Part shown: positions 1-64,000 of the stretch, one piece after another
How the letters are laid out: every line of letters begins with the position of its first letter
Position numbering within the stretch: the first letter of the stretch is position 1
Assembly (NCBI GenBank): GCA_026982655.1
Contig: JALSGO010000083.1
Span: 30-64,029 of the forward strand
Length of the DNA stretch: 64,000 nucleotides
Origin: Candidatus Bipolaricaulota bacterium
GTDB lineage: Bacteria > Bipolaricaulota > Bipolaricaulia > RBG-16-55-9
Direction: 5' to 3'
Position numbers and translations under genes: made by a program
Notes under the pieces: generated by a model
Database searches by the model: none
What the model saw: only the letters and a program-made list of their open reading frames with translations
What the model was told of the DNA's origin: nothing

Positions 1-1
1 G

Positions 2-247
2 ACGTGGGACCTGGAGACGGGCCTGCGCTGGCACCTCTCGCCGCAGTTGGCCCTCTCCCTGCAGGCCCTCTTTCTCTTCGACGTCCTCGACGGCTTCGGC
101 CCCCAGCTGGGGGCCGAGGTGCGCTGGAGCTTTCCCCTAACTTCGACAGGGTCGTGGAGGTTCTTCAACGAGGTAGGGCTGTACGTTCCCCTGAAGGAGC
201 GCTTCGTACAGCCCGTCTACGGGGCAGGGATCTCGCTGCGGTTTTGA
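2..247 (+). CDS. 3' end of an outer-membrane beta-barrel-like protein (5' end cut by window edge)
   Basis: Frame 2 is open from the window edge. Sequence shows an alternating hydrophobic pattern and ends GAGISLRF-stop (terminal aromatic residue as in an OMP beta-signal). The competing frame-1 ORF 4..297 is Pro/Arg/Gly low complexity. Confidence 0.45.
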   Translation, partial: TWDLETGLRWHLSPQLALSLQALFLFDVLDGFGPQLGAEVRWSFPLTSTGSWRFFNEVGLYVPLKERFVQPVYGAGISLRF

Positions 248-424
248 CGACGGAGGGTGGGATCCACCGGGCGATGATCCGGCTCATGTCCTGGTGAGCA
301 GGTAAGCTTTGCAGGTTTGACATGGGAGGATCTGCGAACTCCACAGACCTTCTCGTCGGAGTCTCGAAAGGAGGGGGACTAAAGCTGGGTACGTGCCAGC
401 CGGATGGGGAGAGAACGCCCCGCC

Positions 425-814
425 CTACTCCCGGCGGTGCCGGGATCGTCGGCGCTCCGGAAAGAAAGCTAAAGCAAGCCCGATGCCCACGGCATCGATG
501 AGCACGTCCCGGGGGCTCCCCTCCCGCCCCGGAACGAAGCTTTGGTGGTACTCGTCGAGCGCGGCGTAGAAGAGGGCCAAGGCCGCTGCCGTGATCCGAA
601 CATGTCGCGGTGCCAGCGAGTGAGCGCGGAGCGCCCGTCCCAGGAGCCAGGTAAGAACCGCATATTCGAACACATGCCCGACCTTCCGAAGGACGAGGTC
701 TCCGGCCCGGGGCAGCCCCGATTCCAGGGAGGGCACCGAGGAGAGGGCGAAGATGAGCCCCGCCCAGGCGAACACGGGGAGCCAGTAGCGAAGAAAAAGC
801 CTCGGGCTGTGCAT
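425..814 (-). CDS. VanZ-like family membrane protein
   Basis: Multi-TM protein with a VanZ-like LDEYHQSFVPGR..DVLID motif. Start moved to the internal MHSPRLF Met, because the upstream part of ORF 425..946 is Arg/Ser low complexity. Confidence 0.7.
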   Translation of the reverse strand: MHSPRLFLRYWLPVFAWAGLIFALSSVPSLESGLPRAGDLVLRKVGHVFEYAVLTWLLGRALRAHSLAPRHVRITAAALALFYAALDEYHQSFVPGREGSPRDVLIDAVGIGLALAFFPERRRSRHRRE

Positions 815-897
815 CGTAGTCGGGATGATAGCACAGATGCAGACACAGAGGAAGTTAGGTTGACGGGAGAGAGACGATCCCCTAAGCTCAGAGCGCG

Positions 898-2595
898 ATG
901 AGCTGCGGGGTCGTCGGGGTCCTCCCCCTTGCGAGCGTCGAGGCACGCGAGGCCGTAGGGCTGACCATCGAGCTGCTGGAGAACTGCCGCAACCGCGGCG
1001 AGGACGGCACCGGCTTGCTGTTGTACGGCCAAGGGCTCTTCCCCCGGCTCTTCCACATCGAGAAGTGGTTCGGCTCCGCGTACGAGATCCCGCAACGCCT
1101 CTACGAGCTCAACCTGGAACACCACCCCGAGGCCATCCTGGGGCACACCCGCTACGCCACCCGCGGCGTCATCCAGGAGGAGAACATCCACCCCGTCTGG
1201 GCCGGATTTTCACCTTCCTGCGACGGGAATTCCCGAGACTTTGAGGAAGAAGTCCACCTCTTTCTGGTGATGAACGGCGAGGTCTCGTTCACAGAGCGCT
1301 GGGTTCGCCTCGCAGAGCGAAGGGGCATCAACCTCCACGGGGCCACCACGGACACCGCCGGGTGCGCCGGGTACTTGCTGGCGCTCTACCTCGAGCGTCG
1401 CGATCTGGGGGAGGCGCTCACGGAGTTCTACAAGCAGGCCTTCCCCTTCGGTGGCTTTTCGATTCTGGGCCTGCTCCTCGACGGCCCGCAGGCGTGGTTT
1501 CTCTATCTGAGGGACGGGATGCGCCCGCTCCACCGCGCCCGCTACGAGGGCTACGAGATCTTCGTCTCGGAGACGAAGCCCTTAACGAGCTTAGGGCTCC
1601 TCTATGAGGACATCGCCGCGATCCCGGCGGGGAGCGTGGGCTTTTGCTCCTTAGAGGATCGGGCTTGGGAGCACTTGGACATGACAAAAAGGCTTAAGGG
1701 CCGGGCGTTTCGTGGGGAGTGCTCCTTCGAGTACGCGTATTTTCAAGAGCCCAACTCCGTCATGCACGGGAGGAGCATGGACGAGATCCGGAGGGAGTTC
1801 GGCAAGGCCGCCTGCCGGGAGCATCCGCCCCAAAAACCCGAAACCGACCCGGGGGCTCGGGTGGTGGTGACCCCGGTGCCCAAGTCGGGGATCAGCGCCG
1901 CCTATGGGTACGCGGAGCAGGCGCTGCGCGACGGGTACGACGTCCACCTGGGGGCGGTGGTGCTGCGCCGGGGTGGGAGGGGGAGCGAGACCCGCTCCTT
2001 CCTGGGGGAGGGCCGCCCGGAGATCGTCCGCCGTCTGCGCAAGAAGTTCGAGATCAACGTCCAAGAGGCCAAGGACGCCGTGATCGTCAACGTGGACGAC
2101 TCCATCGTCCGGGGGAACGTCTCGGCCTGGATCACCCAGGGGGAGCGAAGAGCGGGGGCGCGGGAGGTTCGATTTGTCTCGGCCTGGCCGCCCATCCTCG
2201 GCCCCTGCTTTGCGGGGATCGCCATCGACATGGGCGAGCCCTTGGCGCATCTGGTGGCGGAGTTCGAGCCCGAAGAGCTCGCCCAAGACCACACCCCCCT
2301 GGAGGAGGAACTCAAGGAGGGCTTCGAGCACGAGGAGTTCGGCCCCACGCGCTTCGACGAGGTGGGCTACGTGAGCGTCCGGGCCGTCACCGACATCTTG
2401 CGGAAGATCGTCCCCGGGGACTTCTGCACCGGCTGCTTTACGGGGCTGTACAACTACATCAACCCGCTCAACATCCGGGGGAAGCCCTATCGCTACGCGA
2501 GGTGGCTCGACGAGTTCATCGAACAGAACGGCGTGGAGATGCCGAACGCCGAGGCCCCCGAACGAGGAGAACGGGGAGAAGGAGGCGCTTCGTGA
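898..2595 (+). CDS. amidophosphoribosyltransferase-like protein (Ntn class II glutamine amidotransferase + PRTase domain)
   Basis: N-terminal MSCGVVG (Ntn Cys), a PurF-like C.FEYAYFQEPNS segment, the PRTase loop VVVTPVPKSGISAAYGYA and the VNVDDSIVRGN PRPP motif. At 565 aa it is divergent from canonical PurF. Confidence 0.75.
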   Translation: MSCGVVGVLPLASVEAREAVGLTIELLENCRNRGEDGTGLLLYGQGLFPRLFHIEKWFGSAYEIPQRLYELNLEHHPEAILGHTRYATRGVIQEENIHPVWAGFSPSCDGNSRDFEEEVHLFLVMNGEVSFTERWVRLAERRGINLHGATTDTAGCAGYLLALYLERRDLGEALTEFYKQAFPFGGFSILGLLLDGPQAWFLYLRDGMRPLHRARYEGYEIFVSETKPLTSLGLLYEDIAAIPAGSVGFCSLEDRAWEHLDMTKRLKGRAFRGECSFEYAYFQEPNSVMHGRSMDEIRREFGKAACREHPPQKPETDPGARVVVTPVPKSGISAAYGYAEQALRDGYDVHLGAVVLRRGGRGSETRSFLGEGRPEIVRRLRKKFEINVQEAKDAVIVNVDDSIVRGNVSAWITQGERRAGAREVRFVSAWPPILGPCFAGIAIDMGEPLAHLVAEFEPEELAQDHTPLEEELKEGFEHEEFGPTRFDEVGYVSVRAVTDILRKIVPGDFCTGCFTGLYNYINPLNIRGKPYRYARWLDEFIEQNGVEMPNAEAPERGERGEGGAS

Positions 2596-2614
2596 TTCGT
2601 TTCGTGAGATCAAG

Positions 2615-3100
2615 ATGAGGAAGCGGCGGACGTGGGCTTTTGTGTTCGTGCTCTTGCTTGCGATAAGCCTTTTGTCGGGGGAGGTCCGGGCGGTCGTCCG
2701 CGTCGGTGGGGGGGTGGGGTTCGTCGGCGGGGAGGCGGCTCCGGTGGGGCGGGTCGTGCTGGACGTGCTGCCCCTGTGGTTCATCGCCCTCTCGCTGGAC
2801 GTGGAGTACTGGCTCCTCCCCGACCGGGGGGAGCTGCTGCCGTTTTTGACCGCAAGCACGACGCTGATCCTCCAAGCTACCTTGGGAGCCGGTCCCCTTC
2901 TCGCTTTCAGGCTCGCGGATGAGGAGAGGAAGATAGCGCTGCAGGGGGTGGGGCTTAAGGCCGGAATCGGGACGGTGCTCGGGCCCTTAGGACTCTTTGC
3001 CGAAGCGATCGTGCTCCCGGGAGCGGATGCTCCCCTGGCCCCGCCCCTCCGGGTGCGGGGGGAGCTGCGCTTCGCCGTCGGAGCCACGCTGGGGTTCTAG
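2615..3100 (+). CDS. small exported hypothetical protein, beta-barrel-like
   Basis: Signal peptide MRKRRTWAFVFVLLLAISLL, Gly/Val/Leu-rich alternating pattern, C-terminal GATLGF-stop. Confidence 0.55.
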   Translation: MRKRRTWAFVFVLLLAISLLSGEVRAVVRVGGGVGFVGGEAAPVGRVVLDVLPLWFIALSLDVEYWLLPDRGELLPFLTASTTLILQATLGAGPLLAFRLADEERKIALQGVGLKAGIGTVLGPLGLFAEAIVLPGADAPLAPPLRVRGELRFAVGATLGF

Positions 3101-3138
3101 GGGCTGGGAAGGAGGAGGAGAAAGGGAGGGGATCCTCG

Positions 3139-4945
3139 GTGAACAAGTGGATTCTGCTCGTGCTGGCGGCGCTCGTCGTAGCGCTGCTGCTCCTGGGCTT
3201 GGGACGCCCCAAGCCGGAGGCGCCGGAGCAGGTGGCTCCTACCCCTACTCCGGCACCGAGGACGGAGAGGAGGGCGGAGCCCGTCGCGGAGGAGGGCGCG
3301 TTTAGGATGCTCTACGCGGGCTCGCCCGTCGGGGAGGAGCGCTACTCCCTGCGGAGCGTCGAAGGGGAGTGGGAGCTCCGCTCCGAGGTGGACCTCTCGA
3401 TCTTCGGGCAGGAGGCTACGCTTCGGACGAACCTGCAGCTCGCAGCGCCGGACCTCCCCCAGACGTACAGCCTCCAGGCGGACACACCCCAGGAGAGACA
3501 AGAGCTGCGGGTCACCCTCGACTGGACCGCCGGAAAGGCCTCCCTCCAAGCGAAGGCGGGAAGGCGGACGGTTCAACGCGAGCTCTCCGTGGAACGCCCG
3601 CTCTTCGTGATCGACAACAACGTGAGCAGCCACTTCGTCGTGCTCTACCGGGCGCTCCGCGTCCATGACTGGGGTGCCCGCCCGGAGCTGAAGGGGATGG
3701 CGCTCGCCCCACAACCCATGCTGACGGTCCCCCTGCGGGCCGAGCCTCCGCAGTCCGCTTCCGTCGTGAACAGAGCCACGGGGGAGACGGTGGACGTACA
3801 GAGCTTCCGCGTGCAGCTGGGAGACCTTGCGATCACGGTCTATGGGCAGGGGGACACCCTGCTGGTCATCGACAACCCGGCCCAACAGGTGCTCGTCTAC
3901 CGCTCCGACCTCCTGCCGGAGGGCGTAGAGCTCTCCGCTCCCTCGTCGGAGGCGGAAGCGTCCGAATCAGCCCTTCCCCGAGGGGTGCGGGAGGTGGAGC
4001 TCTCGTTCCGGAGCGAGGGGCTCACGCTGGCGGGGACGCTCGCGCTCCCCCAAGGGGAGGGGCCGTTCCCCGCCGTGCTGCTGCTCCCCGGCTCCGGGCC
4101 CGTAGATCGCGATGAGAACGCCCCCGGATTGCCGATCGACTTCTTCCGGGAGGCAGCCCATCGCTTGGCCCGAGAGGGGATCGCGAGCTTCCGCTACGAC
4201 AAGCGCGGCGTGGGGGAGAGCGAGGGCGACCTCTCCCGGGCGGGGATGCGCGATTTGGTAAGAGACGCCCGGGCCGCCCTAGAATTTCTCAGATCCCGGG
4301 AGGAAGTCGACCCCCGCAGGGTCTTCGTGCTGGGCCACAGCGAAGGAGGGGTCTTGGCCCCCCTGCTCGCCTCGGAGGGCGGGGTCGCCGGGGTCATCCT
4401 CGTGGCCGCGCCCGCCCAGCCCCTCGATCGGGTGCTCCTAGAGCAAGCCCGGCGAATCGCCGAAGCGATGGGCCTTCCGCCCGAACAGGTGGAAGCCCAA
4501 GTCCGGCAGACCCGACGGTTCATCGAGCTGGTGAAGTCCACCGAGGGCGATTGGGAGGACCTCCCCCCGGAGGAGCTCCAAGAGCGCTTCCCCTTGGCTC
4601 ACCGAGGAGCTGCTCGAGGCGTATCAGGGCCTCTCTCTGAGGTGGTTCCGCGAGCACTTTCGGCACAACCCCCTGCGGGCCGTGCAGTTCGTGCAGGCCC
4701 CCGTGCTGATCCTCCACGGCGAGAAGGATTTGCAGGTCGCGCCCTACCACGCGGAGCGCCTGGCCGAGGCCCTGCGCGAGGCCGGAAACCCGGACGTCAC
4801 GGTGAAGATCCTCCCCGACCTCAACCACCTCCTGCGCCGCCACCCGGAGGAACCCAGCGTCGCCTATCGGCATCTGGACGAGCCCGTGGACGAGCGCGTC
4901 CTGCGCCTCATCGCCGACTGGGTGAAGGAGCGCCTAGGGGGCTAA
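3139..4945 (+). pseudogene. exported alpha/beta-hydrolase with N-terminal extra domain, interrupted by a +1 frameshift near 4590
   Basis: GTG start after a GGAGG-rich RBS, then an N-terminal anchor. The GHSEGG nucleophile elbow is in frame 1. The conserved C-terminus (PVLILHGEKD...LNHLL) is in frame 2 (ORF 4682..4945), which is open from 4535. Frame 1 becomes Arg/Pro/Gly junk after about 4600. Confidence 0.7.
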
Positions 4946-6844
4946 GTGCTCCGTGAAGAAGCGGACGATCTCGTTATAGCATCGAACTTTGTTGGGGAAC
5001 TTCGTCACGTCGTGCCCCTCGTCCTCGAACACCAAGTATTCGACCTGCTTCCCCTGCCGACGGAGTTCCTCGACCAAGTCGCGCGACTCGGCTTCCACCA
5101 CCCGCGGGTCGTTCTTCCCCTGAATCACCAGTAGGGGGCACGCCAGACGGTGCAAATGCGTCTTGGGCGATCGCTCCACCAAGAAGTCGCGGTCGCGCTC
5201 GGGATCCCCTAGGATCATCCGGAAGTACGTCTGCCACGTCGGGGGGATGCGCTCCAAAAACGTTAAGAGGTTGTACGGCCCGAACATGTCGCAGGCGGCC
5301 TTCCACAATTCGGGGTGGCAGCCTGCGAGCATCAACGTCATATAGCCCCCGTAGGAGCGGCCCATGACGCCCGCACGCTCTAGGTCCAGCCTCTCGTCGT
5401 CCTTGAGGTGCTCGAAGGCGGCTACGTGGTCTAAGCGGTCCTTCCCGCCCCAGTCGCGGTCCACCTGCTTCATGTAGGAGAGCCCATAGCCGGAGCTGCC
5501 CCGGACGTTGGGGACGAAGACCGCAAAGCCCTTCAGCGTGAAGTACTGGATCAAGGGCATGGAGAACCAGGTGAAGTCGGGGCGCTCCTGGCTGTGGGGT
5601 CCCCCGTGGATGTAGAAGATCACGGGCCGTGGGCCTCGATACCCCAGCTGCTCCGAGGGCAGATACAACCGGGCGGAGACCCGCAGCCCGTCGTGGCTCT
5701 CATACGAGGCGTCCTCCCCCGGGGAGAGGAGCTCTTGAGGGATCCCCAGCACCCGCTCGCGGGTGTGCCGCCTCACCTCCCCGTCCTCCACGGTGTAGAT
5801 CTGCGCGGGCGAGGTGGCGGTGGAGAACGTCAGCACGAAGTGCCCGCTCCCCTTGTCGAAGTGCAAAGACTGGAGCACGCCGTCCCGCAGCGGGGCTTGG
5901 AGGCCGCAGATCGGGCGCTCGATGCGCAGTCGAAGGGCCTCTTCGTCGAAGGTCCCCTCGTAGACGTAGGAGCAGCCGTCGATGTTGTAATAAACGAGGT
6001 AGCGGTCGCCGTGGAGGCGCTCCAGGCCGGTAAGCTCCCCGAGGCCTCGGTGGAGGGTCCCCTCCACAGCCACGGGGCGCACGTCCTTGGGGTTCGCCAG
6101 CGGGAAGTACCCCAGGCCGTAGGTATCCTCGAAGAGGGAGGTCACAAAGAGCAGCCCCTCCCGCGTGAAGTGGCAGTCGTGGATCGAGTTTAAGGGGACC
6201 TCCTCGCCCGCTCGTCGTCCCTCTAAAGGCGTGCCGAAGAGGAGCTCCCGCCGTCGGGAGCCCTCCTCCCAGAGGTAGAGCACGTGATCCCCCGCCGTGT
6301 AGGAGTCCCGGAGGATGAGCTTTCGGTGATCCTCGCTTACGCCGTCCACGAGGTTGCCGTAGAGGCTCGTCCCCAGCTCTTCCCGTTTTAGGGTCTCGAG
6401 ATGGCAGCGGAACGTGAGGTGATTCGGGTCGGTGCGCGGGTCGACGGAGAAGTACGCTAGGTTGGCGTCGGGATCGCAGCGGAGGAGCCGGAGCTGTTGG
6501 CCCTCAAATTCTTCCCCGAAGAGCGGCTCGGGGAAGCCCCCCTCCAGGGGGATGACGTACGGCTGATAGTTCTCGTCCCCGTCGCGGTCGATCATCACCA
6601 CGATCTTCCCCAGTCGGGGGAAGACGGAGAAGGGCTTCCCGAACAGGAGGGCCGGGGTGTGCAGCGCCACGTCCCGGGGCAGCAAGGGCTCGGGGACGCT
6701 CCCGCCCTGGTCCATGGCGTACAGACTCAGGCGCCCGGAGAGGTCGCTGACGAAGTAGATGCGCTCCCCCACGAGCTGGGGGCTTACGAAGAGCCGAGTC
6801 GACAATAGGGCTTCTACAGATACAGACGTGCGGAGCGATGTCAT
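4934..6844 (-). CDS. S9 family serine peptidase (prolyl oligopeptidase / acylaminoacyl-peptidase type)
   Basis: N-terminal beta-propeller-like region, GRSYGGYM nucleophile motif, C-terminal LVIQGKNDPRV and EDEGHD. Start set at MTSLRT (ATG 6844), which has a GGGGAGAG RBS. Confidence 0.9.
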   Translation of the reverse strand: MTSLRTSVSVEALLSTRLFVSPQLVGERIYFVSDLSGRLSLYAMDQGGSVPEPLLPRDVALHTPALLFGKPFSVFPRLGKIVVMIDRDGDENYQPYVIPLEGGFPEPLFGEEFEGQQLRLLRCDPDANLAYFSVDPRTDPNHLTFRCHLETLKREELGTSLYGNLVDGVSEDHRKLILRDSYTAGDHVLYLWEEGSRRRELLFGTPLEGRRAGEEVPLNSIHDCHFTREGLLFVTSLFEDTYGLGYFPLANPKDVRPVAVEGTLHRGLGELTGLERLHGDRYLVYYNIDGCSYVYEGTFDEEALRLRIERPICGLQAPLRDGVLQSLHFDKGSGHFVLTFSTATSPAQIYTVEDGEVRRHTRERVLGIPQELLSPGEDASYESHDGLRVSARLYLPSEQLGYRGPRPVIFYIHGGPHSQERPDFTWFSMPLIQYFTLKGFAVFVPNVRGSSGYGLSYMKQVDRDWGGKDRLDHVAAFEHLKDDERLDLERAGVMGRSYGGYMTLMLAGCHPELWKAACDMFGPYNLLTFLERIPPTWQTYFRMILGDPERDRDFLVERSPKTHLHRLACPLLVIQGKNDPRVVEAESRDLVEELRRQGKQVEYLVFEDEGHDVTKFPNKVRCYNEIVRFFTEHLAP

Positions 6845-6930
6845 ATGGGTTCTCTCCCCTTGGATCTCGATTGAGGGTAACGGCATCGTACCCCAAACGG
6901 GGAGGGGGCACAAGGTCCGCCTGCTGGTCG

Positions 6931-7224
6931 TCAGGTTGGCATGACTTCGTAGAGTTGAAACTCGTTGGGACGGCTGAACCACTCCTTCGACGCTCCGCGG
7001 CGATGGCCTTTTTGGAACTCCTCCGAGTTCGTCCAGCGTTCGAAGTCCTCTCTCGATTCCCACCAGGTCATCACCAGGTAGTCCTCTCCGGTGGTGGGGC
7101 GGAGGATCTGGATGCGCACGAACCCCGGCATCGTCTCCACCAGCCGCTCCCGCTCGCGGAACCGCTGCTCGAAGGACTCCCGATACTCCGGTTTCACGAA
7201 GATCCGGTTGACGGCAACGATCAT
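6931..7224 (-). CDS. ABM-domain monooxygenase (IsdG/HmoB-like)
   Basis: About 97 aa with an ABM fold pattern. Asn6, Trp64 and His74 are spaced like the IsdG triad. Start at MIVAVN has a GAGGAGG RBS about 9 nt upstream. Confidence 0.7.
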   Translation of the reverse strand: MIVAVNRIFVKPEYRESFEQRFRERERLVETMPGFVRIQILRPTTGEDYLVMTWWESREDFERWTNSEEFQKGHRRGASKEWFSRPNEFQLYEVMPT

Positions 7225-7259
7225 CTCGTCTACCTCCTCGCTACGGGATCGGATGTGCA

Positions 7260-8384
7260 TCACGTTCTCATTATAGTGCGCGGCGTCTCCGCTCGATAGA
7301 GCGTGTGCGCTCCGGTGGCTGCGAGTGTCTCCACCTGTTGGAAGGACTCCCGGAGCCAGCGGAGGAGGGGGAGCCCCGCGGAGCTTACGACGTAGGCCCT
7401 CCCCCGGGGCTGCAACACCCGGGCTGCCCCCTGGATGAACCGCTGGGCCGTCTCCCGATCCCGCGTCCAGTCGCGATGAGCCGGGGGGTAGGTCAGCACG
7501 ACGTCAAAGCGTTCCCCTGCGATGCCGGAGGTGACGTCGCTATATCGTACCGCCGCCTGGGGCTCGGAGAGCCCGTAGAGCGCGAGGGTGCGCCGGGAGG
7601 CCTCCAAGGCGGCGGCGCTTACGTCCACCAGCACCGCTCGCGCCGCAAAGCGCCGGACTGCGAGGAGCCCCACGATTCCGGACCCGCATCCCAGGTCCAG
7701 CACGCGCTCCCCCGGCCTGAGGTCCATAGATTCTAGCAGCATGCGGGTCCCTGGGTCGAGTCCCTCGGCACCGTAGGCGAAGAGGGCCGGGTGGGTGTAG
7801 CTGTGCCACCTTTGCCCGTAGACCTCGACCTCGTGGAGCCGAAACCCCTCTCCGGGGTCCTCCCTCCGGGAGGAGAGAAGGAGCACGGCGCAGGCAGCTC
7901 GGCAGCCTCCGCCGTACGTCTCCTCCTCCAGATCCCCAAACAGCTCCCGTGTGAAGGCCAGGGCACCGGAGATGCCGCCGCGCTTCGGACCCGCCAGGCA
8001 GAACCGCCCGCCGGGTCGAAGGTACCAAGCGGCCAGCCGGATCAGTCGGCGGGTGAACTCCTTCCCCTTGGGGATGGAAAGACAGACGAGATCGAAGCTT
8101 CCCGGCGTAAGAACCGCGTAGCCGTCGCCGTGGAGGAGTCGGATTCGTCGCCCTGGATCGCGATCGCCCATGAGGCTGTCGCGGGCGAGAGCCCGGCGGA
8201 GGGCTTCAATGGCCCCTCCGTGGTCGTCCGCCAGCACCACGTCCCCGAGAGCTCGGCGGACGAGGAAGCGGGCGAGCTCACCCTTCCCTGCGCCACACCG
8301 CAGGTCGAGAACCCGGCGGGTGGGAGGAGAGAGGCTCAACCGGGCGATGAGCAGGCGGGCTGCGGGATCGCCGGGCTCCCTCAT
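7260..8384 (-). CDS. tandem-domain class I SAM-dependent methyltransferase (RsmC/RlmG-like)
   Basis: Two SAM-binding motifs (VLDLRCGAGKG and VLDLGCGSGIVG) and a YPPAH motif where N-MTases carry NPPFH. The start ATG at 8384 overlaps the upstream stop (ATGA). Confidence 0.75.
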   Translation of the reverse strand: MREPGDPAARLLIARLSLSPPTRRVLDLRCGAGKGELARFLVRRALGDVVLADDHGGAIEALRRALARDSLMGDRDPGRRIRLLHGDGYAVLTPGSFDLVCLSIPKGKEFTRRLIRLAAWYLRPGGRFCLAGPKRGGISGALAFTRELFGDLEEETYGGGCRAACAVLLLSSRREDPGEGFRLHEVEVYGQRWHSYTHPALFAYGAEGLDPGTRMLLESMDLRPGERVLDLGCGSGIVGLLAVRRFAARAVLVDVSAAALEASRRTLALYGLSEPQAAVRYSDVTSGIAGERFDVVLTYPPAHRDWTRDRETAQRFIQGAARVLQPRGRAYVVSSAGLPLLRWLRESFQQVETLAATGAHTLYRAETPRTIMRT

Positions 8385-9175
8385 TCTAGGGGGGCCGGGG
8401 GACTCCAAAACCCCACGAGCCAAACCTCCGATGCTGCGGCACGGAGTCGGATCGGACGGGCTGCGGAGAGCAGGGTCAACCCGCCGGGCTCCACCGTCAC
8501 CTCGGAGCCGAAGCGGTTCGTGCCCAGCCGCAACCCACCCCGCATCACGTAGAGCGCGACATCGCCTTCCGCCGGCCGCAGAGACCCCGTCCCCCGCAGG
8601 CGCAGGAGCCAAACGCTCCCGGTGGGGGACTCGAAGACGGGGGAGCCCTCTATGCTCTCGCCCTCTCCGGCTTCGGCTTCGACGTCGGTACCGGCCTTGA
8701 GCGACCTCAGAGGTTGGGTAAACCGCACGTCAAGAGCGATCCGAAGCGGAAAGAGCCCTCCAGAGATCGGCGGCTCGTCCCGGGTCACCGAGGGGGGAGG
8801 CGTGGAGAAGACGAGCAGGAGGAGAGTCCGATCGCCCGAAGGGCGGATCTCCGCTTGGGTCCCTTGGAAGAGGATGAGCAGCTCCTCCGCGTCCAGGCGG
8901 AGGTCCCCCTGAGGGAAGGTGGCGTGCCCTTGGCCCCGAAGGGCGAGCACGGCCTCGTGGCTGGCGGGGTTCGAGCGCCAGCTCTCCCCCGGCGGGATGC
9001 GCCAGAGGGTAAGGCGCCCCGACGGGTTCTCCCAGAGGACCCAAGGGGAAGGGGAGAGGGGGTCCCGGATCTCCTCCGGCGCGAGCACCCGAGGCCGAGA
9101 GCCCCCGCCGACGAGGAGATTCAGCGCCCACAGCCCCGTAAGCGCAGCGATCAGGAGGGCGAGAACCCAACGCAT
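8381..9175 (-). CDS. hypothetical membrane-anchored/exported protein (possibly cupin-like)
   Basis: N-terminal hydrophobic anchor MRWVLALLIAALTGLWAL and good codon bias. Translationally coupled to the methyltransferase. No motif I can name with certainty. Confidence 0.55.
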   Translation of the reverse strand: MRWVLALLIAALTGLWALNLLVGGGSRPRVLAPEEIRDPLSPSPWVLWENPSGRLTLWRIPPGESWRSNPASHEAVLALRGQGHATFPQGDLRLDAEELLILFQGTQAEIRPSGDRTLLLLVFSTPPPSVTRDEPPISGGLFPLRIALDVRFTQPLRSLKAGTDVEAEAGEGESIEGSPVFESPTGSVWLLRLRGTGSLRPAEGDVALYVMRGGLRLGTNRFGSEVTVEPGGLTLLSAARPIRLRAAASEVWLVGFWSPPAPLE

Positions 9176-9188
9176 GCGGCCCCGTCCT

Positions 9189-9563
9189 TCAGCCCCTCAT
9201 CGTGGGGGGGGGAGCGGGTTGGTCTCGACGGATCTCGTCCAGGGTTTCCACCGCCCTTCGCAAATGGGGGATGACGATGGACCCGCCTACGATCAAGGCA
9301 ACGCCGAACGCTTCGAAGAGCTCCTCGTCGGTTACGCCCTGCTCGGTGCACCGTAAGAGGTGGTACGTGATGCAGTCGTCACAGCGGAGCACCATCGAGG
9401 CTACCAACCCCATAAGCTCCTTCGTGCGGGCGGGCAGGGCCCCGTCCCGATACATCTGGGTGTCCAAGCTGAAGAGCCGGTTGATCGCAAGGTTCCCCTG
9501 GCGAAAGATCCGCTCGTTCATCCGTTCGCGGTACTCCTGGAATGCCTTGAGGCGATCGCCCAT
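9189..9563 (-). CDS. carboxymuconolactone decarboxylase / AhpD-fold protein with CxxC
   Basis: 124 aa, LRCDDCITYHL motif typical of the CMD/AhpD family. The start shares 1 nt with the stop of the upstream esterase gene (TGATG). Confidence 0.8.
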   Translation of the reverse strand: MGDRLKAFQEYRERMNERIFRQGNLAINRLFSLDTQMYRDGALPARTKELMGLVASMVLRCDDCITYHLLRCTEQGVTDEELFEAFGVALIVGGSIVIPHLRRAVETLDEIRRDQPAPPPTMRG

Positions 9564-10510
9564 CAAGGACTTCCCCCTTTCCTCCGCTCCGGTAAAGGAA
9601 GCGTCTTCCTCAAGAACGTCACGACGAGCTGGGTGGCGGGATCCTCCCTCCGGCCCAGGAACGCTACGATCGACCCGTGGTCCCGATCCGGGACCTCGGA
9701 GAGGTCCGCGTCCGCTCCTTGGGCGAGGAGGGCGCGATAGAAGACCTGCGCTTGGTGGCCCAACGTGGGGATATCGTACTGAGCGTACAAGATGAGAAAG
9801 GGAAACGGGGGAGGGTCGCCCTCCCGAGCGTACGTGAGGGGGGAAGCGTCTCGCCGGCGTTCGGGGTCGTTCCCGAAGACCTCGGCAAACCCGGGGACGG
9901 CGTTGAGGTCGTAGACGCCGCTGATGGGGATCACGCCGTCGAGGATCCGGGGGGAGAGCCCCTGCTCGCGGAGGTAGCGGTCGTCGAGGGCCAGCAGCGC
10001 GACGAGATGCCCCCCGGCCGAGTGGCCCATGAGGACGATCCGTTCGGGGTCTCCGCCGTAGTCGGCGATGCGGTTGTAGGTCCAGGCCACGGCGCGGGCG
10101 ACGTCCCGGACGTGCACCGGGTGCTGCACCTCGGGGCTCAGGCGGTAGTTGGGGATCACGGTCACGTACCCCTGGGAGGCGAAGGCATTCCCCAGGTAGC
10201 CATAGGTGCCCTTGTCGCCGCTCGTCCACCCCCCGCCGTGGACGAAGAGGAGCACCGGGGCCGCCTCCGCCCCCCGGAGGCGGTAGAGGTCCAGCGCGTT
10301 GCGCCGGGGATCCGCTCCGAACCCCTCGAAGTAGGGAAGGTCTTGGAGGACCTCTACCGCCGTCTCGGGCGAAAGGGGCTGTGCGTAAGGGATCAGCCCT
10401 CCCAGCAAGAGCAGAACCCAAGCTGCTCCTAGGTCCTGAAGCGTTCGGTGCCCACGCCGATCCCGATCCCGAGAGCGGTGCCGTCTCGGTCGTGCTGGGC
10501 GATCGATCAT
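9563..10510 (-). CDS. alpha/beta hydrolase, HGGG-type esterase (paralogue A)
   Basis: FVHGGGW oxyanion motif and GHSAGGH nucleophile elbow. Start set at MIDRPARP (ATG 10510), with GAGGAGG 6 nt upstream. Confidence 0.85.
   Translation of the reverse strand: MIDRPARPRRHRSRDRDRRGHRTLQDLGAAWVLLLLGGLIPYAQPLSPETAVEVLQDLPYFEGFGADPRRNALDLYRLRGAEAAPVLLFVHGGGWTSGDKGTYGYLGNAFASQGYVTVIPNYRLSPEVQHPVHVRDVARAVAWTYNRIADYGGDPERIVLMGHSAGGHLVALLALDDRYLREQGLSPRILDGVIPISGVYDLNAVPGFAEVFGNDPERRRDASPLTYAREGDPPPFPFLILYAQYDIPTLGHQAQVFYRALLAQGADADLSEVPDRDHGSIVAFLGRREDPATQLVVTFLRKTLPLPERRKGGSP
9908..10274. repeat. 367-bp inverted repeat, copy A (inside esterase paralogue A)
   Basis: The reverse complement matches 20585..20951, with only a 4-nt mismatch patch (10186..10189). 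Translations of all three frames are identical across the tract. Confidence 0.9.
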
Positions 10511-10529
10511 GAGGGACCTCCTCGGGAGG

Positions 10530-11945
10530 TCAAAACTCCTCCCATACAAGGTCGGTCACCACAGGGAGGCCGTTCTCCAAGCGCTTGACCTCCGCGCGCT
10601 GGATGCGAACGCGAACCTCACCCGTCTGCGAGTCCCAGTCCAGAAGCTTGCGGTAGGCGTACGGGAACCCCCGGAAGAGCCGAACCACGAAGGCGATCTT
10701 CTCGCGCAAGACCGTCTTGCCCGTGAGCGATTCGATGCGCTGCGCTCGGCTCACCATCGCGGGGGTGTCTCGGGTGTACGCTTCGAAGGTCGAGGCGAAA
10801 TCTTCGAAGCGATTGACCATGGCGTAGTGGAGGATCCCTGCCCGGCGGGCTCCGGCATCGGCGTCTTGGATGGGATAGCGATCGGAGTCCTCGCCTGAGC
10901 GCCGATGGAGCTGTATCCAGCGCTGCTGCTCCGAGGGGGTGAAGAGGCGATCCTGGAGGACGTGGCCGATCTCGTGATAGGTGGTCTCGGCAAAGGCCTT
11001 GAGGTGCCGGAGGTTGGCGAAGAGCCGTACGGTGCCCACCCCTGTGTACATGCCGGCGATCTCTTCGCTCTCCGGCATGCGGATGAACTGTGCGATCGGG
11101 TTGCGTAAGGGGTCCGGCAGGCTGCGGAGGACGGCCAGCAGGATCGCGCAGTAGGGCTCCGTCAGCGGCTCGGCCCCCTCCCGCTCGCCGATGAAGAGGA
11201 GGAACTCCTCAAAGATCCGGGTGCAGCTCTCCTCCGGCTGGGGAGGAGGGGCGGCAAAGAGGTCCACCGTGTCCCCTTCTCGGACGGCAAGCACCGCGAT
11301 GTCGTACGCTTGGCCCGCGCTGCGGTTGTCCCAACCGCGGGAAGTCGACCGTTCGTCCACATAGATCCCCCAGGAGCGGATCCTCTGCAGGGAGGTTTCC
11401 CAGTTGTAGAAGGCGGCATTTCCCGCGAGGTCCACGTCTTGGGAGTTAAGGACGAAGAACCCTCCTTCCCGGTTCCTCTCCGCCGTGTTGTCGCGGAGAC
11501 GCACCCGCTGTGAGTCGACGACCTGGAAGCCCCGATCGCTGCCCGTGACCCGGCAGGCCTCCACGGTGACGTTCGCAACCCGCTCCAGCAGGATCCCTAC
11601 CTCCCGGGCGTTGAGCACCTCACAGCGGCGTAGGATCACATACGCATCCGTGTCGGAGAGGTGAACCCCCACGGAGGCTTCGGAGGCGTCGATGCGCCAA
11701 CCTTCGATCACGTAGGGATCCCTTTCGGTGCCCGATCCCCGCAGCACGCCGTTTCTCCCCGTGAACTCTTCGTTCCCTCGGATGACGATGGGCGCGTGGG
11801 ACCGGAGAGGGCGCTCCTCCCGAGCTTGGGCCCAGACCGAGGAGCCCAAGTCCTCGGCCGGGAGGGCCAGGATTCCCACTAGCAAAGCTCCCCACAGGAA
11901 CGCCCGGATCGTGGCCATCCCTCGGGGCTTCTCCTCCTGCAGCAT
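10530..11945 (-). CDS. exported right-handed beta-helix repeat protein with C-terminal HExxH (putative metallopeptidase) domain
   Basis: Signal peptide MATIRAFLWGALLVGILALPA and PbH1-like repeats (PYVIEGWRID, ILRRCEVLN, VEACRVTGS, LRDNTAERN). The C-terminal region carries TYHEIGHVL. Start at MLQEEK (ATG 11945) has an AAGGAGGAGGAG RBS. Confidence 0.75.
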   Translation of the reverse strand: MLQEEKPRGMATIRAFLWGALLVGILALPAEDLGSSVWAQAREERPLRSHAPIVIRGNEEFTGRNGVLRGSGTERDPYVIEGWRIDASEASVGVHLSDTDAYVILRRCEVLNAREVGILLERVANVTVEACRVTGSDRGFQVVDSQRVRLRDNTAERNREGGFFVLNSQDVDLAGNAAFYNWETSLQRIRSWGIYVDERSTSRGWDNRSAGQAYDIAVLAVREGDTVDLFAAPPPQPEESCTRIFEEFLLFIGEREGAEPLTEPYCAILLAVLRSLPDPLRNPIAQFIRMPESEEIAGMYTGVGTVRLFANLRHLKAFAETTYHEIGHVLQDRLFTPSEQQRWIQLHRRSGEDSDRYPIQDADAGARRAGILHYAMVNRFEDFASTFEAYTRDTPAMVSRAQRIESLTGKTVLREKIAFVVRLFRGFPYAYRKLLDWDSQTGEVRVRIQRAEVKRLENGLPVVTDLVWEEF

Positions 11946-12153
11946 GCGGTGCTCCTCCTCCTTGCTTGCGTCGCCGGAAGTTGAAACAGGGGCGCTGCGG
12001 TAGATTCTGCCCTCCCAAGGGAGCGCACGCAACCCGTACCCTCCCCCCGGGGGGGCCAGGCTGTCGCGGGCGAGGCAGCCGTCCTTGTCTGCTCGACAAA
12101 GGTCGGGTATACCCAATCATCCGGTGGAACGGGCAAGGAAGGGAGGCGTCTCA

Positions 12154-12585
12154 ATGCTGGCTAAAGTGTTTGGGCAACCCGACGACGTAGCGTTGTTTCT
12201 CGGGCGGGTCATCCTCGGGGTGATCTTCTTTGCCCACGGGTATCAGAAGTTCTTCGACATCGGGGTGGAGAACGTCGCGTCCTTCTTCGCATCGATAGGG
12301 ATTCCGGCCCCCCTGTTCTTTGCCTGGGGGGTCTCGTTGGTGGAGCTCCTGGGCGGAGCGGCGCTGGTGGTGGGGGTCTTTACCCGCTGGGCGGCGTTGG
12401 GCGTTGCGATCATCCTGGTGGTGGCTACCCTCACCGTGAAGTTGCCTGTGGGACTCATCGCGCCCCCGGGGAAGGGAGCCGGCTACGAGCTCGACCTGGC
12501 CCTTTTGGGGCTGGCTTTGATCTTCCTCCTCGTCGGGCCCGGGCGCCTCTCTCTGGAGAAGGGCGTGCTCCGGAGGGAGATGTAG
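12154..12585 (+). CDS. DoxX family membrane protein
   Basis: Four TM helices and a GRVILGVIFFAHGYQKF motif. GGGAGG RBS lies before ATG 12154. Confidence 0.8.
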   Translation: MLAKVFGQPDDVALFLGRVILGVIFFAHGYQKFFDIGVENVASFFASIGIPAPLFFAWGVSLVELLGGAALVVGVFTRWAALGVAIILVVATLTVKLPVGLIAPPGKGAGYELDLALLGLALIFLLVGPGRLSLEKGVLRREM

Positions 12586-12599
12586 CCTCCCTCGGGTCC

Positions 12600-12628
12600 T
12601 TGCCGGACGGAAGGGGCTCCGGTATGCT
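12600..12628 (+). promoter_or_regulatory. putative sigma70-type promoter for rpoD (TTGCCG-17-TATGCT)
   Basis: Hexamers at 12600..12605 and 12623..12628 with a 17-nt spacer, in the doxX-rpoD gap. Confidence 0.35.
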
Positions 12629-12795
12629 GAACGGGGTCGGCTCGAGAGGCCCTGCCCGACTCGGCGGTGCGACGGATGCCAGGCTGGGGAGGGGGGAGGA
12701 GGGGAGCCCTTTCAGCAAGACCGACGTCGATACGGGACCGGGGGAGGATCGGATCGAAGGGGTGGGAGAAGGGGTGGGATAGGAGAGGCAGGATC

Positions 12796-13866
12796 ATGCG
12801 GGAACGGAGATCGGAAGAGATCGAGGAGAGCCGGAGCGAGAGGGAAGCGGCAGCAGAAGCCGGAGCAGGCGCGGAGGAGGCTTTTGTCTCCTCGGGGTCT
12901 GACCTCGCCCCCGACCCCGATCCTGCCCTGGAGGGGAGCTGGGGCCCCTTGGGGGAGTGGGAAGAGGGAGAAGGGGAAGGGGATCGAGCCGAGGAGGGGA
13001 GCGCCCCGCCTGCGGAAGGAGGATCGGGAGGCCGGGAGGATCCGATCCAAACCTACCTCCGGGAGATCGGCCGCATCCCGCTGCTGACGGCGGAGGAGGA
13101 GAAGGAGTTGGCCCGTCGCGCCCGTGCCGGGGACGAGGAAGCCAAGGCGAAGCTCGCCGCGGCCAACCTGCGCCTGGTGGTCTCCATCGCCAAGCGCTAC
13201 ACCGGACTGGGGCTCCCCCTGCTCGATTTGATCCAAGAGGGGAACGTGGGCCTGATGCGGGCCGTAGAGAAGTTTGACCCCGAGCGGGGATACAAGTTCA
13301 GCACCTACGCCACGTGGTGGATTCGTCAGGCCATCACGCGGGCCCTAACGCAGACTGCTCGATCCATCCGCCTCCCGGAGTCCCTCCTGCAGCGGTTGCG
13401 CAAGATCCAGGAAGCCGAGTCGGAGTGGCTCCAGGAGTACGGCGAGCTCCCCACGGACGAGGAGCTGGCGGAAGTGCTGGGGATGCCCGTTGAACAGATC
13501 CAAGAGGCCCGTCAGGCCCCGCAGTACACCCCCTCCCTCGATCAGCCCTTGGACGAAGAGGAGGACGGGGACGAGCTGGAGCAGCTCATCGGCAACGGGA
13601 GCCTCCCCTCCCCGCTGCGCACCGCCTTGAAGGAGCTGCGTCGCGAGGAGCTGCTCAAAGCTTTGGAATCGTTGAGTGAACGGGAGCGCAAGGTCCTCTC
13701 GCTGCGGTACGGTCTGGAGGACGACCAGCCCCGCACCCTCGAGGAGACCGGACGCATCCTGGGGATCAGCCGCGAGCGGGTCCGCCAGATCCAGAACGAA
13801 GCGCTGGAGAAGCTGCGCCAGCCCAAGATCCGCAAACGCTTGGAGAAGTTCCTCGACTTCACGTGA
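12796..13866 (+). CDS. rpoD: primary-like RNA polymerase sigma factor (sigma-70 family, RpoD/SigA)
   Basis: Acidic N-terminus, region 2 ([40 protein letters not shown]), regions 3 and 4 ([18 protein letters not shown]). AGGAGAGG RBS precedes ATG 12796. Confidence 0.92.
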
Positions 13867-13967
13867 GGGGCGACGCTCCGGCCCCAGGCGCGGCGGAAAG
13901 CGAATCCCCTCCCTGGCGCCCTGAGGATGGAGGCCTCGAAATCCCATCCTCTCCTTCCCTGTGTCCG

Positions 13968-13996
13968 TTGCCCCCGGACAGGTGCTCTGCTATACT
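13968..13996 (+). promoter_or_regulatory. putative promoter for ferredoxin gene (TTGCCC-17-TATACT)
   Basis: Hexamers at 13968..13973 and 13991..13996. This would give a leader of about 105 nt. Confidence 0.4.
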
Positions 13997-14107
13997 CCGT
14001 CTAACCGTGTCGTACCGTGACGTGCGTGCTGCACCGAAGGGCGTCGGGCGGAGACCCGGAGTGCAAGACGAAGGAGAAGGAGTAGTAAAGGGAGAAGGAG
14101 GAAGCGT

Positions 14108-14368
14108 ATGGCCTTTGTCATCGCGGAGCCCTGTGTGAACACCAAGTCGGGCGAGTGCCTCCAAGTCTGTCCGGTGGATTGCATCCACCCGCGTCCGGAT
14201 GAGCCCGGATACGACGAGGCCCCCCAGCTGTACATCGACCCACAGACCTGCATCAACTGCGGCGCGTGCGCGTCCGTCTGCCCGGTGGAGGCGATCTTCC
14301 CCGAGGAGGACCTCCCCGAGGAGTGGCGCAAGTACATCGAGATCAACGCGCAGTACTATCAGAAGTGA
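14108..14368 (+). CDS. ferredoxin (7Fe-type, 3Fe-4S + 4Fe-4S)
   Basis: CVNTKSGECLQVCPVDCI and CINCGACASVCPVEAI cluster motifs, with a strong GGAGAAGGAGG RBS. Confidence 0.9.
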   Translation: MAFVIAEPCVNTKSGECLQVCPVDCIHPRPDEPGYDEAPQLYIDPQTCINCGACASVCPVEAIFPEEDLPEEWRKYIEINAQYYQK

Positions 14369-14437
14369 CCCGCACGGAACGGAACGGGTCGTCTCCGCCT
14401 CCTCCAGGCCGTTCGGCGGTCCTGAAGGGCTTTCCTT

Positions 14438-15256
14438 TCAAGGGTCGAGGGCCGGATCCTTGGGAGGGCTCTGCCCCGTTCGGGGGACGAAGAGACGGAT
14501 CAACCCCATCCCGGCCAGGAATCCCCCGATATGGGCGATCCAAGCGACCCCGCCGCCGGCTCCGGATCCGGCCAGGGAAGCGTTCAGGAGCTGGAACAGG
14601 AACCAAAAGCCCAGGAAATACAGAGCCGGAAGCCGGAGGAGGCGCACGAAGTAGAAGAACCACAAGAGGGTGAGGACCCTTCCCCGAGGGTAGAGGACTA
14701 GGTAGGCCCCCAGCACGCCGGAGACGGCTCCCGAGGCACCGATCATCGGCACCGTCGAAGTAGGGTCTGCGGCGATCTGCGCTCCGGCGGCCGCCAATCC
14801 GCTTAGGAGATAGAAGAGAACAAAGCGAACCTTCCCCATCGCGTCTTCCACGTTGTCTGCAAAGACCCAAAGGTACCACATGTTCCCCACCAGATGGAGT
14901 ATGCTTCCGTGAAGAAACATAGAGGTGAATAGAGTCATCCAGAGGGGGAACTCGACGGGCGGGAAGGGCGAACAGCTCCCCAGCACCTCGCAGGGGGAGA
15001 GGCCGTAGGTGTAGAGGAAGAGCATCTCTCGGCTGAGATAAGCACCATGCCCTCCTCCGAGCTCAACCCAAACCCTACGATCGCCCAGGAGAAAGGCCTG
15101 ATAGAGGTAGATGAGGACGTCGATCGCGATGATCGTGACGGTCACCCCGGGGAAGGTGCGGCTGGGCCGGTAATCGCGCAGGGGGAAGAACACCGAGCAT
15201 CGCCTCGCTCTCCGGAAAGTCGGGCCCACTCTACCGCTTGGGGGAAAGCGCTGCAA
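14438..15256 (-). CDS. rhomboid family intramembrane serine protease
   Basis: HGSILHLVGNMWYLW and GASGAVSGVLGAY (catalytic Ser) motifs, with a downstream AHIGGFLAG His motif. The TTG at 15256 is the longest start; a GTG at 15193 with a GAGG RBS is an alternative. Confidence 0.85.
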   Translation of the reverse strand: MQRFPPSGRVGPTFRRARRCSVFFPLRDYRPSRTFPGVTVTIIAIDVLIYLYQAFLLGDRRVWVELGGGHGAYLSREMLFLYTYGLSPCEVLGSCSPFPPVEFPLWMTLFTSMFLHGSILHLVGNMWYLWVFADNVEDAMGKVRFVLFYLLSGLAAAGAQIAADPTSTVPMIGASGAVSGVLGAYLVLYPRGRVLTLLWFFYFVRLLRLPALYFLGFWFLFQLLNASLAGSGAGGGVAWIAHIGGFLAGMGLIRLFVPRTGQSPPKDPALDP

Positions 15257-15267
15257 CTCCGCTCCGT

Positions 15268-15296
15268 TTGAGTTCGCGGAGGCGCGGGCCTACAAT
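15268..15296 (+). promoter_or_regulatory. putative promoter TTGAGT-17-TACAAT for the DUF360-hicBA string
   Basis: Hexamers at 15268..15273 and 15291..15296. ATG 15304 follows the -10 box by 7 nt with no SD, consistent with a leaderless start. Confidence 0.45.
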
Positions 15297-15303
15297 GATA
15301 ACG

Positions 15304-15702
15304 ATGCGCTCCTCAAAGCTTCTTGCGTTCTTCGCGCGCTGGGTGGCCGGGACCCTGGCCATCTACGCCGTGGCTTGGCTTCTGCCGGGCATCGTGGTGG
15401 AGGACTTCGCCGCGGCGATCTGGGCCGGGCTGGCGTTGGGGCTCCTCAACGCTTTCCTACGCCCGCTGTTGATCTTCTTCACCCTCCCGGCCACGATCGT
15501 GACGTTGGGGCTGTTTATCCTGGTGATCAACGCGTTCATCCTCTATTTGGTGGGGGAGCTGGTGGCGGGCGTGGAGATCCGCGGCTTCGGCTCCGCGTTC
15601 CTGGGGGCGCTCCTCATCAGCCTCCTGAGCAGCGTCCTCTACGCCCTCATCGGACCGGAAGAATATCGTGTGCGGGTGGAACTTCGACGGGGACCCCGAT
15701 GA
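15304..15702 (+). CDS. DUF360 / phage-holin-4-2 (YvlD-like) family membrane protein
   Basis: Four TM helices and the NAFLRPLLIFFTLPATIVTLGLF pattern typical of this family. The alternative in-frame ATG at 15295 overlaps the predicted -10 box. Confidence 0.7.
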   Translation: MRSSKLLAFFARWVAGTLAIYAVAWLLPGIVVEDFAAAIWAGLALGLLNAFLRPLLIFFTLPATIVTLGLFILVINAFILYLVGELVAGVEIRGFGSAFLGALLISLLSSVLYALIGPEEYRVRVELRRGPR

Positions 15703-15977
15703 AGAGGAAGACGAGGGTGAAGGTCTTCTCCCTTCGGCGCTATGTCGAGGAAGCGCTGAAAAGGGCTTGCTACGAGGTCGACGAGAACGGCGTGGTGATC
15801 GCCAAGGTGCCGGATGCGTCCGGGTTCTTCGCCCAAGGGGAGACGTTCGAGGAGGCCCGGGAGAACCTGCGCGACGTCATTGAGGGAAACGTCATACTGG
15901 CCTTGCAGTTGGGGCTGGAGATCCCCCAGGTCTCCGGCGTCAAGATCGAAGAGCGCGAGGTTCCTATCGAGTCGTGA
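15699..15977 (+). CDS. hicB: HicB-family antitoxin (short, UPF0150-type, no obvious DNA-binding tail)
   Basis: 92 aa with a GFFAQGETFEEARENLRDVIE pattern. Its ATG overlaps the stop of the DUF360 gene (ATGA). Sits directly upstream of hicA. Confidence 0.75.
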   Translation: MKRKTRVKVFSLRRYVEEALKRACYEVDENGVVIAKVPDASGFFAQGETFEEARENLRDVIEGNVILALQLGLEIPQVSGVKIEEREVPIES

Positions 15978-15984
15978 GGGGCGG

Positions 15985-16209
15985 ATGGCCAAGCTCACCC
16001 CTCTCAAGCCCCGGCAGGTGATTCAAAAGCTGAGGAAGCTCGGCTACGTCGGTCCCTTCCCCGGCGGACGCCATCGCAGAATGGTACACCCGGAGTCGGG
16101 CAAGATCATTCCCATCCCCATGCACAGGGGGAAGGATGTGAGCGTAGGCCTCATCCGCGAGATCCTCCGCGAACTCGGCATCTCGCGTGAGGAGTGGCTG
16201 GACCTATAG
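15985..16209 (+). CDS. hicA: HicA-family mRNA interferase toxin
   Basis: 74 aa with LKPRQVIQKLRKLGY...GGRHRRM...IPIPMHRGKDV, matching the YcfA/HicA pattern including the conserved His. Confidence 0.8.
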   Translation: MAKLTPLKPRQVIQKLRKLGYVGPFPGGRHRRMVHPESGKIIPIPMHRGKDVSVGLIREILRELGISREEWLDL

Positions 16210-16273
16210 CTTCTCCTTCCCTGCTTGCAAGGCGGCTGGCGGACCGGAAGGTCGCAGGCAGGAGGAACTGGAC

Positions 16274-17230
16274 CTATAGCTCCAGCTCCTTCCCCACCCC
16301 CTGCTCCCGGGCCTTCCGGAAGAGGTGTGCCCCTACGGCGACGTCCTCCAGCGCGATCCCCTGGGACTCGAAGAGGGTGATCTCCTCGGCCTGAAGCCTT
16401 CCGGGGACGATCCCCGCCACCACGTCCTTGAGCTCACGGACCTGCTCCCAGCGCAGCACCCCCCGTTCGACCGCGGGGAGGAGGTCCCCGCACTCGACCC
16501 GGGCCTGCTCGAGGTCGTCCACCACCACGCGATTCGCCCGGCGGACGGCCTCGGTGTCCAGCTCGCGCCGGAGCCAGTGGTTCGAGCCCGCCGCCAGCAC
16601 GCACGTCCCCGGGGCGAGCCACTCCCCCCGGAGGACGGGCTCACGGGCCGAGGTGATCGTGATCACGATGTCCGCGCCCTCCACGGCCTCCCGCGCGTCG
16701 TCCACGGGTCGGATCTCCACACCCAGATGTTGGCCCATGCGCTCGGCGAAGGCCCGGCGGCGCTCGGGGGTGCGGCTGTAGACCCGGACGCGCTCGACGG
16801 GGCGGACCCGGCAGACGGCCTCCAACTGGGTCTCCGCTTGGTAGCCCGCGCCCAGAAGGCCCACGACCCAGGAGTCCTCTCGGGCCAAGTATTTGGCGGC
16901 CACCCCGGAGGCCGCGCCCGTGCGCACCTGCCCCAGGCGGTCGGCCTCCATCAAGGCCAAGACCTCCCCGGTCTCCGCGCCGAAGAGCACCACGAGGAAG
17001 CGGGCCCGGTGGCCCGCGACGGTGGAGTAGGACTTAAAGCCCATCACGCGCTCGTCGAGGGCCGCCGCGGGCATCAGGTGCAGAAAGCCGTGGGGCACCC
17101 GCACGCGCATCCGGGGACGGTTCACCGCCCTCCCCTCCCCCCAGCTGCGAAACGCCTCCTCCACGGCTCGGAGGGCGTCGTCCAGGGTGAGCAGCCTCTC
17201 CACATCGGATTCTCGAAGGAAAAGGGCCAT
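16274..17230 (-). CDS. ornithine cyclodeaminase / mu-crystallin family protein
   Basis: Full-length OCD_Mu_crystall pattern: RTGAASGVAAKYLA and the Rossmann motif GLLGAGYQA. Confidence 0.88.
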   Translation of the reverse strand: MALFLRESDVERLLTLDDALRAVEEAFRSWGEGRAVNRPRMRVRVPHGFLHLMPAAALDERVMGFKSYSTVAGHRARFLVVLFGAETGEVLALMEADRLGQVRTGAASGVAAKYLAREDSWVVGLLGAGYQAETQLEAVCRVRPVERVRVYSRTPERRRAFAERMGQHLGVEIRPVDDAREAVEGADIVITITSAREPVLRGEWLAPGTCVLAAGSNHWLRRELDTEAVRRANRVVVDDLEQARVECGDLLPAVERGVLRWEQVRELKDVVAGIVPGRLQAEEITLFESQGIALEDVAVGAHLFRKAREQGVGKELEL

Positions 17231-17261
17231 GCGAGTCCTCCTTTCTCATCCCAAGCCTTAC

Positions 17262-18533
17262 TTACGGTTGCTTCCGTAGCGCGGGGAAGACCCACGCGCC
17301 CACGAGGCCCGAGAGCGCCCCGCCCGCGCCCGCCAGCCCGAAGAGCCACGGCGCCTCCAACGCCTCGCCCAAGGCCCCCGTAGCAAACGACGAGAGGGCC
17401 ATAAACCCCACCACGGTAAGGTTCACCAGCGCGAAGACCCGCCCCAGGCGCTCCGGGGGCACAAGTTCTTGAATGAGCGACGTTCGGGTCACGGTGATGA
17501 GCGGGATGAACAGCCCGTGAAACGCGATCAGCGCCAAGCTCAGCCCGTAGGAGCGCACGTCCCCGCTCAGAAACGCCAGAAAGGGCAAATAGGTCGCCCC
17601 GTCCATCGCGATCCCGAGCAGCAGCAACTTCCCCTTGGGGAGGCGCTTGCCGTAGCGGAGCATCCCCAGCGTCCCCAGGAGCCACCCCGCCGCCAGCGCC
17701 GCCTGGAAGAACGCCAGGTGTCGGGCCTCCAGCTCGAGGGTTTGCTTGACGAAGAGGTTGGCCCCCACCACCGCCGGGCCCATGATGAAGAGGTTATCGA
17801 TGGCCGTGAGCAGCAGCAGCCCCCGCAGCACGGGCGAGCCCCACGCATACCGCAGCCCCTCGACGGCCTCCCGCCACGCCGAGGGCACCTCTCGTCGACG
17901 GCTCCCCAGGGGCGGCTCGTCCACCCGGATGAGCCAGACGCACAGGAACGAGACGAAGAAGGTGAGCCCGTCCAGCACCAGAAGCCGGATCATCGGGAGC
18001 ACCTCGTCCTCGCCCGCGCCTCCTCCGCTTCCCGTCTGCACGCTGAGCAGAACCCCGGCCAAGAGCGTCCCCGTGATCATCGCCAGCTGCGTCGAGGTCT
18101 GGACCCAGGCGTTCGCCTGCACCAGGCGCTCCTTCCCTACTAAAGAGGGGATCAGCGCGTCGCGGGCCGGGTTGAAGAGCGTGGAGAACGTCGAGAGCAG
18201 GAACGCGATCGCTCCCAAGGAGACCCAGCTCAGCCACCCCAGCGCCCAGAGCAGGGGCACCGCAAAGAGCAGAAGCCCCCGGGCGGCGTCGGAGAGGAGC
18301 ATCATCGTCCGGCGGCGGTAGCGGTCCACCAACGATCCGGCCAGGAGCCCGAACAACAAGAAGGGCAGCGTCTCCAAGGTGCTGACCGTCCCGGCCTTGA
18401 GCGCGCCCTGGGCGGGCTCGATCGTGAGGATCAAGAAGAGGACCGTGGCCTGAAACAGGAAATCCCCCGTCTGGGAGATGAACTGCCCGGCCCAAAGCAG
18501 CACCAAATTGCGGCTCTCCCGGAGGGCGATCAT
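17262..18533 (-). CDS. MFS transporter
   Basis: About 12 TM helices and an MFS loop motif GSLVDRYRRR. Confidence 0.85.
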   Translation of the reverse strand: MIALRESRNLVLLWAGQFISQTGDFLFQATVLFLILTIEPAQGALKAGTVSTLETLPFLLFGLLAGSLVDRYRRRTMMLLSDAARGLLLFAVPLLWALGWLSWVSLGAIAFLLSTFSTLFNPARDALIPSLVGKERLVQANAWVQTSTQLAMITGTLLAGVLLSVQTGSGGGAGEDEVLPMIRLLVLDGLTFFVSFLCVWLIRVDEPPLGSRRREVPSAWREAVEGLRYAWGSPVLRGLLLLTAIDNLFIMGPAVVGANLFVKQTLELEARHLAFFQAALAAGWLLGTLGMLRYGKRLPKGKLLLLGIAMDGATYLPFLAFLSGDVRSYGLSLALIAFHGLFIPLITVTRTSLIQELVPPERLGRVFALVNLTVVGFMALSSFATGALGEALEAPWLFGLAGAGGALSGLVGAWVFPALRKQP

Positions 18534-18555
18534 CGATCTAGGATCTAGACGTTAT

Positions 18556-19047
18556 CTAGACGTCCACGCGCTCGGCCTCGTGGGTTTCGGTGTCGTAGAG
18601 CGCGAAGGTGGAAGCCCCGAAGCGACCCATCACTTCCCCGGGGTTGATCAACAACGCGTTCCCCTCGCGCGAGAGGTGGAAGCGATGGTCGTGCCCGTAG
18701 CAGACGACGTCGTACTGCCCGGACTTCGCCAGGGCGCGCCCGATCTCGGGGAAGTGGGTCACCGCAAAGCGCTTCCCCCCTAACGAGAGCTCCGCGAACT
18801 CGCCGTGCAGCTTGACGTGCTCATAGCGCAGGGCCTGCTGCGCGATGCGGAAGGGGTCCCCGTCGTTGTTCCCGAAGACGATGTGGATCTCGCCCGAGAA
18901 GCCCTCGGCCAGCTGCGGAACGACGAAGGGCGCGCACAAGTCGCCGCAGCAGATCAGCGCTTCTGCGCCCCGCTTCCCGATCTCCTTCAGAACCTCCGAG
19001 AGCTTCCAGATGTTATCGTGGATGTCGGAGAGAATGACGATCTTCAC
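18556..19047 (-). CDS. YfcE/MJ0936-family metallophosphoesterase
   Basis: MKIVILSDIHDN, CCGDL, GNND and GHDH motifs. Confidence 0.88.
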   Translation of the reverse strand: MKIVILSDIHDNIWKLSEVLKEIGKRGAEALICCGDLCAPFVVPQLAEGFSGEIHIVFGNNDGDPFRIAQQALRYEHVKLHGEFAELSLGGKRFAVTHFPEIGRALAKSGQYDVVCYGHDHRFHLSREGNALLINPGEVMGRFGASTFALYDTETHEAERVDV

Positions 19048-19062
19048 GCCCTCACCTCCCCT

Positions 19063-19620
19063 TCAGTACTTGTACCCCTTCGCTTCCTCCTCGCTGAACT
19101 CGACGCCCAATCCCAAGGCCACGCGGTTTACGAAGTTGAAGTAGCTCACGATCAAGTTGGCTTGCAGGATCTCCTCGTCGGAGAAGCCGGCTTCCCTGAG
19201 GGTCTGAACGTCCTGCTCCGTCACGGACGAGGGCGATCGGGTGAGTTGGGCCGCGTACTCGACGATCGCCCGATCCTTCGGGGAGAGCTCGACTTGGCGG
19301 TAATCTTCAAGGAGCTTCTGCAGGCGCTCCTCGTCCTTCCAGTAGAAGTTGAGGGCTTCGGCGTGGTGGCGGGTGCAGTAGGCGCAGTCGTTGAGCACGG
19401 AGACGACCGTCGCGATCAGCTCCCGCTGCTCGCGGCGCAGCCCGCCGGGGCGGAACATGAGGGCTACGTAGAGCTCGAGGTGCTGCTGCATCGTCTCGGG
19501 CAGGAGGCTCTGCACCTTGAGGATGTTGGCCACCTTGCCCCGGGCTTCTCGAATTGCCTCGTAGATCCGGGCCAGATCCCCTTGGGCCTCGGGTTCGTCG
19601 ACGACGCGGATCCAGGGCAT
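19063..19620 (-). CDS. AhpD-fold peroxidase-related protein (CxxC)
   Basis: LNDCAYCTRHH motif. Start set at MPWIRVV (ATG 19620), because the upstream part of ORF 19063..19917 is low complexity. Confidence 0.8.
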   Translation of the reverse strand: MPWIRVVDEPEAQGDLARIYEAIREARGKVANILKVQSLLPETMQQHLELYVALMFRPGGLRREQRELIATVVSVLNDCAYCTRHHAEALNFYWKDEERLQKLLEDYRQVELSPKDRAIVEYAAQLTRSPSSVTEQDVQTLREAGFSDEEILQANLIVSYFNFVNRVALGLGVEFSEEEAKGYKY

Positions 19621-19732
19621 CGTATGCACCCCTTCGATGGTACGCCGAGCGGGCAGCACGGGCAAGCGAGCGGCATGGGGAACGAACTTGTCTTTTCGCG
19701 AGCCAGCCGTTAAAGTTTCGCAGGAGGGTGCG

Positions 19733-20518
19733 ATGAGTACGAAGATCTTGTGGATCGTAGCGGCGGCGTTGGCAGTGCTGCTGGGCTTCCTCTGGATCTC
19801 CGGGGGCCGAGGCGGGGTGCAGTCGGCCGAGGAACCCGAGGGGGGGGAGGAGTACCCTCTCGCGGTCGCGGAGCTTGTGAACACGGAAGGGATGTTCGTG
19901 GGGATCGCGATCCTCACCGAGCTTCCCGAGGGCGTGCGGGTTCAGCTCAAGGCCGAGAGGCTCCCGCCGGGGGAGCACGCCCTCCACATCCACGAGACGG
20001 GGCGGTGCGAGCCGCCGGATTTCCGCAGCGCCGGGGGTCACTTCAACCCCTTCGGGAAGCGCCATGGGCTCAACAACCCCGAGGGGCCGCACGCAGGGGA
20101 CCTTCCCAACGTGACCGTGGACGAGGACGGCTCCCTGGATGTAGACCTCGTCGCGGAGGGGGTGACGCTCCGGCCCGGGGCGCAGAACTCGCTCTTCGAC
20201 GGGGACGGCTCGGCCTTGGTGATCCACGCCGGGCCCGACGATCTCAGGAGCGACCCGGCAGGGAACGCGGGGCCGCGGATCGCCTGCGGTGTGATCCAAC
20301 AACCGGAGTCCGGAAGCCACATAGACCTGTCTTCCCGCATGTCCTCCGGTAGAGGACAAGAAAGGAACACCGATGGGTGGAGCAGTAGCAGCAGTGCTCG
20401 GGCGTCGCAGGCACCTGCGGCTGGGGGCGTGGGTGTTCGCCCTCTTGGTCGGGTTGGTTTCTTCCTCGGTCGCGCAGATCTCCCCTCAGTCCCCGTCTTC
20501 GCTCAACATTTCTCTTAA
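19733..20518 (+). CDS. sodC: Cu/Zn superoxide dismutase with an unusually long 3' extension
   Basis: Signal anchor, then HALHIHETGRC, GGHFNP, HAGDLPN and LVIHAGPDD...RIACGVI. AGGAGG RBS precedes ATG 19733. The frame stays open for 74 codons past the conserved ACGVI end. Confidence 0.85.
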   Translation: MSTKILWIVAAALAVLLGFLWISGGRGGVQSAEEPEGGEEYPLAVAELVNTEGMFVGIAILTELPEGVRVQLKAERLPPGEHALHIHETGRCEPPDFRSAGGHFNPFGKRHGLNNPEGPHAGDLPNVTVDEDGSLDVDLVAEGVTLRPGAQNSLFDGDGSALVIHAGPDDLRSDPAGNAGPRIACGVIQQPESGSHIDLSSRMSSGRGQERNTDGWSSSSSARASQAPAAGGVGVRPLGRVGFFLGRADLPSVPVFAQHFS

Positions 20519-21269
20519 CATCCCCTACTTTGCAGGCAAGGACTCCGATCCTCGAAGAAACGCGTTGGACATCTACGCGCAAGCGGGGGCGGAGGCGGCC
20601 CCGGTGCTCCTCTTCGTCCACGGCGGGGGGTGGACGAGCGGCGACAAGGGCACCTATGGCTACCTGGGGCGCTCCTTCGCCTCCCAGGGGTACGTGACCG
20701 TGATCCCCAACTACCGCCTGAGCCCCGAGGTGCAGCACCCGGTGCACGTCCGGGACGTCGCCCGCGCCGTGGCCTGGACCTACAACCGCATCGCCGACTA
20801 CGGCGGAGACCCCGAACGGATCGTCCTCATGGGCCACTCGGCCGGGGGGCATCTCGTCGCGCTGCTGGCCCTCGACGACCGCTACCTCCGCGAGCAGGGG
20901 CTCTCCCCCCGGATCCTCGACGGCGTGATCCCCATCAGCGGCGTCTACGACTTGACCGTGATCCCTGCCTTCACGGAGGTCTTTGGAAACAGCTTGGATC
21001 GCCGTCGTGACGCCTCCCCCCTCTACCACGCCCGGGAAGGGCGCCTCCCGTCCCTCCCCTGGCGAATCCTCTACGCCGAGGAGGACCTGCCCACCCTAGG
21101 GGAGCAAGCGGAAGACTTCTACCAAGCGCTCCGCTCCCGGGGGGCGAGAGCGGAGCTCTTCCGGATCCCAGGCCGGGACCATGAGACGATTATCTCGTTC
21201 CTCGGGCGCAATGCGGACCCGGCTACGCGGCTCGTCCTGGCGTTCCTGAAGGAGCAGATCGGTCCCTGA
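20373..21269 (+). CDS. alpha/beta hydrolase, HGGG-type esterase (paralogue B)
   Basis: Signal peptide, FVHGGGW and GHSAGGH motifs. The central 122 codons are nearly nucleotide-identical to paralogue A. Confidence 0.85.
   Translation: MGGAVAAVLGRRRHLRLGAWVFALLVGLVSSSVAQISPQSPSSLNISLNIPYFAGKDSDPRRNALDIYAQAGAEAAPVLLFVHGGGWTSGDKGTYGYLGRSFASQGYVTVIPNYRLSPEVQHPVHVRDVARAVAWTYNRIADYGGDPERIVLMGHSAGGHLVALLALDDRYLREQGLSPRILDGVIPISGVYDLTVIPAFTEVFGNSLDRRRDASPLYHAREGRLPSLPWRILYAEEDLPTLGEQAEDFYQALRSRGARAELFRIPGRDHETIISFLGRNADPATRLVLAFLKEQIGP
20585..20951. repeat. 367-bp inverted repeat, copy B (inside esterase paralogue B)
   Basis: Reverse complement of 9908..10274. See copy A. Confidence 0.9.
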
Positions 21270-21347
21270 CCTGCGCGGAGGGGAACCCCCTACGAGGGGT
21301 TCGCGACGTCTCCGCAGTCCGATCCGGAAGGCGAGATACGGCTTCGC

Positions 21348-21376
21348 TTGACAACTCCACGCCTCGCCGGTATCCT
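21348..21376 (+). promoter_or_regulatory. sigma70-type promoter of the hrcA operon (TTGACA-17-TATCCT)
   Basis: Consensus -35 at 21348..21353, 17-nt spacer, -10 at 21371..21376, immediately upstream of CIRCE. Confidence 0.6.
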
Positions 21377-21390
21377 TGGTGGCGCCCGTA

Positions 21391-21417
21391 TTAGCAGTCC
21401 TCCAAGGAGAGTGCTAA
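21391..21417 (+). promoter_or_regulatory. CIRCE element (HrcA operator)
   Basis: TTAGCAGTC-N9-GAGTGCTAA against the consensus TTAGCACTC-N9-GAGTGCTAA (one mismatch). Located 4 nt upstream of the hrcA start. Confidence 0.9.
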
Positions 21418-21420
21418 CCC

Positions 21421-22473
21421 GTGGACGACCGGAAGCGCCTAGTGCTCAAAGCCATCGTCGATCACTACATCAAGACCGGACAACCCTTAAGCAGCCAGAC
21501 GCTGCTTAAGGAGTACGGCCTCGACGTCAGTTCCGCCACGATCCGCAACGACATGAAGGCGCTGGAGCGCGAGGGGCTGATCACCAAGGAGTACAGCTCC
21601 GCGGGGCGCGTCCCCACGGAGAAGGGGTTCCGCTTCTTCGTAGATTGGTTGGTAGAGCTCAGCGAGCTGACCCGTCCCGAGGAGCACGCGCTCATGGAGA
21701 GCTATCGCCTCCAGCGCCAGCCCTTGGAAGAACTCCTCAAACAGACGGCGCTCCTTCTGGCGGGTCTCAGCGGCTACGCCGGGTTCGTCCTCTCCCCCCG
21801 GCTGGAGGAGACCCGCCTCGAGTCCATCACGTGGGTGAAGCTCGACGAGGAGAGCGCTCTGGTCGTCATCTTATCGGAGCTGGGGATCGTGGAGCATCGA
21901 ATCCTGCCCACGTCCCTCTCCCAGGAGGAGCTCGAAGAAATTGGAAGATGGCTGAGCGAGCGGCTCCGAGGGCGCACCCTCAGCGAGGTGCGTGAAGAAG
22001 CCCAACGGTACGTGACGGAGGCGGGCGAGGGCTGGCACGACCCCCGCACCCAGAGCGCCTTCCAACTGCTGCGGAGCGCCCTCGAGCGGCGCTTGGAGCG
22101 GAGACTGTACACCGAGGGGCTCTTCAACCTCCTCCAGAAGCTCCTAGAGGAGGAGGTAGGACTCGCGGAAGTGCGGGACATCGTGCGGCTCCTCAGCGAG
22201 TCCGCCCGCTTCGGGGAGTATTTGGAATCCCAGATCGAGGACTCGAAGCTGCAGGTGCGCATCGGCTCCGAGAACTCTTTGCGGGAACTGCGACCGTGCA
22301 GCTTGGTCCTGATGGGCTACGGCTACTCCGGCGTGCTGGGGGTGCTCGGCCCCGTGCGCATGGACTACTCCAAGGCCTGCTCCATCACCCAGTACATCGG
22401 GAACCGCCTGGAGGCGATCCTCACGCTCAGCCGCCGCGCGCCCATGGAGGCCCCGGAGGTGAACCCGTCGTGA
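21421..22473 (+). CDS. hrcA: heat-inducible transcription repressor HrcA
   Basis: N-terminal winged-helix pattern RKRLVLKAIVDHYIKTGQPLSSQTLL...SSATIRNDMKALE. Sits in the conserved hrcA-grpE-dnaK-dnaJ order. Confidence 0.92.
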   Translation: MDDRKRLVLKAIVDHYIKTGQPLSSQTLLKEYGLDVSSATIRNDMKALEREGLITKEYSSAGRVPTEKGFRFFVDWLVELSELTRPEEHALMESYRLQRQPLEELLKQTALLLAGLSGYAGFVLSPRLEETRLESITWVKLDEESALVVILSELGIVEHRILPTSLSQEELEEIGRWLSERLRGRTLSEVREEAQRYVTEAGEGWHDPRTQSAFQLLRSALERRLERRLYTEGLFNLLQKLLEEEVGLAEVRDIVRLLSESARFGEYLESQIEDSKLQVRIGSENSLRELRPCSLVLMGYGYSGVLGVLGPVRMDYSKACSITQYIGNRLEAILTLSRRAPMEAPEVNPS

Positions 22474-23150
22474 GCGACACCGAGAAGGATCAACGCGAAC
22501 GCGAACGCGAGGCCGAGCAGCAGAGGGAGGCTCAGGTCCAGCAGGCGCAAGGGCAGCCCGACGCGGAAGCGCTCCGGAAGGAGCTTCAAGGGCTAAGACA
22601 GCAGTTGGAGGAGCGCGACCGGCAGCTCCAGGAGCTTACGGAGCGCCTCCGGCGCCTGCAGGCAGACTTCGACAACTACAAGAAGCGCGTCGAGCGCGAG
22701 CGGGAGGAGTTCGCCCGCATCGTCGAGGATCGGTTTCTGCTCAAGATCCTCCCGATCTACGACAACCTGGAGCGGGCCTTTCGCTCGTACGACCACAACA
22801 ACGACAAGGACTCGTTCATCGAGGGCATGGAGCGGATCTTCGCCCAGTTCCGCGAGTTCTTGAAGGGCGAGGGGGTCCAGCCCATCGAGGCGTTAGGGAA
22901 ACCGTTCGACCCCTTGCTCCACGAGGCGCTCCTCAGCGTCGAGACCGAGAACGATCCGCCCAACGTGGTGCTCGAGGAGTTCGAGCGGGGGTATCTCAGA
23001 GCGGAGCGGGTGCTGCGCCCCAGCCGCGTCAAGGTGAGCCGCAGGCCCGCCAAAGCCCCGACGCAGGGGACCGACGAGGAAGGCTCCGGATCGGGCGAGA
23101 GCGAAGGCCGGAGCGGGAACGGGAACGGGCAGGCGAAAGAGGAGGGATAG
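22470..23150 (+). CDS. grpE: nucleotide exchange factor GrpE
   Basis: Coiled-coil N-terminus and DFDNYKKRVERE...ILPIYDNLERA motifs. The GTG start overlaps the hrcA stop (GTGA). Confidence 0.9.
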   Translation: MSDTEKDQREREREAEQQREAQVQQAQGQPDAEALRKELQGLRQQLEERDRQLQELTERLRRLQADFDNYKKRVEREREEFARIVEDRFLLKILPIYDNLERAFRSYDHNNDKDSFIEGMERIFAQFREFLKGEGVQPIEALGKPFDPLLHEALLSVETENDPPNVVLEEFERGYLRAERVLRPSRVKVSRRPAKAPTQGTDEEGSGSGESEGRSGNGNGQAKEEG

Positions 23151-23153
23151 GAG

Positions 23154-25043
23154 ATGGCCAAGGAGAAAGTGGTGGGCATCGATTTGGGCACGACGATGTC
23201 GGCCATCGCCATCGTCGAGGGAGGCCGACCGGAGATCATCCCCAACGCCGAGGGCGAGCGAATCACGCCCTCCGTGGTGGCGTTCACCGAGGACGGCGAG
23301 CGCCTGGTGGGTCGGCTGGCGCTGCGCCAGGCGATCACGAACCCCGAGCGCACCGTCATGGAGATCAAGCGTAAGATGGGGACCTCCCATCGTGTGAAGA
23401 TCCAGACGAACGCCTGGACCAAGGAGTTCTCCCCGGAGGAGATCTCCGCAATGATCCTCCAGAAGCTCAAGAAGGACGCGGAGGAGCGCTTGGGGCACCC
23501 CGTCAAGAAGGCCGTGATCACCTGTCCGGCCTACTTCGACAACACCCAGCGCCAGGCGACCAAGGACGCCGGGAAGATCGCCGGTCTGGAGGTGCTGAGG
23601 ATCATCAACGAGCCGACCGCCGCCGCGCTCGCCTACGGGCTCGACAAAGAAAAAGACCAGACGATCCTGGTGTACGACCTGGGAGGGGGGACCTTCGACG
23701 TCTCGATCCTCGAGATCGGGGAGGGCGTCTTCGAGGTCGTGGCCACCGGCGGGGACAACCAGCTCGGCGGCAAGGACTTCGACGAGCGGATCATGGACTG
23801 GCTCATCGAGGAGTTCAAGGAGGAGACGGGCATCGACCTGCGGAACGACGCCGCCGCGATGCAGCGCCTCAAGGAAGCCGCCGAGAACGCCAAGAAGGAG
23901 CTCTCCTCCAAGAAGGAGACGGTCATCCACCTCCCCTACATCACCGCGGACGCCAGCGGCCCCAAGCACCTCGAGAAGAAGCTCACCCGCGCCAAGCTCG
24001 AGAGCTTGATCGGCGACCTCCTCGAGCGCACGATCGACCTGCTGCACCAGACGCTCAAGGAAGCGAAGATGACCGAAAAAGACATCGACCAGATCGTGCT
24101 GGTGGGCGGGTCCACCCGGATCCCCAAGGTGCAGCAGCTCATCGAGGAGGCGATCCCGGGCAAGATCAACAAGGAGATCAACCCCGACGAGGTGGTCGCC
24201 CTGGGCGCGGCGCTCCAGGGGGCCGTCCTCTCCGGGGAGATCGACGAGATCGTGCTCTTAGATGTAACCCCCTTGACGCTCTCCGTCGAGACCCTGGGCG
24301 GGATCGCCACCCCCATCATCGAGAAGAACACCACCATCCCCTGCGAGAAGACGCGGGTCTTCACCACCGCCGAGGACGGGCAGACCACGGTGGACATCCA
24401 CATCGTCCAGGGGGAGCGCAAGCTCGCCAAGGACAACAAGAGCCTAGGGAGGTTTCAGCTCACGGGCATCCCGCCCGCGCCGCGGGGCGTGCCCCAGATC
24501 GAGGTGAAGTTCGCCATCGACGCCGACGGCATCCTCAACGTCACGGCCAAGGACCTGGGGACGGGCAAGTCCGCGAGCATCGTCATCAAGGAGACCTCGC
24601 GCCTGAGCGAGGAGGAGATCGAGCGGATGCGCAAGGAGGCGGAGGAGCACGCGGAGGAGGACCGCCGCCGGGTCGAGGAGATCGAGACCCGCAACCAAGC
24701 CGACCAACTCGTGTACATGACCGAGAAGAGCCTGAGAGAGTACGGCGACAAGGTGAGCGCCGCCACCCGCCAGAGCATCGAGGAGAAGCTCAAGGAGCTG
24801 AAGGAGCTGATCGAGAAGGAAGCGCCCGTCGCCGATCTGCGAAGGGCGATGGAGGAGCTGCGCCAGGCCTCGTTCGAGCTGGGCCAGCAGATCTATCAGC
24901 AACAGCAGCAGGCGGCCACCGCCGCGGCGGGGTCGACGGAGGCGAGCCCCGACGGCTCGGATGCCCAAGCCGAGGAGGCTGCCACGAAGACCGGCGGGTA
25001 CGTGGAAGCCGAGTACGAGAAGGACGACGAGGAGAAGAAGTGA
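23154..25043 (+). CDS. dnaK: molecular chaperone DnaK (Hsp70)
   Basis: [22 protein letters not shown] and [13 protein letters not shown] motifs, with an acidic C-terminus. Confidence 0.97.
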
Positions 25044-25046
25044 GGG

Positions 25047-26156
25047 ATGGCGAAGAAGGACTACTACGAGATCCTCGGGGTCTCGCGCGACGCATCCCCA
25101 GAGGAGATCAAGCGGGCCTACCGCCGCTTGGCCAAGAAGTACCACCCCGACGTGGCCAAGGACGGCGGGAGCGCCGAGAAGTTCAAGGAGATCGCCGAGG
25201 CCTACGAGGTCTTGTCGGACCCGGAGAAGCGGGCCCAATACGATCGCTTCGGCCACGTGGGGCCGGAGCAGGGCTTCGACTTCGACGTGGGCGATTTCCG
25301 CCGGGCGCGCGAGACCTTCGAGGAGTTCTTCGGGTTCGGGAGCTGGGAGGACCTCTTCGACCTCTTCTTCGGGGAGGGCCCGAGCACCCGGACCCGGACC
25401 CGCAGACGCACCCGCGCCCGCCGCGGCGAGGACCTCGAGTACAAGCTGCGCCTGACCCTAGAGGACGCCGCGCAGGGGACGCGGGTGAAGGTGACGGTGC
25501 CCCGCTACGTGGCCTGCGACCGCTGCGGCGGGACGGGCCGTGAGCCCGGCACGGACGCCCGGATCTGCCCCACGTGCAACGGGGCCGGACAGGTCGAGTA
25601 CCGCCGCCGGACGATGCTGGGGAGCTTCGTCAACATCCAGACCTGCGGGCGCTGCGAGGGGACCGGCGAGATCATCGAGGAGCCCTGCACCCGCTGCGAC
25701 GGCAAGGGGAGGGTGTGGGAGCAGAGCCGCATCTCGATTAAAGTCCCGCCGGGGGTGGACACGGGCTCCCGCTTGAAGCTCACGGGCGAGGGGAACGCGG
25801 GACTCTACGGGGGCCCGCCGGGGGACCTCTACATCGTGGTAGAGCTTGCGCCCCACGACGTCTTCACCCGCCAGGGGGACGACCTCTACTGCGAGGTGCC
25901 CATCACCTTCCCGCAGGCCGCCTTGGGGGCCACCATCAAGGTCCCCACGCTCTTCGGGGAGGAGGAGCTGAAGATCCCGCCGGGGACGCAGTCGGGGGAG
26001 ACGTTCGTGCTCCGCGGCAAGGGGATTCCGCACCTTCGGGGCCGCGGACGCGGCGATCAGTACGTCACCGTCAAGGTCCAGACCCCCAAGCGGGTGACCC
26101 GCCGGGTGCGGAAACTCCTCGAGGAGCTGGATCAGGAGCTGCGGGAGCAGCAGTAG
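25047..26156 (+). CDS. dnaJ: co-chaperone DnaJ (Hsp40)
   Basis: J domain with KKYHPD, a G/F region, and four CxxCxGxG zinc motifs. Confidence 0.95.
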
Positions 26157-26193
26157 CGCTACAGGGCGTCGTTTGCATCCCATGTTGCAGATG

Positions 26194-26222
26194 TTGCAGG
26201 ACCTCTTCTGTGACGGCATACT
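26194..26222 (+). promoter_or_regulatory. putative promoter TTGCAG-17-CATACT (the -35 lies in a tandem ATGTTGCAG duplication)
   Basis: Hexamers at 26194..26199 and 26217..26222. ATG 26229 lies 6 nt after the -10 box with no SD. Confidence 0.4.
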
Positions 26223-26228
26223 CCGGGT

Positions 26229-26441
26229 ATGGACGTACGAGACCTGGCCGAAAGCGTGCTGCCCAGCGAGGTCTTCGCCATGGTCACCTTCGACCCGGAG
26301 ACCCAGGAGGTGGGCGTGCAGTACGGCTACGTACTGCTGAGCCTGCCCCGCGAGGACTTCGAAAGCTTCGTCGAGCTGCTCGTCCGGGCGGGAGAGCGGC
26401 TCGAGGGGGCGGAACCGGAAGGCCGAAGGAAGAAGGGATGA
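26229..26441 (+). CDS. hypothetical small acidic protein (70 aa)
   Basis: Good codon bias. Its stop lies 3 nt before the start of the Rad52-like gene. No recognisable motif. Confidence 0.55.
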   Translation: MDVRDLAESVLPSEVFAMVTFDPETQEVGVQYGYVLLSLPREDFESFVELLVRAGERLEGAEPEGRRKKG

Positions 26442-26444
26442 ACG

Positions 26445-27191
26445 ATGGCCACCGCGAAGGAGAAGGGCGATCTGCTCTCCTCGGCTGCGCGGACGAAGGA
26501 ACCCCAAGAGCTAACGAAGGCGCCGAGCAGCCCCCTCACCCTCCGACAGATCGAGGAACTCAAGAAACCCCTCGACCCGAGCCGGGTGCTGCGCCGGGTG
26601 GGCTTCCGCGGCCAGCAGCTCGAGTATCTCCCCGTCCACGACGTCATCGAGACGGCCAACCGCATCTTCGGGTACGGGGGCTGGCAGCGGGAGATCCGGC
26701 GCCTCGAGAAGGTCTACGAGGACGAGACGGACGGCGTCTACAGCGTCGGGTACCTCTGCGAGTATCGAGTGCGGGTGGGGGACGTGGTCCACGAGGACGT
26801 GGGGTTTGGCTCCTCTTCGAATCAACCCGACCCGGCCCAGGCCCACGAGATGGCGGTAAAAGCCGCCGTCTCCGACGCGCTCAAGCGCTGCTTTCGGGCC
26901 TTCGGCGATCAGTTCGGGCTGAGCTTATATCGCAAGCACGAGATTGAGGAGGGCCCCGCAGGCGGGGTGCGCACCGCCACCGACGCCCAAGTGGGCAGGC
27001 TGCGCAAGTCGCTCCGGACCCACGGCCTCCAGGAGGGCGACCTCCTGGAGTACATCAACGCCAAGATGGGGACGGACTACGCCCGCCTCTCGGACCTGCC
27101 CCTCAAGGTCGCCAGCCGCGCGATCGAGCGCTTCACCAAGGAAGGGGAGGCCTTCGCCGCCGAGATCCGCGAGATCGCCCAGGCGAAATAA
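26445..27191 (+). CDS. Rad52/Rad22-family single-strand annealing protein
   Basis: Aligns by eye to the Rad52 N-terminal core: RIFGYGGW (FGYNGW in Rad52), HEDVGFG (HEDVGYG), KAAVSDALKRCFRAFGDQFGLSLY ([24 protein letters not shown]). Confidence 0.8.
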   Translation: MATAKEKGDLLSSAARTKEPQELTKAPSSPLTLRQIEELKKPLDPSRVLRRVGFRGQQLEYLPVHDVIETANRIFGYGGWQREIRRLEKVYEDETDGVYSVGYLCEYRVRVGDVVHEDVGFGSSSNQPDPAQAHEMAVKAAVSDALKRCFRAFGDQFGLSLYRKHEIEEGPAGGVRTATDAQVGRLRKSLRTHGLQEGDLLEYINAKMGTDYARLSDLPLKVASRAIERFTKEGEAFAAEIREIAQAK

Positions 27192-28762
27192 CGAAGACGC
27201 ACCCCCGGATCGAGTGCAAGGAGCAAGAGAAGCGGCCAAAGCGCCGTAGCTGTCGCCCACGCTTCCCCGTCTACGGGGACATAGGCCCAGGGGAGCCGGG
27301 CGAAGAACTCCACCGCATATGTAAGCCCGGAGAGCCACAACCCTTCGAGCCTCCCCACGAGGGCGGCGACCGGAACCGGGACCGGGAAGAGGGCCAGCAC
27401 CAGGAGGAGCACCCCCAGCCAGAGGGCGACGGCCACCATGGGCACGACCACCCCGTTGGCCACCCAAGCCCCCACGTAGAGTCGCTGGAAGTGATAGGCG
27501 ATCACGGGGGCTACCGCCAGCTGCGCCGCCCCGGAGATCACCACCAGGTAGATGCCCTTCTCCAGGACCCAGAGCAGAAAGCGCTTCGGGAGGGGCAGGG
27601 GGCTTCGTGCCCCGCCTCCGCCCTCGCTCCCGCTCCCGCCCCGGAGCCTGCGGAACCGGCGCTGCAGGCGCGGGTGCGCCCACCCGAGCGCGAGCAGGAT
27701 GCCCGCAGTGGCAGCGAAGCTGAGCTGAAAGCTCACGTCGAAGAGCGCGGCGGGCGTCGTCCCCAAGATCACCAGGGCTGCGAGGCTCAACCCCTGGAGG
27801 GGATCGCTCCAGCGCCGCAGGATGAGGCCGCGCTCGGCCAGCACGGAGCCCAGGGCCACGAAGGCCAGCATCAGCGACGCCCGGACCAAGCTCACCTTGA
27901 AGCCCACCAGCGTCAGGTACAGCAGCGTCAGCGGCAGGAGTACCCCATAGGTGGCCGTAGCGGAGAGCCCCGCAGCCCGAAGGAGCCACCAGCCGAGTCC
28001 CAGCAGGATGCTGAGGTGCAGCCCCGAGACGGCGAGGACGTGCATCACCCCCGCGTCGCGAAAGCTCGCCTCCTGTTCGGGGGAGAGATGGGCCCGCTCC
28101 CCGAAGAGAAGCCCTTTGAGCAGTCCCCCTTCCTGCTCCGGGAGATGACGGTCGATGAGGTCGAAAAGCTCCCTTCGGGCTCGATCGCCCCACCGCAGCA
28201 GGGGGTGACCCCCTTCCCGCTCTAGGACCCGCAGCTGCCGCCCGCTCCAGAAGGTTCCCACGCCCCAGACGCCCCGCGTCTCGAGGTACGCGCGGTAGTC
28301 GAAGTCCTCGAACGTCCAGGGGACCTCGAAGTCGGCCTCCAGCTCGACGACGTCGCCGTACGCGACGGCCTTGGAGGCCCCCCGGGGGTGCCGATAGAAG
28401 ATCTGGAGCTGGCCGGGGAGGCCCTCGGGCCGGAGCCGGAAGCTCGTTCGGTCCGGGCGCTCCGTCGGGTAGCTCACGACCGTCCCGCGGACGCGGGCCA
28501 TCCCCTCCAAGAGGGGGTAGAGCCGCTCCACGGGGAGGCGGGTCTCGACGTACCCGAGCGCTCCTACGGCGGCCACGAGCCCGAGGAGCGCGCCGGACCA
28601 TCCCGGATGCCCCCGCAGGTAGAGGGCGGCCGTAAGCCCCAGGAGCCCGACCGCTGTGGCCCACAGAGCCACCGGCGGGACTACGGGCGAGAGCTCGCGG
28701 CCATAGGCGATCCCCAGCGCTCCGGCCAGCCCAAGGTACAGCAGAGGACACCGACGGGCCAT
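27077..28762 (-). CDS. comEC: DNA internalisation competence protein ComEC/Rec2 (no metallo-beta-lactamase domain seen)
   Basis: DUF4131-like N-terminus, then competence-domain motifs FRDAGVMHVLAVSGLHLS and FQLSFAATAGI. Start set at MARRCPLLYL (ATG 28762). No HxHxDH motif in the C-terminus. Confidence 0.85.
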   Translation of the reverse strand: MARRCPLLYLGLAGALGIAYGRELSPVVPPVALWATAVGLLGLTAALYLRGHPGWSGALLGLVAAVGALGYVETRLPVERLYPLLEGMARVRGTVVSYPTERPDRTSFRLRPEGLPGQLQIFYRHPRGASKAVAYGDVVELEADFEVPWTFEDFDYRAYLETRGVWGVGTFWSGRQLRVLEREGGHPLLRWGDRARRELFDLIDRHLPEQEGGLLKGLLFGERAHLSPEQEASFRDAGVMHVLAVSGLHLSILLGLGWWLLRAAGLSATATYGVLLPLTLLYLTLVGFKVSLVRASLMLAFVALGSVLAERGLILRRWSDPLQGLSLAALVILGTTPAALFDVSFQLSFAATAGILLALGWAHPRLQRRFRRLRGGSGSEGGGGARSPLPLPKRFLLWVLEKGIYLVVISGAAQLAVAPVIAYHFQRLYVGAWVANGVVVPMVAVALWLGVLLLVLALFPVPVPVAALVGRLEGLWLSGLTYAVEFFARLPWAYVPVDGEAWATATALWPLLLLLALDPGVRLRYFAWAISRISAAKASPSLVKRSIARLATLRGRSERRA

Positions 28763-28767
28763 CTCCC

Positions 28768-28797
28768 TTGGCCTCCCGGGGAGGACAACGTTATACT
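28768..28797 (+). promoter_or_regulatory. putative promoter TTGGCC-18-TATACT for the ABC importer operon
   Basis: Hexamers at 28768..28773 and 28792..28797 in the divergent comEC/SBP gap. This would give a leader of about 150 nt. Confidence 0.35.
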
Positions 28798-28810
28798 CGT
28801 TCGTGCCCTG

Positions 28811-28849
28811 TGCTACCTGTACCAGCTGTACTATGTACCATCTGTACCA
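28811..28849. repeat. five TGTACCA-like heptamers forming two tandem 16-bp units
   Basis: TGCTACC TGTACCA gc TGTACTA TGTACCA tc TGTACCA. Units 28818..28833 and 28834..28849 match at 14 of 16 positions. The patch is locally AT-rich. Confidence 0.8.
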
Positions 28850-28903
28850 TCCCGGGCCCGGGCGAGCCAACGCCGGTTCGGTGCTTGCGCATACGGTGCA
28901 GGA

Positions 28904-28940
28904 AGCAAGGAGCAAGCAAGCAAGCAAGCAAACAAGCAAG
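28904..28940. repeat. (AGCA)n tetranucleotide microsatellite
   Basis: (AGCA)5 perfect at 28911..28930, with imperfect flanking units. It ends at the AAGGAGGGA RBS of the SBP gene. Confidence 0.85.
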
Positions 28941-28951
28941 GAGGGAGAACG

Positions 28952-30565
28952 ATGGCTACGACCGCAAGGGATGTCGTCGTCCGGTGGGCACAGCGTGGGG
29001 GCCGTGCCCTGATCGTCGTGGGCCTAGGGGTCCTGGGGTTGCTGGGAGCCCTGGGGTGGGAGAGCGGGACGACGGCCGTTGGACAGGGTGCCTCCGAACT
29101 CGTCATCGGCGTGGCCAAGGACCAATATCGTCTCGAAGGGGACGCGGCCGCCTTGGGGGTTTACCCCTTGAACGCGAACATCACCGAGACGCTGGTGCGT
29201 CTCACCCCGGACTTCCAGATCATCCCCTGGCTAGCCACCTCGTGGGAGTACGTCGGGGAAAACACCTGGCGGTTCTCCCTGCGCCGGGGGGTCAAGTTCC
29301 ACAACGGGGACGAGATGGACGCCGAAGCCGTCAAGTGGTCGCTGGCCAAACAGCAGCGCTTCCAGCCCCTCTTCCCCGCGGGCGAGGAGAACATCCGCGT
29401 GGTGGACAAGTACACGATCGAGATCACGACCCGCTGGGACTTCCGCCGGGTGGTGGAGGCGCTCACCCACCCGAGCTACGCGATCTACTCACCCAAGGGC
29501 GACCCGGGGCGCAACCCCATCGGGACGGGGCCGTTCCGCCTGGTGGAGTACCGCCAGAACGAGGTCCTCGTCGTGGAGCGCTTCGCAGACTACTGGAACG
29601 CGGAGGAGGCCCCGCGGGTGGACCGCCTCGTCTTCCGCTTCGTCCCCGACGGTTCGACGCGTATCCTCGCGCTCCAGGCCGGCCAAGTCGACCTGATCGT
29701 GCCGGTCCCGCGCGAGAACGCCGCCGCGCTGGCTCAGCAGCCGGGCATCACCGTCTATCAAGCCCCTGCGAACGCTTACTACGCGCTCTACTTCGCCACC
29801 AAGGACCAAGTCCCACCCTATGATACCCTCACCGACCCTCGGGTGCGCAAGGCCGTCAACTACGCGATCGACCGGGAGACGATCGTCGAGCAGATCTACT
29901 CGGGCTTCGCCGAGGTGGCCAAGACCCTCACGCCGCCCGCCGTGCTCCCCGAAGTCGACGCCGGGGTAGAGGGCTTCTCGTTCTCCCCGGAGCGCGTGGC
30001 CGAGCTGCTCACGGAGGCGGGCTACACCCGCGGAGCCGACGGCTTCTGGGAGAAGGACGGCGAGCCGCTCGCCCTGACGCTGGTGTCGGGCTTCCCGCCC
30101 GCCAGCATCATCAAGCCCCTGCCGGAGGTCCTCCAGGCGATGCTCGAGGACCAGGGCATCCGGGTGCGCCTCGTCGAGTTCGACGACATCGGGGCCTACT
30201 ACGACTACGTCGACACCGGGGAGCTCCACATGGTCATCGAATCGGGCAGCTGGAACATGCCCGACCCCTCGTTCATCCCCTTCGGGCTCTTCTGCTCCTG
30301 CAACACCGAGGGGGAGGCCATCCTCTACCAGCGCTTCTGGATCAACGAGGCGTTCGAGCAAGAGGTCATGCGCATGGTCTCCGCCGAGGACCGGGCCGAG
30401 GTCGTAGAGGCCGCCGTCCGGGCCGCCCAGATCCTGGTCGACGAGTTCACGGGGGTGGGCCCGATCGCCTACATCCCGAACCTGATCGCCGCCCGCGATG
30501 AGGTCCAGGGGGTGGTCGTCCACCCGGCGGCCGTCCACCAGCGCTGGACGGGGATGGGCAAGTAA
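28952..30565 (+). CDS. ABC transporter substrate-binding protein, family 5 (peptide/nickel type)
   Basis: N-terminal anchor and SBP_bac_5-like segments (WRFSLRRGVKFHNGDEMDAEAV, GTGPFRLVEY). Start at ATG 28952 with AAGGAGGGA. Confidence 0.88.
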   Translation: MATTARDVVVRWAQRGGRALIVVGLGVLGLLGALGWESGTTAVGQGASELVIGVAKDQYRLEGDAAALGVYPLNANITETLVRLTPDFQIIPWLATSWEYVGENTWRFSLRRGVKFHNGDEMDAEAVKWSLAKQQRFQPLFPAGEENIRVVDKYTIEITTRWDFRRVVEALTHPSYAIYSPKGDPGRNPIGTGPFRLVEYRQNEVLVVERFADYWNAEEAPRVDRLVFRFVPDGSTRILALQAGQVDLIVPVPRENAAALAQQPGITVYQAPANAYYALYFATKDQVPPYDTLTDPRVRKAVNYAIDRETIVEQIYSGFAEVAKTLTPPAVLPEVDAGVEGFSFSPERVAELLTEAGYTRGADGFWEKDGEPLALTLVSGFPPASIIKPLPEVLQAMLEDQGIRVRLVEFDDIGAYYDYVDTGELHMVIESGSWNMPDPSFIPFGLFCSCNTEGEAILYQRFWINEAFEQEVMRMVSAEDRAEVVEAAVRAAQILVDEFTGVGPIAYIPNLIAARDEVQGVVVHPAAVHQRWTGMGK

Positions 30566-30651
30566 CCCGGGCGGCAAACGCAAAGCGCGCAAGGCTTGCG
30601 TGAGGCTCCGGGGGACGAGGGACAGTCCGGAGGGGCAGGAGGGCGAACGGC

Positions 30652-31584
30652 GTGTTGCGCTATCTCGCCTCGCGTCTGGTGCAGCTGGGGGTCGTCTTGT
30701 TCGCCATCACGGTACTGAGCTTCGCCCTCCTGCACCTGGCCCCCGGCGACCCGGCCCAGATCCTCCTACGCAACCAGGGGGCGCTGCTCACCCAGACGAC
30801 CGTCGAGAAGATGCGGGCGGAGCTGGGGCTGGATCAGCCCCTTCCCGTGCAGTATTGGAGGTGGTTGAGGGGCGCCGTGCGCTTGGATTTCGGGGTCTCT
30901 TTCCGGACGGGGCAACCCGTCGCCGAGCTGCTCCTCGGGCGCTTGGGGGCGACGGTGGAGCTGGCCGCGGCGGCGTTGGTCCTGGCCCTGCTGTGGTCGG
31001 TGCCCTTGGGCATCCTCGCCGCCGTCTATCGGGACACCCTCCTCGACCACGCGAGCCGTCTGCTCGCGCTGGTAGGGGCGTCCATGCCCAGCTTTTGGCT
31101 TGGACTTCTGCTCATCTACGCCTTCGCCGTCCAATTGGGTTGGTTTCCCGTCCTGGGCCGGGGGTCGCTGGCCCACCTGGTGCTCCCTGCGATCACCCTT
31201 GCGTTGAGCTTGGCCCCCGTCTACATGCGCCTGATCCGGGCGAACCTCTGCGATGCGCTGCGGGAAGACTACATCCGGACCGCGCGGGCCAAAGGGGCCT
31301 CCGAGCGGCGGGTGATCCTGCGCCACGGGCTGCGGACGGCCCTCATCCCCGTGGTCACCCTCTTCGGGATGACGCTGGCCCACTTGTTGGGCGGCACCGT
31401 CGTGGTCGAGACGATCTTCGCTTGGCCGGGGATTGGCCAGCTCGCCGTCGAGGCGATCCTGAACCGAGACTTTCCCGTTGTCCAGGCCTTTGTGCTGCTC
31501 CTGTCCCTCGCCTTCGCGCTGGCCAACCTGGCCGTCGACCTCTTCTACGTCTTGCTGGACCCGCGGATCCGAGTGGAGGGATAG
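30652..31584 (+). CDS. ABC transporter permease (DppB/NikB-like)
   Basis: MLRYLASRLVQ N-terminus and EAA-loop region DYIRTARAKGASERRVILRHGLRTA. Confidence 0.9.
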   Translation: MLRYLASRLVQLGVVLFAITVLSFALLHLAPGDPAQILLRNQGALLTQTTVEKMRAELGLDQPLPVQYWRWLRGAVRLDFGVSFRTGQPVAELLLGRLGATVELAAAALVLALLWSVPLGILAAVYRDTLLDHASRLLALVGASMPSFWLGLLLIYAFAVQLGWFPVLGRGSLAHLVLPAITLALSLAPVYMRLIRANLCDALREDYIRTARAKGASERRVILRHGLRTALIPVVTLFGMTLAHLLGGTVVVETIFAWPGIGQLAVEAILNRDFPVVQAFVLLLSLAFALANLAVDLFYVLLDPRIRVEG

Positions 31585-31587
31585 GGC

Positions 31588-32415
31588 GTGTGGAGACGGC
31601 TTCGGAGGGATCGGCTGGCCTGGGTGGGGCTCCTCCTCCTTGGGGGCATCGGCGCCGCGGCCCTGTTCGCCCCGTGGCTGACGGACCGGGATCCCCTCGA
31701 GACCGACTTCCTCCGGCGCTTCGAGCCGCCGAGCCGGGAGCACCCCTTGGGCACCGACCAGCTGGGGAGGGATCTGCTCGCCCGCTTGCTCTACGGCGCC
31801 CGCTACACCCTGGGGGCGGGCTTGGCGGCCTTGGTCCTCATCCTTACGGTGGGCACGGCGGTCGGCTTGGGGGCCGGACTCGTGGGAGGGCGCGTGGACG
31901 CCTTTCTGATGCGGATTGTGGACGTCCTGCTCGCCTTCCCCGGACTGATCTTGGCGTTGGCGATCGTCGGAATGCTGGGGCCCAGCTTGGGCAACGTGCT
32001 GATCGGAATCGCGGCCGTAAGCTGGGCTTCGTACGCTCGGGTGGTGCGGGGGTTGGTGCTCAGCCTGCGGGAACGGGAGTTCGTCGAAGCCGCCCGCGCC
32101 TTGGGCGCCCCTCGCCTCTGGGTGGCGCGACGGCACATCCTGCCCCATGTGCTCCCGACGGTCGTGGTGCTGGCCAGCCTCGATCTGGGCAACCTGCTGT
32201 TGGCCATCTCGGCGCTCTCCTTCCTCGGCGTCGGCGCGCAGGCTCCCACCCCGGAGTGGGGACGCATGCTCAACGACGCGCGGGCCTTCCTCTGGCAGGC
32301 TCCCCACCTGATGCTCTTTCCCGGGTTGGCCCTCTTCTTGGTGGTGCTCGCCTGTAACTTCTTGGGGGACGGGCTGCGCGATCTGCTCGATCCGCACCTT
32401 CGACAAGGGAGCTGA
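31588..32415 (+). CDS. ABC transporter permease (DppC/NikC-like)
   Basis: Typical DppC pattern: PLGTDQLGRDLLARLLYGAR and EFVEAARALGAPR. Confidence 0.9.
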   Translation: MWRRLRRDRLAWVGLLLLGGIGAAALFAPWLTDRDPLETDFLRRFEPPSREHPLGTDQLGRDLLARLLYGARYTLGAGLAALVLILTVGTAVGLGAGLVGGRVDAFLMRIVDVLLAFPGLILALAIVGMLGPSLGNVLIGIAAVSWASYARVVRGLVLSLREREFVEAARALGAPRLWVARRHILPHVLPTVVVLASLDLGNLLLAISALSFLGVGAQAPTPEWGRMLNDARAFLWQAPHLMLFPGLALFLVVLACNFLGDGLRDLLDPHLRQGS

Positions 32416-32439
32416 CGGATGCCGGATCCGTTCCCGCCC

Positions 32440-32468
32440 TTGACAACCCGGGTCGGTCGTGGTATCGT
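32440..32468 (+). promoter_or_regulatory. promoter TTGACA-17-(TGg)TATCGT heading the Rieske-copA-csoR string
   Basis: Consensus -35 at 32440..32445 and a -10 at 32463..32468 preceded by TGG (extended -10). Confidence 0.6.
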
Positions 32469-32480
32469 AGGATCGCCTTT

Positions 32481-32500
32481 CCCACCCCACCGGGGGTGGG
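32481..32500. promoter_or_regulatory. CsoR-type operator 1: CCCACCCC-ACCG-GGGGTGGG
   Basis: Perfect 8-N4-8 palindrome 13 nt downstream of the -10 box. It is one of four copies in the window, and csoR lies in the operon. Confidence 0.7.
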
Positions 32501-32530
32501 AAGAGCCCGAGGAAAGGGGAGGGATCTCTC

Positions 32531-33181
32531 GTGAAAGCGCGGAAGAAACGGCCCGAGGAGGAGCGGTGGGAACTCTCGCCGGAGGCGCGTCGACTGAGCC
32601 GGCGGAAGTTCCTGGCTCGCTTGGGCCTGGGCTCGCTGGTCCTCACGGCGGGAGGAGCGGTCAGCAGCATCGGCGCCTACATCCTGCCGAAGGTGAACTT
32701 TGAGCCCTCTCAAGCGTTTACCGCCGGGCGACCGGAGGACTACAACGTCGGGGACGTGCGGCTGATCGAATCCCAGGCCGTGTTCATCTTCCGCACGCCC
32801 TATGGCTTTCAGGCCGTCTCGGACATCTGCACCCACCTGGGGTGCGCCTATCAGCCGTACGGCCCGCCGGACGACGAGTACCCCCAGGTCCATGCCCATT
32901 GCCCCTGTCACGGGTCGGTCTTCGCGCGGGACGGGCGGGTGTTGCGGGCTCCCGCTCCTCGGCCCGTGCCCTTCTACTACATGACGATCAACCCATCGGG
33001 CTTGCTGGTGGTGGACAAGGGGGTCTACGATCCCACGGACGAGCTGAGCCGCCAGAGCGGCGAGGGGGTAGGGCACAACCTCTATCTCGACCCCGAGACG
33101 GGGCAGATGGTAGAGGGTCCGCTGCCCACCGGCGAGGACCTCCGGTTCGGAGCGATCCGAACCGAGCCCTCTCGAGGCTGA
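32531..33181 (+). CDS. Rieske [2Fe-2S] protein with Tat signal
   Basis: SRRKFLARLG twin-arginine motif, TM anchor, and the CTHLGC...CPCHGS cluster boxes. Confidence 0.88.
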   Translation: MKARKKRPEEERWELSPEARRLSRRKFLARLGLGSLVLTAGGAVSSIGAYILPKVNFEPSQAFTAGRPEDYNVGDVRLIESQAVFIFRTPYGFQAVSDICTHLGCAYQPYGPPDDEYPQVHAHCPCHGSVFARDGRVLRAPAPRPVPFYYMTINPSGLLVVDKGVYDPTDELSRQSGEGVGHNLYLDPETGQMVEGPLPTGEDLRFGAIRTEPSRG

Positions 33182-33268
33182 AGCCCGCGGGTGCGGAACG
33201 GGCGTGGAATAGAGAGAACAAAGAAGGAAGGCAAAGAAAGAATCTCCCAACGATGGAGGTGCTGTTCG

Positions 33269-35848
33269 GTGCAGAGATCGCAGGCACAGGCGAGGACGGC
33301 GACGGAGAAACGGGAGCAAAGCTCCGCGGACACGCGTCTGGAGCTCCCCATCCGCGGGATGACGTGCGCTTCGTGCGTGGCCCGGGTCGAGCGGGCGCTC
33401 CAAGGCGCGCCCGGCGTCCGGGAGGCCCAGGTGAACTTCGCCGCGGAGCGCGCGTCCGTGGTGCTCAACCCGGAGGCGGGCTCCCCGGAAGCGCTGGTGG
33501 AGGCCGTCCGCGAGGCCGGCTATGAGGTCCCCACCGAGGCGCTCACCCTGCGGGTAAAGGGGATGACGTGCGCTTCGTGCGTGGCCCGGGTCGAGCGGGC
33601 GCTTCGCGAGGTCCCGGGAACCTTGAAGGCCGCGGTCAACTTCGCCGCGGAGACGGCCCAGATCGAGTACCTCCCCGGGGTGGCCTCGCCGCAGGACTAC
33701 CTCCAGGCCGTCCGGGACGCGGGCTACGAGGCCCAGCTCGCCGAGGAGGAGCGGGGCGAGGACGCGCTGGAGCGCCAGAGGCGGGAACACGAGGCCCATC
33801 TCAAGAAGCTCCGCCTTAAGATCGCCGTCGGTGCGATCATCAGCGTCCCCGTCTTCTTCGGCAGCTACCCCAAGCTCTTCCCCTGGGTGCCGGAGATCCT
33901 GCAGAACTTCTACGTGCTCTGGGCGCTGACCACCCCGGTGCAGTTCTGGGTCGGCTGGCAGTTCTACAAGGGGACCTGGGCGGCCTTAAAGCACAAGTCC
34001 GCGGACATGAACACGCTGATCGCCGTCGGCACCTCCGCGGCCTACCTCTACAGCGTGCTCCTCATCTTGTTCCCCCGGTTCTTCGAGGCCCAGGGGATCG
34101 CCCGGGAAGTGTACTTTGACACCTCGACGATCATCATCACCCTCATCCTGGTGGGGCGGTATCTCGAGGCCGTGGCCAAGGGACGCACCTCGGAGGCCAT
34201 CCGCAAGCTCATGGGGCTCCAAGCCAAGACGGCCCGCGTGGTCCGCGACGGGCGCGAGATCGAGATCCCCGTCGAGGAGGTCCAGGTCGGCGACATCGTG
34301 GTGGTGCGCCCCGGCGAGAAGGTGCCTGTAGACGGCGTGGTGATCGAGGGCTCCTCCGCGGTGGACGAGTCGATGGTCACGGGCGAGTCGATCCCCGTGG
34401 AGAAGGGCCCCGGCGACGAGGTGATCGGGGCGACGATCAACAAGACGGGGACCTTTACCTTCAAGGCGACCCGAGTGGGCAAGGACACCTTCCTGAGCCA
34501 GATCATCAAGCTGGTCGAGGAGGCCCAGGGCTCGAAGGCCCCCATCCAGCGCCTGGTCGACAAGGTGACGGGCGTCTTCGTCCCGGCGGTGATGCTCATC
34601 GCCTTGGGGACGTTCGTCGTGTGGTACTTCTTCGGGCCGCACCCCGCTTTGACCTATGCGCTGCTCAACGCCGTGTCGGTGCTGATCATTGCCTGCCCCT
34701 GCGCGCTGGGGCTGGCCACTCCGACGTCCATCATGGTGGGGATGGGCAAGGGGGCCGAGCACGGCATCTTGATTCGCAGCAGCGAGGCGCTCGAGCGGGC
34801 GGGCAAGATACAGACCATCGTCTTCGACAAGACGGGGACGCTCACCCGCGGAGAGCCCCAACTGACGGACATCCTCCCCGCGGAGGGCTTCACGGAGGCC
34901 GAGGTGCTCCGACTGGCGGCGGCCGCGGAGCGGCGGAGCGAGCACCCCCTGGGGGAGGCGATCGTCCGAGGCGCCGAGGAGCGGGGGTTGGACTTGGCCG
35001 AGCCGGAGGGCTTCCAGGCGATCCCGGGCCACGGCATCGAGGCCACGGTCGAGGGGCACCGGGTGCTGTTGGGCAACCGGCGGCTCATGGAACGGGAGGG
35101 CGTCGACGTGCGCGCCTTGCAGGCCCAACTGGAGCGACTGGCCGACGAGGGCAAGACCCCCATGATCGTGGCCGTCGACGGCCGGGCAGCCGGGGTGCTG
35201 GCCGTGGCCGACACCCTCAAGGAGGGCTCCCGAGAGGCGATCGAGGCGCTGCACCGGTTGGGCATCGAGGTGGCGATGATCACGGGCGACAACCGGCGCA
35301 CCGCCGAGGCGATCGCCCGCCAGGTGGGGATCGATCGGGTGCTGGCCGAGGTGCTCCCCCAGGACAAGGCCAAGGAGGTCAAGCGCCTCCAGCAGGAGGG
35401 CCGGGTGGTGGCCATGGTGGGCGACGGGATCAACGACGCGCCCGCGCTGGCCCAGGCCGACGTGGGGATCGCCCTGGGGACGGGGACGGACATCGCCATC
35501 GAGACGGCCGAGGTCATCCTGATCTCGGGCGACGTGCGCGGGGTGGTGACCGCCATCGCCCTCTCCCGGGCCACGATCCGCAACATCAAGCAGAACCTCT
35601 TCTGGGCCTTCTTCTACAACACGGCGCTCATCCCTGTGGCCGCCGGGGTGCTCTACCCGTTCACGGGCCTGTTGCTCAACCCCATCCTCGCCGCGGCGGC
35701 GATGGCCACCAGCTCCGTCTCCGTGGTGACGAACGCCCTGAGGCTGCGGCGGTTCCGCCCCCCGGTCGTCCAGGGACCGCCCGGCCCCTCGCGCGGGGAG
35801 CCGCGCCCCGACTCCGTCCCGGTCCCGGCGGCCGGAGCGGGCCGCTAG
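33269..35848 (+). CDS. copA: copper-translocating P1B-type ATPase with two N-terminal HMA domains
   Basis: Two [15 protein letters not shown] motifs, CPC ([12 protein letters not shown]), DKTGTLT and GDGINDAP. Start placed at GTG 33269 (GGAGG 9 nt upstream). The longest ORF begins at GTG 33191 without an RBS. Confidence 0.93.
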
Positions 35849-35923
35849 AGGGCAGAGCGGACGACCGTCGATCGCCCTTGCCCTCGCAACCACAACGAAG
35901 AAGAGAAGAGAGGAGAGGAGAGG

Positions 35924-36238
35924 ATGACCGAAGAACTACTGGTGTTGTTACAGCAGGGGAGCCTGGCGGCCCACCCGGAGGCGAAGCGCCACGCCCAGCG
36001 GCTCGTCCGCACCGTCATCGGCCACACCCAGGGCATCGAGCGGATGATCGAGGAAGAGCGATACTGCATCGACATCTTAAAGCAGATCGCCGCGGTGCAG
36101 GGGCTGCTGACCAAGCTGGCCCACACCGTAAGCGAAGCCCACATGAAACACTGCGTGCGACTGGCCATCGAGGAGGGCCACGGCGAGGAGGCCGTTGAAG
36201 AACTGATGGAGACGCTGAAATACCTGCGGAGCGTATAG
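35924..36238 (+). CDS. csoR: CsoR-family copper-sensing transcriptional repressor
   Basis: 104 aa DUF156 pattern: RLVRTVIGHTQGIERMIEEERYCIDILKQIAAVQGLL...HMKHC, containing the C-H-C Cu(I) ligand set. Confidence 0.88.
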   Translation: MTEELLVLLQQGSLAAHPEAKRHAQRLVRTVIGHTQGIERMIEEERYCIDILKQIAAVQGLLTKLAHTVSEAHMKHCVRLAIEEGHGEEAVEELMETLKYLRSV

Positions 36239-36245
36239 TTCCCCC

Positions 36246-38663
36246 ATGGGGTGGCTGGACGGCCTGCTGCGCCATCGTGGGCTCGTGCTGGGGGCGGCTT
36301 TGCTGCTCACCGTTCCGGCGCTCCTGTCTCTCAGTCGATTGGAGTCCCAGGACACCTACGATGCTTGGTTCCCCCCGGACGACCCGGCGTATCGCTTCTA
36401 TCGGGAGTTCCAGCGGCGGTTTGAGAACGACATGTTCATCGTGGTGGCCTATCGAGACGAGACCCTCTTCACCCGGGAGGGGCTGGCGTTCCTCGCGGAG
36501 CTCACCGCCCGTCTTGCGGAGCTCCCCTACGTGCGGGAGGTGACCAGCCTCACGAACGTCGAGCACGTCCGGGGGGAAGAGCAGGCGCTCATCGTCGAAC
36601 CCCTCGTCCCCGATCCGGAGCGCCTCGATCCCGACGTCGTCCGGCAACGGGCCCTCTCGCGCCCCCTCTACCGCGGGCTGCTGATCTCCGAGGACGGGAC
36701 GACGACCGCGGTCGTCGCCGAACTCGACCGGATCGCCTCCATGGACGAGGAGGCCGCTCTGGTGGGGGCCCTCAAGGACCTCCTGCGCACGCTGGAGGTC
36801 CGAACGGGCAAGTCCTTCTACATCGGGGGCTATCCCGTCCTCGACGTCGAGATCATGCAGGCTTCCGAGCGGGATATCCGGACGTTCATCCCCTTGACCG
36901 TCGGGGCCATCTTCCTCGTATTGTGGGGGGTCTTCCGCCGACCGTCGCTGGCCGCCCTGGCGTTCGTGTCCGTCTCGCTGGCGCTGGCTTGGACCTTCGG
37001 GCTGTACGCCGGCCTGGGTCTTAAGTACAGCATGATGCTGAGCATCCTGCCCACGATCATCCTCGCCATCGGGATTGCGGATGCGGTACACATCTTGGTC
37101 CACTACTACGAGGAGCTCGCCCGGGGGCGGCCGCAGCGGGAGGCCCTCCGTCAGACCCTACGAAAGATGCTCCGCCCCTGTCTGTTCACGACGCTGACGA
37201 CCGGAGCCGGGTTCATCTCGTTCTTGAGCAGCGATATCCCCGTGGTGCGGCTGACGGGGCTCTTTGCCGCGGTGGGCATCGGGCTTGCGTTCGTGCTCAC
37301 GGTGCTCGTGCTGCCCGCAGCCGTCTCGTTTTTCCGCCCGCCGCACGGGACGGCCCGGCGACGGTCTCAGGGCACGTTCGCTCGGGCCTTGGAGGGGCTG
37401 ACCCGAACGACCCTGGCCCACCCGCGCGCCGTGCTCCTGGGGGCCGGGATCGTGCTCGTCTTCGGCCTGTACGGGATCTCCCGCTTGGAAGCCGAGACGC
37501 TGGGCCTGGAGTGGCTGCGCGACGACCACCCCCTCCAGCAGAGCTATCGCTTCATCGAGGAGAACCTCACCGGGCTGTACAACCTCGAGCTCATCGTCGA
37601 GGGCGAACGGGACGCGCTCCGCTCCCCCGAGATGCTCCGCCGGATCGAGGAACTCAGTGCGTTTGCGCTCCAACAGCCGGGCGTGCGCAAGGCGATCTCC
37701 GTGGTCGACTACGTCAAAGAGATCCACCGGGCGCTCCGCGGGGGAGATCCCCGGTACTACACGATCCCGGACACGGCCCGCGACGTCGCGCAGGCGTTGT
37801 TGCTCTACGAGTTCTCCGGGGGACGCGAGCTGCGCGAGATCGTAAGCGGCGACTACAGCGCCGGACGACTCACCCTGCTGCTGGATGCCCTCTCCAGCCG
37901 GGAGTACACCGAGCTCAACCGACGCATCCTCGAGCGCGCCGAGACGTTGGACTTCCCTCGGCCCGTGCAGGCAACCGGTGCAGTGGTCCTGGTCGAGGCG
38001 ATGCTCAAGAAGCTCACCCTCAGCCAGGTCCGGAGCTTGGGGTTGGCTTTGGCCCTGATCACCTTGCTTATGATCGCCCTGTTGCGCTCCTGGAAGTTGG
38101 GGCTGCTCAGCTTGATCCCCAACGGGCTGCCGATCCTGCTGATGTTTGCGACCATGGGCCTGCTCTCCATCCCCCTGGACGCGGCGACGTCCACGGTCGC
38201 GGGGATGGCTTTAGGGATCGCCGTGGACGACACGATCCACTTCTTGACCCGCTTCCGACGCGAACTGAACGTGACGGGCGACTATCGCCGGGCGCTCACG
38301 CAGACGGCCCGGACGGTCGGCCAGGCGATCGTGTTCACGTCCGTGATCCTGCTGGCCGGCTTCAGCGTGCTGTTGCTGGGCAGCTTCAAGGGAACGGTGT
38401 ATATGGGGTTGCTCGTCGGGCTCACGATGCTCTTCGCGCTCGTAGGGGATTTGGTGCTCCTACCCGCGCTGCTCTGGGTCCTCAAGCCCCTCCCTGTGTC
38501 CGCAGCTGCTTCGACCCCGGCTCCGGCTCCGATGGCGGACGATGGCCGATCAGCTTCCGACCAGAGGAGGTTGAGGGAGGTCATGGACGACGCCCCCCGG
38601 GTGCAGGGTACGCTTATGCGTGGCCGGGACGAGGAAACAGGAGCCCGCGAAGCCGGCAGGTGA
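36246..38663 (+). CDS. MMPL/RND-superfamily exporter 1 (HpnN-like architecture)
   Basis: Two 6-TM bundles, each preceded by a large loop, with SSD-like segments (GIADAVHILVHYYEE, GIAVDDTIHFLTRF). Confidence 0.85.
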   Translation: MGWLDGLLRHRGLVLGAALLLTVPALLSLSRLESQDTYDAWFPPDDPAYRFYREFQRRFENDMFIVVAYRDETLFTREGLAFLAELTARLAELPYVREVTSLTNVEHVRGEEQALIVEPLVPDPERLDPDVVRQRALSRPLYRGLLISEDGTTTAVVAELDRIASMDEEAALVGALKDLLRTLEVRTGKSFYIGGYPVLDVEIMQASERDIRTFIPLTVGAIFLVLWGVFRRPSLAALAFVSVSLALAWTFGLYAGLGLKYSMMLSILPTIILAIGIADAVHILVHYYEELARGRPQREALRQTLRKMLRPCLFTTLTTGAGFISFLSSDIPVVRLTGLFAAVGIGLAFVLTVLVLPAAVSFFRPPHGTARRRSQGTFARALEGLTRTTLAHPRAVLLGAGIVLVFGLYGISRLEAETLGLEWLRDDHPLQQSYRFIEENLTGLYNLELIVEGERDALRSPEMLRRIEELSAFALQQPGVRKAISVVDYVKEIHRALRGGDPRYYTIPDTARDVAQALLLYEFSGGRELREIVSGDYSAGRLTLLLDALSSREYTELNRRILERAETLDFPRPVQATGAVVLVEAMLKKLTLSQVRSLGLALALITLLMIALLRSWKLGLLSLIPNGLPILLMFATMGLLSIPLDAATSTVAGMALGIAVDDTIHFLTRFRRELNVTGDYRRALTQTARTVGQAIVFTSVILLAGFSVLLLGSFKGTVYMGLLVGLTMLFALVGDLVLLPALLWVLKPLPVSAAASTPAPAPMADDGRSASDQRRLREVMDDAPRVQGTLMRGRDEETGAREAGR

Positions 38664-38722
38664 GCGGCCTGCTCTGCCGGACGAAGCCATTCGGAAGCGA
38701 GAGGAAGGGAGGAAAGGAACTC

Positions 38723-39373
38723 ATGAACCCGCAGGAACGATGGAACGATGCTCTGACGCCGGAGAAGGAACCGACCGAGGGAGCTCTCTCGACGCCGCCC
38801 CCGGACGGCGCGTCCGAGGGGACCGGAGAGGGGCGGTCCCCTAAGGGGCGAACCGTGGGGATCGCCCTGATCCTCGCCGTGGTCGTGGGGATCGGCATCG
38901 GGTACTCGCTGTATTCCTTGCGGGCCGAGAGGGTGTCCGGGCTGGCGTCCACGGGGAGGGAGGTAGACCGGGGCCTCGGCGGCGGCATGCCGGCGATCGT
39001 GGTGGCCCCGCTGCTTAGGGATCTCGGGGAGGTGAGCGTCCAAGGGGGGACGGTGACCACCTTCTTCACCGTGCGCAATCCCGGGGACGGGGTGCTGGTC
39101 ATCACCGACATGGAGACTTCCTGTATGTGCACGGAGGTCGCTTTGATCGTGGACGGCGTGGAAGGCCCTCGACTCGGGATGCGCGGCCACGGTCCGCGGC
39201 CCGAGTGGTCGGCCCGGCTGAACCCGGGCGAGGAGGCGACCCTTAAGGTCTACTACGACCCCACGGTACACGAGGAGCTACGCGGACCGGTCACCCGCGT
39301 GGTGCGGGTTCACACGAACGTCCCCACCCGTCCCTACGTGGACATCTTGATCGATCTGGTGCAAACGGACTGA
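38723..39373 (+). CDS. DUF1573-domain protein (TM-anchored), copy a
   Basis: N-terminal anchor followed by LGEVSVQGGTVTTFFTVRNPGDGVLVITDMETSCMCT, which matches the DUF1573 SCGCT signature region. Confidence 0.7.
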   Translation: MNPQERWNDALTPEKEPTEGALSTPPPDGASEGTGEGRSPKGRTVGIALILAVVVGIGIGYSLYSLRAERVSGLASTGREVDRGLGGGMPAIVVAPLLRDLGEVSVQGGTVTTFFTVRNPGDGVLVITDMETSCMCTEVALIVDGVEGPRLGMRGHGPRPEWSARLNPGEEATLKVYYDPTVHEELRGPVTRVVRVHTNVPTRPYVDILIDLVQTD

Positions 39374-39424
39374 CTCCCGTGGGCAGACCGAAGGCTACAC
39401 GACAATCGGGGAGGGAATGCCAAG

Positions 39425-40000
39425 GTGATGAACGGGGAATCGAGGGACAAGGACCAAGGTCAGAATACGGAGATGCACGCGATCCGCCGCCGGGCGGCCT
39501 TCTTGAGCCGAGGCGGAGTGAGCCTGCCCCTCCTGATCATCGGGGTCCTCCTGGCCCTGGGGACGACTGCGGGCCTGGGGTATTTGCGTCTGGCGGGCCC
39601 ACCGGCGGCAGGCCCTCCGCGCATCGAGGTCACGCCGGAGCTCATCGAGTTCGGAGAGATCTCCCCCACCGAGAAGGCGGTCGTGGAGTACCGTGTGCGA
39701 AACGCCGGGGGAAGCCCGTTGGAGATCACCCGCGTGAGCACCTCGTGTGGGTGCACCACCGCCGAGGTCGGCAAGACGACGCTCCTCCCCGGCGAGACGA
39801 CTCCGTTGCGCGTCACCTTCGACCCCCAAGCGATGCGGGCCGAAGGGCTCAACGAGGAGGACATCTACCGGATCATCTTCCTAAGGAGCAACGACCCCGA
39901 GCGGCCGGAGGTTACCGTCGAGCTTCGCGGTCGCGTCCTGCCGTCGGACTCGGACTCGAACTCGAACTCGGAGCCGGAGTCTGCCGTCGAGGGGAGGTAA
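39425..40000 (+). CDS. DUF1573-domain protein (TM-anchored), copy b
   Basis: FGEISPTEKAVVEYRVRNAGGSPLEITRVSTSCGCTTA, with a Ser/Asp/Asn-rich tail. GGGGAGGGA RBS. Confidence 0.75.
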   Translation: MMNGESRDKDQGQNTEMHAIRRRAAFLSRGGVSLPLLIIGVLLALGTTAGLGYLRLAGPPAAGPPRIEVTPELIEFGEISPTEKAVVEYRVRNAGGSPLEITRVSTSCGCTTAEVGKTTLLPGETTPLRVTFDPQAMRAEGLNEEDIYRIIFLRSNDPERPEVTVELRGRVLPSDSDSNSNSEPESAVEGR

Positions 40001-40015
40001 CCGAAGCGCTCGGTT

Positions 40016-40040
40016 GGGGCCGGGCACGGGGGACGGCCCC
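40016..40040 (+). terminator. GC hairpin after the DUF1573 pair (GGGGCCG-N11-CGGCCCC), no U-tail
   Basis: 7-bp stem located 16 nt after the stop. It could be an attenuator or terminator. Confidence 0.3.
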
Positions 40041-40045
40041 CTAAT

Positions 40046-40065
40046 CCCACCCCAGGAGGGAAGGG
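40046..40065. promoter_or_regulatory. degenerate CsoR-type site: CCCACCCC-AGGA-GGGAAGGG
   Basis: The left half is perfect and the right half matches 6 of 8, with the same 8-N4-8 spacing. Located 34 nt upstream of copA2. Confidence 0.35.
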
Positions 40066-40098
40066 AAAGGGGAAGCTTCCTGAAGGAAGAAGAAGCCC

Positions 40099-42771
40099 AT
40101 GGCCAAGGTCAAAGACCCCGTCTGCGGGATGGAGATCGACGAGGAAGAGGCCGTCGCCTCCCACGTCTACGAGGGGCAGACGTACTCCTTCTGCTCCAAG
40201 GACTGCGAGAAGGAGTTCGTCGAGAAGCCCGAGTTTTATGTCAAGCCGGAGCCCGCCCGCTCGGCGACCACGGGCGTGGACGTCGAGAGCACGGAGCCGG
40301 TGCACGCCGAGCTCCCCCTGGCGGGCTTGGACTGCACCAGCTGCGTGGTGACCGTCGAGCGCACCCTGCGGGAGGTCCCCGGCGTGGAGAGGGCCCACGT
40401 CAACTTCTCGCTGGGGATCGCGCACGTCACCTACGATCCCAAGGAGGCGAGCGTCGAGGACGCCGTCCAGGCGCTCAAGAAGGCGGGCTACGACGTGGGG
40501 GCCGCCGAGATGCGGGTGCGCATCGAGGGGCTTCGCTGCGCCTCCTGTGTGGGCTTCATCGAGGAGGCCCTGCGGAAGGTCCCCGGCGTCTTGGAGGCCA
40601 CGGTGAGCCCCGGAACGGAGACGGCGGTCATCCGCTACGTCCCCGGGATGGTGAGTTTTCCGGCGATCAAGGAAGCGATCGAATCTACGGGCTACAAAAC
40701 GGTCCACCGCCTGGAGGAGGAGGAGCCGCCCGATCAGGAGGCCGCCGCCCGCGAGCGGGAGTACCGCCTGCTCATGCGCCGCTTCCTCTTCGCCGCCGTC
40801 GTCTCCGTCCCGGTGCTCCTTACGGCCTATCCCGAGTTCGTGCCCTTCTTGAGGGATCTTCCCCGGAGCACGATCCGGCTCATCTGGGCCTTCGACGCGC
40901 TGCTGACGCTGCCCGTGTTGTTGTGGTCGGGTCAGCGCTTCTTCACGGGCGCTTGGGCGGCGTTCAAGCACCACAGCGCGGACATGAACACGCTGATCGC
41001 GCTGGGCACCGGCGCGGCGTGGGCCTATTCGACGGTCGCGATCGCCTTCCCTCAAGTGTTCCCCGAGGGGACGGCGGAGCCCTTCTTCGACGTGGCCGCC
41101 GTGGTCATCGCCTTGGTCGTGTTGGGCCAAGCGCTCGAGGTCCGGGCCAAGGGGCGCACCAGCGCGGCGATCAAAAAGCTTCTCGACTTACAAGCCAAGA
41201 CGGCCCGCGTGGTGCGCGACGGGCAGGAGATGGACATCCCCGTGGAAGAGGTGCTCGTGGGCGACGTGGTGGTGGTCCGCCCCGGCGAGAAGGTGCCTGT
41301 AGACGGCGTGGTGATCGAGGGCTCCTCCGCGGTGGACGAGTCGATGATCACCGGGGAGCCGATCCCCGTGGAAAAAAATCCCGGGGATGAGGTGATCGGC
41401 GGGACGATCAACAAGACGGGGTCCTTCAAGTTCCGGGCGACCAAGGTGGGCAAGGAGACGGCGCTGGCGCAGATCGTCCAGCTCGTACAACAAGCCCAAA
41501 GCACCAAGCCCCCGATCGCCCGGCTGGTGGATGTGGTGAGCGGCTACTTCGTGCCCGCGGTGATGATCATCGCGGTGCTGGCGTTCTTGGTATGGTTTAA
41601 TTTCGGGCCGGAGCCGCGGCTGACCTTCGCCCTGGTGACCGCGGTGACCACGCTGATCATCGCCTGCCCCTGCGCGCTGGGGCTGGCCACCCCCATGAGC
41701 ATCATGGTCGGGGTGGGCAAGGCCGCCGAACACGGGATTCTCATTCGCAACGGCGAGGCCCTCCAAAAGGCCTCGAAGCTGGACACGATCGTGCTCGACA
41801 AGACGGGCACGGTCACCAAGGGGAAGCCCGAGCTGACCGACGTGATCGCCGCTGAGGGCTTTACAGAAGACGAGGTGCTCCGCCTGGCGGCCAGCGCGGA
41901 GCGGGCCAGCGAACACCCCTTGGCCGAGGCGATCGTCCAGGGCGCCCAGGCGCGCGGACTGGAGCTTGCGGACCCCGAGACGTTCAACGCCGTCCCCGGC
42001 CACGGGATCGAAGCCACGCTCGACGGCAAGAGAGTGCTCCTGGGCAACGTAAAACTCATGAAGCGCGAGGGCATCGACGTCGGCGGCCTCCGCGAGGCGG
42101 CGGAGCGCCTCTCCGACGAGGGCAAGACCCCGATGTACATGGCCGTCGACGGCCAAGCCGCGGGGCTGATCGCCGTGGCCGACACGATCAAGGAAGACTC
42201 CGTCGCGGCCATTCGGACGCTCCAGGAGCTGGGGCTGGAGGTCGTCATGCTCACCGGGGACAACCGCCGCACCGCCGAGGCGATCGCCCGCCAGGTCCAC
42301 ATCGACCGGGTCCTGGCCGAAGTGCTCCCGGAGCAGAAGGCGGCAGAGGTGAAGAAGCTGCAGCTCGAGGGCCGCAGGGTCGGCATGGTCGGCGACGGGA
42401 TCAACGACGCGCCCGCCCTGGCCCAGGCCGACGTGGGCTTCGCCATCGGGACGGGGACGGACGTGGCCATTGAAGCTGCGGACATCACGCTCGTGGGCGG
42501 AAGCCTCCGCGGGGTGGTCACCGCCATCGAGATCTCCAAGGCCACCATGCGCAACATCAAGCAAAATCTCGTGGGAGCCTTCATCTACAACACGCTGGGC
42601 ATCCCGGTGGCCGCGGGGGTCTTCTATCCCCTCACGGGGATGCTGCTGAGCCCCCTCATCGCGGGGGCGGCGATGGCGTTTAGCAGCGTGACCGTGGTGA
42701 CGAACGCCAACCGCCTGCGGCGGTTCCGGCCCCGGATCGTCTCCGACTTCGAGGAAGGAGGTACGACATGA
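40099..42771 (+). CDS. heavy-metal (copper) P1B-type ATPase with N-terminal YHS/TRASH domain plus two HMA-like domains
   Basis: [13 protein letters not shown]...[12 protein letters not shown] (YHS), LDCTSC and LRCASC HMA motifs, CPC, DKTGTVT and GDGINDAP. Confidence 0.93.
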
Positions 42772-43142
42772 TCGCGCAAATCGTGGTGAACGTCTTGGGG
42801 CTGCTCGCGATCGTCTGGATCGTCTGGTACTTCTGGATCTACGAGAAGAAGGGCGTCGTGGCCGCGGAGGCGGGCGGCGCTCAAGAAGTTCGCATTCGGG
42901 TCAAGGGGGGCTACGACCCCGACGTCATCGTCGTCCAGGCCGGAAAGCCCGTGAAACTCCACTTCTACCGCGAGGAGGAGGCGTCGTGCAGCGAGACGGT
43001 CGTCTTCCCGGACTTCGCCCAGTCGCTGAAGCTTCCGCCCTTTGAGACCGTCACCCTGGAGCTTCTGCCGGAGAAGCCGGGGGAGTACGAGTTCCACTGC
43101 CAGATGAACATGCTGCGGGGCAAGCTCATCGTGGAGGAGTGA
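42768..43142 (+). CDS. cupredoxin-fold (Cupredoxin_1-like) membrane-anchored protein 1
   Basis: TM anchor and C-terminal [19 protein letters not shown]. The ATG overlaps the copA2 stop (ATGA). Confidence 0.75.
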
Positions 43143-43190
43143 GCCCTACGTGCGATCCACCTCCACAGAGAACGAAAGGATCGAAAGGGC

Positions 43191-44582
43191 ATGGGCGTAG
43201 ACTTGACGTTCCTCGGCGCCGCCGGGACGGTCACGGGCTCCAAGTATTGGCTCTCGGCGGGCGGCAAAAACTATCTCATCGACTGCGGGCTCTTCCAGGG
43301 ACCGGACGAGCTGGAGCAGCTCAACTGGGAACAGCTTCCCATCGCCCCCGCGGAGCTGGACGCCGTGGTGCTGACCCACGGGCACCTCGACCACTCGGGG
43401 TACCTCCCGCGGCTTGCGAAGAGGGGCTACTCCGGGCCGGTCTACGCCTCGGAGGCCACCTGCGCGCTGCTCGAGCTGCTTTTGCCCGACTCGGGATACC
43501 TGCAGGAGGAGCACGCGGGCTACGCCAACCGCAAGGGCTACTCCCGCCACAAGCCCGCGCTTCCGCTGTACACCTACGACCAAGCGCTCGAGTCCCTAAA
43601 GCTCTTACGGCCCGTGAAGCTCGCGGAGCCCTTCGCCGTAGACAAACACCTCACGGTCACGATGCGCCCGGCGGGCCACATCCTGGGCTCCGCGATCGTA
43701 GAGTGCGAGCTTGATAATAAAAAGATCGTCTTCTCCGGGGACCTGGGCCGCTACGATCAGGAAGTGATGAAATCCCCAGCGACGGTGACGCGGGCCGACT
43801 ATCTGCTGGTCGAGTCGACGTACGGCGATCGGGAGCACGGCGAGGACCCCATCGAAGATCAGCTGGCCCCCGTGGTGAACGCCGCTGTCGAGCGCGGCGG
43901 GGCGCTTCTCATCCCGAGCTTCGCCGTGGGCCGCACCCAGCACGTCCTCTACTACCTGCGAAAGCTCCAAGACCAAAAGCGCATCCCCGAGGTGCCCATC
44001 TACGTGGACAGCCCGATGGCCATCGACGCGACGGCGATCTACTGCCGCTTCGGAGATGAGCTCAACCTCAACGTCAACCTGCTGATGGACGACGAAGCCT
44101 GCCCGCTGCGCTGCCGCGACACGCGCTTTACGCGGACGGTCCCCGAGTCGAAGCGGCTCAACGACGCGCCGGGGCCTCTTGTGATCCTCTCCGCGAGCGG
44201 GATGTGCACCGGCGGTCGGATCCTCCACCACCTGAAGCACCGCCTGCCCGACCCCAAGAACACCGTGCTCTTCGTGGGCTACCAGGCCCAAGGCACCCGG
44301 GGCCGCAGGCTCCTCGAGGGAGCCGACGAGATCAGAATTCACGGGATGACCGTCCCGGTGCGGGCGGAGATCGCCCAGATCGACGGCCTCTCCGCCCACG
44401 GAGACGCCCGGGAGCTGATGCGCTGGCTCTCCGGGTTCGAGCGGCCTCCCGAACAGACGTTCCTCGTCCACGGGGAGCCGCACGCCTCCCAAGCGCTGGA
44501 GGAGCGCATTCGGAAGGAGCTGGGCTGGGCGACCCACCGGCCCCGCTACGGCGAGACCGTCTCCTTGGAGGGCAGGGGATGA
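43191..44582 (+). CDS. MBL-fold beta-CASP family hydrolase (RNA-metabolising metallo-beta-lactamase)
   Basis: FLGAAGTVTGSKY, LTHGHLDHSG, and beta-CASP motifs through to SAHGD. Confidence 0.88.
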   Translation: MGVDLTFLGAAGTVTGSKYWLSAGGKNYLIDCGLFQGPDELEQLNWEQLPIAPAELDAVVLTHGHLDHSGYLPRLAKRGYSGPVYASEATCALLELLLPDSGYLQEEHAGYANRKGYSRHKPALPLYTYDQALESLKLLRPVKLAEPFAVDKHLTVTMRPAGHILGSAIVECELDNKKIVFSGDLGRYDQEVMKSPATVTRADYLLVESTYGDREHGEDPIEDQLAPVVNAAVERGGALLIPSFAVGRTQHVLYYLRKLQDQKRIPEVPIYVDSPMAIDATAIYCRFGDELNLNVNLLMDDEACPLRCRDTRFTRTVPESKRLNDAPGPLVILSASGMCTGGRILHHLKHRLPDPKNTVLFVGYQAQGTRGRRLLEGADEIRIHGMTVPVRAEIAQIDGLSAHGDARELMRWLSGFERPPEQTFLVHGEPHASQALEERIRKELGWATHRPRYGETVSLEGRG

Positions 44583-45304
44583 TCCGCTACGCGCTCTTCG
44601 ACTTGGACGACACGCTCTATCCCCCGGCGGCGGGGCTCATGGAGGCCCTCAGCCGCCGCTTTACGCAGTGCATCGCCGAGGAGCTGGGCATCTCCCTCGA
44701 ACAAGCCGAGGCCCTGCGGCGCGAGTACGGCAAGCGCTACGGCTCGACCACGCGGGGGCTCGCCCTGCATCACCACGTGGACATCGGGGGATTTTTGGCC
44801 AAGGTCCACGACCTGCCCATCGAGGAGTATCTGCAGCCCGACCCCGAGCTGGGGTGTTTGTTGGACTGCATCGACGCGCAGAGGTGCATCTTCACCAACG
44901 CGCCGGAGGCCTACGCCCGGCGGGTGTTAGACGTCCTGGGCGTCGCGGATCGCTTCTGTCGGGTCTTCGCGGTCGAGTTCTCGGGTTATAGGGGCAAGCC
45001 CGACCCCCTCGTCTACGAGCGGGTGGTCGCCGAGCTGGGCGCTTCCGACCCGGAGATCGTGATGCTCGACGACGTGCGGGCCAACCTCCTCCCCGCCGCG
45101 CAGAGGGGCTGGACGACCGTCTGGGTCAACGGGCGGGGGAAGCCCGCCGACCCTCAAGACCTCGACGGGATCTCCTATGCGGTGGGCGACCTCTGGGAGG
45201 TGGCCCGCGTCTTCCGCGAGATCGGGCTCCTCGACGAGGCCCACCACGAGGAGTGGAACCGCTGCCTCCTCCGGTGCCCGCTGGGCCGGAGACGGGCTGG
45301 GTGA
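44579..45304 (+). CDS. HAD-superfamily hydrolase (pyrimidine 5'-nucleotidase-like)
   Basis: FDLDDTLY motif I, TNAP motif II and a late LDD motif. The ATG overlaps the upstream stop (ATGA). Confidence 0.8.
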   Translation: MIRYALFDLDDTLYPPAAGLMEALSRRFTQCIAEELGISLEQAEALRREYGKRYGSTTRGLALHHHVDIGGFLAKVHDLPIEEYLQPDPELGCLLDCIDAQRCIFTNAPEAYARRVLDVLGVADRFCRVFAVEFSGYRGKPDPLVYERVVAELGASDPEIVMLDDVRANLLPAAQRGWTTVWVNGRGKPADPQDLDGISYAVGDLWEVARVFREIGLLDEAHHEEWNRCLLRCPLGRRRAG

Positions 45305-45329
45305 CCTTGCTGGACGTCTTCCGGGGGGA

Positions 45330-45374
45330 ACATGACGCAGATCATTGATCCCACCCCACGGGGGGTGGGATAAT
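45330..45374 (+). promoter_or_regulatory. 45-nt promoter/operator module, copy 1: ATGAC-N4-ATCAT, TTGATC(-35), CsoR-type operator 2 (45350..45369) and GATAAT(-10)
   Basis: CCCACCCC-ACGG-GGGGTGGG fills the 18-nt spacer. The module is colinear with 48290..48334. Confidence 0.65.
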
Positions 45375-45405
45375 GGCGGGCGAAAGGCGGGCGAAGGAGG
45401 GACGC

Positions 45406-46491
45406 ATGGAAGCACAGAAGACGGTCATGCAAAGCCGACGGCGACGCCTCTGGGAGGCGCTCGACGAGCGCCTGGGGTTGAGCGCCCTGAGGTACCCCGT
45501 CCCCGCCCACGCCAACACGCTGGGATATATGTTAGGCGGGATCACCCTCTTTGGCTTCCTCATCTTGATCGCCACAGGCATTTATCTTACGCAGTTCTAC
45601 AACCCCGACCCCAGCCAAGCCCACGACAGCGTCGTCTACCTCGTCGAGCAGACGACGTTCGGGGACCTCGTCCGCAGCATCCACTACTGGACGGCCAACT
45701 TGGTGGTCGTCACCGTTCTCCTCCACCTTCTACGGATCTTCTTTGCGGGGGCGTACAAGCGGCCCCGGGAGGCCAACTGGCTGGTCGGCTTGGCGCTTTT
45801 GGCGATCACCATCGGCTTCGTCTTCACCGGCACGGTCCTCAAGTGGGACCAAGAGGCCTACGAGGCGATGCTCCACAACATGGCCTTCTCGGAGCTTCTG
45901 GGCGGGATCGGGAGCTGGTTCTCCCCAAGTTTTACCCTGAGCGTGCCGATGCTCACCCGCCTCTACGCCGTCCACATCGCGGTGCTCCCGGCGCTCTTCC
46001 TCATCTTGATCGCGATTCATCTGATGCTGGTCAAGTACCACGGGATCTCGCCGCTGCCCACCCTGAACGCTCGGGCGGGCACCTGGGGCAAGGAAGGGAC
46101 GGGCCGCTTCTCCGCGCACCTGCGGCGCATGGTGGGCTACGGGCTATGGCTGCTGGCCTTAGCGGGGGTGCTGGCGCTCCTCTGGCCCGCGCCGCTGGGC
46201 TATCCCCCGGTTCCGGGCGCCGAGGTGACGAAGCCCCCGTGGTTGTTCCTGTGGCTCTACGCCTTCGAGAACTGGGTGGGGACCGCCGGGCTGCTCTGGC
46301 CACCGCTTGTGCTCTTCCTGCTGCTGGCGTTGGTGCCCTTCCTCGACCGCAGCCCCTATCTGGCACCCCGAAAGCGACCCGTAACCGTCACGCTCGGCGT
46401 GGTGCTGTTGCTCTTTTTGGTCGGGTTGAGCGTGTACGTGGCCCTCACCCCGCCGGTGAGCCACATCCAAGGGCAAGGGATGGGAGGTTGA
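45406..46491 (+). CDS. cytochrome b (fused N- and C-terminal domains), paralogue 1
   Basis: RSIHYWTANLVVVTVLLHLLRIFF (H-x13-H), YAVHIAVLPALFLILIAIHLM (H-x14-H), and KPPWLFLWLYAFEN at the PEWY position. Start at ATG 45406 (GAAGGAGGG RBS); the upstream ATG 45373 lies inside the -10 box. Confidence 0.88.
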   Translation: MEAQKTVMQSRRRRLWEALDERLGLSALRYPVPAHANTLGYMLGGITLFGFLILIATGIYLTQFYNPDPSQAHDSVVYLVEQTTFGDLVRSIHYWTANLVVVTVLLHLLRIFFAGAYKRPREANWLVGLALLAITIGFVFTGTVLKWDQEAYEAMLHNMAFSELLGGIGSWFSPSFTLSVPMLTRLYAVHIAVLPALFLILIAIHLMLVKYHGISPLPTLNARAGTWGKEGTGRFSAHLRRMVGYGLWLLALAGVLALLWPAPLGYPPVPGAEVTKPPWLFLWLYAFENWVGTAGLLWPPLVLFLLLALVPFLDRSPYLAPRKRPVTVTLGVVLLLFLVGLSVYVALTPPVSHIQGQGMGG

Positions 46492-46495
46492 GACC

Positions 46496-47077
46496 ATGCG
46501 ACCACAGAGCAGTTGGGTTCACGTCGGTTGGATCACAGCGTTGCTGACGGTGGCGGTGGGGATCGGGCTTGCGGTGGGGCTTCCGGGACGGGCCCACGAG
46601 GGCGCGGAGGTGAGCGCCTATCCTACCACCGTGGCCCCGGGGGAGACGCTCTTCGTGGAGGGCGCGGACATCAACCCTAACGGCCCGATCGCCCTCTTCT
46701 TGGAGGGCGTAAAGGGCAAGTTCCGCCTGGGTCAGGTCCGGGGGGACGAGGACGGCGGGTTCAAGACGAGCGTGGCCCTCCCGCCGGATCTCCCGCCGGG
46801 GACCTATTTGTTGGTGGCCGTCGGGGCCAACGGGGAGAAGGCCACCTTCTCGGTGACGGTGGCCGCCGCGGTAAGCTCCCTCACCCAAGAGCCCAGGGAG
46901 CCCACGGACGCGCTCATGGAGCTGGACCGGTCAAGGTCCTCCGAGGAGTGGGCGTTCCTCGCCGTCGTGATCGGGCTGAGCCTGCTCCTGGGGGCGTGGC
47001 TGGCCCGCCCGGAACGGATGGTTGCACCTGCCTCTCCTTCTGCCTCCGCCGCCGAGCCCGACGGGAGCGGGCCTTGA
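46496..47077 (+). CDS. hypothetical exported protein with C-terminal TM anchor; predicted mature N-terminus is His
   Basis: Signal peptide ending LPGRA followed by HEGAEV, a beta-rich Ig-like middle, and the C-terminal helix WAFLAVVIGLSLLLGAWLA. GGGAGG RBS. Confidence 0.6.
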   Translation: MRPQSSWVHVGWITALLTVAVGIGLAVGLPGRAHEGAEVSAYPTTVAPGETLFVEGADINPNGPIALFLEGVKGKFRLGQVRGDEDGGFKTSVALPPDLPPGTYLLVAVGANGEKATFSVTVAAAVSSLTQEPREPTDALMELDRSRSSEEWAFLAVVIGLSLLLGAWLARPERMVAPASPSASAAEPDGSGP

Positions 47078-47103
47078 GCGCAAAGGGGGCCGAGAGGAAG
47101 GAG

Positions 47104-48309
47104 ATGAGCCGACGGGGGTACGAAGGAGTTTCGGTCGTGGGGGCCGGACCGGCGGGGCTTGTGGCGGCCCTCACGCTGGCCCGCGCAGGCGTCCCCGTCA
47201 CCGTCTACGAGAAGGGGCCGACGGTGGGCACCCGCTTCCACGGCGACTTTCAAGGCTTAGAGAACTGGTCCCGCGAGCTCGACGTCTTGGAGGATCTCCG
47301 GACGATGGGGCTTGCGATCAACTTCGCCGTGCAACCGCGCGACTCAGCGGACTTCTACGACGCCTGGGACCGGAAGTACGACATCAGGACCCGAGAGCCC
47401 CTCTTCTATCTGGTGCGCCGCGGGGGTGGGGAGGGGAGCCTCGACCGCGGGCTCTACGCCCAGGCCCGGGAGGCCGGGGTGCGGTTCCGTTTCCACACCA
47501 AGCTCGATCGGGTGGAGGGCCCGGCGATCGTGGCCACCGGCCCGCGCTACGCCGACGGCATCTGCGTGGGCTACCTCTTCGAGACGGACCTAGAAGACCT
47601 TACGGCCTGCATCCTCTCCCAGCGCCTGGCCCCCCGCGGCTACAGCTACCTCCTGGTGGCCGACGGTCGGGCGACGCTGGTGAGCTGCCACTTCGCCGAC
47701 CTCCCCCGCTGGCGGGATCATCTGGAGGCCACCGTCGAGGCCTTCCGAAAGCTTTACCGCTTTGAGATGCGGAACCCCCGCTTCTTCTCCGGCTACGGGA
47801 ACCTCTTCGCCCGGGGGCGCTTCCGCGACGGCCAAAAACTCTACGTGGGCGAGGCCGCCGGGCTCCAGGACGGCCTGTGGGGCTTCGGGATGCGCTTTGC
47901 CCTGCGCTCGGGATATCTGGCGGCCCAGAGCCTGCTCTCCGGCCAAGACTACGACGAGCTGGTCCGAAGGGAGCTTCTGCCGCACCACCGGGCGGGGCTG
48001 GTCAACCGCTTTTTCTGGAACCTCTTGAGCGATCGCATGTTGGCGTTCTTCCTGCGGCGGGCGGCGCGCTGGACCGACCTTCGGGGGCGGCTGCGCGAGC
48101 TCGCCGGGCCCCGTCCCTGGAAGGATCGGCTCTATCCCTTCATCCGGGGAGCCTGCGGCTGGCGGGCCCGCTACCGCGACGAGCGCTGCCTCCGGGAGGG
48201 GTGTCCCTGCATCGGGTGCGCGTGTCGGAGTCCTTCGCGTACGATCTCGAGCCCCTGCGTCTCTTGGGGAGCGGCTCGGTTCCGACTCGACATGACGCAA
48301 GTCATTTGA
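47104..48309 (+). CDS. FAD-dependent oxidoreductase (geranylgeranyl-reductase-like) with Cys-rich C-terminal tail
   Basis: VSVVGAGPAGLVAALTLARAG dinucleotide motif and the tail CLREGCPCIGCAC. GAGAGGAAGGAG RBS. Confidence 0.8.
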   Translation: MSRRGYEGVSVVGAGPAGLVAALTLARAGVPVTVYEKGPTVGTRFHGDFQGLENWSRELDVLEDLRTMGLAINFAVQPRDSADFYDAWDRKYDIRTREPLFYLVRRGGGEGSLDRGLYAQAREAGVRFRFHTKLDRVEGPAIVATGPRYADGICVGYLFETDLEDLTACILSQRLAPRGYSYLLVADGRATLVSCHFADLPRWRDHLEATVEAFRKLYRFEMRNPRFFSGYGNLFARGRFRDGQKLYVGEAAGLQDGLWGFGMRFALRSGYLAAQSLLSGQDYDELVRRELLPHHRAGLVNRFFWNLLSDRMLAFFLRRAARWTDLRGRLRELAGPRPWKDRLYPFIRGACGWRARYRDERCLREGCPCIGCACRSPSRTISSPCVSWGAARFRLDMTQVI

Positions 48310-48334
48310 CCCACCCCCTCTGGGGTGGAATAAT
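48290..48334 (+). promoter_or_regulatory. 45-nt promoter/operator module, copy 2: ATGAC-GCAA-GTCAT, TTGACC(-35), CsoR-type operator 3 (48310..48329) and AATAAT(-10)
   Basis: CCCACCCC-CTCT-GGGGTGGA occupies the -35/-10 spacer region. The -35 overlaps the stop codon of the FAD oxidoreductase gene. Confidence 0.65.
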
Positions 48335-48342
48335 AGAGTGAA

Positions 48343-48669
48343 ATGTCTGCAGAAGCGCGGCGCGGGATCGACAGCAGGTTCCGGGATCTCCTGTCCCTGT
48401 TGCTCATCGGGGTGTTGATCCTGCCGATGGCCGGCCCCTCCGGCCCCTTCACGGAGTCAGGGGCGTGTTCGGGGAACCCGCTTGAGGCGGGATGCGCTGC
48501 GATTCTGCATGTCGCCCGAGGCACGGCCGGTCATTGCCTGCCTTGTGGTGCCGTTGTCCTCCTGAGCTCTCCTCTGCCCTTTGCCTGGGCACTCGTAGGG
48601 GATTGGACTTCCGCCGGACTTGGCAGCCCGTTGGATCCGTCCTTTGTGCCCTGGCGTCCCCCTGCCTGA
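48343..48669 (+). CDS. hypothetical small membrane protein, Cys/His-containing, predicted leaderless
   Basis: The ATG lies 8 nt after the -10 box with no SD. One TM helix (LLSLLLIGVLILPMAG) and motifs CSGNPLEAGC and HCLPCG. Coding status is uncertain. Confidence 0.35.
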   Translation: MSAEARRGIDSRFRDLLSLLLIGVLILPMAGPSGPFTESGACSGNPLEAGCAAILHVARGTAGHCLPCGAVVLLSSPLPFAWALVGDWTSAGLGSPLDPSFVPWRPPA

Positions 48670-48784
48670 CCTCCGCTTCGTTCTTTTGCCCGTGCCCGCG
48701 GTCCTTTGAACGGGCCTTCGTCGGCCTAAGGGATCGTACGTATCTCAACTCCATCTGCAATCTGCACAAGGAGCAGGAGGTCGA

Positions 48785-49270
48785 GTGCCAATGCCTAAGA
48801 AGACGAACAAGGATCGGAAGGTCAAGCAGCAGCGTCTACTCCGGCAGGGGGCGGCCGGGGGCTGGCGGCCCTGGGCCTTTGGGGCCGTCACCCTCGGGGT
48901 GCTAACAGCCGCGTTTGGGCTGCTCTTGCCGAAGTTCTTCGCCGACGGTCCCGCAGCGGACGGGGAGGCCAACGTCATCCTGGTCGAAGCGGACATGGCC
49001 GGGCTCTATCCCAAGGAGATCCGGGTCAAGGCCGGGGAGCCCGTGACCATCCGCCTGCGCAGCTTGGACAACCGGTTCCACCTGGACGGGGGAGGCAAGC
49101 ACCAGTTCGCCATCGACGAGCTGGGGGTCAACATCATCGCTCCGCCGCTCGGCACGGCCGAGGCCACCTTCATCCCTACGGAACCGGGTGAATACGAGTT
49201 CTACTGCGACATCTGCTGCGGCGGGCGGGCCAACCCGACCATGGTAGGGAGGCTGATCGTCGAGCTATGA
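48785..49270 (+). CDS. cupredoxin-fold (Cupredoxin_1-like) membrane-anchored protein 2
   Basis: TM anchor and C-terminal PGEYEFYCDICCGGRANPTMVGRLIV. GGAGCAGGAGG RBS. An alternative ATG lies at 48791. Confidence 0.75.
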   Translation: MPMPKKTNKDRKVKQQRLLRQGAAGGWRPWAFGAVTLGVLTAAFGLLLPKFFADGPAADGEANVILVEADMAGLYPKEIRVKAGEPVTIRLRSLDNRFHLDGGGKHQFAIDELGVNIIAPPLGTAEATFIPTEPGEYEFYCDICCGGRANPTMVGRLIVEL

Positions 49271-50109
49271 GCGCTCTGACCCAGATCTCCGCGCGCAAGG
49301 TGGTGCTGGCCTCGGCGATCGCCCTGGGGGTGATCGCCGCCGCGGTCTTCTTGGGGCTGCGGCACCCCTCCGCCCAGGCCGTCCCGATGAGCCCGCTCCT
49401 CCCGGCGGTGACGCTGGGGACCATCGTGGTGGCCGGGATCGTCGACGGGATCAACCCCTGTGCCTTCACGGTGCTCCTACTGTTCGTTACTGCCCTGCTC
49501 GCGAGCCTGCAAACCCGCAGCGACGTCGGGATCGCCGAGAACGTGGGGGCCACGCGCGCCCGGATCGTGGGGCTCGGCTCCATCTACATCGCAGCCATCT
49601 TCCTCACCTACCTGGCGCTGGGGGCGGGGCTCTTGGTGACGGCAGATCTCTTCGTGCGGGAGCACCTGCCCGCCCGGATCGGGGCGCTGCTCGCCATCTT
49701 CCTCGGGCTGTGGATGCTCAAGGACTACTTCCTGCCCGGGTGGGGCTGGCGGCTGGGGGCCCCCAAGGTCGTGGGGGAGTGGGCCCGGCGCGCGGCCCGG
49801 AAGATGACCGTCCCGGCGCTGGCGCTCGGGGGCTTTCTCATCGGGCTCTGCACCGTGCCCTGCAGCGGGGCGGTCTACCTGGCGGTGCTGGCGCTCCTCT
49901 CGACCCAGCCGACCGCGACGGCCTTCGGGTACCTGGTGCTCTACAACCTGATGTTCATCCTCCCGTTGGTCGGGGTGCTGGCCGTGGCCGCGTCGCGCCC
50001 GGCGCTGAACCGCTTGGCCCGCTGGAACCTCCACCACCGGGAGGGGGTCCGGCTGGCCTTGGGGTCGGGTGTCGTGCTCATGGGGCTGTTCATCCTGTAC
50101 ACCGTCTAG
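49267..50109 (+). CDS. CcdA/DsbD-family thiol:disulfide electron-transfer membrane protein
   Basis: GINPCAF and CTVPCSG Cys motifs in TM helices, as in CcdA/DsbD/ScsB cores. The ATG overlaps the upstream stop (ATGA). Confidence 0.8.
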   Translation: MSALTQISARKVVLASAIALGVIAAAVFLGLRHPSAQAVPMSPLLPAVTLGTIVVAGIVDGINPCAFTVLLLFVTALLASLQTRSDVGIAENVGATRARIVGLGSIYIAAIFLTYLALGAGLLVTADLFVREHLPARIGALLAIFLGLWMLKDYFLPGWGWRLGAPKVVGEWARRAARKMTVPALALGGFLIGLCTVPCSGAVYLAVLALLSTQPTATAFGYLVLYNLMFILPLVGVLAVAASRPALNRLARWNLHHREGVRLALGSGVVLMGLFILYTV

Positions 50110-50159
50110 CTGGGAAACGGAGAACGGATCGAGAACCCAGGAGAAAGGAGGAAGCGGCG

Positions 50160-50480
50160 GTGAACAACCATCATGCGGGAGGCGGCAAGCCCTGCCACGT
50201 CGAGCGGCTGGAGAAAGAGGTGGACATGGAGGCGCTGCGCTCCACCCGGGTCAGCATCCTGGCGGTGACGGGGATGGGGTGTCCCAACTGTGCCCTGCGG
50301 GTGCACAACGCGCTCCTCGCCCTCCCCGGCGTCCATCGGGTGGACGTGGAGCTGGAGGCCGAGCGGGCGATCGTCTACTGGGACCCGACCGCCCTGCAGC
50401 CGGAGAGGCTGATCGAGGCGGTCTCCCAGGCTGCGGCGGGGACCCCTCACGACTACCGGGCGTACTTCGTGAAGCCGTAG
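50160..50480 (+). CDS. HMA-domain metallochaperone-like protein with His-rich N-terminus
   Basis: VTGMGCPNCALRVHNAL (GMxCxxC) and the N-terminal NNHHAGGGKPCH. GTG start 9 nt after AGGAGG. Confidence 0.75.
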   Translation: MNNHHAGGGKPCHVERLEKEVDMEALRSTRVSILAVTGMGCPNCALRVHNALLALPGVHRVDVELEAERAIVYWDPTALQPERLIEAVSQAAAGTPHDYRAYFVKP

Positions 50481-50642
50481 CGGAGCCACAGACGCAGAGC
50501 GGGGCTGCCCGGGGCCCGAGTCACCGTCGTCGCATCGGCTTCCACCTCCGCCCCGGGCAGCTCCCCGCCCTGCCCGCCGACGGCAGGGAGCTCCCACACA
50601 CGGGGAGAGAAGGAGAAAGGGAAGACACAAGGAGGGATTTCC

Positions 50643-51173
50643 ATGGACCTTAGGCTCATCGCCGTTGCGATCGTCTCCTTGGCGCTGGGGTTCCTCTTGG
50701 CCTCCGGCCTGCGCCCGGAGGTCGGGGTGGGGCCTTCGGAGGCGGAGCGGATCTTGGAGCGGCTGCGGCGCGAGATCATCCCGGAGGAGGGCAGCCCCAC
50801 GGGCTACGGGATCGCCTTCAGCGAGGCGGGCTACCAGACCCTGGTGGCCAAGAACCGCACACTCAGCGTCCCGCCCGAGCGGGCGGACGACTTCGAGGGC
50901 CTGGACATGAGCCTGCCCTGCTGTCCCTTCCAGAGCCCGAGCGTCGACGAGGCGAAGAACTGCCCGTGCGAGCACCATCAGGCGCTCTACGGGCTGGCCA
51001 AGTGGCTCCTCCAAGAAGACTATCCCGCAGACCGGGTCCAGGAGGAGGTGGCGCGCTGGAGCCGCTACCTCTTCCCCAAGGAGGCGCTGCGGGCGGAGAT
51101 GGAGCGGCGGGCGAAGCTCGATCCCGCCGTCGAAGCCGCCCTGGAGGAGCTCAAGGCCAAGGGGAAGTGCTAG
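50643..51173 (+). CDS. membrane-anchored Cys/His-rich hypothetical protein (LPCCPF...NCPCEHH)
   Basis: N-terminal TM helix and a clustered Cys/His motif reminiscent of the PCYCGC-motif family (recalled with low certainty). AAGGAGGGA RBS. Confidence 0.6.
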   Translation: MDLRLIAVAIVSLALGFLLASGLRPEVGVGPSEAERILERLRREIIPEEGSPTGYGIAFSEAGYQTLVAKNRTLSVPPERADDFEGLDMSLPCCPFQSPSVDEAKNCPCEHHQALYGLAKWLLQEDYPADRVQEEVARWSRYLFPKEALRAEMERRAKLDPAVEAALEELKAKGKC

Positions 51174-51227
51174 GCCGATTGGAACAGGGACGACCCGACG
51201 AGATCGAGGACGAGGAGGCGAGCGACG

Positions 51228-52541
51228 ATGATGGCATCCACAGCCGAACCGGCGGAAACGGAACCCCGACGGGGCGGGGGCCTGGGGAAGAGCCTTCGGG
51301 AGCGCTGGGCGCTCTGGACCCTGGGGCTGTTCGCCCTGCTGATCGTAGGGCTCTTCTTCTTCTACCGCCCGCCCATGGAGGAGAGCATCACGGGGGACAC
51401 CTTCCACCCCATCCGCGGGCTGATCGGCTTCCCCCACGGCCCGGGGGCCGCCGCGGAACCCTACGACGAGGAGGCCCTCGACCGCTTCGTGGAGGAGACG
51501 ATCGCGGAGACCTACGCCAAGGCGCGCATCGATCAGATCAAGCTCCTCCTCATGGGGCTCCTCATCGGCTTGATCCCGCTGGGCTATTACCGCGGTCGGT
51601 CGGACCGCCTAAAGCGCCTGGGACAGCGGGTCAACAAGATCTGGGACCCCTACACCTTCGGCACCGTCTCGGGGCTCCTTTTGGTGGGGGTGATCATCCC
51701 TACGGGGACGGTCCTCGGCCTCTTCTACAGCGCCGACGCGGAGAAGCTCTACGAGAGCATGGCGGGCATCGTGGGGAACCCCATCCTGAGTTTCCTGCGC
51801 AACCTCCACCTCTGGGCCTCGGAGGCGTTCTTGCTCTTCCTGTTCCTGCACACGGCCCGGATCGTCTCCACGCGGGCCTACTTTGCGGGACGCAAGCTCG
51901 TCTGGGTTCTGGGTGTCGTGCTGCTTGTGATCAGCTGGGCGACCTTCCTGATCGGCACCTTCATCCGGGGGGACCAGGAAGCGTTTGAGGCCTGGGTCCA
52001 CATGATGGCCCTCATCCGCTTCATCCCCCTCGTCGGGGACCCGATCGCCGACTTCTTCTCCGGCCCCTTCGCCGTCATGCGGCTGTACGTCTTCCACATC
52101 GTGATCACCACCATCGCCTTGCTGCTGATTCTGGCACCCCACGTGCTGATGCAGAAGGTGTACGTCCACGTGCAGCGGCGCTGGAGGGCGGCCCTTCGCT
52201 ACACCCTGGGGCTTACGGCCCTGATCGCGGTCCTCAGCCTGCTGGTGCCCGCCCCCTTCCTGGCGGAGCCCTACCACGACCTGGAGATCACCAAGCCACC
52301 GTGGCCCTATTACTTCCTGTACGCCTGGGAGAACATCGGCGGCGCGGTGAGCATGATCTGGTCGCCGCTGCTCATCCTGGTGCCGCTGCTTCTGCTGCCG
52401 TACGCGCTGGAGCAGCTGCCACTCGCCCGCCGGACCGCCCAACGGGTGGGCGACTGGGTCTTCTACGGCGGGGTCCTGATCACCTTAGGGCTGAGCTACT
52501 GGGTGGCCGCCTCGGGAATTGTGGCCCACGTCTTCGAATGA
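51228..52541 (+). CDS. divergent cytochrome b-like protein, paralogue 2, with N-terminal extension of about 130 aa
   Basis: RNLHLWASEAFLLFLFLHTARI (H-x13-H), YVFHIVITTIALLLILAPHVLM (H-x14-H), and KPPWPYYFLYAWEN. Confidence 0.8.
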   Translation: MMASTAEPAETEPRRGGGLGKSLRERWALWTLGLFALLIVGLFFFYRPPMEESITGDTFHPIRGLIGFPHGPGAAAEPYDEEALDRFVEETIAETYAKARIDQIKLLLMGLLIGLIPLGYYRGRSDRLKRLGQRVNKIWDPYTFGTVSGLLLVGVIIPTGTVLGLFYSADAEKLYESMAGIVGNPILSFLRNLHLWASEAFLLFLFLHTARIVSTRAYFAGRKLVWVLGVVLLVISWATFLIGTFIRGDQEAFEAWVHMMALIRFIPLVGDPIADFFSGPFAVMRLYVFHIVITTIALLLILAPHVLMQKVYVHVQRRWRAALRYTLGLTALIAVLSLLVPAPFLAEPYHDLEITKPPWPYYFLYAWENIGGAVSMIWSPLLILVPLLLLPYALEQLPLARRTAQRVGDWVFYGGVLITLGLSYWVAASGIVAHVFE

Positions 52542-52553
52542 GGAGGGCCGGAC

Positions 52554-52582
52554 TTGACAACCCTCCCCGGATGGGGTACAGT
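52554..52582 (+). promoter_or_regulatory. promoter TTGACA-17-TACAGT heading the MMPL2 string
   Basis: Consensus -35 at 52554..52559 and -10 at 52577..52582. Confidence 0.55.
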
Positions 52583-52592
52583 GAGACCATAT

Positions 52593-52612
52593 CCCACCCC
52601 AGGTGGGGTGGA
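52593..52612. promoter_or_regulatory. CsoR-type operator 4: CCCACCCC-AGGT-GGGGTGGA
   Basis: Same 8-N4-8 palindrome, 11 nt downstream of the -10 box and 7 nt upstream of the MMPL2 start region. Confidence 0.65.
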
Positions 52613-52618
52613 TAAGGG

Positions 52619-55573
52619 GTGAAGCGAATGGCCCGAGGGCCGGACTTCCTGATACGTTGGCGCGTGCCGCTGCTGGTCGCCGTCCTGGTGGCCACCGCGC
52701 TCTTGGGCGCGGCGGTCATGGGAGCCAAGCTCAACGCCGACTTCTCCACGTATCTTTCCCAAGACAGCCCGCTCGTCCGGGAGTTCAACCGCGTCGGCGA
52801 GGTCTTCAAGGCCAACTACGTCGGCATGGTCCTCGTCCGGACCGAGGATCTGTTCACCCCCGAGAACCTCAGGCTGCTGGATCGCCTGACCCGAGCGTAT
52901 AAGTCCATCGAGGGCGTCGACTCGGTGACCAGCCTCACCAACGCCGTCGACTTCCGGCGGGCCGACGGCGGCCTGGTTGTGGGAAAACTCCTCGAGGGCA
53001 AGCCCCTCCCGACGGCGCCCGAGGAGCTGGAGAGGTTCAAGCGCTACGTGCTCTCCAAGGAGATGTACGTCGGCGCGTTGGTCAACGCCAAGGGCACCAC
53101 CGCCGTGATCCTGGTGCGCCTGCTTCCCAAGGTGAATCACTTCAAGGTCGCCGGGCAGATCGACCAAGTCACCCAGGAGATCGCGCCCAATGCAGAAAAC
53201 ATCTACTACGGCGGGATGCCCTTCCTCATCTACTCCATGACCGGGCTCATCCTCGACAACCTCTTCTTCCTGGTGCCGCTGATCATCCTGTTGCTCGTGG
53301 GGGTGCTGGAGCTGGGTTTCCGCCGCCTGGGCGGGGTGCTCGCCCCCCTGACCGTGGTGCTGCTCGCCGTGGTCTGGACGATGGGGATCCTGGCGCTCCT
53401 GGGCCGCCCGATCGACCTTCTGACCGGGATCGTCCCCATCATCCTCATCGCGATGGGCTCGGCGGACGGGATCCACTTCATGCGGCGCTTCTACGAGGCG
53501 CGGGCCGCCGGAGCCGAGCGCCGCGAGGCCGTGAAAATCACAATGAGGGAGATGGGCACGCCGATCGTCTTTACGTCCATCACGACCATGATCGGGTTCG
53601 CCTCGCTGGCCATCTCGAACTTCGACATCATCCGGACGTTCGGCTGGGCCACCGCGCTGGGGATCTTCCTGGCGCTGGTCGTCACCCTGATCGTGCTCCC
53701 CGCCGGACTGTCCTTTGGCCGGGAGCGGGCCTCCGTGCCTGCCGAGACGGACAACAGCGGGAGGCCGCGCAGCGTCCGGGGAGGGAGCCGGGCGATGGCC
53801 GCCCTGGGCGGGGGGATCCACCGGCGTCCGGGCGCGATCGCGCTCCTGACGGTGGGGGTGATCGCGCTGGCCGCGGTGGGGATCCCCCGCATCGTGGTGA
53901 ACGTGGACTGGTCGCTCTGTCTGGCACGGGGCAGCAAGCCGTACTTGGCGGAGATGCTGCTGCGCCGGGAGTTCGGCGGCTCCCTGCCCCTGCTCGTGTC
54001 CGTGAAGGGCGACGTCAAGGACCCGGCGACGCTGGAGACGATGCGGGCCGTGGAGCGCCACCTCGACGCGCTGCCCGAGGTGAGCGAGGCCGAGTCGATA
54101 GCGTCGGTGCTGGCGGAGATGAACTGGACGCTCAACGGGCGCTTCGCCGTGCCCACCGAGCGGGCTCAAGTCAACAACTTGTGGTTCCTGCTCCAGGGAC
54201 AAGACGTGCTCGATCAGATGGTCCGCTCGGACAACCAAGAGGCGCTGGTGCAGGCGAAGGTGGCCTCGCTGGGCACGGCGGTGATCAGCCGGGTGGTCGA
54301 GGACGTGAACGCCTTCTTGAGCCGCCTGCCCCAGAAGTTGGTCGTCGTGGACGCCGCCCAAGCGCCCCCGGATGCTCAACAGGCGCTGAGGGAACTCCAA
54401 GCTCAGCAAGTGAAAGAGGCTCTGGCTCAAGACCTGCGGGCCAAAGGCCTTTCGGTTGAACCCGCGGCGCTCGAAGCTGTTGTTGAGGCAGCGCAGAGCT
54501 GGACCCCCGGCGAACCCGACTACGCGGCGCTCGGCGAAGCCATTGAGAAATATTTGCTGAGCCCCGAGTCCGAGGTGCCGTTCGACGACCCTGCACAGGC
54601 CGCGACGATAGCCGAGTCGATCACCACAGCGCTCAGCGAGCGAGGCGGACGGCCATTGAGTGTCTCTGAGTTAGAAGCGTTGCTGCGCCCCCAGGTCGAG
54701 ACGTCCTACCCCGAGGACGTGGCCTGGCTGGCAGAGGCGTTAGTTTATCGCGTCGATGAGTTTTTAGATGCCCGTCGCGTGGAGGCGGCTTACGCGCAGC
54801 TGGCCGCCCAGCTGCCCCCGGAGGCGCGCTCCAACACGGATCTTGCGAAGAAGCTGCGCGGCGACCTTTGGGGGCTGACGACTGCGACGCTGGCGCTCGG
54901 TCCCCAGCAGTACGAGTCCCTGCAGGCCCAATATGGTCTGGACCTCGCGCGGACGGTGACCCTGGCCGCCGAGCCCTCGGGCCTAGCCCCGGTGCTGGAT
55001 CAGATGGAGAAGGAGCTGCTCCCCACCCAGATCGAGAGCACGGCGCTGGCCTTGTTGGCCGTGACGCTCTTGCTGATTTTGGTGTTCCGCTCGCTGCGGG
55101 CGGGGCTTTTGGGGATCGTCCCCGTGGGCCTGACCATTCTGGTCAATTTCGCAGTGTTAGGCTACTTCGGCATCGGCCTGGACTCGTTCACCGCGATGAT
55201 CGCCAGCATCACCATCGGCCTGGGGATCGACTACGCGATCCACTTCACCCACCGCTTCCGGAAGGAGTTCGAGCGCTCCGGCGACGAGCGGACGGCCCTC
55301 ATCACCACGTTGCAGACGACGGGCGTGGCGATCCTCATCAATTCGTTTTCGGTGGGCGCGGGGTTCGCCGTGCTGCTCTTGGCCGGCGGCCAGCACATCC
55401 GGCTCTTGGGAGGCCTTACGGCAATAGCGCTCCTGGTGAGCGCGCTCTTCACCCTGGTCGTGCTCCCGGCGCTCACGCTCTTGTGGAAGCCGCGCTACTT
55501 TCAGACCCCCGTCGTCGTGGAGCCGAAGCTGCGCCCTGAGCCCGAAGCCGAGAGGGGAGTTCAAAGCGCGTGA
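52619..55573 (+). CDS. MMPL/RND-superfamily exporter 2 (984 aa, with a large extra helical insert in the second loop)
   Basis: Two TM bundles with GSADGIHFMRRFYE and GLGIDYAIHFTHRFRKE. GTG 52619 or ATG 52628 is the start. Confidence 0.85.
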   Translation: MKRMARGPDFLIRWRVPLLVAVLVATALLGAAVMGAKLNADFSTYLSQDSPLVREFNRVGEVFKANYVGMVLVRTEDLFTPENLRLLDRLTRAYKSIEGVDSVTSLTNAVDFRRADGGLVVGKLLEGKPLPTAPEELERFKRYVLSKEMYVGALVNAKGTTAVILVRLLPKVNHFKVAGQIDQVTQEIAPNAENIYYGGMPFLIYSMTGLILDNLFFLVPLIILLLVGVLELGFRRLGGVLAPLTVVLLAVVWTMGILALLGRPIDLLTGIVPIILIAMGSADGIHFMRRFYEARAAGAERREAVKITMREMGTPIVFTSITTMIGFASLAISNFDIIRTFGWATALGIFLALVVTLIVLPAGLSFGRERASVPAETDNSGRPRSVRGGSRAMAALGGGIHRRPGAIALLTVGVIALAAVGIPRIVVNVDWSLCLARGSKPYLAEMLLRREFGGSLPLLVSVKGDVKDPATLETMRAVERHLDALPEVSEAESIASVLAEMNWTLNGRFAVPTERAQVNNLWFLLQGQDVLDQMVRSDNQEALVQAKVASLGTAVISRVVEDVNAFLSRLPQKLVVVDAAQAPPDAQQALRELQAQQVKEALAQDLRAKGLSVEPAALEAVVEAAQSWTPGEPDYAALGEAIEKYLLSPESEVPFDDPAQAATIAESITTALSERGGRPLSVSELEALLRPQVETSYPEDVAWLAEALVYRVDEFLDARRVEAAYAQLAAQLPPEARSNTDLAKKLRGDLWGLTTATLALGPQQYESLQAQYGLDLARTVTLAAEPSGLAPVLDQMEKELLPTQIESTALALLAVTLLLILVFRSLRAGLLGIVPVGLTILVNFAVLGYFGIGLDSFTAMIASITIGLGIDYAIHFTHRFRKEFERSGDERTALITTLQTTGVAILINSFSVGAGFAVLLLAGGQHIRLLGGLTAIALLVSALFTLVVLPALTLLWKPRYFQTPVVVEPKLRPEPEAERGVQSA

Positions 55574-55624
55574 GGAATTTCGTCGGGGAGAGAATATCCC
55601 GTACAATAACAGGAGGTTGTTCCC

Positions 55625-56407
55625 ATGAAGCGTAGTGGAAGTAGAACGAGAACGGTGATCCTCGGACTGACGGTGACGTTGCTCCTGGCGGTCGGCGCTT
55701 GGGCGATCACGGGCGACGAGGTGCTGCAGAGGTCTCAAGAGGCGATGCGGCCCGGCCAGGACGCGACGATCACGGAACGGATGACGATCGCCAAGCCCGA
55801 CGGCCAGACGGACGTGCTGGAGCTCAAGATGTACATGAAGGGGGAGAAGACGCTGATCCGCGTCCTCGCCCCGGAGGACTTCGCGGGCATTGGGCTGTTG
55901 ATCCTGCCCCAGGAGGACGGCGGCGAGGAGATCTGGCTCTATCTTCCGGCCTTCCGGGACGTGAAGCAGATCGTGGCCGAATCCTTGAGCGAGGGCTTCG
56001 TCGGCTCGGACTTCGCCTACGAAGATCTCACGGTGCGCTACACCTCCAAGTGGGACGTGACCTCCATGAGCGAGGAGGAAGGGCAATACGTCCTGACGCT
56101 GGCTCCCAAGCCCGAGGCCCAGCTCAGTTACAGCGGGGCGCGCATGTGGGTGGACCAGGAGACGTTCCTGCCCACGCGGGCGGAGTTCGACCGGGAGGGA
56201 GAGCTGCTCAAGGTGCTGACCCTCTCGGAAGTGCAGGACTTCCCCAGCGTCGCGGACCCCGAGACGAGCTACCCCACCCCGACGCGGATCGAGATGGCCA
56301 ACGTGAAGACGGGGAGCCGGACCCTCATCGAGCTTTTGGAGGTCGAGTACGACACCGGGCTCTCGGACGACTTCTTCACCGTACGCAACCTCAAGCGGGG
56401 CGAATAA
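55625..56407 (+). CDS. LolA-like outer-membrane lipoprotein-sorting-type protein 1
   Basis: Signal peptide and motifs IWLYLPAFRDVKQI and GSDFAYEDL, typical of LolA-like partners of MMPL exporters. Confidence 0.7.
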   Translation: MKRSGSRTRTVILGLTVTLLLAVGAWAITGDEVLQRSQEAMRPGQDATITERMTIAKPDGQTDVLELKMYMKGEKTLIRVLAPEDFAGIGLLILPQEDGGEEIWLYLPAFRDVKQIVAESLSEGFVGSDFAYEDLTVRYTSKWDVTSMSEEEGQYVLTLAPKPEAQLSYSGARMWVDQETFLPTRAEFDREGELLKVLTLSEVQDFPSVADPETSYPTPTRIEMANVKTGSRTLIELLEVEYDTGLSDDFFTVRNLKRGE

Positions 56408-56460
56408 GACTGGACTGAGCTAAGATAGCCGTACACAAGCCGTAAAGGGAGAGGAGGGGG

Positions 56461-57798
56461 ATGGGAATGGCGCAAGCGACGGCGACGGCAGATCGCACGG
56501 AAGCCCAAGTGCGAGCGGTTTTAGACCGCCTGCTCGAGGCCATCCGCCCGAGGGAGTTCGCCGTGCGACTCTGGAACGGGGAGGTCATCGAGCCCGACCC
56601 CGGCCATCCGGCCCGCTTTACGCTCGTACTTAACCACCCGGGCGCGCTGGGGCGGATGCTCTGGCCGCCCTCGGACCTCACGATAGGAGAAGCCTACATC
56701 CGGGGGGACTTCGACGTCGAAGGAGATCTCATCGCCGCCTTCTCGCTGCGGGAGCACTTCACCCGCCCGCCGTTCCGCCTTACGGAGATGCTGCGCATGG
56801 TCCGCGTCCTGCGCCGAGCGGCCCGGACGGCCCCTCCCCTCCAGCCCGATCGAGGGCCCGCGCGCCTGCGCGGGGCGCGCCACTCCAAGGAGCGGGATCG
56901 GGCCGCCGTCCGCTACCACTACGACGTGGGCAACGACTTCTACGCCCTGTGGCTCGACCGCAACATGGTCTACTCCTGCGCGTATTTTGAGACGGGCACC
57001 GAAGATATTGACACAGCCCAGGAAGCCAAACTGGACTACATCTGCCGCAAGCTGCGCCTTCAGCCGGGAGAACGGCTGTTGGACATCGGCTGCGGCTGGG
57101 GCGGACTCCTGATGCACGCGGCCCAGCACTACGGCGTCGAGGCCGTCGGCATCACGCTAAGCCCCCCGCAAGCCGAATGGGCCCGGGAGCGCATCCGCGA
57201 GCGGGGGCTCGCCGACCGCTGCCGGGTGGAGGTCGCCGACTATCGCGACTTCGACGAGGGCCCCTTTGACAAGCTGGTGAGCGTCGGGATGTTCGAGCAC
57301 GTGGGCGCGAAGATGCTCCCCGTCTACTTCCAAAAGGCCTGGTCGCTGCTTAAGCCCGGCGGGGTTTTTCTCAATCATGGGATTACGCTGGGCCCGGGCC
57401 CGCGCGACGAGCCGAGCTGGTGGGGACGCACGCTCTTTAAGCAGGGGCTGTTCATCCAGCGATACGTCTTCCCCGACGGCGAGCTGGAGCCGATCCACGA
57501 GTCGCTCCAGGCCGCCGGTGAGGTGGGCTTTGAACTTAGGGATGTGGAGTCGCTGCGCGAGCACTACGCGCTCACCCTGCGCCGCTGGGTCCAGCGCCTG
57601 GAGGCCCGCCACGACGAGGCCGTCCGCGCCGCGGGCGAGGCCGTTTATCGCATCTGGCGACTGTTCATGGCCGGATCGGCGTATCACTTCGAGATCGGGA
57701 GGCTCAACGTCTACCAGGCGCTCTTCGTCAAGCCCGATCGCGGGCGGAGCGGTTTGCCTCTGACCCGAGCCGACTGGTATGCTCGCCCTAGTTCCTAG
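56461..57798 (+). CDS. cfa: cyclopropane-fatty-acyl-phospholipid synthase family methyltransferase
   Basis: HYDVGNDFYALWLDRNMVYSCAYF, LLDIGCGWGGL and VSVGMFEHVG motifs. Confidence 0.9.
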   Translation: MGMAQATATADRTEAQVRAVLDRLLEAIRPREFAVRLWNGEVIEPDPGHPARFTLVLNHPGALGRMLWPPSDLTIGEAYIRGDFDVEGDLIAAFSLREHFTRPPFRLTEMLRMVRVLRRAARTAPPLQPDRGPARLRGARHSKERDRAAVRYHYDVGNDFYALWLDRNMVYSCAYFETGTEDIDTAQEAKLDYICRKLRLQPGERLLDIGCGWGGLLMHAAQHYGVEAVGITLSPPQAEWARERIRERGLADRCRVEVADYRDFDEGPFDKLVSVGMFEHVGAKMLPVYFQKAWSLLKPGGVFLNHGITLGPGPRDEPSWWGRTLFKQGLFIQRYVFPDGELEPIHESLQAAGEVGFELRDVESLREHYALTLRRWVQRLEARHDEAVRAAGEAVYRIWRLFMAGSAYHFEIGRLNVYQALFVKPDRGRSGLPLTRADWYARPSS

Positions 57799-57815
57799 GG
57801 AAAGGGGGTGATACG

Positions 57816-58022
57816 ATGAACGAGTCGTTCACCGATCCCGTCTGCGGGATGACGATCGATAAGAGCCAAGTCGCCGCGACCCTCGAGTACGGAGGGAAAA
57901 CGTACTACTTCTGCTCCCCCGGCTGCAAGGTCGCCTTCGAGCGCGAGCCCGAGAGGTATGCCGAGTCGGAGTCCAAGCCGGAGTCCTCGGAGGGGAGCGC
58001 TCCCGGGTCGTCCTCTCCTTGA
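57816..58022 (+). CDS. stand-alone YHS/TRASH-domain metal-binding protein
   Basis: DPVCGMTIDKSQ...YYFCSPGCKVAFEREPERY, followed by a Ser/Glu/Pro tail. Confidence 0.8.
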   Translation: MNESFTDPVCGMTIDKSQVAATLEYGGKTYYFCSPGCKVAFEREPERYAESESKPESSEGSAPGSSSP

Positions 58023-58060
58023 AGTTCACCCCTTGGATAAACGAGGGAGCGCGAAAGCCT

Positions 58061-58106
58061 CCCGGACCGGCGGGGACCGAGGGACATCCCTCCCCGCCGG
58101 TCCGGG
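58061..58106 (+). other. perfect 16-bp GC-rich stem-loop (CCCGGACCGGCGGGGA-N14-TCCCCGCCGGTCCGGG)
   Basis: Read directly. It lies in the 166-nt gap between the YHS gene and MMPL3. The loop contains its own GGGA-ca-TCCC mini-stem, and there is no U-tail. Confidence 0.85.
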
Positions 58107-58188
58107 GCCGAGGACGGACCCCGCCCTCTCCACAAGATCTCCACAGCTCTTTCACCGGGACTTCACACCCCCTCCCTAAGGTGTCCTC

Positions 58189-60585
58189 ATGTCGACGCGA
58201 TCGCTCAAGGAGGAGAATCCCTCGATCATGTACAAGAAATACGTGGAATGGGTGCTGAACCGCCCCAAACTCGTGCTCGCGCTGATCGCGCTGGTGACCC
58301 TGGGGTTCGCCGCGGGGCTCCCGCGCATCCAGACGGACACCGACCCCGAGAACATGCTCCGTCCCGACGCCCCCATCCGCGTCTACAACGACCAGGTCAA
58401 AGCTTGGTTCGACCTCCAAGACGTGCTCGTCTTAGGGATCGTCAACGACCAAGACCCCAACGGGGTCTTGAACGCCCAAACGCTGGGGAAGATCTACCGC
58501 ATCACCCAAGAGATCCTCAAGATCGAGGGCGTCGTCCGCCGCAACGTCTGGAGTTTTCCGACGACCAACCACATCCGGGTGCGGGGAGGCACCCTCGTCC
58601 AAGAGCGTTTGCTCAAGACCGATCGGCCCACGGATGCCGACATCGCCGCGCTCGCCCAGGCCCTCGACGGAAACCCCCTCTTCGAGCGCATTCTCATCTC
58701 GGACGACCGCACGTTGGCCGCCCTCTACATCCCCGTGGAGGACGACGTGGACGCGAAACCCATCACGGATCGCATTCAGGAGATCGTCCAAGCCGAGGGC
58801 GGGCCGGAGGAGTATTACCTCGGCGGACAGCGCGTCGCCGAGGACGTCTTCGGGGTGCTGATGTTCCAACAGATGCTGCTGCTCTCGCCCTTGGTGGCCC
58901 TCGTCATCTGGGTGGGCTTGTGGCTCATGTTTCGAAGGCTGCGCTTTGCGTTTGTCTTCTCCCCCTTGTTGATCGCCTTGGTCTCGGTGATCTGGACGAT
59001 GGGGCTCATGATCTGGCTCGGGATCCCCGTCCACATCATGAGCTCCATGGCCCCCGTGTTTCTGATGAGCATCGGCGTGGTCGACGGGATCCACATCCTC
59101 AGTGAGTTCGTCGATCAGTACCCTAAGAGCCGCAACCGCCGCCGAGCGATCCTCGACACCCTGGTGGCCCTCAAGCGGCCCCTGCTCTACACCTCGCTGA
59201 CCACCGCCGTCGGCTTTGCGTCTTTGTACTTCACGGACATCCCGCCCGTTAGGGTCTTCGGGGTGTTCGTGGCCTTCGGGATCCTGGCCGCCTGGGTGCT
59301 TACGATCACCATGGTCCCGGCGATCGTGATGGTCCTGCGCGAGCAGGATGCCAAGGAGCTCGCTGCCAAGGAGAACCGCCTGGCCCGCGGGCTCCAAGCC
59401 CTGGGACGCTTCAGCATCCGGCGCCGCCGGGCCGTGCTCGTCGGGGGCCTCCTCGCTTTGGCCGTCGCGGGCTTCGGGCTGACTCAAATTCACATCGACG
59501 ACAGCCCCGTCTGGTGGTTCAAGAAGGGCCAGCCCATCCGCGAGGCCACCGCTTTATTGAACGAGAAGCTGGGAGGGACTTCGCTCCTGTATGTCGTGCT
59601 CGAGGGGGAGAAGGGCACGATGAAAGAACCCGAGGTGCTGCGGTACCTCGAGGAACTCCAGCGGTATCTGGAAGAATCCCCGTTGGTGGGCAAGACGACC
59701 TCGCTGGCCGACGTCGTCAAACGCATCAACGAGGCCTGGAACGACGACGATCCTCGGTATCGCGTGATCCCCGACTCCCGCAGGGCCGTAGCTCAGTTCC
59801 TGCTGCTGTACCTCTCCTCGGGGGACCCCAGCGATCTACAAGACTTCGTGACCCATGGCACGGGCTACGACAAGGCCAACGTCATCGTACAGGTGAAGAG
59901 CCCCGGTTCGGCGGCCATGGAGCGGGTCGTAGCACGGGCGCAAGCCTTCGTAGAGGGGAATCCGCCGCCCCGGGGGGTGCGGGTGAGCTTCGCCGGGCCG
60001 GGGTACTTCAATGCGAAGTGGAACGAGGAGATGTTCCGCGGGATGATGCGCGCCGTGGCCGGGGCCACCCTCGTCGTGTGGTTGCTGCTGTCGCTCAACT
60101 TCCGCTCGATGCGTTGGGGGATCGTGGGGCTGCTCCCCTTAGGGTTTACGATCGTGTTCACCTACGGGATGCTGGCTTTGCTGGGGGTGCCCTTCACCAT
60201 GCCCATCGAGGTGATCTCGGCCCTCTCGCTGGGGATGGCCGTGGACTTCGCCATCCACTTCGTCCAACGCTTCCGCGAGCGCTACGCCGAGACTCAAGAC
60301 GTAGAGGGCTCCTTGAGGTGGACCATGGGCGGGCCCGGCGTGGCCATTTTGCGCAACGCCGTCATCCTGTTTGTGGGCTTTACGGTGCTGATCTTCGCGC
60401 CGCTTACGCCGTATATCACCGTGGGGGTCTTTATCGCGATCATCATGGCCCTAAGCTCGCTGACCACGCTCTTCTTCTTGCCCGCGCTCATACGGCAGTT
60501 TGCCCCCTGGCTGGTGGACCGGCCCGCGCGGGCGGCCGTCCCCGCGGCCGCTGAAGTGGAAGCGGAAGTGGAACCGAAAGCCTAA
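58189..60585 (+). CDS. MMPL/RND-superfamily exporter 3
   Basis: Two TM bundles with GVVDGIHILSEFVDQY and GMAVDFAIHFVQRFRE. Confidence 0.85.
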   Translation: MSTRSLKEENPSIMYKKYVEWVLNRPKLVLALIALVTLGFAAGLPRIQTDTDPENMLRPDAPIRVYNDQVKAWFDLQDVLVLGIVNDQDPNGVLNAQTLGKIYRITQEILKIEGVVRRNVWSFPTTNHIRVRGGTLVQERLLKTDRPTDADIAALAQALDGNPLFERILISDDRTLAALYIPVEDDVDAKPITDRIQEIVQAEGGPEEYYLGGQRVAEDVFGVLMFQQMLLLSPLVALVIWVGLWLMFRRLRFAFVFSPLLIALVSVIWTMGLMIWLGIPVHIMSSMAPVFLMSIGVVDGIHILSEFVDQYPKSRNRRRAILDTLVALKRPLLYTSLTTAVGFASLYFTDIPPVRVFGVFVAFGILAAWVLTITMVPAIVMVLREQDAKELAAKENRLARGLQALGRFSIRRRRAVLVGGLLALAVAGFGLTQIHIDDSPVWWFKKGQPIREATALLNEKLGGTSLLYVVLEGEKGTMKEPEVLRYLEELQRYLEESPLVGKTTSLADVVKRINEAWNDDDPRYRVIPDSRRAVAQFLLLYLSSGDPSDLQDFVTHGTGYDKANVIVQVKSPGSAAMERVVARAQAFVEGNPPPRGVRVSFAGPGYFNAKWNEEMFRGMMRAVAGATLVVWLLLSLNFRSMRWGIVGLLPLGFTIVFTYGMLALLGVPFTMPIEVISALSLGMAVDFAIHFVQRFRERYAETQDVEGSLRWTMGGPGVAILRNAVILFVGFTVLIFAPLTPYITVGVFIAIIMALSSLTTLFFLPALIRQFAPWLVDRPARAAVPAAAEVEAEVEPKA

Positions 60586-60625
60586 TGGAGAGATTTTACA
60601 GAACCCCATAGGAGGTTGACCGACC

Positions 60626-61486
60626 ATGAGGCAGAGCACAAGCAACAGACTCCTCACGACCGGACGGACGTTGGGGCTCCTGGCCCTGGGGCTGCTCCTC
60701 ACGCTGGGGGCCTTCCCCGTGGTCCTCACGCAGGCCCAAGCGCAAGGTCCCTCGGCGGAGGAGATCATGCAACAGGCGAAGGACCGCTGGCAGGGCGAGG
60801 ATTTCACGTCGGCCGTGCGGCTTACGACCGCGGAGCCCGGCGGCGGGGAGACCGTCCTCGACGTCGACTTCAAGGCCAAGCTCATCGAGGAGAGCCGGGA
60901 CTCGGGTGCGTTCCGCTACAAGGTGTTGGCCCGCGTCACGGCCCCGGAGGACGTAGCGGGCTGGGCGGTCCTCATCTGGGAGCAGGAGTTCCCCACCCCG
61001 GACGACATCTGGCTCTACCTGCCGGCGCTCGAGTCCACGAAGAAGATCTCGCTGGAGAACTTCCGTAACCCGCTCTTTGGAAGCGAGTTCGTGTTCGAGG
61101 ACGTCATCGGGCGCGAGCCGGGGCTCGACACCCACGAACTCCTGCGGGAGGAGACCCTCAACGTCGGCGGCGAGGACCGCCCCGTCTGGGTGATTAAGAG
61201 CACGCCTCAGGACCCCGATCTGGCGGGCTTCGCCTACCGCATCACCTACGTGGACCGGGAGACGCTCTTGGAGCTCCGCATGGAGCTCTACAACGACACC
61301 GACGCGTTGATCAAGCTCTACCAAGCCGAGGAGGTGCGAGAGCTGCAGGGCATCCCCACGTGGGTTACGGCGACGGCGGAGAACCTCGAGACGGGTCGAG
61401 TCACCACCTTCGAGTTCCTCGAGCCGGTCTACAACACGGGCGTTCCGGACGAGATCTTCGACCCGGAGCGGTTGGGGCAGCCGTAA
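60626..61486 (+). CDS. LolA-like outer-membrane lipoprotein-sorting-type protein 2
   Basis: Signal peptide and motifs IWLYLPALESTKKI and GSEFVFEDV, paralogous to 55625..56407. Confidence 0.7.
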   Translation: MRQSTSNRLLTTGRTLGLLALGLLLTLGAFPVVLTQAQAQGPSAEEIMQQAKDRWQGEDFTSAVRLTTAEPGGGETVLDVDFKAKLIEESRDSGAFRYKVLARVTAPEDVAGWAVLIWEQEFPTPDDIWLYLPALESTKKISLENFRNPLFGSEFVFEDVIGREPGLDTHELLREETLNVGGEDRPVWVIKSTPQDPDLAGFAYRITYVDRETLLELRMELYNDTDALIKLYQAEEVRELQGIPTWVTATAENLETGRVTTFEFLEPVYNTGVPDEIFDPERLGQP

Positions 61487-61502
61487 CGGCTGCAGGGGCT
61501 TG

Positions 61503-61580
<78 letters not shown>

Positions 61581-61681
61581 GAACCTATGTCGTTACGGAG
61601 GGAAACGTTCATCGCGCTGCGTCCGCAACCGGGGCGCACCGAGACCCTGAGGCACAACTCTGAGGAGGAGGGGATGAGCCC

Positions 61682-63124
61682 ATGAATGAGAAGACGTGGA
61701 TGATCGTGATGGTCGTGCTCGCGCTGGCCCTGGGACTGTGGTGGCTCTCCACACCGAAAGGCCCCCGGATGGAGATGGGGCAGAGAGCGGCCCCTGCGGC
61801 CGAGGAGGCCGTAGCCGGGGCTCAAGGGGGGCTGAACCGCCTGGCGTTCGTCGACCCGAGGACGGGCAGTCGGTTCACGGTCGAGGTCGGCCCGGCCACC
61901 CACGGCGTAGGCGTCCTGCCGGACGGCTCGAAGGCGTACGCCACCAGCTTCGGCGCCGACGAGATCTCCGTAGTCGATTTGGCCCAGAAGAAGACGGTCA
62001 AGACGATCTCCATCGGGGCCAAGTCCCACCATGTCGAGATCAGTCCCGACGGGCGTTGGGCCTACATCACCGCCGCGGACGACACCGTGGCCGTGATCGA
62101 CACCCGCACCGACACCCTGGCCGCGAAGATCGCCGTCCCGCCCGGCCCGATGTACGCCGTCTTCTCGCCCGACGGGCGCTTCGCGTACGTCACCAGCATG
62201 AAGGGCGGCGTGGTGAGCGTCCTCGACGTCGAAGCCCAGCAAGTCGTCCGGGAGATCCCCGTCGGGAAGGGGCCGGATCACGCGGCGCTCACCCCCGACG
62301 GGCGCTTCCTCTACGTCGCAAACCGCAACGACGGGACCGTGAGCGTCATTGACACCCAGCAGGGGAGCGTTATAGCGACGATCCCCGTGGGGAAGGGACC
62401 TCATGGGGTGGCCGTCGTCGAACGCGGTGGGAAACTGCTCGTCTTTGTGGGCAACCGCGGCGAGACGACGATCTCCATCATCGATCCCACGACGAACGCA
62501 GTCCTCGAGACGTTCGATCTGGGGGTAAGCCCCGAGCACCTCACGCCCTCCTTCGACCGCAAGACGCTCTACATCGGGAGCATCCCCGCGAAGCAGCTCT
62601 TCGTCTACGACGTCGAGCGCGGGGAGATCGTGCAGCGCTTCGACGTCGAAGGGGAGATCCACCAGATCGTCGTCGTGCCCCCACGCCAACAGGCCCGCAT
62701 GCCCATGCCGAGGATGCCCATGGAGCCTGAGCAAGAGAAGGGGAAAGAGATGGGCATGCCTATGGAAGTCGAGTACGAGCTCGTCGAGGTCGAGGGCGGC
62801 AGCTACCGAAATATCGACGCCCCCACCCTCTGGGCGATGCTCCAACAGAAGGACTTTCTGCTGATCAACGTCCACATCCCCTACGCGGGCGAGCTGCCCG
62901 AGACGGACTTGTTCATCCCCTTCAACGCCATTGAAGAAAACCTCGACAAGCTCCCGGAAGACAAGGACACGAAGATCGTGGTCTACTGCCGCAGCGGGCC
63001 GATGAGCGCGAAGGCCGCCGCGACGCTGGTGAAGCTGGGCTACACGAACGTCTGGAACTTAGAGCAGGGGATGCGCGAGTGGCAGGCGGCGGGGTTCCCA
63101 CTCTTGACGAACAAGGCGGAGTAG
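61682..63124 (+). CDS. YVTN-type beta-propeller / Met-rich linker / rhodanese fusion protein (membrane-anchored)
   Basis: N-terminal TM helix, then repeated PDG..(A/L)Y(V/I)...(D/G)TVSVID blades. Linker is RMPMPRMPMEPEQEKGKEMGMPME. The C-terminal rhodanese carries the active-site loop VVYCRSGPMS. Confidence 0.8.
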   Translation: MNEKTWMIVMVVLALALGLWWLSTPKGPRMEMGQRAAPAAEEAVAGAQGGLNRLAFVDPRTGSRFTVEVGPATHGVGVLPDGSKAYATSFGADEISVVDLAQKKTVKTISIGAKSHHVEISPDGRWAYITAADDTVAVIDTRTDTLAAKIAVPPGPMYAVFSPDGRFAYVTSMKGGVVSVLDVEAQQVVREIPVGKGPDHAALTPDGRFLYVANRNDGTVSVIDTQQGSVIATIPVGKGPHGVAVVERGGKLLVFVGNRGETTISIIDPTTNAVLETFDLGVSPEHLTPSFDRKTLYIGSIPAKQLFVYDVERGEIVQRFDVEGEIHQIVVVPPRQQARMPMPRMPMEPEQEKGKEMGMPMEVEYELVEVEGGSYRNIDAPTLWAMLQQKDFLLINVHIPYAGELPETDLFIPFNAIEENLDKLPEDKDTKIVVYCRSGPMSAKAAATLVKLGYTNVWNLEQGMREWQAAGFPLLTNKAE

Positions 63125-63131
63125 GTGCCCC

Positions 63132-63886
63132 ATGGTCTTAGACCCATCCGAGCCCAACCCGGCGCAAAAGGCGATGCCCTCGAAGGCCTTCCCCATAGAT
63201 CCGGAAGCGACGGGGGTCACGCGGGCGCGCTACGACCGCGTGGCCCCCGTCTATGACCTCTACGAAGGCCTGATGGAAGGGCTCTTCTTCCGCTCGTGGC
63301 GGCGGCTCGTCTGGGGCGCCGTCCAAGAGCACCTGGAGCACCTGCAGCAAATCGCAGCCGCCACGAGCGCAGCGAAGCCCCGCTTGCTGGAGGTCGGCGT
63401 GGGCACGGGCAAGAACCTGCCCTACTACCCCGGAGGCGTCGAAGCCCTAGCCATCGACCTCAGCGAGAAGATGCTGGAGCGCGCCCGGAAGCGGGCTCTC
63501 AAGCTGGGAAAGCCCGTAGATTTGCTCCCGATGGACGCCCAGGCCCTCGCCTTCCCCGACGAGTCCTTCGACGTCGTGGTGGCCACGTTCGTGTTCTGCT
63601 CTGTGCCCGATCCCGTCCTAGGGCTCCGCGAAGTCAACCGGGTATTGAAGCCCCACGGACAGGTGGTTTTGCTGGAGCACATGCGTCCGCGCTCCGAGCG
63701 CTTGGGGAAACTCTTCGATCTCTTCAATCCCCTCGCCGTGAGGCTGACCGGGGCGAACATCAACCGCCGTACGGTCGAAAACGTCCGCAAGGCGGGCCTC
63801 GAACTTGAGAGCGTAAGGGAGCTCTCGGCCCAAGGAATCGTAAAGCTTATCGTAGCCCGAAGGGGCTCACCCGAAGGAGGTCAGCC

Positions 63887-63890
<4 letters not shown>
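63132..63890 (+). CDS. class I SAM-dependent methyltransferase (Methyltransf_11/UbiE-like)
   Basis: LLEVGVGTGKNL motif I and FDVVVATFVFCSVPD motif. Confidence 0.8.

Positions 63891-64000
<110 letters not shown>

Follow-up and report, generated by a model that had tools for sequence, protein, structure and literature searches.

The region is best explained as a Cu(I)-sensing CsoR regulon on the chromosome of an uncultured Bipolaricaulota/'Fraserbacteria'-like bacterium. At least four promoters of the regulon bear operators, and a copper-induced, quinone-coupled redox arm would accompany copper efflux; this explanation as a whole might have about an even chance of being right. CsoR seems to govern a bc-type Rieske protein and two cytochromes b besides the pumps, which points to a link between the quinone pool and copper defence in several phyla. 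No published description of such a link was found in the literature. The whole 64-kb stretch of DNA that was analysed is called the window, and all features described below are on the plus strand.

CsoR and its operators

Four exact copies of CCACCCC-N4-GGGGTGG start at 32482, 45351, 48311, and 52594. Allowing up to two mismatches, six sites were observed against 1.3 expected, and none of 100 shuffled controls reached six. Operator and promoter scans showed that all four exact copies sit in promoter-like sites. Operator 1 (32482-32499, CCACCCCACCGGGGGTGG) follows TTGACA-17-TATCGT (the two together at 32440-32499); operator 2 (45351-45368) and operator 3 (48311-48328) lie between the -35 and -10 hexamers of their sites (45345-45374 and 48306-48334); operator 4 (52594-52611) has TTGACA-17-TACAGT immediately 5' of it (52554-52611). 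Only three sigma-70-like sites were found in 32000-51999, and all coincide with operators 1-3. The operators head a Rieske-CopA-CsoR unit, the cytochrome b-1 gene, a string closed by the cytochrome b-2 gene, and an MMPL pump gene, respectively. The original prediction had set the Rieske gene and both cytochrome b genes behind three CsoR-type operators. These were all recovered, with the same operator ahead of all three genes, and the fourth is additional. A degenerate operator with two mismatches (40047-40064) lies 5' of the gene for CopA2 and has an intact counterpart in the relative L001.

The CsoR repressor (35924-36238; Pfam Trns_repr_metal, E=6e-24) has, as read from its sequence, the Cu(I) ligand pattern Cys48/His73/Cys77. 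CsoR senses an excess of copper and is not known to regulate respiratory genes. The window operator is closely similar to the experimentally defined CsoR sites of M. tuberculosis and T. thermophilus (PMC10601412, PMC10318464).

Pumps and chaperones

Pfam searches identified the P1B-type ATPase CopA1 with two HMA domains (33191-35848), an MMPL/RND-superfamily transporter (36246-38663), two DUF1573 Ig-like proteins (38723-39373 and 39425-40000), and the P1B-type ATPase CopA2 with a YHS domain and two HMA domains (40099-42771). The gene of cupredoxin 1 (42768-43142) overlaps the CopA2 stop by 4 nt. This protein has a Cupredoxin_1 domain (E=8e-23) behind one N-terminal hydrophobic helix, matches PDB 2MRY/4F2E (E=3.6e-22), and keeps the bridging Cys and the C-x-M-x-M motif. 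By these features it is a clear CupA homologue and a Cu(I) chaperone of CopA2. Next come a beta-CASP metallo-beta-lactamase gene (43191-44582) and a HAD hydrolase gene (44579-45304), in the same order as in L001; the HAD gene, which separates the beta-CASP gene from operator 2, is a correction to the earlier description. Behind operator 4 are a second MMPL transporter (52619-55573), a LolA-like protein (55625-56407), and a CMAS-type methyltransferase (56461-57798).

The Rieske protein

The first gene behind operator 1 encodes, as predicted, a Tat-signal bc/b6f-type Rieske [2Fe-2S] protein (32531-33181; PF00355, E=1.7e-10). Its sequence contains the two boxes CTHLGC and CPCHGS and the twin-arginine motif SRRKFL, and its best PDB match is 9rk4_A (E=2e-18). 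L084, L175, and L100 (GC 65%, 62%, and 55%) have the operator-Rieske-CopA order as well, so that, with the window, four lineages carry the operator immediately 5' of the Rieske gene. The paralogue phylogeny showed that the island protein is an extra paralogue, with 66-72% identity, of the Rieske protein heading operons of Rieske, short cytochrome b, and Rnf genes. CopA was found at none of nine such Rnf-type metagenome loci screened. A C-terminal CxPC motif has been lost in the copper-linked Rieske subclade relative to its own clade; it is also missing from the L086-type Rnf-linked Rieske proteins. The original prediction was said to fail if these were the organism's only and constitutively expressed bc-complex genes. 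A paralogous Rnf-type operon is present on a contig from the sample that also gave the close relative, matched by tetranucleotide composition (r=0.98), and the lineage therefore probably has Rieske and cytochrome b genes besides those of the island.

The cytochromes b and p193

Cytochrome b-1 (45406-46491; PF00033, E=1.7e-29) is a full-length member of the TKPPW clade. Cytochrome b-2 (51228-52541; PF00033, E=3.5e-18) is rare and divergent, has two additional N-terminal helices, and closes the operator 3 string as predicted. Both proteins contain no cysteine and carry the four heme His as H-x13-H and H-x14-H; the earlier reading of KPPW(L/P) in the place of PEWY is also correct, with TKPPWL in b-1 and TKPPWP in b-2. 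A Qo-type pocket is kept (TVLKWDQE and E-x-TKPPW). The AF2 model of cytochrome b-1 (pLDDT 78.5) gave TM scores of 0.69-0.74 to full-length bc1/bcc cytochromes b. Mean column identity in the family is 67%, and the heme and Qo residues are invariant; the family is, judged by this conservation, under strong purifying selection.

Members of the cytochrome b-1 clade were found in at least 597 species-representative genomes. A P1B ATPase lies within 10 kb of the cytochrome b-1 homologue in 16 of the 25 non-Nitrospinota loci with at least 4 kb of flank on both sides; the Nitrospinota members have no CopA nearby. Among 229 neighbouring ORFs, the commonest Pfam family is E1-E2_ATPase, followed by Cupredoxin_1, HMA, Copper-bind, and YHS, and only two are multicopper oxidase genes. 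The clade is also found on metal-resistance plasmids, such as pI of Streptomyces mirabilis P16B-1, where the operon runs DMT, hypothetical, cytochrome b, hypothetical, P1B-ATPase; Pseudarthrobacter defluvii E5 has a plasmid copy as well. A Rieske gene is almost never beside the cytochrome b-1 or b-2 homologues elsewhere, and no CsoR-like site was found directly 5' of a cytochrome b gene in other phyla. The synteny of both cytochrome b genes is conserved in the close relative, where an operator again precedes cytochrome b-1, which makes two lineages with an operator at this gene.

A small anchored periplasmic protein adjoins the cytochrome b in every case. In the window this is p193 (46496-47077), the conserved partner of cytochrome b-1, with a signal peptide, an Ig-like beta-sandwich, and a C-terminal membrane anchor. 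Its signal peptide is cut between RA and HEG, leaving His as the mature N-terminus, and His is first after the cut in 49 of 50 members of this type. This N-terminal His pattern suggests that p193 may bind copper; its single-sequence AF2 model (pLDDT 48.6) was unusable. The next gene encodes an FAD-dependent geranylgeranyl-reductase-like oxidoreductase with a Cys-rich C-terminal tail (47104-48309), which recurs beside these genes in L084, L087, L051, L025, and L039.

Cupredoxin-fold proteins and thiol genes

The operator 3 string starts with p108, a small hydrophobic protein with a CLPC motif that is conserved in L001 (48343-48669). It is followed by the anchored cupredoxin 2 (48785-49270; Cupredoxin_1, E=4e-13; one N-terminal hydrophobic helix) and a CcdA/DsbD-like membrane protein with NPCA and GLCTVPCSG motifs (49267-50109), whose gene overlaps the cupredoxin 2 stop by 4 nt. 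A CopZ-like HMA protein with a GMGCPNC motif (50226-50480), which the first reading missed, and p176, an anchored Cys-rich protein (PCCPF...CPCEHH) with no family match (50643-51173), precede cytochrome b-2. Thiol-reductant genes (CcdA-like, TlpA-like, DsbD_TM/Redoxin, and PCYCGC) recur beside the homologues of both cytochromes b.

No CxxCH motif occurs in open frames of at least 60 aa over the whole 64 kb, and the HCHxxxH, classical type-1 copper, and canonical CuA motifs are absent from every frame of the window. The original prediction of two membrane-anchored cupredoxin-fold proteins, with no c-type heme motif and no multicopper oxidase, was thus confirmed, and the lack of the heme motif extended to the whole window. 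The quinol:cupredoxin electron-transfer chain built on it was not supported. Cupredoxin 1 is the CupA-type chaperone. Cupredoxin 2 suits a role in Cu(I)/thiol chemistry more than one in electron transfer, because its tri-Cys CuA-like domain lacks the second CuA His, its YCDICCGG motif is invariant, and a CcdA-like gene is always next downstream. Neither seems to be an electron shuttle. Overall, every feature listed in the original prediction was recovered at its given coordinates, and the interpretation is only partly supported.

Proposed function and alternatives

The island combines an efflux and trafficking set (two CopA pumps, CupA-type and CopZ-type chaperones, and MMPL pumps) with a redox set (the duplicated bc-type Rieske protein, two full-length cytochromes b, p193, the CuA-like cupredoxin with its CcdA-like partner, and the FAD oxidoreductase). 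A copper-induced redox arm of copper defence is the best reading of this combination, to which we would give about equal chances. Cytosolic Cu(I) would release CsoR, and the proteins then made would link the quinone pool to the membrane's outer side. The cytochrome b Qo site might oxidise quinol and pass the high-potential electron to the Rieske cluster and/or to copper-loaded p193, and from there to extracytoplasmic copper-handling proteins or Cu(II). A CcdA-like thiol route would operate alongside. Copper sites and thiols might thereby stay reduced and functional in copper stress without a c-type cytochrome. The Rieske protein and the two cytochromes b may not form one complex, because these cytochrome b families generally have no adjacent Rieske gene. 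Several points stand against the redox arm. The Rieske gene is 12 and 18 kb from the cytochrome b genes, in a separate unit; turning Cu(II) into Cu(I), the more toxic form, looks counter-productive for a detoxification system; and the literature links Pro at Qo position 2 to complexes for which reverse operation is known or has been proposed (PMC4122944), which favours the opposite electron direction. The lack of a CsoR-like site directly 5' of cytochrome b genes in other phyla, and of a CopA near the Nitrospinota members, also counts against it.

That opposite direction is the basis of an unlikely alternative, in which p193 or other copper proteins oxidise periplasmic Cu(I) independently of oxygen, and a Q cycle run backwards by the pmf carries the electrons through the Rieske protein and PPW-type cytochromes b to the quinone pool. 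The chain would stand in for a CueO-type multicopper oxidase, as in the first option of the original prediction with other carriers. It is consistent with the lack of a multicopper oxidase motif in the window and the rarity of such genes near cytochrome b-1 homologues, and with the Qo Pro, which is found in the A. ferrooxidans PPWY bc1 and in the APWY clade with its proposed reversed Q cycle. Cu(I) oxidation is also the direction that suits detoxification. However, reducing a low-potential quinone with electrons from Cu(I) is strongly uphill. Moreover, in an aerobe that has a CuA oxidase, like the one encoded beside the island in the relative, a cupredoxin and this oxidase could oxidise Cu(I) with no need of cytochrome b. 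Members without a Rieske protein would need a copper site reducing heme bL directly, and the co-encoded CcdA-like and thioredoxin-like genes suggest delivery of reductant rather than its removal.

We find it comparably improbable that the genes are stress isoforms or a copper-conditional respiratory branch with no direct role in copper handling, copper damaging or replacing the housekeeping Rieske protein and cytochrome b, and copper-tolerant, Cys-free paralogues taking over normal quinol oxidation and feeding a copper-dependent terminal oxidase. The recent paralogy of the island Rieske protein, the loss of its CxPC motif, and the absence of cysteine from both cytochromes b are in line with this, as are the CuA-type COX2 and COX1 genes 7 kb from the Rieske gene in a relative and the pairing, at some loci, of classical type-1 cupredoxins with cytochrome b or Rieske genes. 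However, the COX genes of the relative have no CsoR operator, the window has neither oxidase genes nor a classical electron-transfer cupredoxin, the CxPC tail is absent also from some Rnf-linked proteins, and respiratory targets of CsoR are not known. The tight pairing of cytochrome b-1 with N-terminal-His proteins and its place in plasmid-borne P1B-ATPase operons point to metal handling. Finally, the Rieske and cytochrome b genes are very unlikely to be passengers, without a joint function, of a mosaic metal-resistance island whose operators regulate transporters only: the gene order does differ between lineages and the beta-CASP, HAD, and CMAS genes have no obvious copper role, but the recurrent operators 5' of the Rieske and cytochrome b-1 genes, the association of cytochrome b with copper ATPases across phyla and on plasmids, and the purifying selection argue against coincidence.

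Comparison with known systems

Like the M. tuberculosis cso operon and the T. thermophilus copZ-csoR-copA operon, the window has a GC-rich pseudo-palindromic operator of nearly identical sequence and a C-H-C CsoR encoded beside a Cu(I) P1B-ATPase. Unlike these regulons, it adds a Rieske protein, two cytochromes b, a CcdA-like protein, a CuA-like cupredoxin, and MMPL pumps. A 2020 review of bacterial copper homeostasis contains neither "Rieske" nor "cytochrome b" and mentions none of the added members. The S. pneumoniae CupA-CopA system shares with cupredoxin 1 the N-terminal anchor, the bridging Cys, C-x-M-x-M, and the CopA neighbour; however, the N-terminus of CopA2 has HMA and YHS domains instead of a cupredoxin-type domain, and streptococci are phylogenetically far from the phylum of the window.

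MsrQ of E. coli is a quinol-linked heme-b protein. The E. coli msrPQ operon is copper-induced, and the periplasmic repair that MsrQ supports is required for copper tolerance (PMC9302797), a functional precedent for the proposed redox arm. The likeness to the island is a functional analogy only, in copper-induced genes and a membrane partner for periplasmic protection; MsrQ belongs to a ferric-reductase-domain family, whereas the island has bc-type cytochromes b and lacks an MsrP-like molybdoenzyme.

The island Rieske protein shares both cluster-binding boxes, the disulfide cysteines, and the Tat signal with those of bc1, b6f, actinobacterial bcc, and Sulfolobus SoxLN. The island cytochromes b share the four heme His, with the b6-type H-x14-H spacing on helix D and b6-like PREANW and WDQE motifs, and the predicted fold of cytochrome b-1 matches a full-length cytochrome b. 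In contrast to the known complexes, the genes are non-adjacent, in separate promoter units, and under a copper repressor; the cytochrome b family elsewhere lacks a Rieske neighbour; and the window encodes neither a cytochrome c nor a classical blue copper acceptor. At the Qo site, PPWL/PPWP stands in place of PEWY/PDWY; Kao and Hunte reported PPWF in Archaea only (PMC4122944). The PetI bc1 complex of Acidithiobacillus ferrooxidans with rusticyanin differs in its cytochromes c and c1, its role in low-pH iron oxidation, and its lack of copper regulation. It shares with the island a Rieske/cytochrome b module, Pro at the second Qo position, a link to copper proteins, and possibly reverse electron flow (PMC4122944).

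Organization of the copper island and its operators

The window has a G+C content of about 67%, and relatives of its proteins are labelled Candidatus Bipolaricaulia or Fraserbacteria. Genes were called by third-position GC and then checked against Pfam. The copper island consists of operator-headed units, all on the + strand. The unit behind operator 1 begins with the Rieske gene (32531-33181), followed by CopA1, CsoR, MMPL1, and two DUF1573 genes; a degenerate operator (40047-40064) comes next, and then CopA2, a Cupredoxin_1 gene (42768-43142), and beta-CASP and HAD genes. The unit behind operator 2 contains cyt b-1 (45406-46491), the small protein p193 (46496-47077), and an FAD oxidoreductase. 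Operator 3 precedes p108 (48343-48669), a second Cupredoxin_1 gene (48785-49270), a CcdA-like gene, a CopZ-like gene (50226-50480), p176 (50643-51173), and cyt b-2 (51228-52541); operator 4 precedes MMPL2, a LolA-like gene, and CMAS. The motifs cited in the original prediction are all present in the window sequence.

A multi-promoter regulon of the CsoR type is predicted in the window. The palindrome CCACCCC-N4-GGGGTGG occurs in four exact copies (32482, 45351, 48311, and 52594). Six sites match with up to two mismatches, compared with 1.3 expected, and no shuffle reached six. Only three sigma-70-like promoter matches were found in 32000-51999, all coinciding with operators 1-3; operator 4 is preceded by TTGACA-17-TACAGT. 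The four exact sites are GC-rich, pseudo-palindromic, and overlap the promoter, as in known CsoR regulons, and they are closely similar to the CsoR operators of M. tuberculosis (GTAGCCCACCCCCAGTGGGGTGGGATAC) and T. thermophilus (CCCCACCCCACCTGGGGTGGGG) (PMC10601412, PMC10318464). Sequence reading of the window CsoR identified the Cys-His-Cys Cu(I) ligands; the 25- and 4-residue spacing of C48, H73, and C77 is equal to that of C36, H61, and C65 in the M. tuberculosis protein (PMC10601412). A CstR-type persulfide-sensing regulon was ruled out, because the His ligand is present in the regulator and CopA, CupA, and CopZ genes are part of the units. In other phyla, no CsoR-like sites were found 5' of the cyt b homologues; the sites precede CopA genes instead.

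Several additional features were found in and around the island. The fourth exact operator (52594-52611) precedes the MMPL2 gene. The degenerate fifth operator lies ahead of CopA2, and its counterpart in L001, a close relative with island synteny, is intact (at 4328). The CopZ-like HMA gene (GMGCPNC; Pfam HMA, E=1e-13), located between the CcdA-like gene and p176, was absent from the original prediction. Three MMPL/RND-superfamily transporters are encoded in or beside the island (36246-38663; 52619-56407, a span including the LolA-like protein; and 58189-60585). Two of them belong to operator-headed units, one being followed by the LolA-like protein, and DUF1573 Ig-like proteins are also present; this set may be a CsoR-controlled envelope system for the export of copper or lipids. 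A gene for an FAD-dependent geranylgeranyl-reductase-like protein (47104-48309) is repeatedly found next to the Rieske, cyt b-1, and cyt b-2 genes, with copies in L084 (11522-12664), L087 (2295-3455), L051, L025, and L039; the window and L084 copies have a Cys-rich C-terminal tail (...CPCIGCAC...). Elsewhere, the window contains a NosD-like β-helix protein (10530-12116, - strand), an hrcA-dnaK-dnaJ heat-shock cluster (21421-26156, + strand), and a β-propeller protein with a C-terminal rhodanese domain (61682-63124, + strand).

The Rieske protein and its Rnf-linked paralogue

The island Rieske protein contains the CTHLGC and CPCHGS boxes and an SRRKFL Tat motif. It was assigned to the Pfam Rieske family, and its best matches are the bc1/b6f Rieske proteins. 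The two cyt b genes lie 12 and 18 kb from the Rieske gene, behind separate promoters, and neither co-transcription nor co-inheritance was seen. Homologues of this protein are largely limited to Bipolaricaulota-like lineages, where most of them head an operon encoding the Rieske protein, a short cyt b (252-271 aa), RnfC, RnfD, and Fer2 proteins. The Rieske proteins that head copper clusters in the window, L084, and L175 form a subclade; the L100 protein is an independent branch, which likewise heads a copper cluster. At all four loci, the Rieske gene is directly 3' of a promoter and a CsoR-type operator. Two candidate sequence markers failed: GC-A-Y-x-P-Y, as opposed to GC-S-Y-K-P-F, is not specific for the copper-linked Rieske proteins, as the homologue P0128 has the A/Y form within an Rnf operon; the CxPC tail is missing from some Rnf-linked forms too.

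An Rnf-type Rieske operon was found on another contig of the close relative's sample. The tetranucleotide correlation between this contig and the copper-island contig (r=0.98) is the same as the within-contig value, and their GC content is equal. Therefore, the lineage probably carries both Rieske genes, and the island Rieske is probably an extra paralogue (66-72% identity). The original prediction would be refuted if the island genes were the only, constitutively expressed bc-complex genes of the organism. This is probably not the case: a second Rieske/cyt b module exists, as an Rnf-type operon in the close relative's sample, and probably belongs to the same lineage. In the close relative, the genes of a CuA-type COX2 and COX1 lie 7 kb from the Rieske gene, without an operator.

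The Rieske-short cyt b-Rnf operon, which also encodes Fer2/FeS proteins, is conserved in Bipolaricaulota-like genomes (L085, L086, L092, L093, L094-L096, L098, L099, L101-L104, and L174), and its short cyt b is b6-like. RnfG/E/A are present in addition at L086. The operon joins Rnf-type subunits to a Rieske/cyt b module; a literature search on Bipolaricaulota, Rieske, and Rnf together found no paper. The short Rnf-linked cyt b shares 34-38% identity with cyt b-1 and 27-29% with cyt b-2, values that do not discriminate the ancestral partner of the Rieske protein.

The cytochromes b and their distribution

The H-x13-H and H-x14-H pairs of helices B and D, the ligands of hemes bL and bH, are present in both cyt b-1 and cyt b-2. 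The heme His residues are invariant in the alignment of the cyt b-1 family (25 sequences), as are the TVLKWDQE and E-x-TKPPW motifs, and the mean column identity of the family is 67%. The ef-loop Qo motif is not of the PEWY/PDWY type; PPWL and PPWP were found instead, and TKPPW is invariant in the cyt b-1 clade. Such PPWL/PPWP-type variants are not listed for Bacteria in PMC4122944. The nearest solved relatives of cyt b-1 are cyt b6 proteins (E=2e-37), and its AF2 model (pLDDT 78.5) has TM scores of 0.69-0.74 to full-length bc1/bcc cytochromes b. The Rieske and cyt b folds are bona fide; their cofactor ligands are intact, and the Qo-type pocket is conserved. The best NCBIfam match for both cytochromes was ExtP, a b-type cytochrome of a selenite/tellurite reduction operon; the score (176 bits) is well under the family cut-off (290 bits), so membership is not indicated.

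With one genome counted per species, the cyt b-1 clade was found in at least 597 species genomes. The carriers belong to Chloroflexota, Actinomycetota, Nitrospinota, and Methylomirabilis, and the Actinomycetota include cultured Arthrobacter, Cryobacterium, Cellulomonas, and Propionicimonas. Arthrobacter sp. UYEF21 and Cellulomonas fimi SB are two cultured strains with the cyt b-1 module. A Rieske gene lies within 10 kb in only 2 of 83 cyt b-1 loci. Outside Nitrospinota, 25 loci are flanked by 4 kb or more of sequence on each side; a P1B ATPase gene is located within 10 kb in 16 of them. Pfam families were tallied for the 229 ORFs within 4 kb of cyt b: E1-E2_ATPase (12 ORFs), Cupredoxin_1 (at least 6), HMA (6), Copper-bind, YHS, and LGT (4 each), and Multicopper oxidase and CsoR family (2 each); Rieske was not among the frequent families. 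As a rough control, CopA was found in none of nine metagenome Rnf-type Rieske loci. The association of Rieske/cyt b genes with copper ATPases is conserved across lineages.

Homologues of the cyt b gene are also located on plasmids. Plasmid pI of Streptomyces mirabilis P16B-1 is an extreme-metal-resistance plasmid; its cyt b gene (L091; 84156-85283 of the record), unmentioned in the published study of the plasmid, belongs to a row of genes resembling an operon (DMT, hypothetical, cyt b, hypothetical, P1B-ATPase, and DUF302). Another homologue is on plasmid pA of Pseudarthrobacter defluvii E5 (L090). Around cyt b, L090 and the chromosomal Chloroflexi loci L002/L003 have common accessory genes: DUF2933, an ICMT-like methyltransferase, an EamA/DMT transporter, a UbiB/ABC1 kinase, and a type II GAPDH. 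Their presence in two phyla points to a multi-gene module that is mobile and might affect quinone or lipid metabolism.

Cyt b-2 has two extra N-terminal helices, and its homologues are rare (17 proteins at ≥40% identity). Three homologue loci hold YHS and P1B-ATPase genes, DsbD_TM/Redoxin and Ccm genes, and PCYCGC, DUF1573, and DUF302 genes. None of the three has an adjacent Rieske gene; in one, an FAD oxidoreductase is directly downstream of the cyt b-2 homologue.

Anchored partner proteins of cyt b-1

The cyt b-1 family gene is always adjoined by the gene of a small protein that carries a signal peptide and is anchored at its C-terminus, and these partners form three types. The p193 type is downstream of cyt b in Bipolaricaulota and Chloroflexota. 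The helical type is upstream in Actinomycetota, and has the mature N-terminus H/D-E/G-G and an LGHLAHD motif. The His/Met-rich type is upstream in Nitrospinota, where the genes for a PCYCGC protein and for a TlpA-like thioredoxin precede it. At E≤1e-3, some 600 representatives of the p193 family were found. Among the 50 small members inspected, a His directly follows the predicted signal-peptide cut in 49, a C-terminal helix is present in 47, and 42 have no Cys; some have Met/His-rich linkers. An N-terminal His on a β-sandwich is reminiscent of the copper sites of CopC, YcnI, and LPMO, and p193 thereby recalls these proteins as a candidate histidine-brace-type copper protein. No Pfam match was found for p193, and only weak, generic Ig-like hits (titin) came from a profile search of the PDB sequences. 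The single-sequence model of p193 had a pLDDT of 48.6 and was left out of the fold search.

Cupredoxin-fold proteins and electron acceptors

The original prediction proposed, as one of two options, a quinol:cupredoxin chain with two cupredoxin-fold proteins, having noted no CxxCH motif in the island ORFs and no multicopper oxidase in the window. Both absences were borne out: across the window, no open frame of 60 aa or more contains a CxxCH motif, and no frame contains a multicopper-oxidase motif. A type-1 Cu or canonical CuA motif was likewise found in no frame, and the window encodes no dedicated high-potential acceptor (cytochrome c/c1/f or blue copper protein) of the kind used by bc-type complexes. 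The proposed chain is supported by neither cupredoxin-fold protein.

The protein encoded at 42768-43142 is a CupA homologue (PDB 2MRY/4F2E, E=3.6e-22), with the bridging Cys and the C-x-M-x-M motif aligned. It has the cupredoxin fold and an N-terminal anchor (TM at residues 1-19), and its gene overlaps the stop of the neighbouring CopA2; the CopA-CupA pair was seen again in many loci. CupA serves CopA as a Cu(I) chaperone anchored in the membrane (PMC7558416), and a chaperone of this type is therefore no candidate acceptor for a Rieske protein. CupA-type genes 3' of CopA, often overlapping it, are present in Bipolaricaulota, Chloroflexota, and Actinomycetota (window, L001, L005, L008, and L175); according to a 2020 review, CupA is found only in a few streptococci (PMC7558416).

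The second protein (48785-49270) aligns weakly with the CuA domain of N2O reductase (NosZ, E=1e-5). The His, C-x3-C, and Met are kept; the second His is missing, leaving an incomplete set of electron-transfer ligands (type 1 or CuA H...C-x3-C-x3-H-x2-M). An extra Cys gives an invariant YCDICCGG, part of the invariant signature of this type (H..DGGGxHQF / YCDICCGG..NPxM). The gene after it invariably encodes a CcdA-like membrane protein that carries the motifs NPCA and GLCTVPCSG. The missing His, the invariant YCDICCGG, and the constant partner are better explained by Cu(I)/thiol chemistry than by electron shuttling; a redox role is still conceivable. The pair of YCDICCGG(K/R)xNPxM cupredoxin and CcdA-like protein (window 48785-50109, L001, L005, L008, L009, L018, and L049) appears to be an uncharacterised periplasmic copper/thiol module.

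Proposed electron flow and comparison with known systems

Under copper stress, a quinone-coupled redox arm would be made, which might serve extracytoplasmic copper-handling proteins. Electron flow from quinol to the periplasm is favoured, because it is thermodynamically downhill, because reductant-delivery genes (CcdA-like, TlpA-like, and DsbD-type) recur beside both cyt b families, and because a cyt b-type quinol dehydrogenase is a natural route without c-type cytochromes. The opposite direction is a serious rival: Cu(I) oxidation into the quinone pool might substitute for CueO. This would fit a detoxification logic, and Pro at Qo position 2 is also found in complexes for which reverse operation is proposed or known (PMC4122944). 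In a third reading, the island Rieske and cyt b proteins might be copper-tolerant isoforms of an ordinary respiratory branch.

A less likely and more radical possibility is a copper-based analogue of the Rieske centre. In this case, the TKPPW cytochromes b would belong to a widespread complex that lacks Rieske or can do without it. The anchored partner, as a copper protein with a histidine-brace-like N-terminal His, would act at the Qo site as the high-potential partner in place of the Rieske cluster, giving a copper-based complex III analogue. Through such a complex, extracytoplasmic copper and the quinone pool would be linked in Chloroflexota, Actinomycetota, Nitrospinota, and Bipolaricaulota, and on metal-resistance plasmids; in the window, the complex would be under direct CsoR control. 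We consider this rather improbable.

The island parts are members of known families. As far as we found, Rieske/cyt b as core members of a copper regulon are undescribed, and so is a broad module of cyt b and an N-terminal-His partner in metal-resistance loci. Literature searches on cytochrome b, Rieske, CsoR, and copper combined, and on 'cytochrome b N-terminal domain-containing' proteins and copper, found nothing relevant. If the quinone pool is coupled to periplasmic copper, this would explain membrane copper redox without CueO-type oxidases or c-type cytochromes, provide a function for a large unannotated cyt b clade, and add a new kind of target to the CsoR regulons. The question is directly testable, since homologues occur in cultured actinobacteria and on plasmids.

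Current accounts of bacterial copper homeostasis cover pumps, chaperones, and multicopper oxidases, with CcoG as the single specific cupric reductase and no respiratory-type Rieske or cytochrome b proteins; the 2020 review of the field mentions neither Rieske nor cytochrome b (PMC7558416). Electron flow from quinol to the periplasm is also favoured by the precedent of E. coli, where the copper-induced MsrPQ system provides membrane-supported periplasmic protection under copper stress (PMC9302797).

Follow-up and report, generated by a model that had tools for sequence, protein, structure and literature searches.

The CsoR operator of Mycobacterium tuberculosis that has been used experimentally is GTAGCCCACCCCCAGTGGGGTGGGATAC (PMC10601412). 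In Escherichia coli the FNR consensus is TTGATnnnnATCAA (TTGAT-N4-ATCAA); class II sites are centred near -41.5 and very few FNR sites are found at -61.5 or beyond (PMC3688515). Here we describe two promoter modules in a copper island of a Candidatus Bipolaricaulota bacterium, in which a site resembling each of these appears to be joined in one promoter. Both modules lie in a 64-kb window, by which we mean the whole stretch of DNA analysed (64,000 nucleotides). Nothing relevant came from searches of the literature for a promoter combining CsoR and FNR or for FNR in Bipolaricaulota.

Organisation of the two modules

The modules are 45 nt long (45330-45374 and 48290-48334) and align without gaps, with 35 of the 45 positions identical. 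Their similarity is sharp-edged, since the 60-nt flanks on each side match no better than at random. The high identity of the two copies, which includes the unconstrained N4 'GCAR', reflects common descent and not constraint. The promoter elements, the two transcription units and the CsoR gene are as follows.

35924..36238, + strand: CsoR gene (PF02583, E = 6e-24; Cu(I) ligand pattern C...H-x3-C)
45332..45345, + strand: FNR-type box of module 1, ATGACGCAGATCAT (ATGAC-GCAG-ATCAT), one asymmetric position; centre about -42 from the predicted start
45345..45350, + strand: -35 hexamer TTGATC of module 1, one T in common with the box
45350..45369, + strand: CsoR-type operator of module 1, CCCACCCC-ACGG-GGGGTGGG, filling the -35/-10 spacer
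45369..45374, + strand: -10 hexamer GATAAT of module 1; the extended -10 TG (45366-45367) comes from the right operator arm
45406..48309, + strand: transcription unit 1 (cytochrome b, 193-aa protein, FAD-dependent oxidoreductase)
45406-46491, + strand: cytochrome b, unit 1
46496-47077, + strand: 193-aa secreted/membrane protein, unit 1
about 47104-48309, + strand: FAD-dependent oxidoreductase, unit 1
48292..48305, + strand: FNR-type box of module 2, perfect palindrome ATGACGCAAGTCAT (ATGAC-GCAA-GTCAT), within the last codons of the FAD-oxidoreductase gene
48306..48311, + strand: -35 hexamer TTGACC of module 2, overlapping the stop codon TGA (48307-48309) of the FAD-oxidoreductase ORF
48310..48329, + strand: CsoR-type operator of module 2, CCCACCCC-CTCT-GGGGTGGA
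48329..48334, + strand: -10 hexamer AATAAT of module 2, from the consensus promoter scan
48343..52541, + strand: transcription unit 2 (small ORF, cupredoxin, CcdA-like protein, 176-aa protein, cytochrome b-2)
48343-48669, + strand: small Cys/His-containing ORF, unit 2, possibly leaderless
48785-49270, + strand: cupredoxin, unit 2
49267-50109, + strand: CcdA-like membrane protein, unit 2
50643-51173, + strand: 176-aa protein, unit 2
51228-52541, + strand: cytochrome b-2, unit 2

A consensus promoter scan of 44800-49000 called exactly two promoters, which are the two modules (0.3 expected): TTGATC-18-GATAAT in module 1 and TTGACC-17-AATAAT in module 2, each with an extended -10 TG. Only two places in the window, again the modules, match a degenerate 28-nt pattern that spans the palindrome, the -35 and the left operator arm (0.00 expected from 100 shuffles). 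With up to one mismatch, ATGAC-N4-GTCAT has four matches in the window (0.61 expected), the modules being the best two. The shorter core TGAY-N4-RTCA has six (1.33 expected); the other four are all intragenic and a wider regulon is therefore not visible in the 64 kb.

The operator in both modules is CCCACCCC-N4-GGGGTGG(G/A), an inverted repeat of a C-tract and a G-tract placed over the core promoter between the -35 and the -10. The CCCACCCC-N4-GGGGTGGG repeat with its GATA flank is near-identical to the cso operator of M. tuberculosis (PMC10601412). CsoR operators are found in the window at 32481, 45350, 48310 and 52593. As with other CsoR-repressed promoters, similar operators precede P-type ATPases and further copper genes, and the island contains a CsoR gene with C/H/C Cu(I) ligands (RYC...AHMKHC), about 9 kb upstream of the modules, the product of which is the presumed repressor of the island operators. 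The modules are distinct from other CsoR-repressed promoters in that the operator sits exactly in the spacer, where it doubles as extended -10 and -10 flank, and is tied to an FNR-type box at a fixed 5-nt distance. At the island's other CsoR promoters the operator is downstream of a TTGACA-17-TAnnnT promoter and no box is present. The efflux pumps have the CsoR operator alone, and the combination of box and operator is reserved for the redox proteins (the cytochromes b, the cupredoxin and the CcdA-like protein).

Similarly to E. coli class II FNR promoters (PMC3688515), each module carries a 14-bp 5-N4-5 repeat, with the core TGAT/TGAC-N4-ATCA/GTCA, that abuts the -35. The palindrome centres (45338.5 and 48298.5) are 30.5 nt ahead of the first base of the -10 hexamer, and would be at -41.5 to -42.5 if transcription starts 6-7 nt past that hexamer. 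Both boxes contain the TGA-N6-TCA core of an FNR-type site with the outermost base A/T-swapped, such that it is A...T (ATGA...TCAT) and not the T...A (TTGA...TCAA) of E. coli. The modules also differ from E. coli class II promoters in that the -35/-10 spacer holds the operator of a second regulator.

The sequence-only reading had described two colinear, gapless and mostly identical 45-nt modules, each with a CsoR-type operator and an ATGAC-N4-(G/A)TCAT palindrome about 42 nt ahead of the predicted start, perfect in copy 2, where the -35 runs into the stop codon of the upstream gene. Its coordinates and these sequence features are borne out by the present analysis, including the single asymmetric position of copy 1; the distance to the start, computed from the -10, is likewise a prediction. 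The analysis adds the match to the M. tuberculosis operator and the presence of a CsoR gene within the window.

Conservation in related bacteria

A search for further copies revealed nine modules in related metagenomic contigs, fetched by protein or by pattern; within the window the 28-nt pattern matches only the two already known. All nine keep the palindrome 5 nt from the operator while the spacers diverge, which argues that the palindrome is no mere by-product of duplication. Six (L003 and L005-L009) are promoters of a DOMON-cytochrome b operon, and all six have the box, the 5 nt, the operator, GATAAT and a second box 22 bp upstream; these six are relatives at 68-86% cytochrome b identity. 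Across the set, the second box is exactly 22 bp further upstream in seven of the nine, and it is absent from the window copies. In an alignment of the 11 instances the boxes, TTGAYC, the operator and the -10 stand out as conserved between unconserved spacers; the box consensus is ATGAY-N4-RTCAT.

The remaining three modules (L134, L153 and L157, an orthologue of module 2) were obtained in a composite-pattern scan of metagenome contigs that gave 37 loci, together with L156, from the same contig as L006. The others were rejected as modules, most of the 37 being a single conserved coding sequence with a chance match to the pattern. A similar layout of a box and a C/G-tract was observed in L139/L148 and L158. 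The module is not universal in the clade, as L010/L011, with 78% cytochrome b identity, have a different promoter with a downstream operator. The -35 of the box-bearing promoters is imperfect (TTGAYC, TTGCCC, none in L134), and the hexamer is weak or absent in several instances (L008, L134); at these loci every CsoR promoter without a box carries a perfect TTGACA.

In its ancestral form, which the sequence-only reading did not include, the promoter has two boxes at a spacing of 22 bp. As in the relatives, it would have stood ahead of a DOMON-cytochrome b operon; its boxes would be at about -42 and -64, and the operator would be centred 21 bp past the proximal box, on the same helix face as both. 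Such a pair is unusual when compared with E. coli FNR promoters. In the lineage of the window the operon appears to have been rearranged, with loss of the DOMON gene and a 70-aa gene and insertion of the FAD-oxidoreductase gene. The proximal box and operator are now present in two copies, each without the distal box.

Tandem boxes in other phyla

An operator-independent search for boxes in tandem at 22 bp across 185,579 genomes found the arrangement at no fewer than 120 loci (at least; the matches listed are mostly from Bacteroidota and Rubrobacter). An ORF of the CRP/FNR family was located within 8 kb in 34 of the 120 matches listed and in none of 37 controls, the loci of the composite-pattern scan. 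In Rubrobacter the regulator gene is directly upstream of the boxes at 11 of 11 loci among the matches listed. The regulators adjoining tandem boxes have an FNR-like E-x-x-S/I-R helix and often N-terminal Cys clusters, resembling E. coli FNR in its E-x-x-S-R helix and Cys clusters. Neighbouring genes at the loci listed encode cbb3 oxidase, Usp, Hsp20, ferredoxin, a CcoI-type ATPase, PAS kinases and CRP/FNR regulators. Genes for cbb3 oxidase, Usp and Hsp20 are normally activated by CRP/FNR-type regulators, and among the matches listed the arrangement is associated outside Bipolaricaulota with this regulator family and its typical targets.

The arrays of Bacteroidota and Rubrobacter have the half-sites and the 22-bp register in common with the modules, and their proximal box takes the class II position predicted for the modules. 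For Bacteroidota its centre is placed at -41.5 by the -7 box TAnnTTTG, which begins 23 nt past the proximal box. Unlike the modules, these arrays have no CsoR operator; they stand ahead of genes of the hypoxia type (cbb3 oxidase, Usp, Hsp20, ferredoxin) and in many cases ahead of the gene for the regulator. In Rubrobacter the second box is followed, at another 22-bp step, by a third FNR-type box; in the Bipolaricaulia-like modules the CsoR operator is instead found 21 bp downstream of the proximal box. These tandem and triple arrays had no match in the literature searched, and a search for an FNR/cbb3 regulon motif in Bacteroidetes gave nothing relevant.

A putative dual-input promoter

Based on sequence comparisons, we favour, with a probability of about 0.55, the reading that each module is a dual-input sigma-70 promoter under CsoR/copper control and FNR-type class II activation. 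Apo-CsoR would bind the C4-N4-G4 inverted repeat in the -35/-10 spacer and block RNA polymerase, and Cu(I) would release it. A dimeric FNR-type regulator of the CRP/FNR family, encoded elsewhere in the genome, would bind ATGAY-N4-RTCAT about 42 nt before the start and, from this class II position, may activate by contacting sigma region 4 and the alpha subunit. Copper together with a second signal would then be required for transcription of the string led by cytochrome b and of the string of small ORF, cupredoxin, CcdA and cytochrome b-2. The joining of a CsoR operator to a conserved FNR-type box suggests that both inputs are probably required for expression of the cytochrome b and cupredoxin genes; judging from the relatives of the regulator, the second is probably oxygen or redox. 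The comparisons directly show the sequences with their conservation and phasing, the CsoR gene, and the link between this box arrangement and FNR-like regulators in other bacteria; the protein that binds here, activation as opposed to repression, and the signal are what we infer.

The class II CRP/FNR-type reading of the box, on top of a CsoR operator and with a second signal for the two units, was made in the sequence-only reading. It gains comparative support from the operator match and the CsoR gene, from the conservation of the box, from its FNR-type core and from the other phyla, as the tandem arrangement there adjoins CRP/FNR genes and a low-oxygen gene set and the Bacteroidota proximal box is at -41.5. 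A search with a local HMM, covering the window (64 kb) and 11 related loci (104 kb), detected no ORF of the CRP/FNR family, and the evidence for the regulator family is all from other phyla. Several other points weigh against the class II reading. The core promoter is already good (9-10/12 plus an extended -10) and might do without an activator. A start 7 nt past the -10 would put the predicted centre at -42.5, one base off the class II optimum. The distal box, at about -64, is at no classical class I position, and its absence from the window copies means that occupancy there may be weak.

Copper toxicity and the use of copper enzymes are strongly dependent on oxygen and redox state, and most known copper regulons have been described as single-input switches. 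Two well-understood site types fused at a fixed spacing in one promoter would be a simple case in which control by metal and by redox state is combined, and this in a phylum that is uncultured and has no genetics. The DOMON-cytochrome b module may serve copper-dependent or copper-handling electron transfer used only under particular oxygen conditions. The 22-bp tandem arrangement appears common in Bacteroidota and Rubrobacter and could improve regulon prediction there. A further proposal, which we consider doubtful, is that CsoR and the FNR-type regulator stand shoulder to shoulder on the same helical face, where they might compete or cooperate directly, forming a hybrid nucleoprotein array hard-wired as a 'copper AND low-oxygen/redox' gate on extracytoplasmic modules of cytochrome b and cupredoxin, and that the -42/-64 pair defines a widespread and undescribed promoter class of Bacteroidota, Rubrobacter and Bipolaricaulia.

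Alternative explanations

The box could be the site of an FNR-like (or other) repressor, with one or two dimers at about -42/-64 acting as a second brake beside CsoR by blocking either the alpha subunit or the -35 at its upstream edge. Tandem sites are typical of some FNR-repressed promoters, such as E. coli ndh, and the core promoter of the modules is strong by itself. FNR-repressed promoters can also have sites upstream of the -35 (PMC3688515). By contrast, the -35 hexamers of L008 and L134 are weak or absent, and in Bacteroidota the same tandem geometry precedes cbb3 oxidase, Usp and Hsp20 genes with the proximal box at exactly -41.5; repression is judged unlikely.

It is less likely again that the FNR likeness is superficial and the palindrome belongs to another regulator family (Rex, Fur-like, LysR-type, GntR/HutC or ArsR). 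The outer base is unlike that of FNR boxes, none of the Bipolaricaulia-like modules has a CRP/FNR gene nearby in the loci searched, and two dyads 22 bp apart (about -64/-42) resemble the recognition and activation sites of LysR-type regulators. CRP/FNR is, however, the only regulator family enriched beside the tandem arrangement among the matches listed. A LysR-type pair would have odd-length dyads (T-N11-A) near -65 and -35 and a LysR gene in divergent orientation; the dyads of the modules are of even length (14 bp), the genes upstream (HAD hydrolase, MMPL and others) run in the same direction and include no LysR gene, and only the 22-bp layout is similar. The Rex consensus is TTGTGAA-N4-TTCACAA, with which the box has only TGA-N6-TCA in common, its flanks being ACATGAC/GTCATTT and its position 5 C/T, not A. 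A Fur-family box is a 7-1-7 inverted repeat (TGATAAT-N-ATTATCA), which is at odds with the TGAT-N4-ATCA half-site spacing of 11 of 11 modules. The LysR-type, Rex and Fur readings were rejected on these differences.

It is very improbable that the palindrome lacks a regulatory role of its own, whether as a duplication passenger, as an UP-like element rich in A+T or as a weak hairpin with which the upstream transcript ends. The window copies do share unconstrained positions, namely AC ahead of the box and GCAR within the N4, as a recent duplication would leave them, and the copy 2 box region folds slightly better than shuffles (z = -3.0), but in relatives down to 68% protein identity the TGA/TCA arms are retained, along with the 5-nt distance and the 22-bp spacing, although neighbouring spacers have diverged. 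The hairpin or terminator form of this explanation was rejected, the stems being weak (z = -1.1 in copy 1) and the U-tract absent; the two L003 boxes can pair (-22.5 kcal/mol), which is trivial and uninformative because any two copies of one palindrome can do so.

Two promoter modules in a copper island

The 32.5-56 kb part of the window, whose overall G+C is about 66%, is a copper island; the closest named relative of its cytochrome b comes from a Candidatus Bipolaricaulia MAG (80% identity). The gene order and the two promoters called there are as follows.

Gene order of the copper island and promoters of the two modules
Start: Rieske protein, CopA, CsoR (35924-36238)
After CsoR: MMPL transporter, two DUF1573 proteins
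Next: YHS-CopA, cupredoxin, beta-CASP hydrolase, HAD hydrolase
45345-45374: module 1 promoter, TTGATC-18-GATAAT, extended -10 TG (consensus scan)
Behind module 1: cytochrome b (45406-46491), 193-aa protein, FAD-oxidoreductase
48306-48334: module 2 promoter, TTGACC-17-AATAAT, extended -10 TG (consensus scan)
Behind module 2: small Cys/His ORF, cupredoxin, CcdA-like protein, 176-aa protein, cytochrome b-2
End: MMPL and LolA-like proteins

Both modules described in the sequence-only reading (45330-45374 and 48290-48334) are present, and the -35 of copy 2 does overlap the stop codon of the upstream gene (TGA, 48307-48309). The copies align without gaps and are identical at 35 of 45 positions, while the 60 nt on either side show chance identity only, so the modular unit is sharp-edged. 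A degenerate 28-mer covering the palindrome, the -35 and the left operator arm matched only these two sites in the window (0.00 expected). ATGAC-N4-GTCAT with at most one mismatch gave 4 matches against 0.61 expected, the modules being the best two, and the core TGAY-N4-RTCA gave 6 against 1.33, the four outside the modules all being intragenic. The consensus scan of 44800-49000 called exactly two promoters, with the box centred at -41.5 to -42.5 relative to the predicted start.

CsoR operators occur in two architectures

The operator CCCACCCC-N4-GGGGTGG was found in the window at 32481, 45350, 48310 and 52593, and in weak form at 40046, and is nearly the same as the CsoR operator of Mycobacterium tuberculosis, GTAGCCCACCCCCAGTGGGGTGGGATAC (PMC10601412). 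The CsoR of the window (PF02583, E = 6e-24) carries the C...H-x3-C Cu(I) ligands. Two kinds of CsoR promoter were found in the window and related loci. In the first, at 32.4 kb, 52.5 kb and most operators of the related loci, a perfect TTGACA-17-TAnnnT promoter has the operator downstream of it. In the second, that of both modules, the operator fills the -35/-10 spacer, its right arm forms the extended -10 TG and the palindrome precedes the -35. Genes for efflux ATPases and MMPL transporters have CsoR operators alone.

The MMPL promoter (52554-52611; TTGACA-17-TACAGT) has two CsoR-type elements, a degenerate CCCTCCCC-GGAT-GGGG (52561-52576) filling the spacer as in the modules and a perfect operator (52593-52611) downstream of the -10, and no FNR-type box. 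A degenerate operator half, CCCACCCC-AGGA-GGGAAGG (40046-40064), immediately precedes the YHS-CopA gene; in the related loci L003 and L005 the corresponding position is taken by a perfect operator.

The box is conserved in relatives

The window copies agree even at unconstrained positions, and their identity therefore proves little. Whether the box is a passenger of duplication was tested on fetched loci of cytochrome b homologues. In six of these (L003, L005-L009; 68-86% identity) the module stands before a DOMON-cytochrome b operon, arranged as ATGAY-N4-RTCAT, 5 nt, CCACCCC-N4-GGGGTGG and GATAAT, with a second, weaker (distal) box centred exactly 22 bp upstream of the first (proximal) one; it is absent from two others, L010 and L011. 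Three more modules came from a pattern scan of metagenome contigs: L134, with both boxes and the operator before genes for a Met/His-rich protein, an HMA protein and CsoR; L153 (HAD, module, small ORF, cupredoxin); and L157, which is orthologous to module 2 and runs from the end of the FAD-oxidoreductase gene through the module and small ORF to cupredoxin. Across an alignment of 11 instances, conservation covers the boxes, TTGAYC, operator and -10 but leaves out the 8-nt and N4 spacers. Centre to centre, operator and proximal box are 21 bp apart and the two boxes 22 bp, which places the three dyads on one helix face.

In all six relatives a DOMON-domain gene separates the module from cytochrome b, and a 70-aa gene comes after cytochrome b. 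In the window (45304-45406, compared with 9140-10001 of L003) neither is found and a FAD-oxidoreductase gene stands in their stead, so the window locus is rearranged. As the small-ORF/cupredoxin string of L006 has no promoter of its own, module 2 is a lineage-specific second copy that arose on splitting of the operon. From the same comparisons, the distal box has been lost in the window, L153 and L157, a high-G+C sub-lineage, and the DOMON and 70-aa genes have been lost in the window.

In L003 (9165-9215) the two near-identical boxes can form a hairpin (-22.5 kcal/mol, z = -5.2) that would fall in the 3′ end of the upstream transcript; it is probably a trivial result of two copies of one palindrome.

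Tandem boxes in other phyla

An operator-independent search of 185,579 species genomes (TGAK-N3-RATCA-N9-ATGAY-N3-GRTCAT) gave at least 120 tandem-box loci; among the matches listed most are Bacteroidota, with 11 Rubrobacter/Actinomycetota loci and a few others. The genes flanking the listed loci form a coherent, hypoxia-type set: cbb3 oxidase CcoNO (6), tandem Usp (8), Hsp20 (6), CcoI-type ATPases (4), PAS kinases (4), CBS proteins (4), LOG-like proteins (4), ferredoxins and CRP/FNR regulators. Derived from five regulators flanking such loci, a local HMM detected a CRP/FNR-family ORF at 34 of the 120 listed loci (880 kb), against 0 of 37 control loci (225 kb). These regulators have an FNR-type E-x-x-S/I-R recognition helix, several with N-terminal Cys clusters. 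At all 11 listed Rubrobacter loci three boxes in 22-bp register separate the regulator gene, immediately upstream, from a ferredoxin gene. In the low-G+C matches the Bacteroidota -7 box (TAnnTTTG) begins 23 nt after the proximal box, whose centre is thus at -41.5.

Bacteroidota frequently carry two boxes at a spacing of exactly 22 bp (e.g. L017, 1823-1857; L056, 7025-7059). In the literature, which was covered in part, no paper was found to describe such tandem FNR boxes for Bacteroidetes.

A putative FNR-type site above the CsoR operator

The box is of the same type as the E. coli FNR consensus, TTGATnnnnATCAA, and in E. coli the site lies at -41.5 ± 4 in 19 of 23 FNR-activated promoters (PMC3688515). 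It is read as a putative FNR-type site with the outermost base swapped. The comparative evidence lends support to the earlier proposal of a class II CRP/FNR-type site adding a second signal, such as redox or oxygen, to copper; the local HMM detected no CRP/FNR-family gene either in the window or in the related loci, which span 104 kb.

CsoR in the spacer would repress, relieved by Cu(I), as is established for the family. Activation would come from an FNR-type dimer at about -42, ancestrally helped by a second at about -64, and the output would be a copper AND second-signal gate confined to redox proteins. Activation is suggested by the class II geometry, by the target genes of the same box arrangement elsewhere, and by the -35, which is imperfect or missing with the box versus a perfect TTGACA without it in the same loci. 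Several points weaken the activation reading: the consensus scan rates the core promoter of the modules as already good unaided, the distal box is missing from both window copies, and FNR rarely has a site as far out as about -64 (PMC3688515). Repression from the box by the same or another regulator is possible. A hairpin or terminator reading is weak, and Rex, Fur and LysR-type readings do not fit in flanks, spacing or symmetry. Both site types that the FNR-type reading joins are already known; no paper on a promoter combining them was found in the part of the literature covered.

Other features of the copper islands

Genes for a beta-CASP metallo-beta-lactamase (RNase J-like) and a HAD hydrolase lie between cupredoxin and module 1 (43191-45304), a pair kept in the copper islands of L001-L003, L005, L007 and L153. 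Where L005 and L006 carry an HMA copper-chaperone gene between the CcdA-like and 176-aa genes, the window has 530 nt without a convincing ORF (50109-50643), possibly a decayed gene. The small Cys/His ORF has its ATG (48343) 8 nt past the module 2 -10 (region 48334-48345), which would make its mRNA leaderless or almost leaderless; its counterparts in L005, L153 and L157 follow a normal leader that contains a Shine-Dalgarno sequence. Conservation in these three loci is limited to residues ~28-108. Third-position G+C falls after about codon 35, so the start and frame of the window ORF are uncertain. In L007 (2970-3612), a Bipolaricaulia MAG locus, a CsoR operator is directly followed by the gene of a 195-aa protein that has sigma-70 regions 3 and 4 and could be a copper-controlled sigma factor.

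Follow-up and report, generated by a model that had tools for sequence, protein, structure and literature searches.

Operator, promoter and genes of the locus

Within the 64-kb window, the whole stretch of Candidatus Bipolaricaulota DNA analysed here, a sigma-70-type promoter lies on the forward strand at 48306-48334 (TTGACC, a 17-nt spacer and AATAAT), and its spacer is filled by the CsoR-type operator CCACCCCCTCTGGGGTGG (48311-48328, same strand). The operator belongs to a palindrome family, CCACCCC-N4-GGGGTGG, that occurs at four loci in the window, with 7 strand matches against 0.43 expected, and a promoter scan returned three sites against 0.5 expected, all three of them at operators. CsoR sites reported for T. 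thermophilus and for M. tuberculosis (PMC10318464) agree with the palindrome, CsoR sites equal to the operator sequence also appear in PMC3902906, and operator 4 reproduces the T. thermophilus CsoR site exactly in its core. A copper-type CsoR gene is present at 35924-36238, encoding a C-x24-H-x3-C arrangement in which the first Cys is followed by a His at +25 and a second Cys at +29. The hallmarks of a CsoR-controlled promoter, a G-tract pseudopalindrome over the promoter and a CsoR gene encoding the Cu(I) ligands C-H-C, were thus both found, in keeping with the preliminary description, which had placed a copper-thiol cassette behind operator 3. Taken as a genuine CsoR-type control site, this putative operator makes copper control of the operon very likely. 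CsoR operators in the window also govern two cytochrome b genes and one Rieske gene, and the CopA ATPase is encoded twice in this island.

The cassette had been delimited as four genes at 48785-51173, all of which are present, but the transcription unit proved larger, taking in a small Cys ORF on the 5′ side and a cytochrome b gene on the 3′ side. The first ORF (48343-48669, forward strand), nearly leaderless, encodes a probably secreted protein of 108 aa with the pattern GC...H...HCLPCG...PWRPPA; its C-terminal half shares 42% identity with the ORF at the same position in the related locus L010 (E 4e-12) and is conserved in L014, while its GC3 is only 0.71, compared with 0.86-0.96 for its neighbours. 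The last gene of the operator-3 unit (51228-52541, forward strand) encodes a cytochrome b-like membrane protein (Pfam Cytochrome_B, 3.5e-18) and is syntenic in L010 and L014. No convincing terminator was found inside the cassette or before the cytochrome b gene, and the next promoter and operator follow that gene at 52554-52611, with the operator at 52594. The 115-nt and 162-nt intergenic gaps gave no Rfam match at E<=1, and the gap at 50481-50642 folded no better than shuffled sequence (z = -0.68). Judged by the GC3 of the cassette ORFs (0.86-0.96), the size of the membrane protein's family (more than 2000 homologues) and the kept gene order, the cassette genes are not chance ORFs.

The distal cassette gene (50643-51173, forward strand) encodes the protein previously described as TM-anchored with LPCCPF...NCPCEHH, and both the motifs and an N-terminal TM helix were recovered. 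The protein, of 176 aa, is predicted to be TM- or lipid-anchored, extracytoplasmic and all-alpha, and throughout its family LPCC, NCxCxHHQAL and a C-terminal Cys do not vary. It gave no Pfam match at E<=10, and a search of PDB sequences with the family profile returned nothing meaningful. The PCYCGC family (PF13798), which had been put forward for comparison, does not accommodate it, as none of 22 members of the protein's own family matched that model at E<=1 and the motifs are LPCC and NCxCxHH instead. Its nearest fold appears, weakly, to be that of CcmH, a thiol oxidoreductase that acts in the periplasm during cytochrome c maturation and is recognised by a domain of three helices bearing an LRCxxC active site. 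From its distribution among related loci, this Cys/His protein is a rare accessory and not part of the core.

An obligate cupredoxin/membrane-protein pair

Cupredoxin-2 (48785-49270, forward strand) has a single TM helix, preceded by a basic N-terminal tail and followed by a cupredoxin domain, which as a soluble part covers about residues 55-161 and passes the Pfam Cupredoxin_1 model (PF13473; 49.8 bits against a cutoff of 27, E 3.8e-13). By the positive-inside rule the domain is predicted to face outward, because the strongly basic tail precedes the TM helix. Its site, H-x-DGGG-x-H...YCDICCGG-x-NP-x-M, is invariant (H99, H106, C141, C144, C145 and M153 in 82 + 17 sequences), and this metal/Cys site is kept in relatives only 40% identical. 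All three cysteines of the protein are invariant and clustered (C141-x2-C144-C145), and we infer that they bind copper. Compared with the type-1 (His, Cys, His, Met) and CuA (His, C-x3-C, His, Met) ligand sets, the site corresponds to neither, having no His after the Cys loop and one extra Cys.

Cupredoxin-2 nonetheless recalls CuA domains, matching those of NosZ and CoxB weakly (E 3e-7 to 4e-4, far below the family cutoffs) and retaining the H...C-x3-C...M spacing. One might therefore envisage a redox-active copper centre, in which a CuA-like, electron-transferring cupredoxin-2 and the co-regulated cytochrome b and Rieske proteins would together oxidise Cu(I) or reduce Cu(II) outside the cytoplasm, while the membrane protein would act only as an assembly reductase, as TlpA and CcdA do for CoxB. 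The CsoR operators at both cytochrome b genes and at the Rieske gene are consistent with this proposal, as is the cytochrome b gene at 9 of the 80 module loci. However, most module loci have no cytochrome b, the CuA matches stay far under the family cutoffs, and cupredoxin-2 carries an extra Cys and no second CuA His, and we regard such a centre as quite improbable.

TlpA and CcdA reduce the CuA cysteines of CoxB ahead of metallation, TlpA being a soluble or anchored thioredoxin mediator. In both cases a C-x3-C cupredoxin domain would need reduction on the outer face before it receives copper, with the reductant supplied through a CcdA/DsbD-type protein; by contrast with CoxB, a respiratory oxidase subunit, cupredoxin-2 is a stand-alone protein, predicted to be copper-induced, and has no second CuA His. 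A different likeness is offered by CupA of Streptococcus pneumoniae, a membrane-anchored, cytoplasm-facing cupredoxin-fold Cu(I) chaperone encoded beside CopA, with the pattern C...CxMxM. CupA, too, is a single-TM-anchored cupredoxin-like protein encoded in an operon controlled by a copper repressor, and it binds Cu(I) via Cys/Met. Its description, however, fits cupredoxin-1 of the window (42768-43142) and not cupredoxin-2, which faces outward by prediction, has a site built from H, H, CxxCC and M, and is paired with a membrane partner of its own.

The gene for that partner overlaps the cupredoxin-2 gene by TGA/ATG (ATGA at 49267-49270), the translational coupling already remarked in the preliminary description. 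A cupredoxin gene lies directly 5′ of the membrane gene in 78 of 78 genome loci, the membrane gene lies directly 3′ in all 68 metagenome loci seeded with the cupredoxin, and the same pairing holds in three of three distant relatives, each from a separate 50%-identity cluster. On this comparative evidence, the core of the cassette is an obligate cupredoxin/membrane-protein pair. The idea of a single four-gene cassette did not survive the comparison, as ~30% of loci add the HMA protein to the pair and ~3% the Cys/His-rich protein; in the close relative L014, the membrane and HMA genes are separated by a CsoR operator. The branch that contains the pair occurs in at least 328 species-level genomes and has thousands of metagenomic homologues; its lineages are mostly Chloroflexota, Ca. 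Fraserbacteria and other uncultured groups, and the open-access literature searched yielded no published description of the module. Among cultured bacteria, Leptolinea sp. HRD-7 (locus L021) has the pair. A gene for the CopA ATPase is found within 6 kb in 35 of the 80 module loci.

As previously noted, no thioredoxin-like partner is encoded: phmmer with E. coli TrxA found no such ORF in the window at E<1, neither the window nor 160 related loci had an adjacent thioredoxin-like gene, and such a gene occurred anywhere in the locus in only 6 of 80 cases, never adjacent. The suggestion that the cupredoxin itself might be the substrate gained strong comparative backing, from adjacency in both directions, the predicted outward face and the three invariant, clustered cysteines.

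The cytoplasmic HMA protein (50160-50480, forward strand; GTG start 7 nt after AGGAGG) has the His-rich N-terminus reported earlier, VNNHHAGGGKPCH...GMGCPNC, and passes the Pfam HMA model (51.1 bits against 24.8, E 1.7e-13), with GMGCPNC as its GMxCxxC loop. The equivalog models for CopZ and MerP, however, all fell below cutoff (for example, 50 against 85-95), so by these models the protein is a member of a separate, module-specific HMA subfamily. Across 24 loci the subfamily is characterised by an N-terminal Cys/His motif (KPCHVE here, ENC[HY]VEP elsewhere), GMGCxNC and a C-terminal AGxxxxHxYRA, the last reading AGNDGRHxYRA in most relatives. A gene of this subfamily stands in the module operon in 24 of 80 loci and directly 5′ of the cupredoxin gene in 10 of 67. 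No signal peptide was found on the HMA protein. A MerT/MerP-like mercury system was ruled out, given an HMA protein without a signal peptide and an operator of the copper-CsoR type.

Membrane protein and the DsbD/CcdA superfamily

The membrane protein (49267-50109, forward strand) is predicted to comprise a signal-anchor helix followed by six TM helices (1+6). Its invariant segments are D60-G-I-N-P-C65 in TM1 and C195-T-V-P-C199 in TM4 (CxxPC), which contain the NPC and VPCS motifs noticed at the outset (G-I-N-P-C65 and C195-T-V-P-C199-S); conserved histidines are H33 and H133, which would lie outside, and H256 and H257, which would lie inside, in the predicted topology.

Its designation as a CcdA/DsbD core held at the level of superfamily homology, whereas the protein itself fails every curated threshold in Pfam and NCBIfam. 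A Pfam search at E<=10 gave no DsbD_TM (PF02683), SfLAP being the sole hit (23.1 bits against a cutoff of 35), NCBIfam, including its CcdA models, gave no match at E<=1, and a search of PDB sequences with the membrane-family profile found no CcdA and nothing meaningful. Among 31 close homologues, 13 match DsbD_TM at E<=1 (best E 1.5e-7). An exhaustive profile search gathered 3042 relatives, one of which, P0212, matches the family profile at E 3e-44 and also passes the DsbD_TM cutoff (30.8 bits against 27.1). An exported N-terminal domain is present on 85 of 104 full-length representative relatives, and 78 of these 85 domains carry a single CxxC (including CPHC), conserved at 90% or more; Pfam identified the domains as Thioredoxin in 10 cases, Glutaredoxin in 8 and DUF411/CopG in 3, and the TM part of the same relatives as DsbD_TM in 41 of 85 and DsbD_2 in 4. 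Over 247 residues, the window protein shares 43% identity with P0174, one of the fused relatives. Both N-P-C65 and V-P-C199 are invariant in alignment A2 and across 85 distant relatives, and the family-wide invariants comprise the TM1 and TM4 P-C cysteines and one Asp only, while C195 and the histidines vary.

The pattern of TM1/TM4 P-C cysteines plus Asp is, as read from these alignments, the DsbD signature, and the fusion of an N-terminal CxxC domain in relatives is the DsbD/ScsB layout. By transitive homology and the domain fusions of its relatives, the membrane protein therefore belongs to the DsbD/CcdA superfamily. With DsbD, CcdA and ScsB it shares a six-helix core with Pro-preceded, essential-looking cysteines in TM1 and TM4, the same predicted orientation (TM1 running from outside to inside) and weak but recurrent DsbD_TM matches; with ScsB and DsbD it shares, through its relatives, an exported N-terminal CxxC domain of the thioredoxin fold. 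It departs from them in falling short of the DsbD_TM and NCBIfam CcdA thresholds, with an equal or better score for SfLAP, in an extra TM4 Cys (CxxxC) and conserved histidines, and in having a cupredoxin as its invariant partner, with no thioredoxin-fold partner and no link to cytochrome c maturation. The fused domains include CopG-like copper binders, so that fusion gives no clean distinction between redox and metal-relay roles.

JGI pipelines name homologues of the membrane protein 'cytochrome c biogenesis protein CcdA'. This name and the weak DsbD_TM matches would suit a housekeeping CcdA, serving cytochrome c maturation or disulfide isomerisation and located in the copper island by chance. 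Such a role appears extremely unlikely, for one specific cupredoxin adjoins the gene in 78/78 and 68/68 loci and the operon lies under a CsoR operator; moreover, no Ccs/Res genes were seen in the island, there is no ResA/TlpA-type partner and no NCBIfam CcdA match, and the few thioredoxin-like genes (6 of 80 loci) are never adjacent. A role in cytochrome c maturation was itself ruled out, the CXXCH motif being present in 0 of the 23 island genes and a thioredoxin-like partner being absent.

Proposed reductant supply and a possible copper relay

DsbD-type transporters feed thioredoxin-fold proteins. For the pair described here, the best reading, to which we assign a probability of about 0.5, is a copper-induced DsbD-like transporter dedicated to reducing a Cys-rich cupredoxin, although we know of no DsbD-family protein that reduces a cupredoxin directly without a thioredoxin-fold intermediate. 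Copper, acting via CsoR, would switch on the two-gene module. The membrane protein would then operate as a thiol-disulfide transporter, passing cytoplasmic reducing equivalents, presumably derived from thioredoxin, through its TM1/TM4 cysteines and directly reducing the outward, membrane-anchored cupredoxin, its putative client. C141, C144 and C145, thiols that copper would otherwise oxidise, would in this way stay reduced and, together with H99, H106 and M153, could bind Cu(I) on the outer face of the membrane, possibly in a CuA-like or thiolate-bridged site, so that extracytoplasmic copper would be sequestered or handed over. The HMA protein would be a co-induced, CopZ-like cytoplasmic Cu(I) buffer, and the 176-aa Cys/His protein and the small Cys protein may represent lineage-specific extra clients or copper binders. 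Counting against reductant supply are the absence of a DsbD_TM match in the window protein and the failure of the family profile to retrieve CcdA from PDB sequences.

The Scs systems of Salmonella and Proteus, to which the cassette had been likened, comprise ScsB-ScsC with CueP as a copper-binding client (PMC5524982). The resemblance lies in a copper-linked DsbD-type reductase thought to keep an extracytoplasmic, Cys-dependent copper binder reduced under copper stress. As an Scs-type system proper, however, the locus could not be upheld: it has no ScsC/ScsD-type thioredoxin partner, and its membrane protein is without N-terminal periplasmic domains. The module likewise has no ScsA, ScsC or ScsD, no sequence-level orthology with Scs was detected, and it is found in other lineages (Chloroflexota, Ca. 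Fraserbacteria and others). Scs is controlled by a proteobacterial copper or envelope-stress regulator, whereas the window module would be under CsoR, its client would be a TM-anchored cupredoxin and its chain appears direct.

Other features of the module are not needed for electron transfer and would suit metal handling, namely the histidines on both faces, the additional Cys that gives TM4 its CxxxC and an HMA subfamily that recurs and is dedicated to the module. It is conceivable, if somewhat unlikely, that the pair, with the HMA protein where present, constitutes an unrecognised transmembrane copper machine, in which a DsbD scaffold has been re-used for metal transfer or redox and not for disulfide reduction. 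Such a machine may take two forms, either a thiolate Cu(I) conduit running from the HMA protein through the TM cysteines to the cupredoxin, or a thiol-powered extracytoplasmic copper redox enzyme.

As a Cu(I) relay, the membrane protein would be a thiolate-lined translocator between the cytoplasmic HMA protein and the outward cupredoxin, with the TM1/TM4 cysteines and flanking histidines carrying Cu(I), the HMA protein donating or accepting it and the cupredoxin receiving or delivering it, a chain (CopZ-transporter-chaperone) analogous in logic to MerP/MerT or CopC/CopD. A module-specific HMA protein with an extra N-terminal Cys/His motif, encoded in the same operon in 24 of 80 loci and directly upstream in 10 of 67, points this way, as do the conserved histidines on both faces, the TM4 CxxxC pair and the CopG/DUF411-like copper-binder resemblance of some fused domains. 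P1B-ATPases likewise have [x]PC motifs in mid-helix at their metal sites, and several metal-ion exporters belong to the LysE/DsbD superfamily, both of which would agree with a relay. However, the HMA gene is missing from the operon in ~70% of modules, so the HMA protein is not obligatory, and Cu(I) export is already covered by CopA (within 6 kb in 35 of 80 loci and twice in this island). In addition, the histidines and C195 vary across the family, leaving the two P-C cysteines alone invariant, and the CxxC domains fused to relatives, CPHC among them, are of the classical thioredoxin or glutaredoxin type, which suggests thiol-disulfide chemistry. Taking both sides together, we consider a relay rather unlikely.

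If reductant supply to the cupredoxin is the correct reading, a branch of the DsbD family strictly paired with a Cys-rich cupredoxin would represent a new class of client and a new extracytoplasmic layer of copper defence. The pair would offer a clean two-protein system for asking how metal-binding thiols stay reduced outside the cytoplasm, and the fused relatives could reveal if CopG-like domains rely on a reductase built into the same protein. The comparison further brings out two families that lack a Pfam model, that of the 176-aa Cys/His protein and the HMA subfamily, and it corrects the label 'cytochrome c biogenesis protein CcdA' that pipelines give to these membrane genes.

Genes and probable copper control of the operator-3 operon

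In the window (G+C 67%), GC3 values of 0.86-0.96 set the coding frames of the region apart, and the four genes named in the preliminary description were all real: cupredoxin-2 (48785-49270, + strand; Pfam Cupredoxin_1, 49.8 bits; cutoff, 27), a membrane-protein gene (49267-50109, +) whose ATG overlaps the cupredoxin-2 TGA (ATGA), an HMA gene (50160-50480, +) with a GTG start 7 nt past AGGAGG (Pfam HMA, 51.1 bits; cutoff, 24.8), and, fourth, a gene for a 176-aa TM-anchored Cys/His protein (50643-51173, +). The motifs quoted for them, NPC, VPCS, NNHHAGGGKPCH...GMGCPNC, LPCCPF and NCPCEHH, were likewise all found. The 176-aa protein had no match in Pfam or NCBIfam.

The palindrome CCACCCC-N4-GGGGTGG occurs at four loci (operators 1 to 4: 32482-32499, 45351-45368, 48311-48328 and 52594-52611), with seven strand matches in the window versus 0.43 expected by chance. 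Three of the four palindromes lie inside, or directly 3' of, a sigma-70-like promoter (3 sites in the promoter scan versus 0.5 expected), and operator 3 fills the spacer between TTGACC and AATAAT. CsoR sites have been described as G-tract pseudopalindromes (PMC3902906), and the operator 4 core, CCACCCCACCTGGGGTGG, is identical to the published Thermus thermophilus CsoR binding site and a near-match to the Mycobacterium tuberculosis cso operator (PMC10318464). The CsoR gene of the window (35924-36238), flanked by a CopA ATPase and an MMPL transporter, encodes a protein that keeps the Cu(I) ligand spacing, a C, an H at +25 and a C at +29.

The operator-3 transcript would start just 5' of a 108-aa Cys ORF (48343-48669, +), the first after the operator, which begins ~9 nt past the −10 box and is thus nearly leaderless. 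Its C-terminal half is kept at the same position in two related loci, L010 and L014, with the conserved motif GC...H...CLPCG...PWRPPA; because its GC3 (0.71) is atypically low for the genome, we rate it a probable rather than certain gene. Within the operator-3 unit we found no convincing terminator and no Rfam family or stable RNA fold interrupting it. As read from the sequence, the unit extends through a cytochrome b gene (51228-52541, +), the last before the next promoter and operator at 52554-52611, so that the four genes first described form the middle of a six-gene operon predicted to be under CsoR control.

Pairing of cupredoxin-2 with a DsbD-superfamily membrane protein

Close homologues of the membrane protein number more than 2000 and, by conserved peptide patterns, it occurs in at least 328 species-level genomes. 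Chloroflexota (Anaerolineae) account for most of these, and the nearest are an unclassified MAG and Candidatus Fraserbacteria. In 78/78 genome loci with enough upstream DNA, the membrane gene is immediately preceded or overlapped by a gene of the cupredoxin-2 type. Reciprocally, 80 metagenome loci were seeded from cupredoxin motifs, and in all of those with enough DNA (68/68) the next gene downstream of the cupredoxin is the membrane gene. Three relatives that lack a fused domain, each from its own 50%-identity cluster and matching the family profile at E 1e-54 to 1e-66, likewise show the pairing, in copper-type neighbourhoods; their cupredoxins are only ~40% identical to that of the window, yet keep H-x-DGGG-x-H...YCD[IT]CCGG[KR]xNPxM exactly. 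The proposal of a four-gene cassette as a unit gave way to a core of this gene pair: an HMA gene shares the operon in 24 of 80 loci, mostly upstream of the cupredoxin, members of the 176-aa family turned up in 2/80 and 3/80 loci of two locus sets, and the small ORF of the 108-aa type in 1/80; 35/80 loci have a CopA ATPase no more than 6 kb away. In L014, the closest genome relative, a CsoR operator at 5828-5845 separates the membrane gene from the HMA gene, splitting the cassette into two predicted transcription units.

In the membrane protein, six helices come after a signal-anchor helix whose last residues are AQA, and the positive-inside rule predicts that TM1 runs from outside to inside, with three Arg/Lys-rich loops in the cytoplasm. 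D60-G-I-N-P-C65, C195-T-V-P-C199-S-G, H133 and H256 are invariant in the close family, and H33 and H257 at least 90% conserved. The CcdA/DsbD core proposed earlier found no backing in Pfam, which gave only a sub-threshold SfLAP match, or in NCBIfam, which gave none; an exhaustive profile search, which recovered 3042 relatives, together with fusions among them, settles the assignment to the DsbD/CcdA superfamily at the sequence level and offers the chief hint of function. An N-terminal extension of at least 120 residues, preceded by a signal peptide in the examples inspected, is present in 85 of the 104 full-length representatives that contain both TM motifs. Of these 85, 78 carry a single CxxC (CPHC in eight), at least 90% conserved in their alignment, and the only invariant TM features are the TM1 Asp and Pro-Cys and the TM4 Pro-Cys. 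In Pfam the extensions matched Thioredoxin (10), Glutaredoxin (8), DUF1573 Ig-like (7) and DUF411/CopG-like (3) families, among others, and the TM part matched DsbD_TM (41/85) or DsbD_2 (4). Over 247 residues, one fused relative shares 43% identity with the window protein, and one family member passes the DsbD_TM cutoff. The fused relatives have the layout of DsbD/ScsB, in which a thioredoxin-fold domain with a CxxC is exported and attached to a membrane core with two cysteines. In the cupredoxin-paired branch, the fused domain was lost or never present and the partner is encoded separately.

Public pipelines name the gene 'cytochrome c biogenesis protein CcdA', a label that the present evidence contradicts. 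A housekeeping role in cytochrome c maturation is very unlikely, because the pairing shows no exception, CsoR is the predicted regulator of the operon, the CXXCH motif is absent from every island gene and the window contains no ResA/TlpA-type gene.

Proposed reductant delivery to cupredoxin-2

We infer that the pair is a DsbD-superfamily transporter with a cupredoxin client; two unannotated accessory families accompany it. The best-supported reading, to which we give a probability of about 0.5, is a dedicated reductant pathway to cupredoxin-2, in which electrons would enter the membrane protein from the cytoplasm, cross the membrane through the TM1/TM4 cysteines and reduce the Cys cluster of cupredoxin-2, which would then, under copper stress, be able to bind Cu(I) or transfer it on the outer side of the membrane. 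Because cupredoxin-2 begins with a strongly basic tail, and acidic residues come after its single TM helix, its domain should face outward, and its three clustered outer-face thiols are what copper would oxidise. The invariant residues are H99, H106, C141, C144, C145 and M153, a set that resembles the CuA loop (H, C-x3-C, M) but differs in having no second histidine and an extra cysteine; a CuA-like electron-transfer centre working with the co-regulated cytochrome b and Rieske proteins, with the reductase role kept, is a quite improbable variant.

The main rival is a Cu(I) relay, in which the HMA protein would pass copper to the membrane cysteines and these in turn to the cupredoxin. The HMA protein has no signal peptide, and its scores stay under the cutoffs of all equivalog models for CopZ and MerP; it represents a separate subfamily, marked by an N-terminal ENC[HY]VEP-type motif (KPCHVE in the window), GMGCxNC and a C-terminal AGNDGRHxYRA. 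Such a dedicated subfamily, histidines conserved on both sides of the membrane, the CxxxC of TM4 and fusions to CopG-like domains would suit a relay; however, only ~30% of loci have an HMA gene in the operon, the histidines and C195 vary across the wider family and many relatives bear classical thioredoxin or glutaredoxin domains, making the relay unlikely.

The proposed reductant pathway would resemble Scs/CueP of Salmonella (for ScsC, PMC5524982) and TlpA/CoxB of rhizobia. The pair has no thioredoxin-fold intermediate and is a member of neither system. The preliminary observations stand, and their interpretation is partly supported and can be put more precisely. The chemistry of the pair is most likely an extension of a known principle. 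We found no account of the pairing in the open-access literature that could be searched. The module is widespread and strictly conserved, and it is amenable to experiment.

Further genes of the copper island

Cupredoxin-1 (42768-43142) adjoins CopA2, overlapping its stop (ATGA), and its type adjoins CopA in 11/80 related loci. Its charge pattern is opposite to that of cupredoxin-2, with a short uncharged N-terminus, a TM helix and then basic residues, and it therefore probably faces the cytoplasm; its C...CxMxM site (C...HCQMNM) resembles that of CupA, a Cu(I) chaperone from Streptococcus pneumoniae. Several copper islands have, next to CopA or a cupredoxin gene, a gene for a beta-CASP/RMMBL RNase-type metallo-beta-lactamase (window 43143-44582; L004, another related locus, 3788-5179; L010 1078-2469). 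A gene ahead of CopA2 (39428-40000) encodes a DUF1573 Ig-like protein that is TM-anchored and contains the motif STSCGCTT. DUF1573 may be a further client type of the transporter family, since in other lineages it is fused to, or overlaps the start of, membrane-protein homologues (locus L094, 195-641; relatives P0181, P0194 and P0203).

Under operator 2, a 193-aa protein (46496-47077) with a signal peptide, beta-rich middle and C-terminal TM helix, without cysteines or a family match, is co-transcribed with cytochrome b-1, and the same operon holds an FAD-dependent oxidoreductase (47110-48309) with a geranylgeranyl-reductase-like N-terminus, ending in a dense Cys cluster, CLREGCPCIGCAC. The regulon of four CsoR-type operators is unusually broad, taking in a Rieske protein and CopA1, two cytochrome b genes, the FAD oxidoreductase, MMPL/RND-like transporters with LolA-like proteins and a cyclopropane-fatty-acid synthase, which suggests respiratory and envelope-lipid remodelling during copper stress; the same operators are kept in L010 and L014. 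A distant homologue of cupredoxin-2 at related locus L178 (3410-3997) is extended at its cytoplasmic N-terminus by a zinc-ribbon-like tail, CxxC...H..H, and lies near a TRASH-domain regulator of a type named after a haloarchaeal (HVO) protein, hinting that the pair module may also occur in Archaea.
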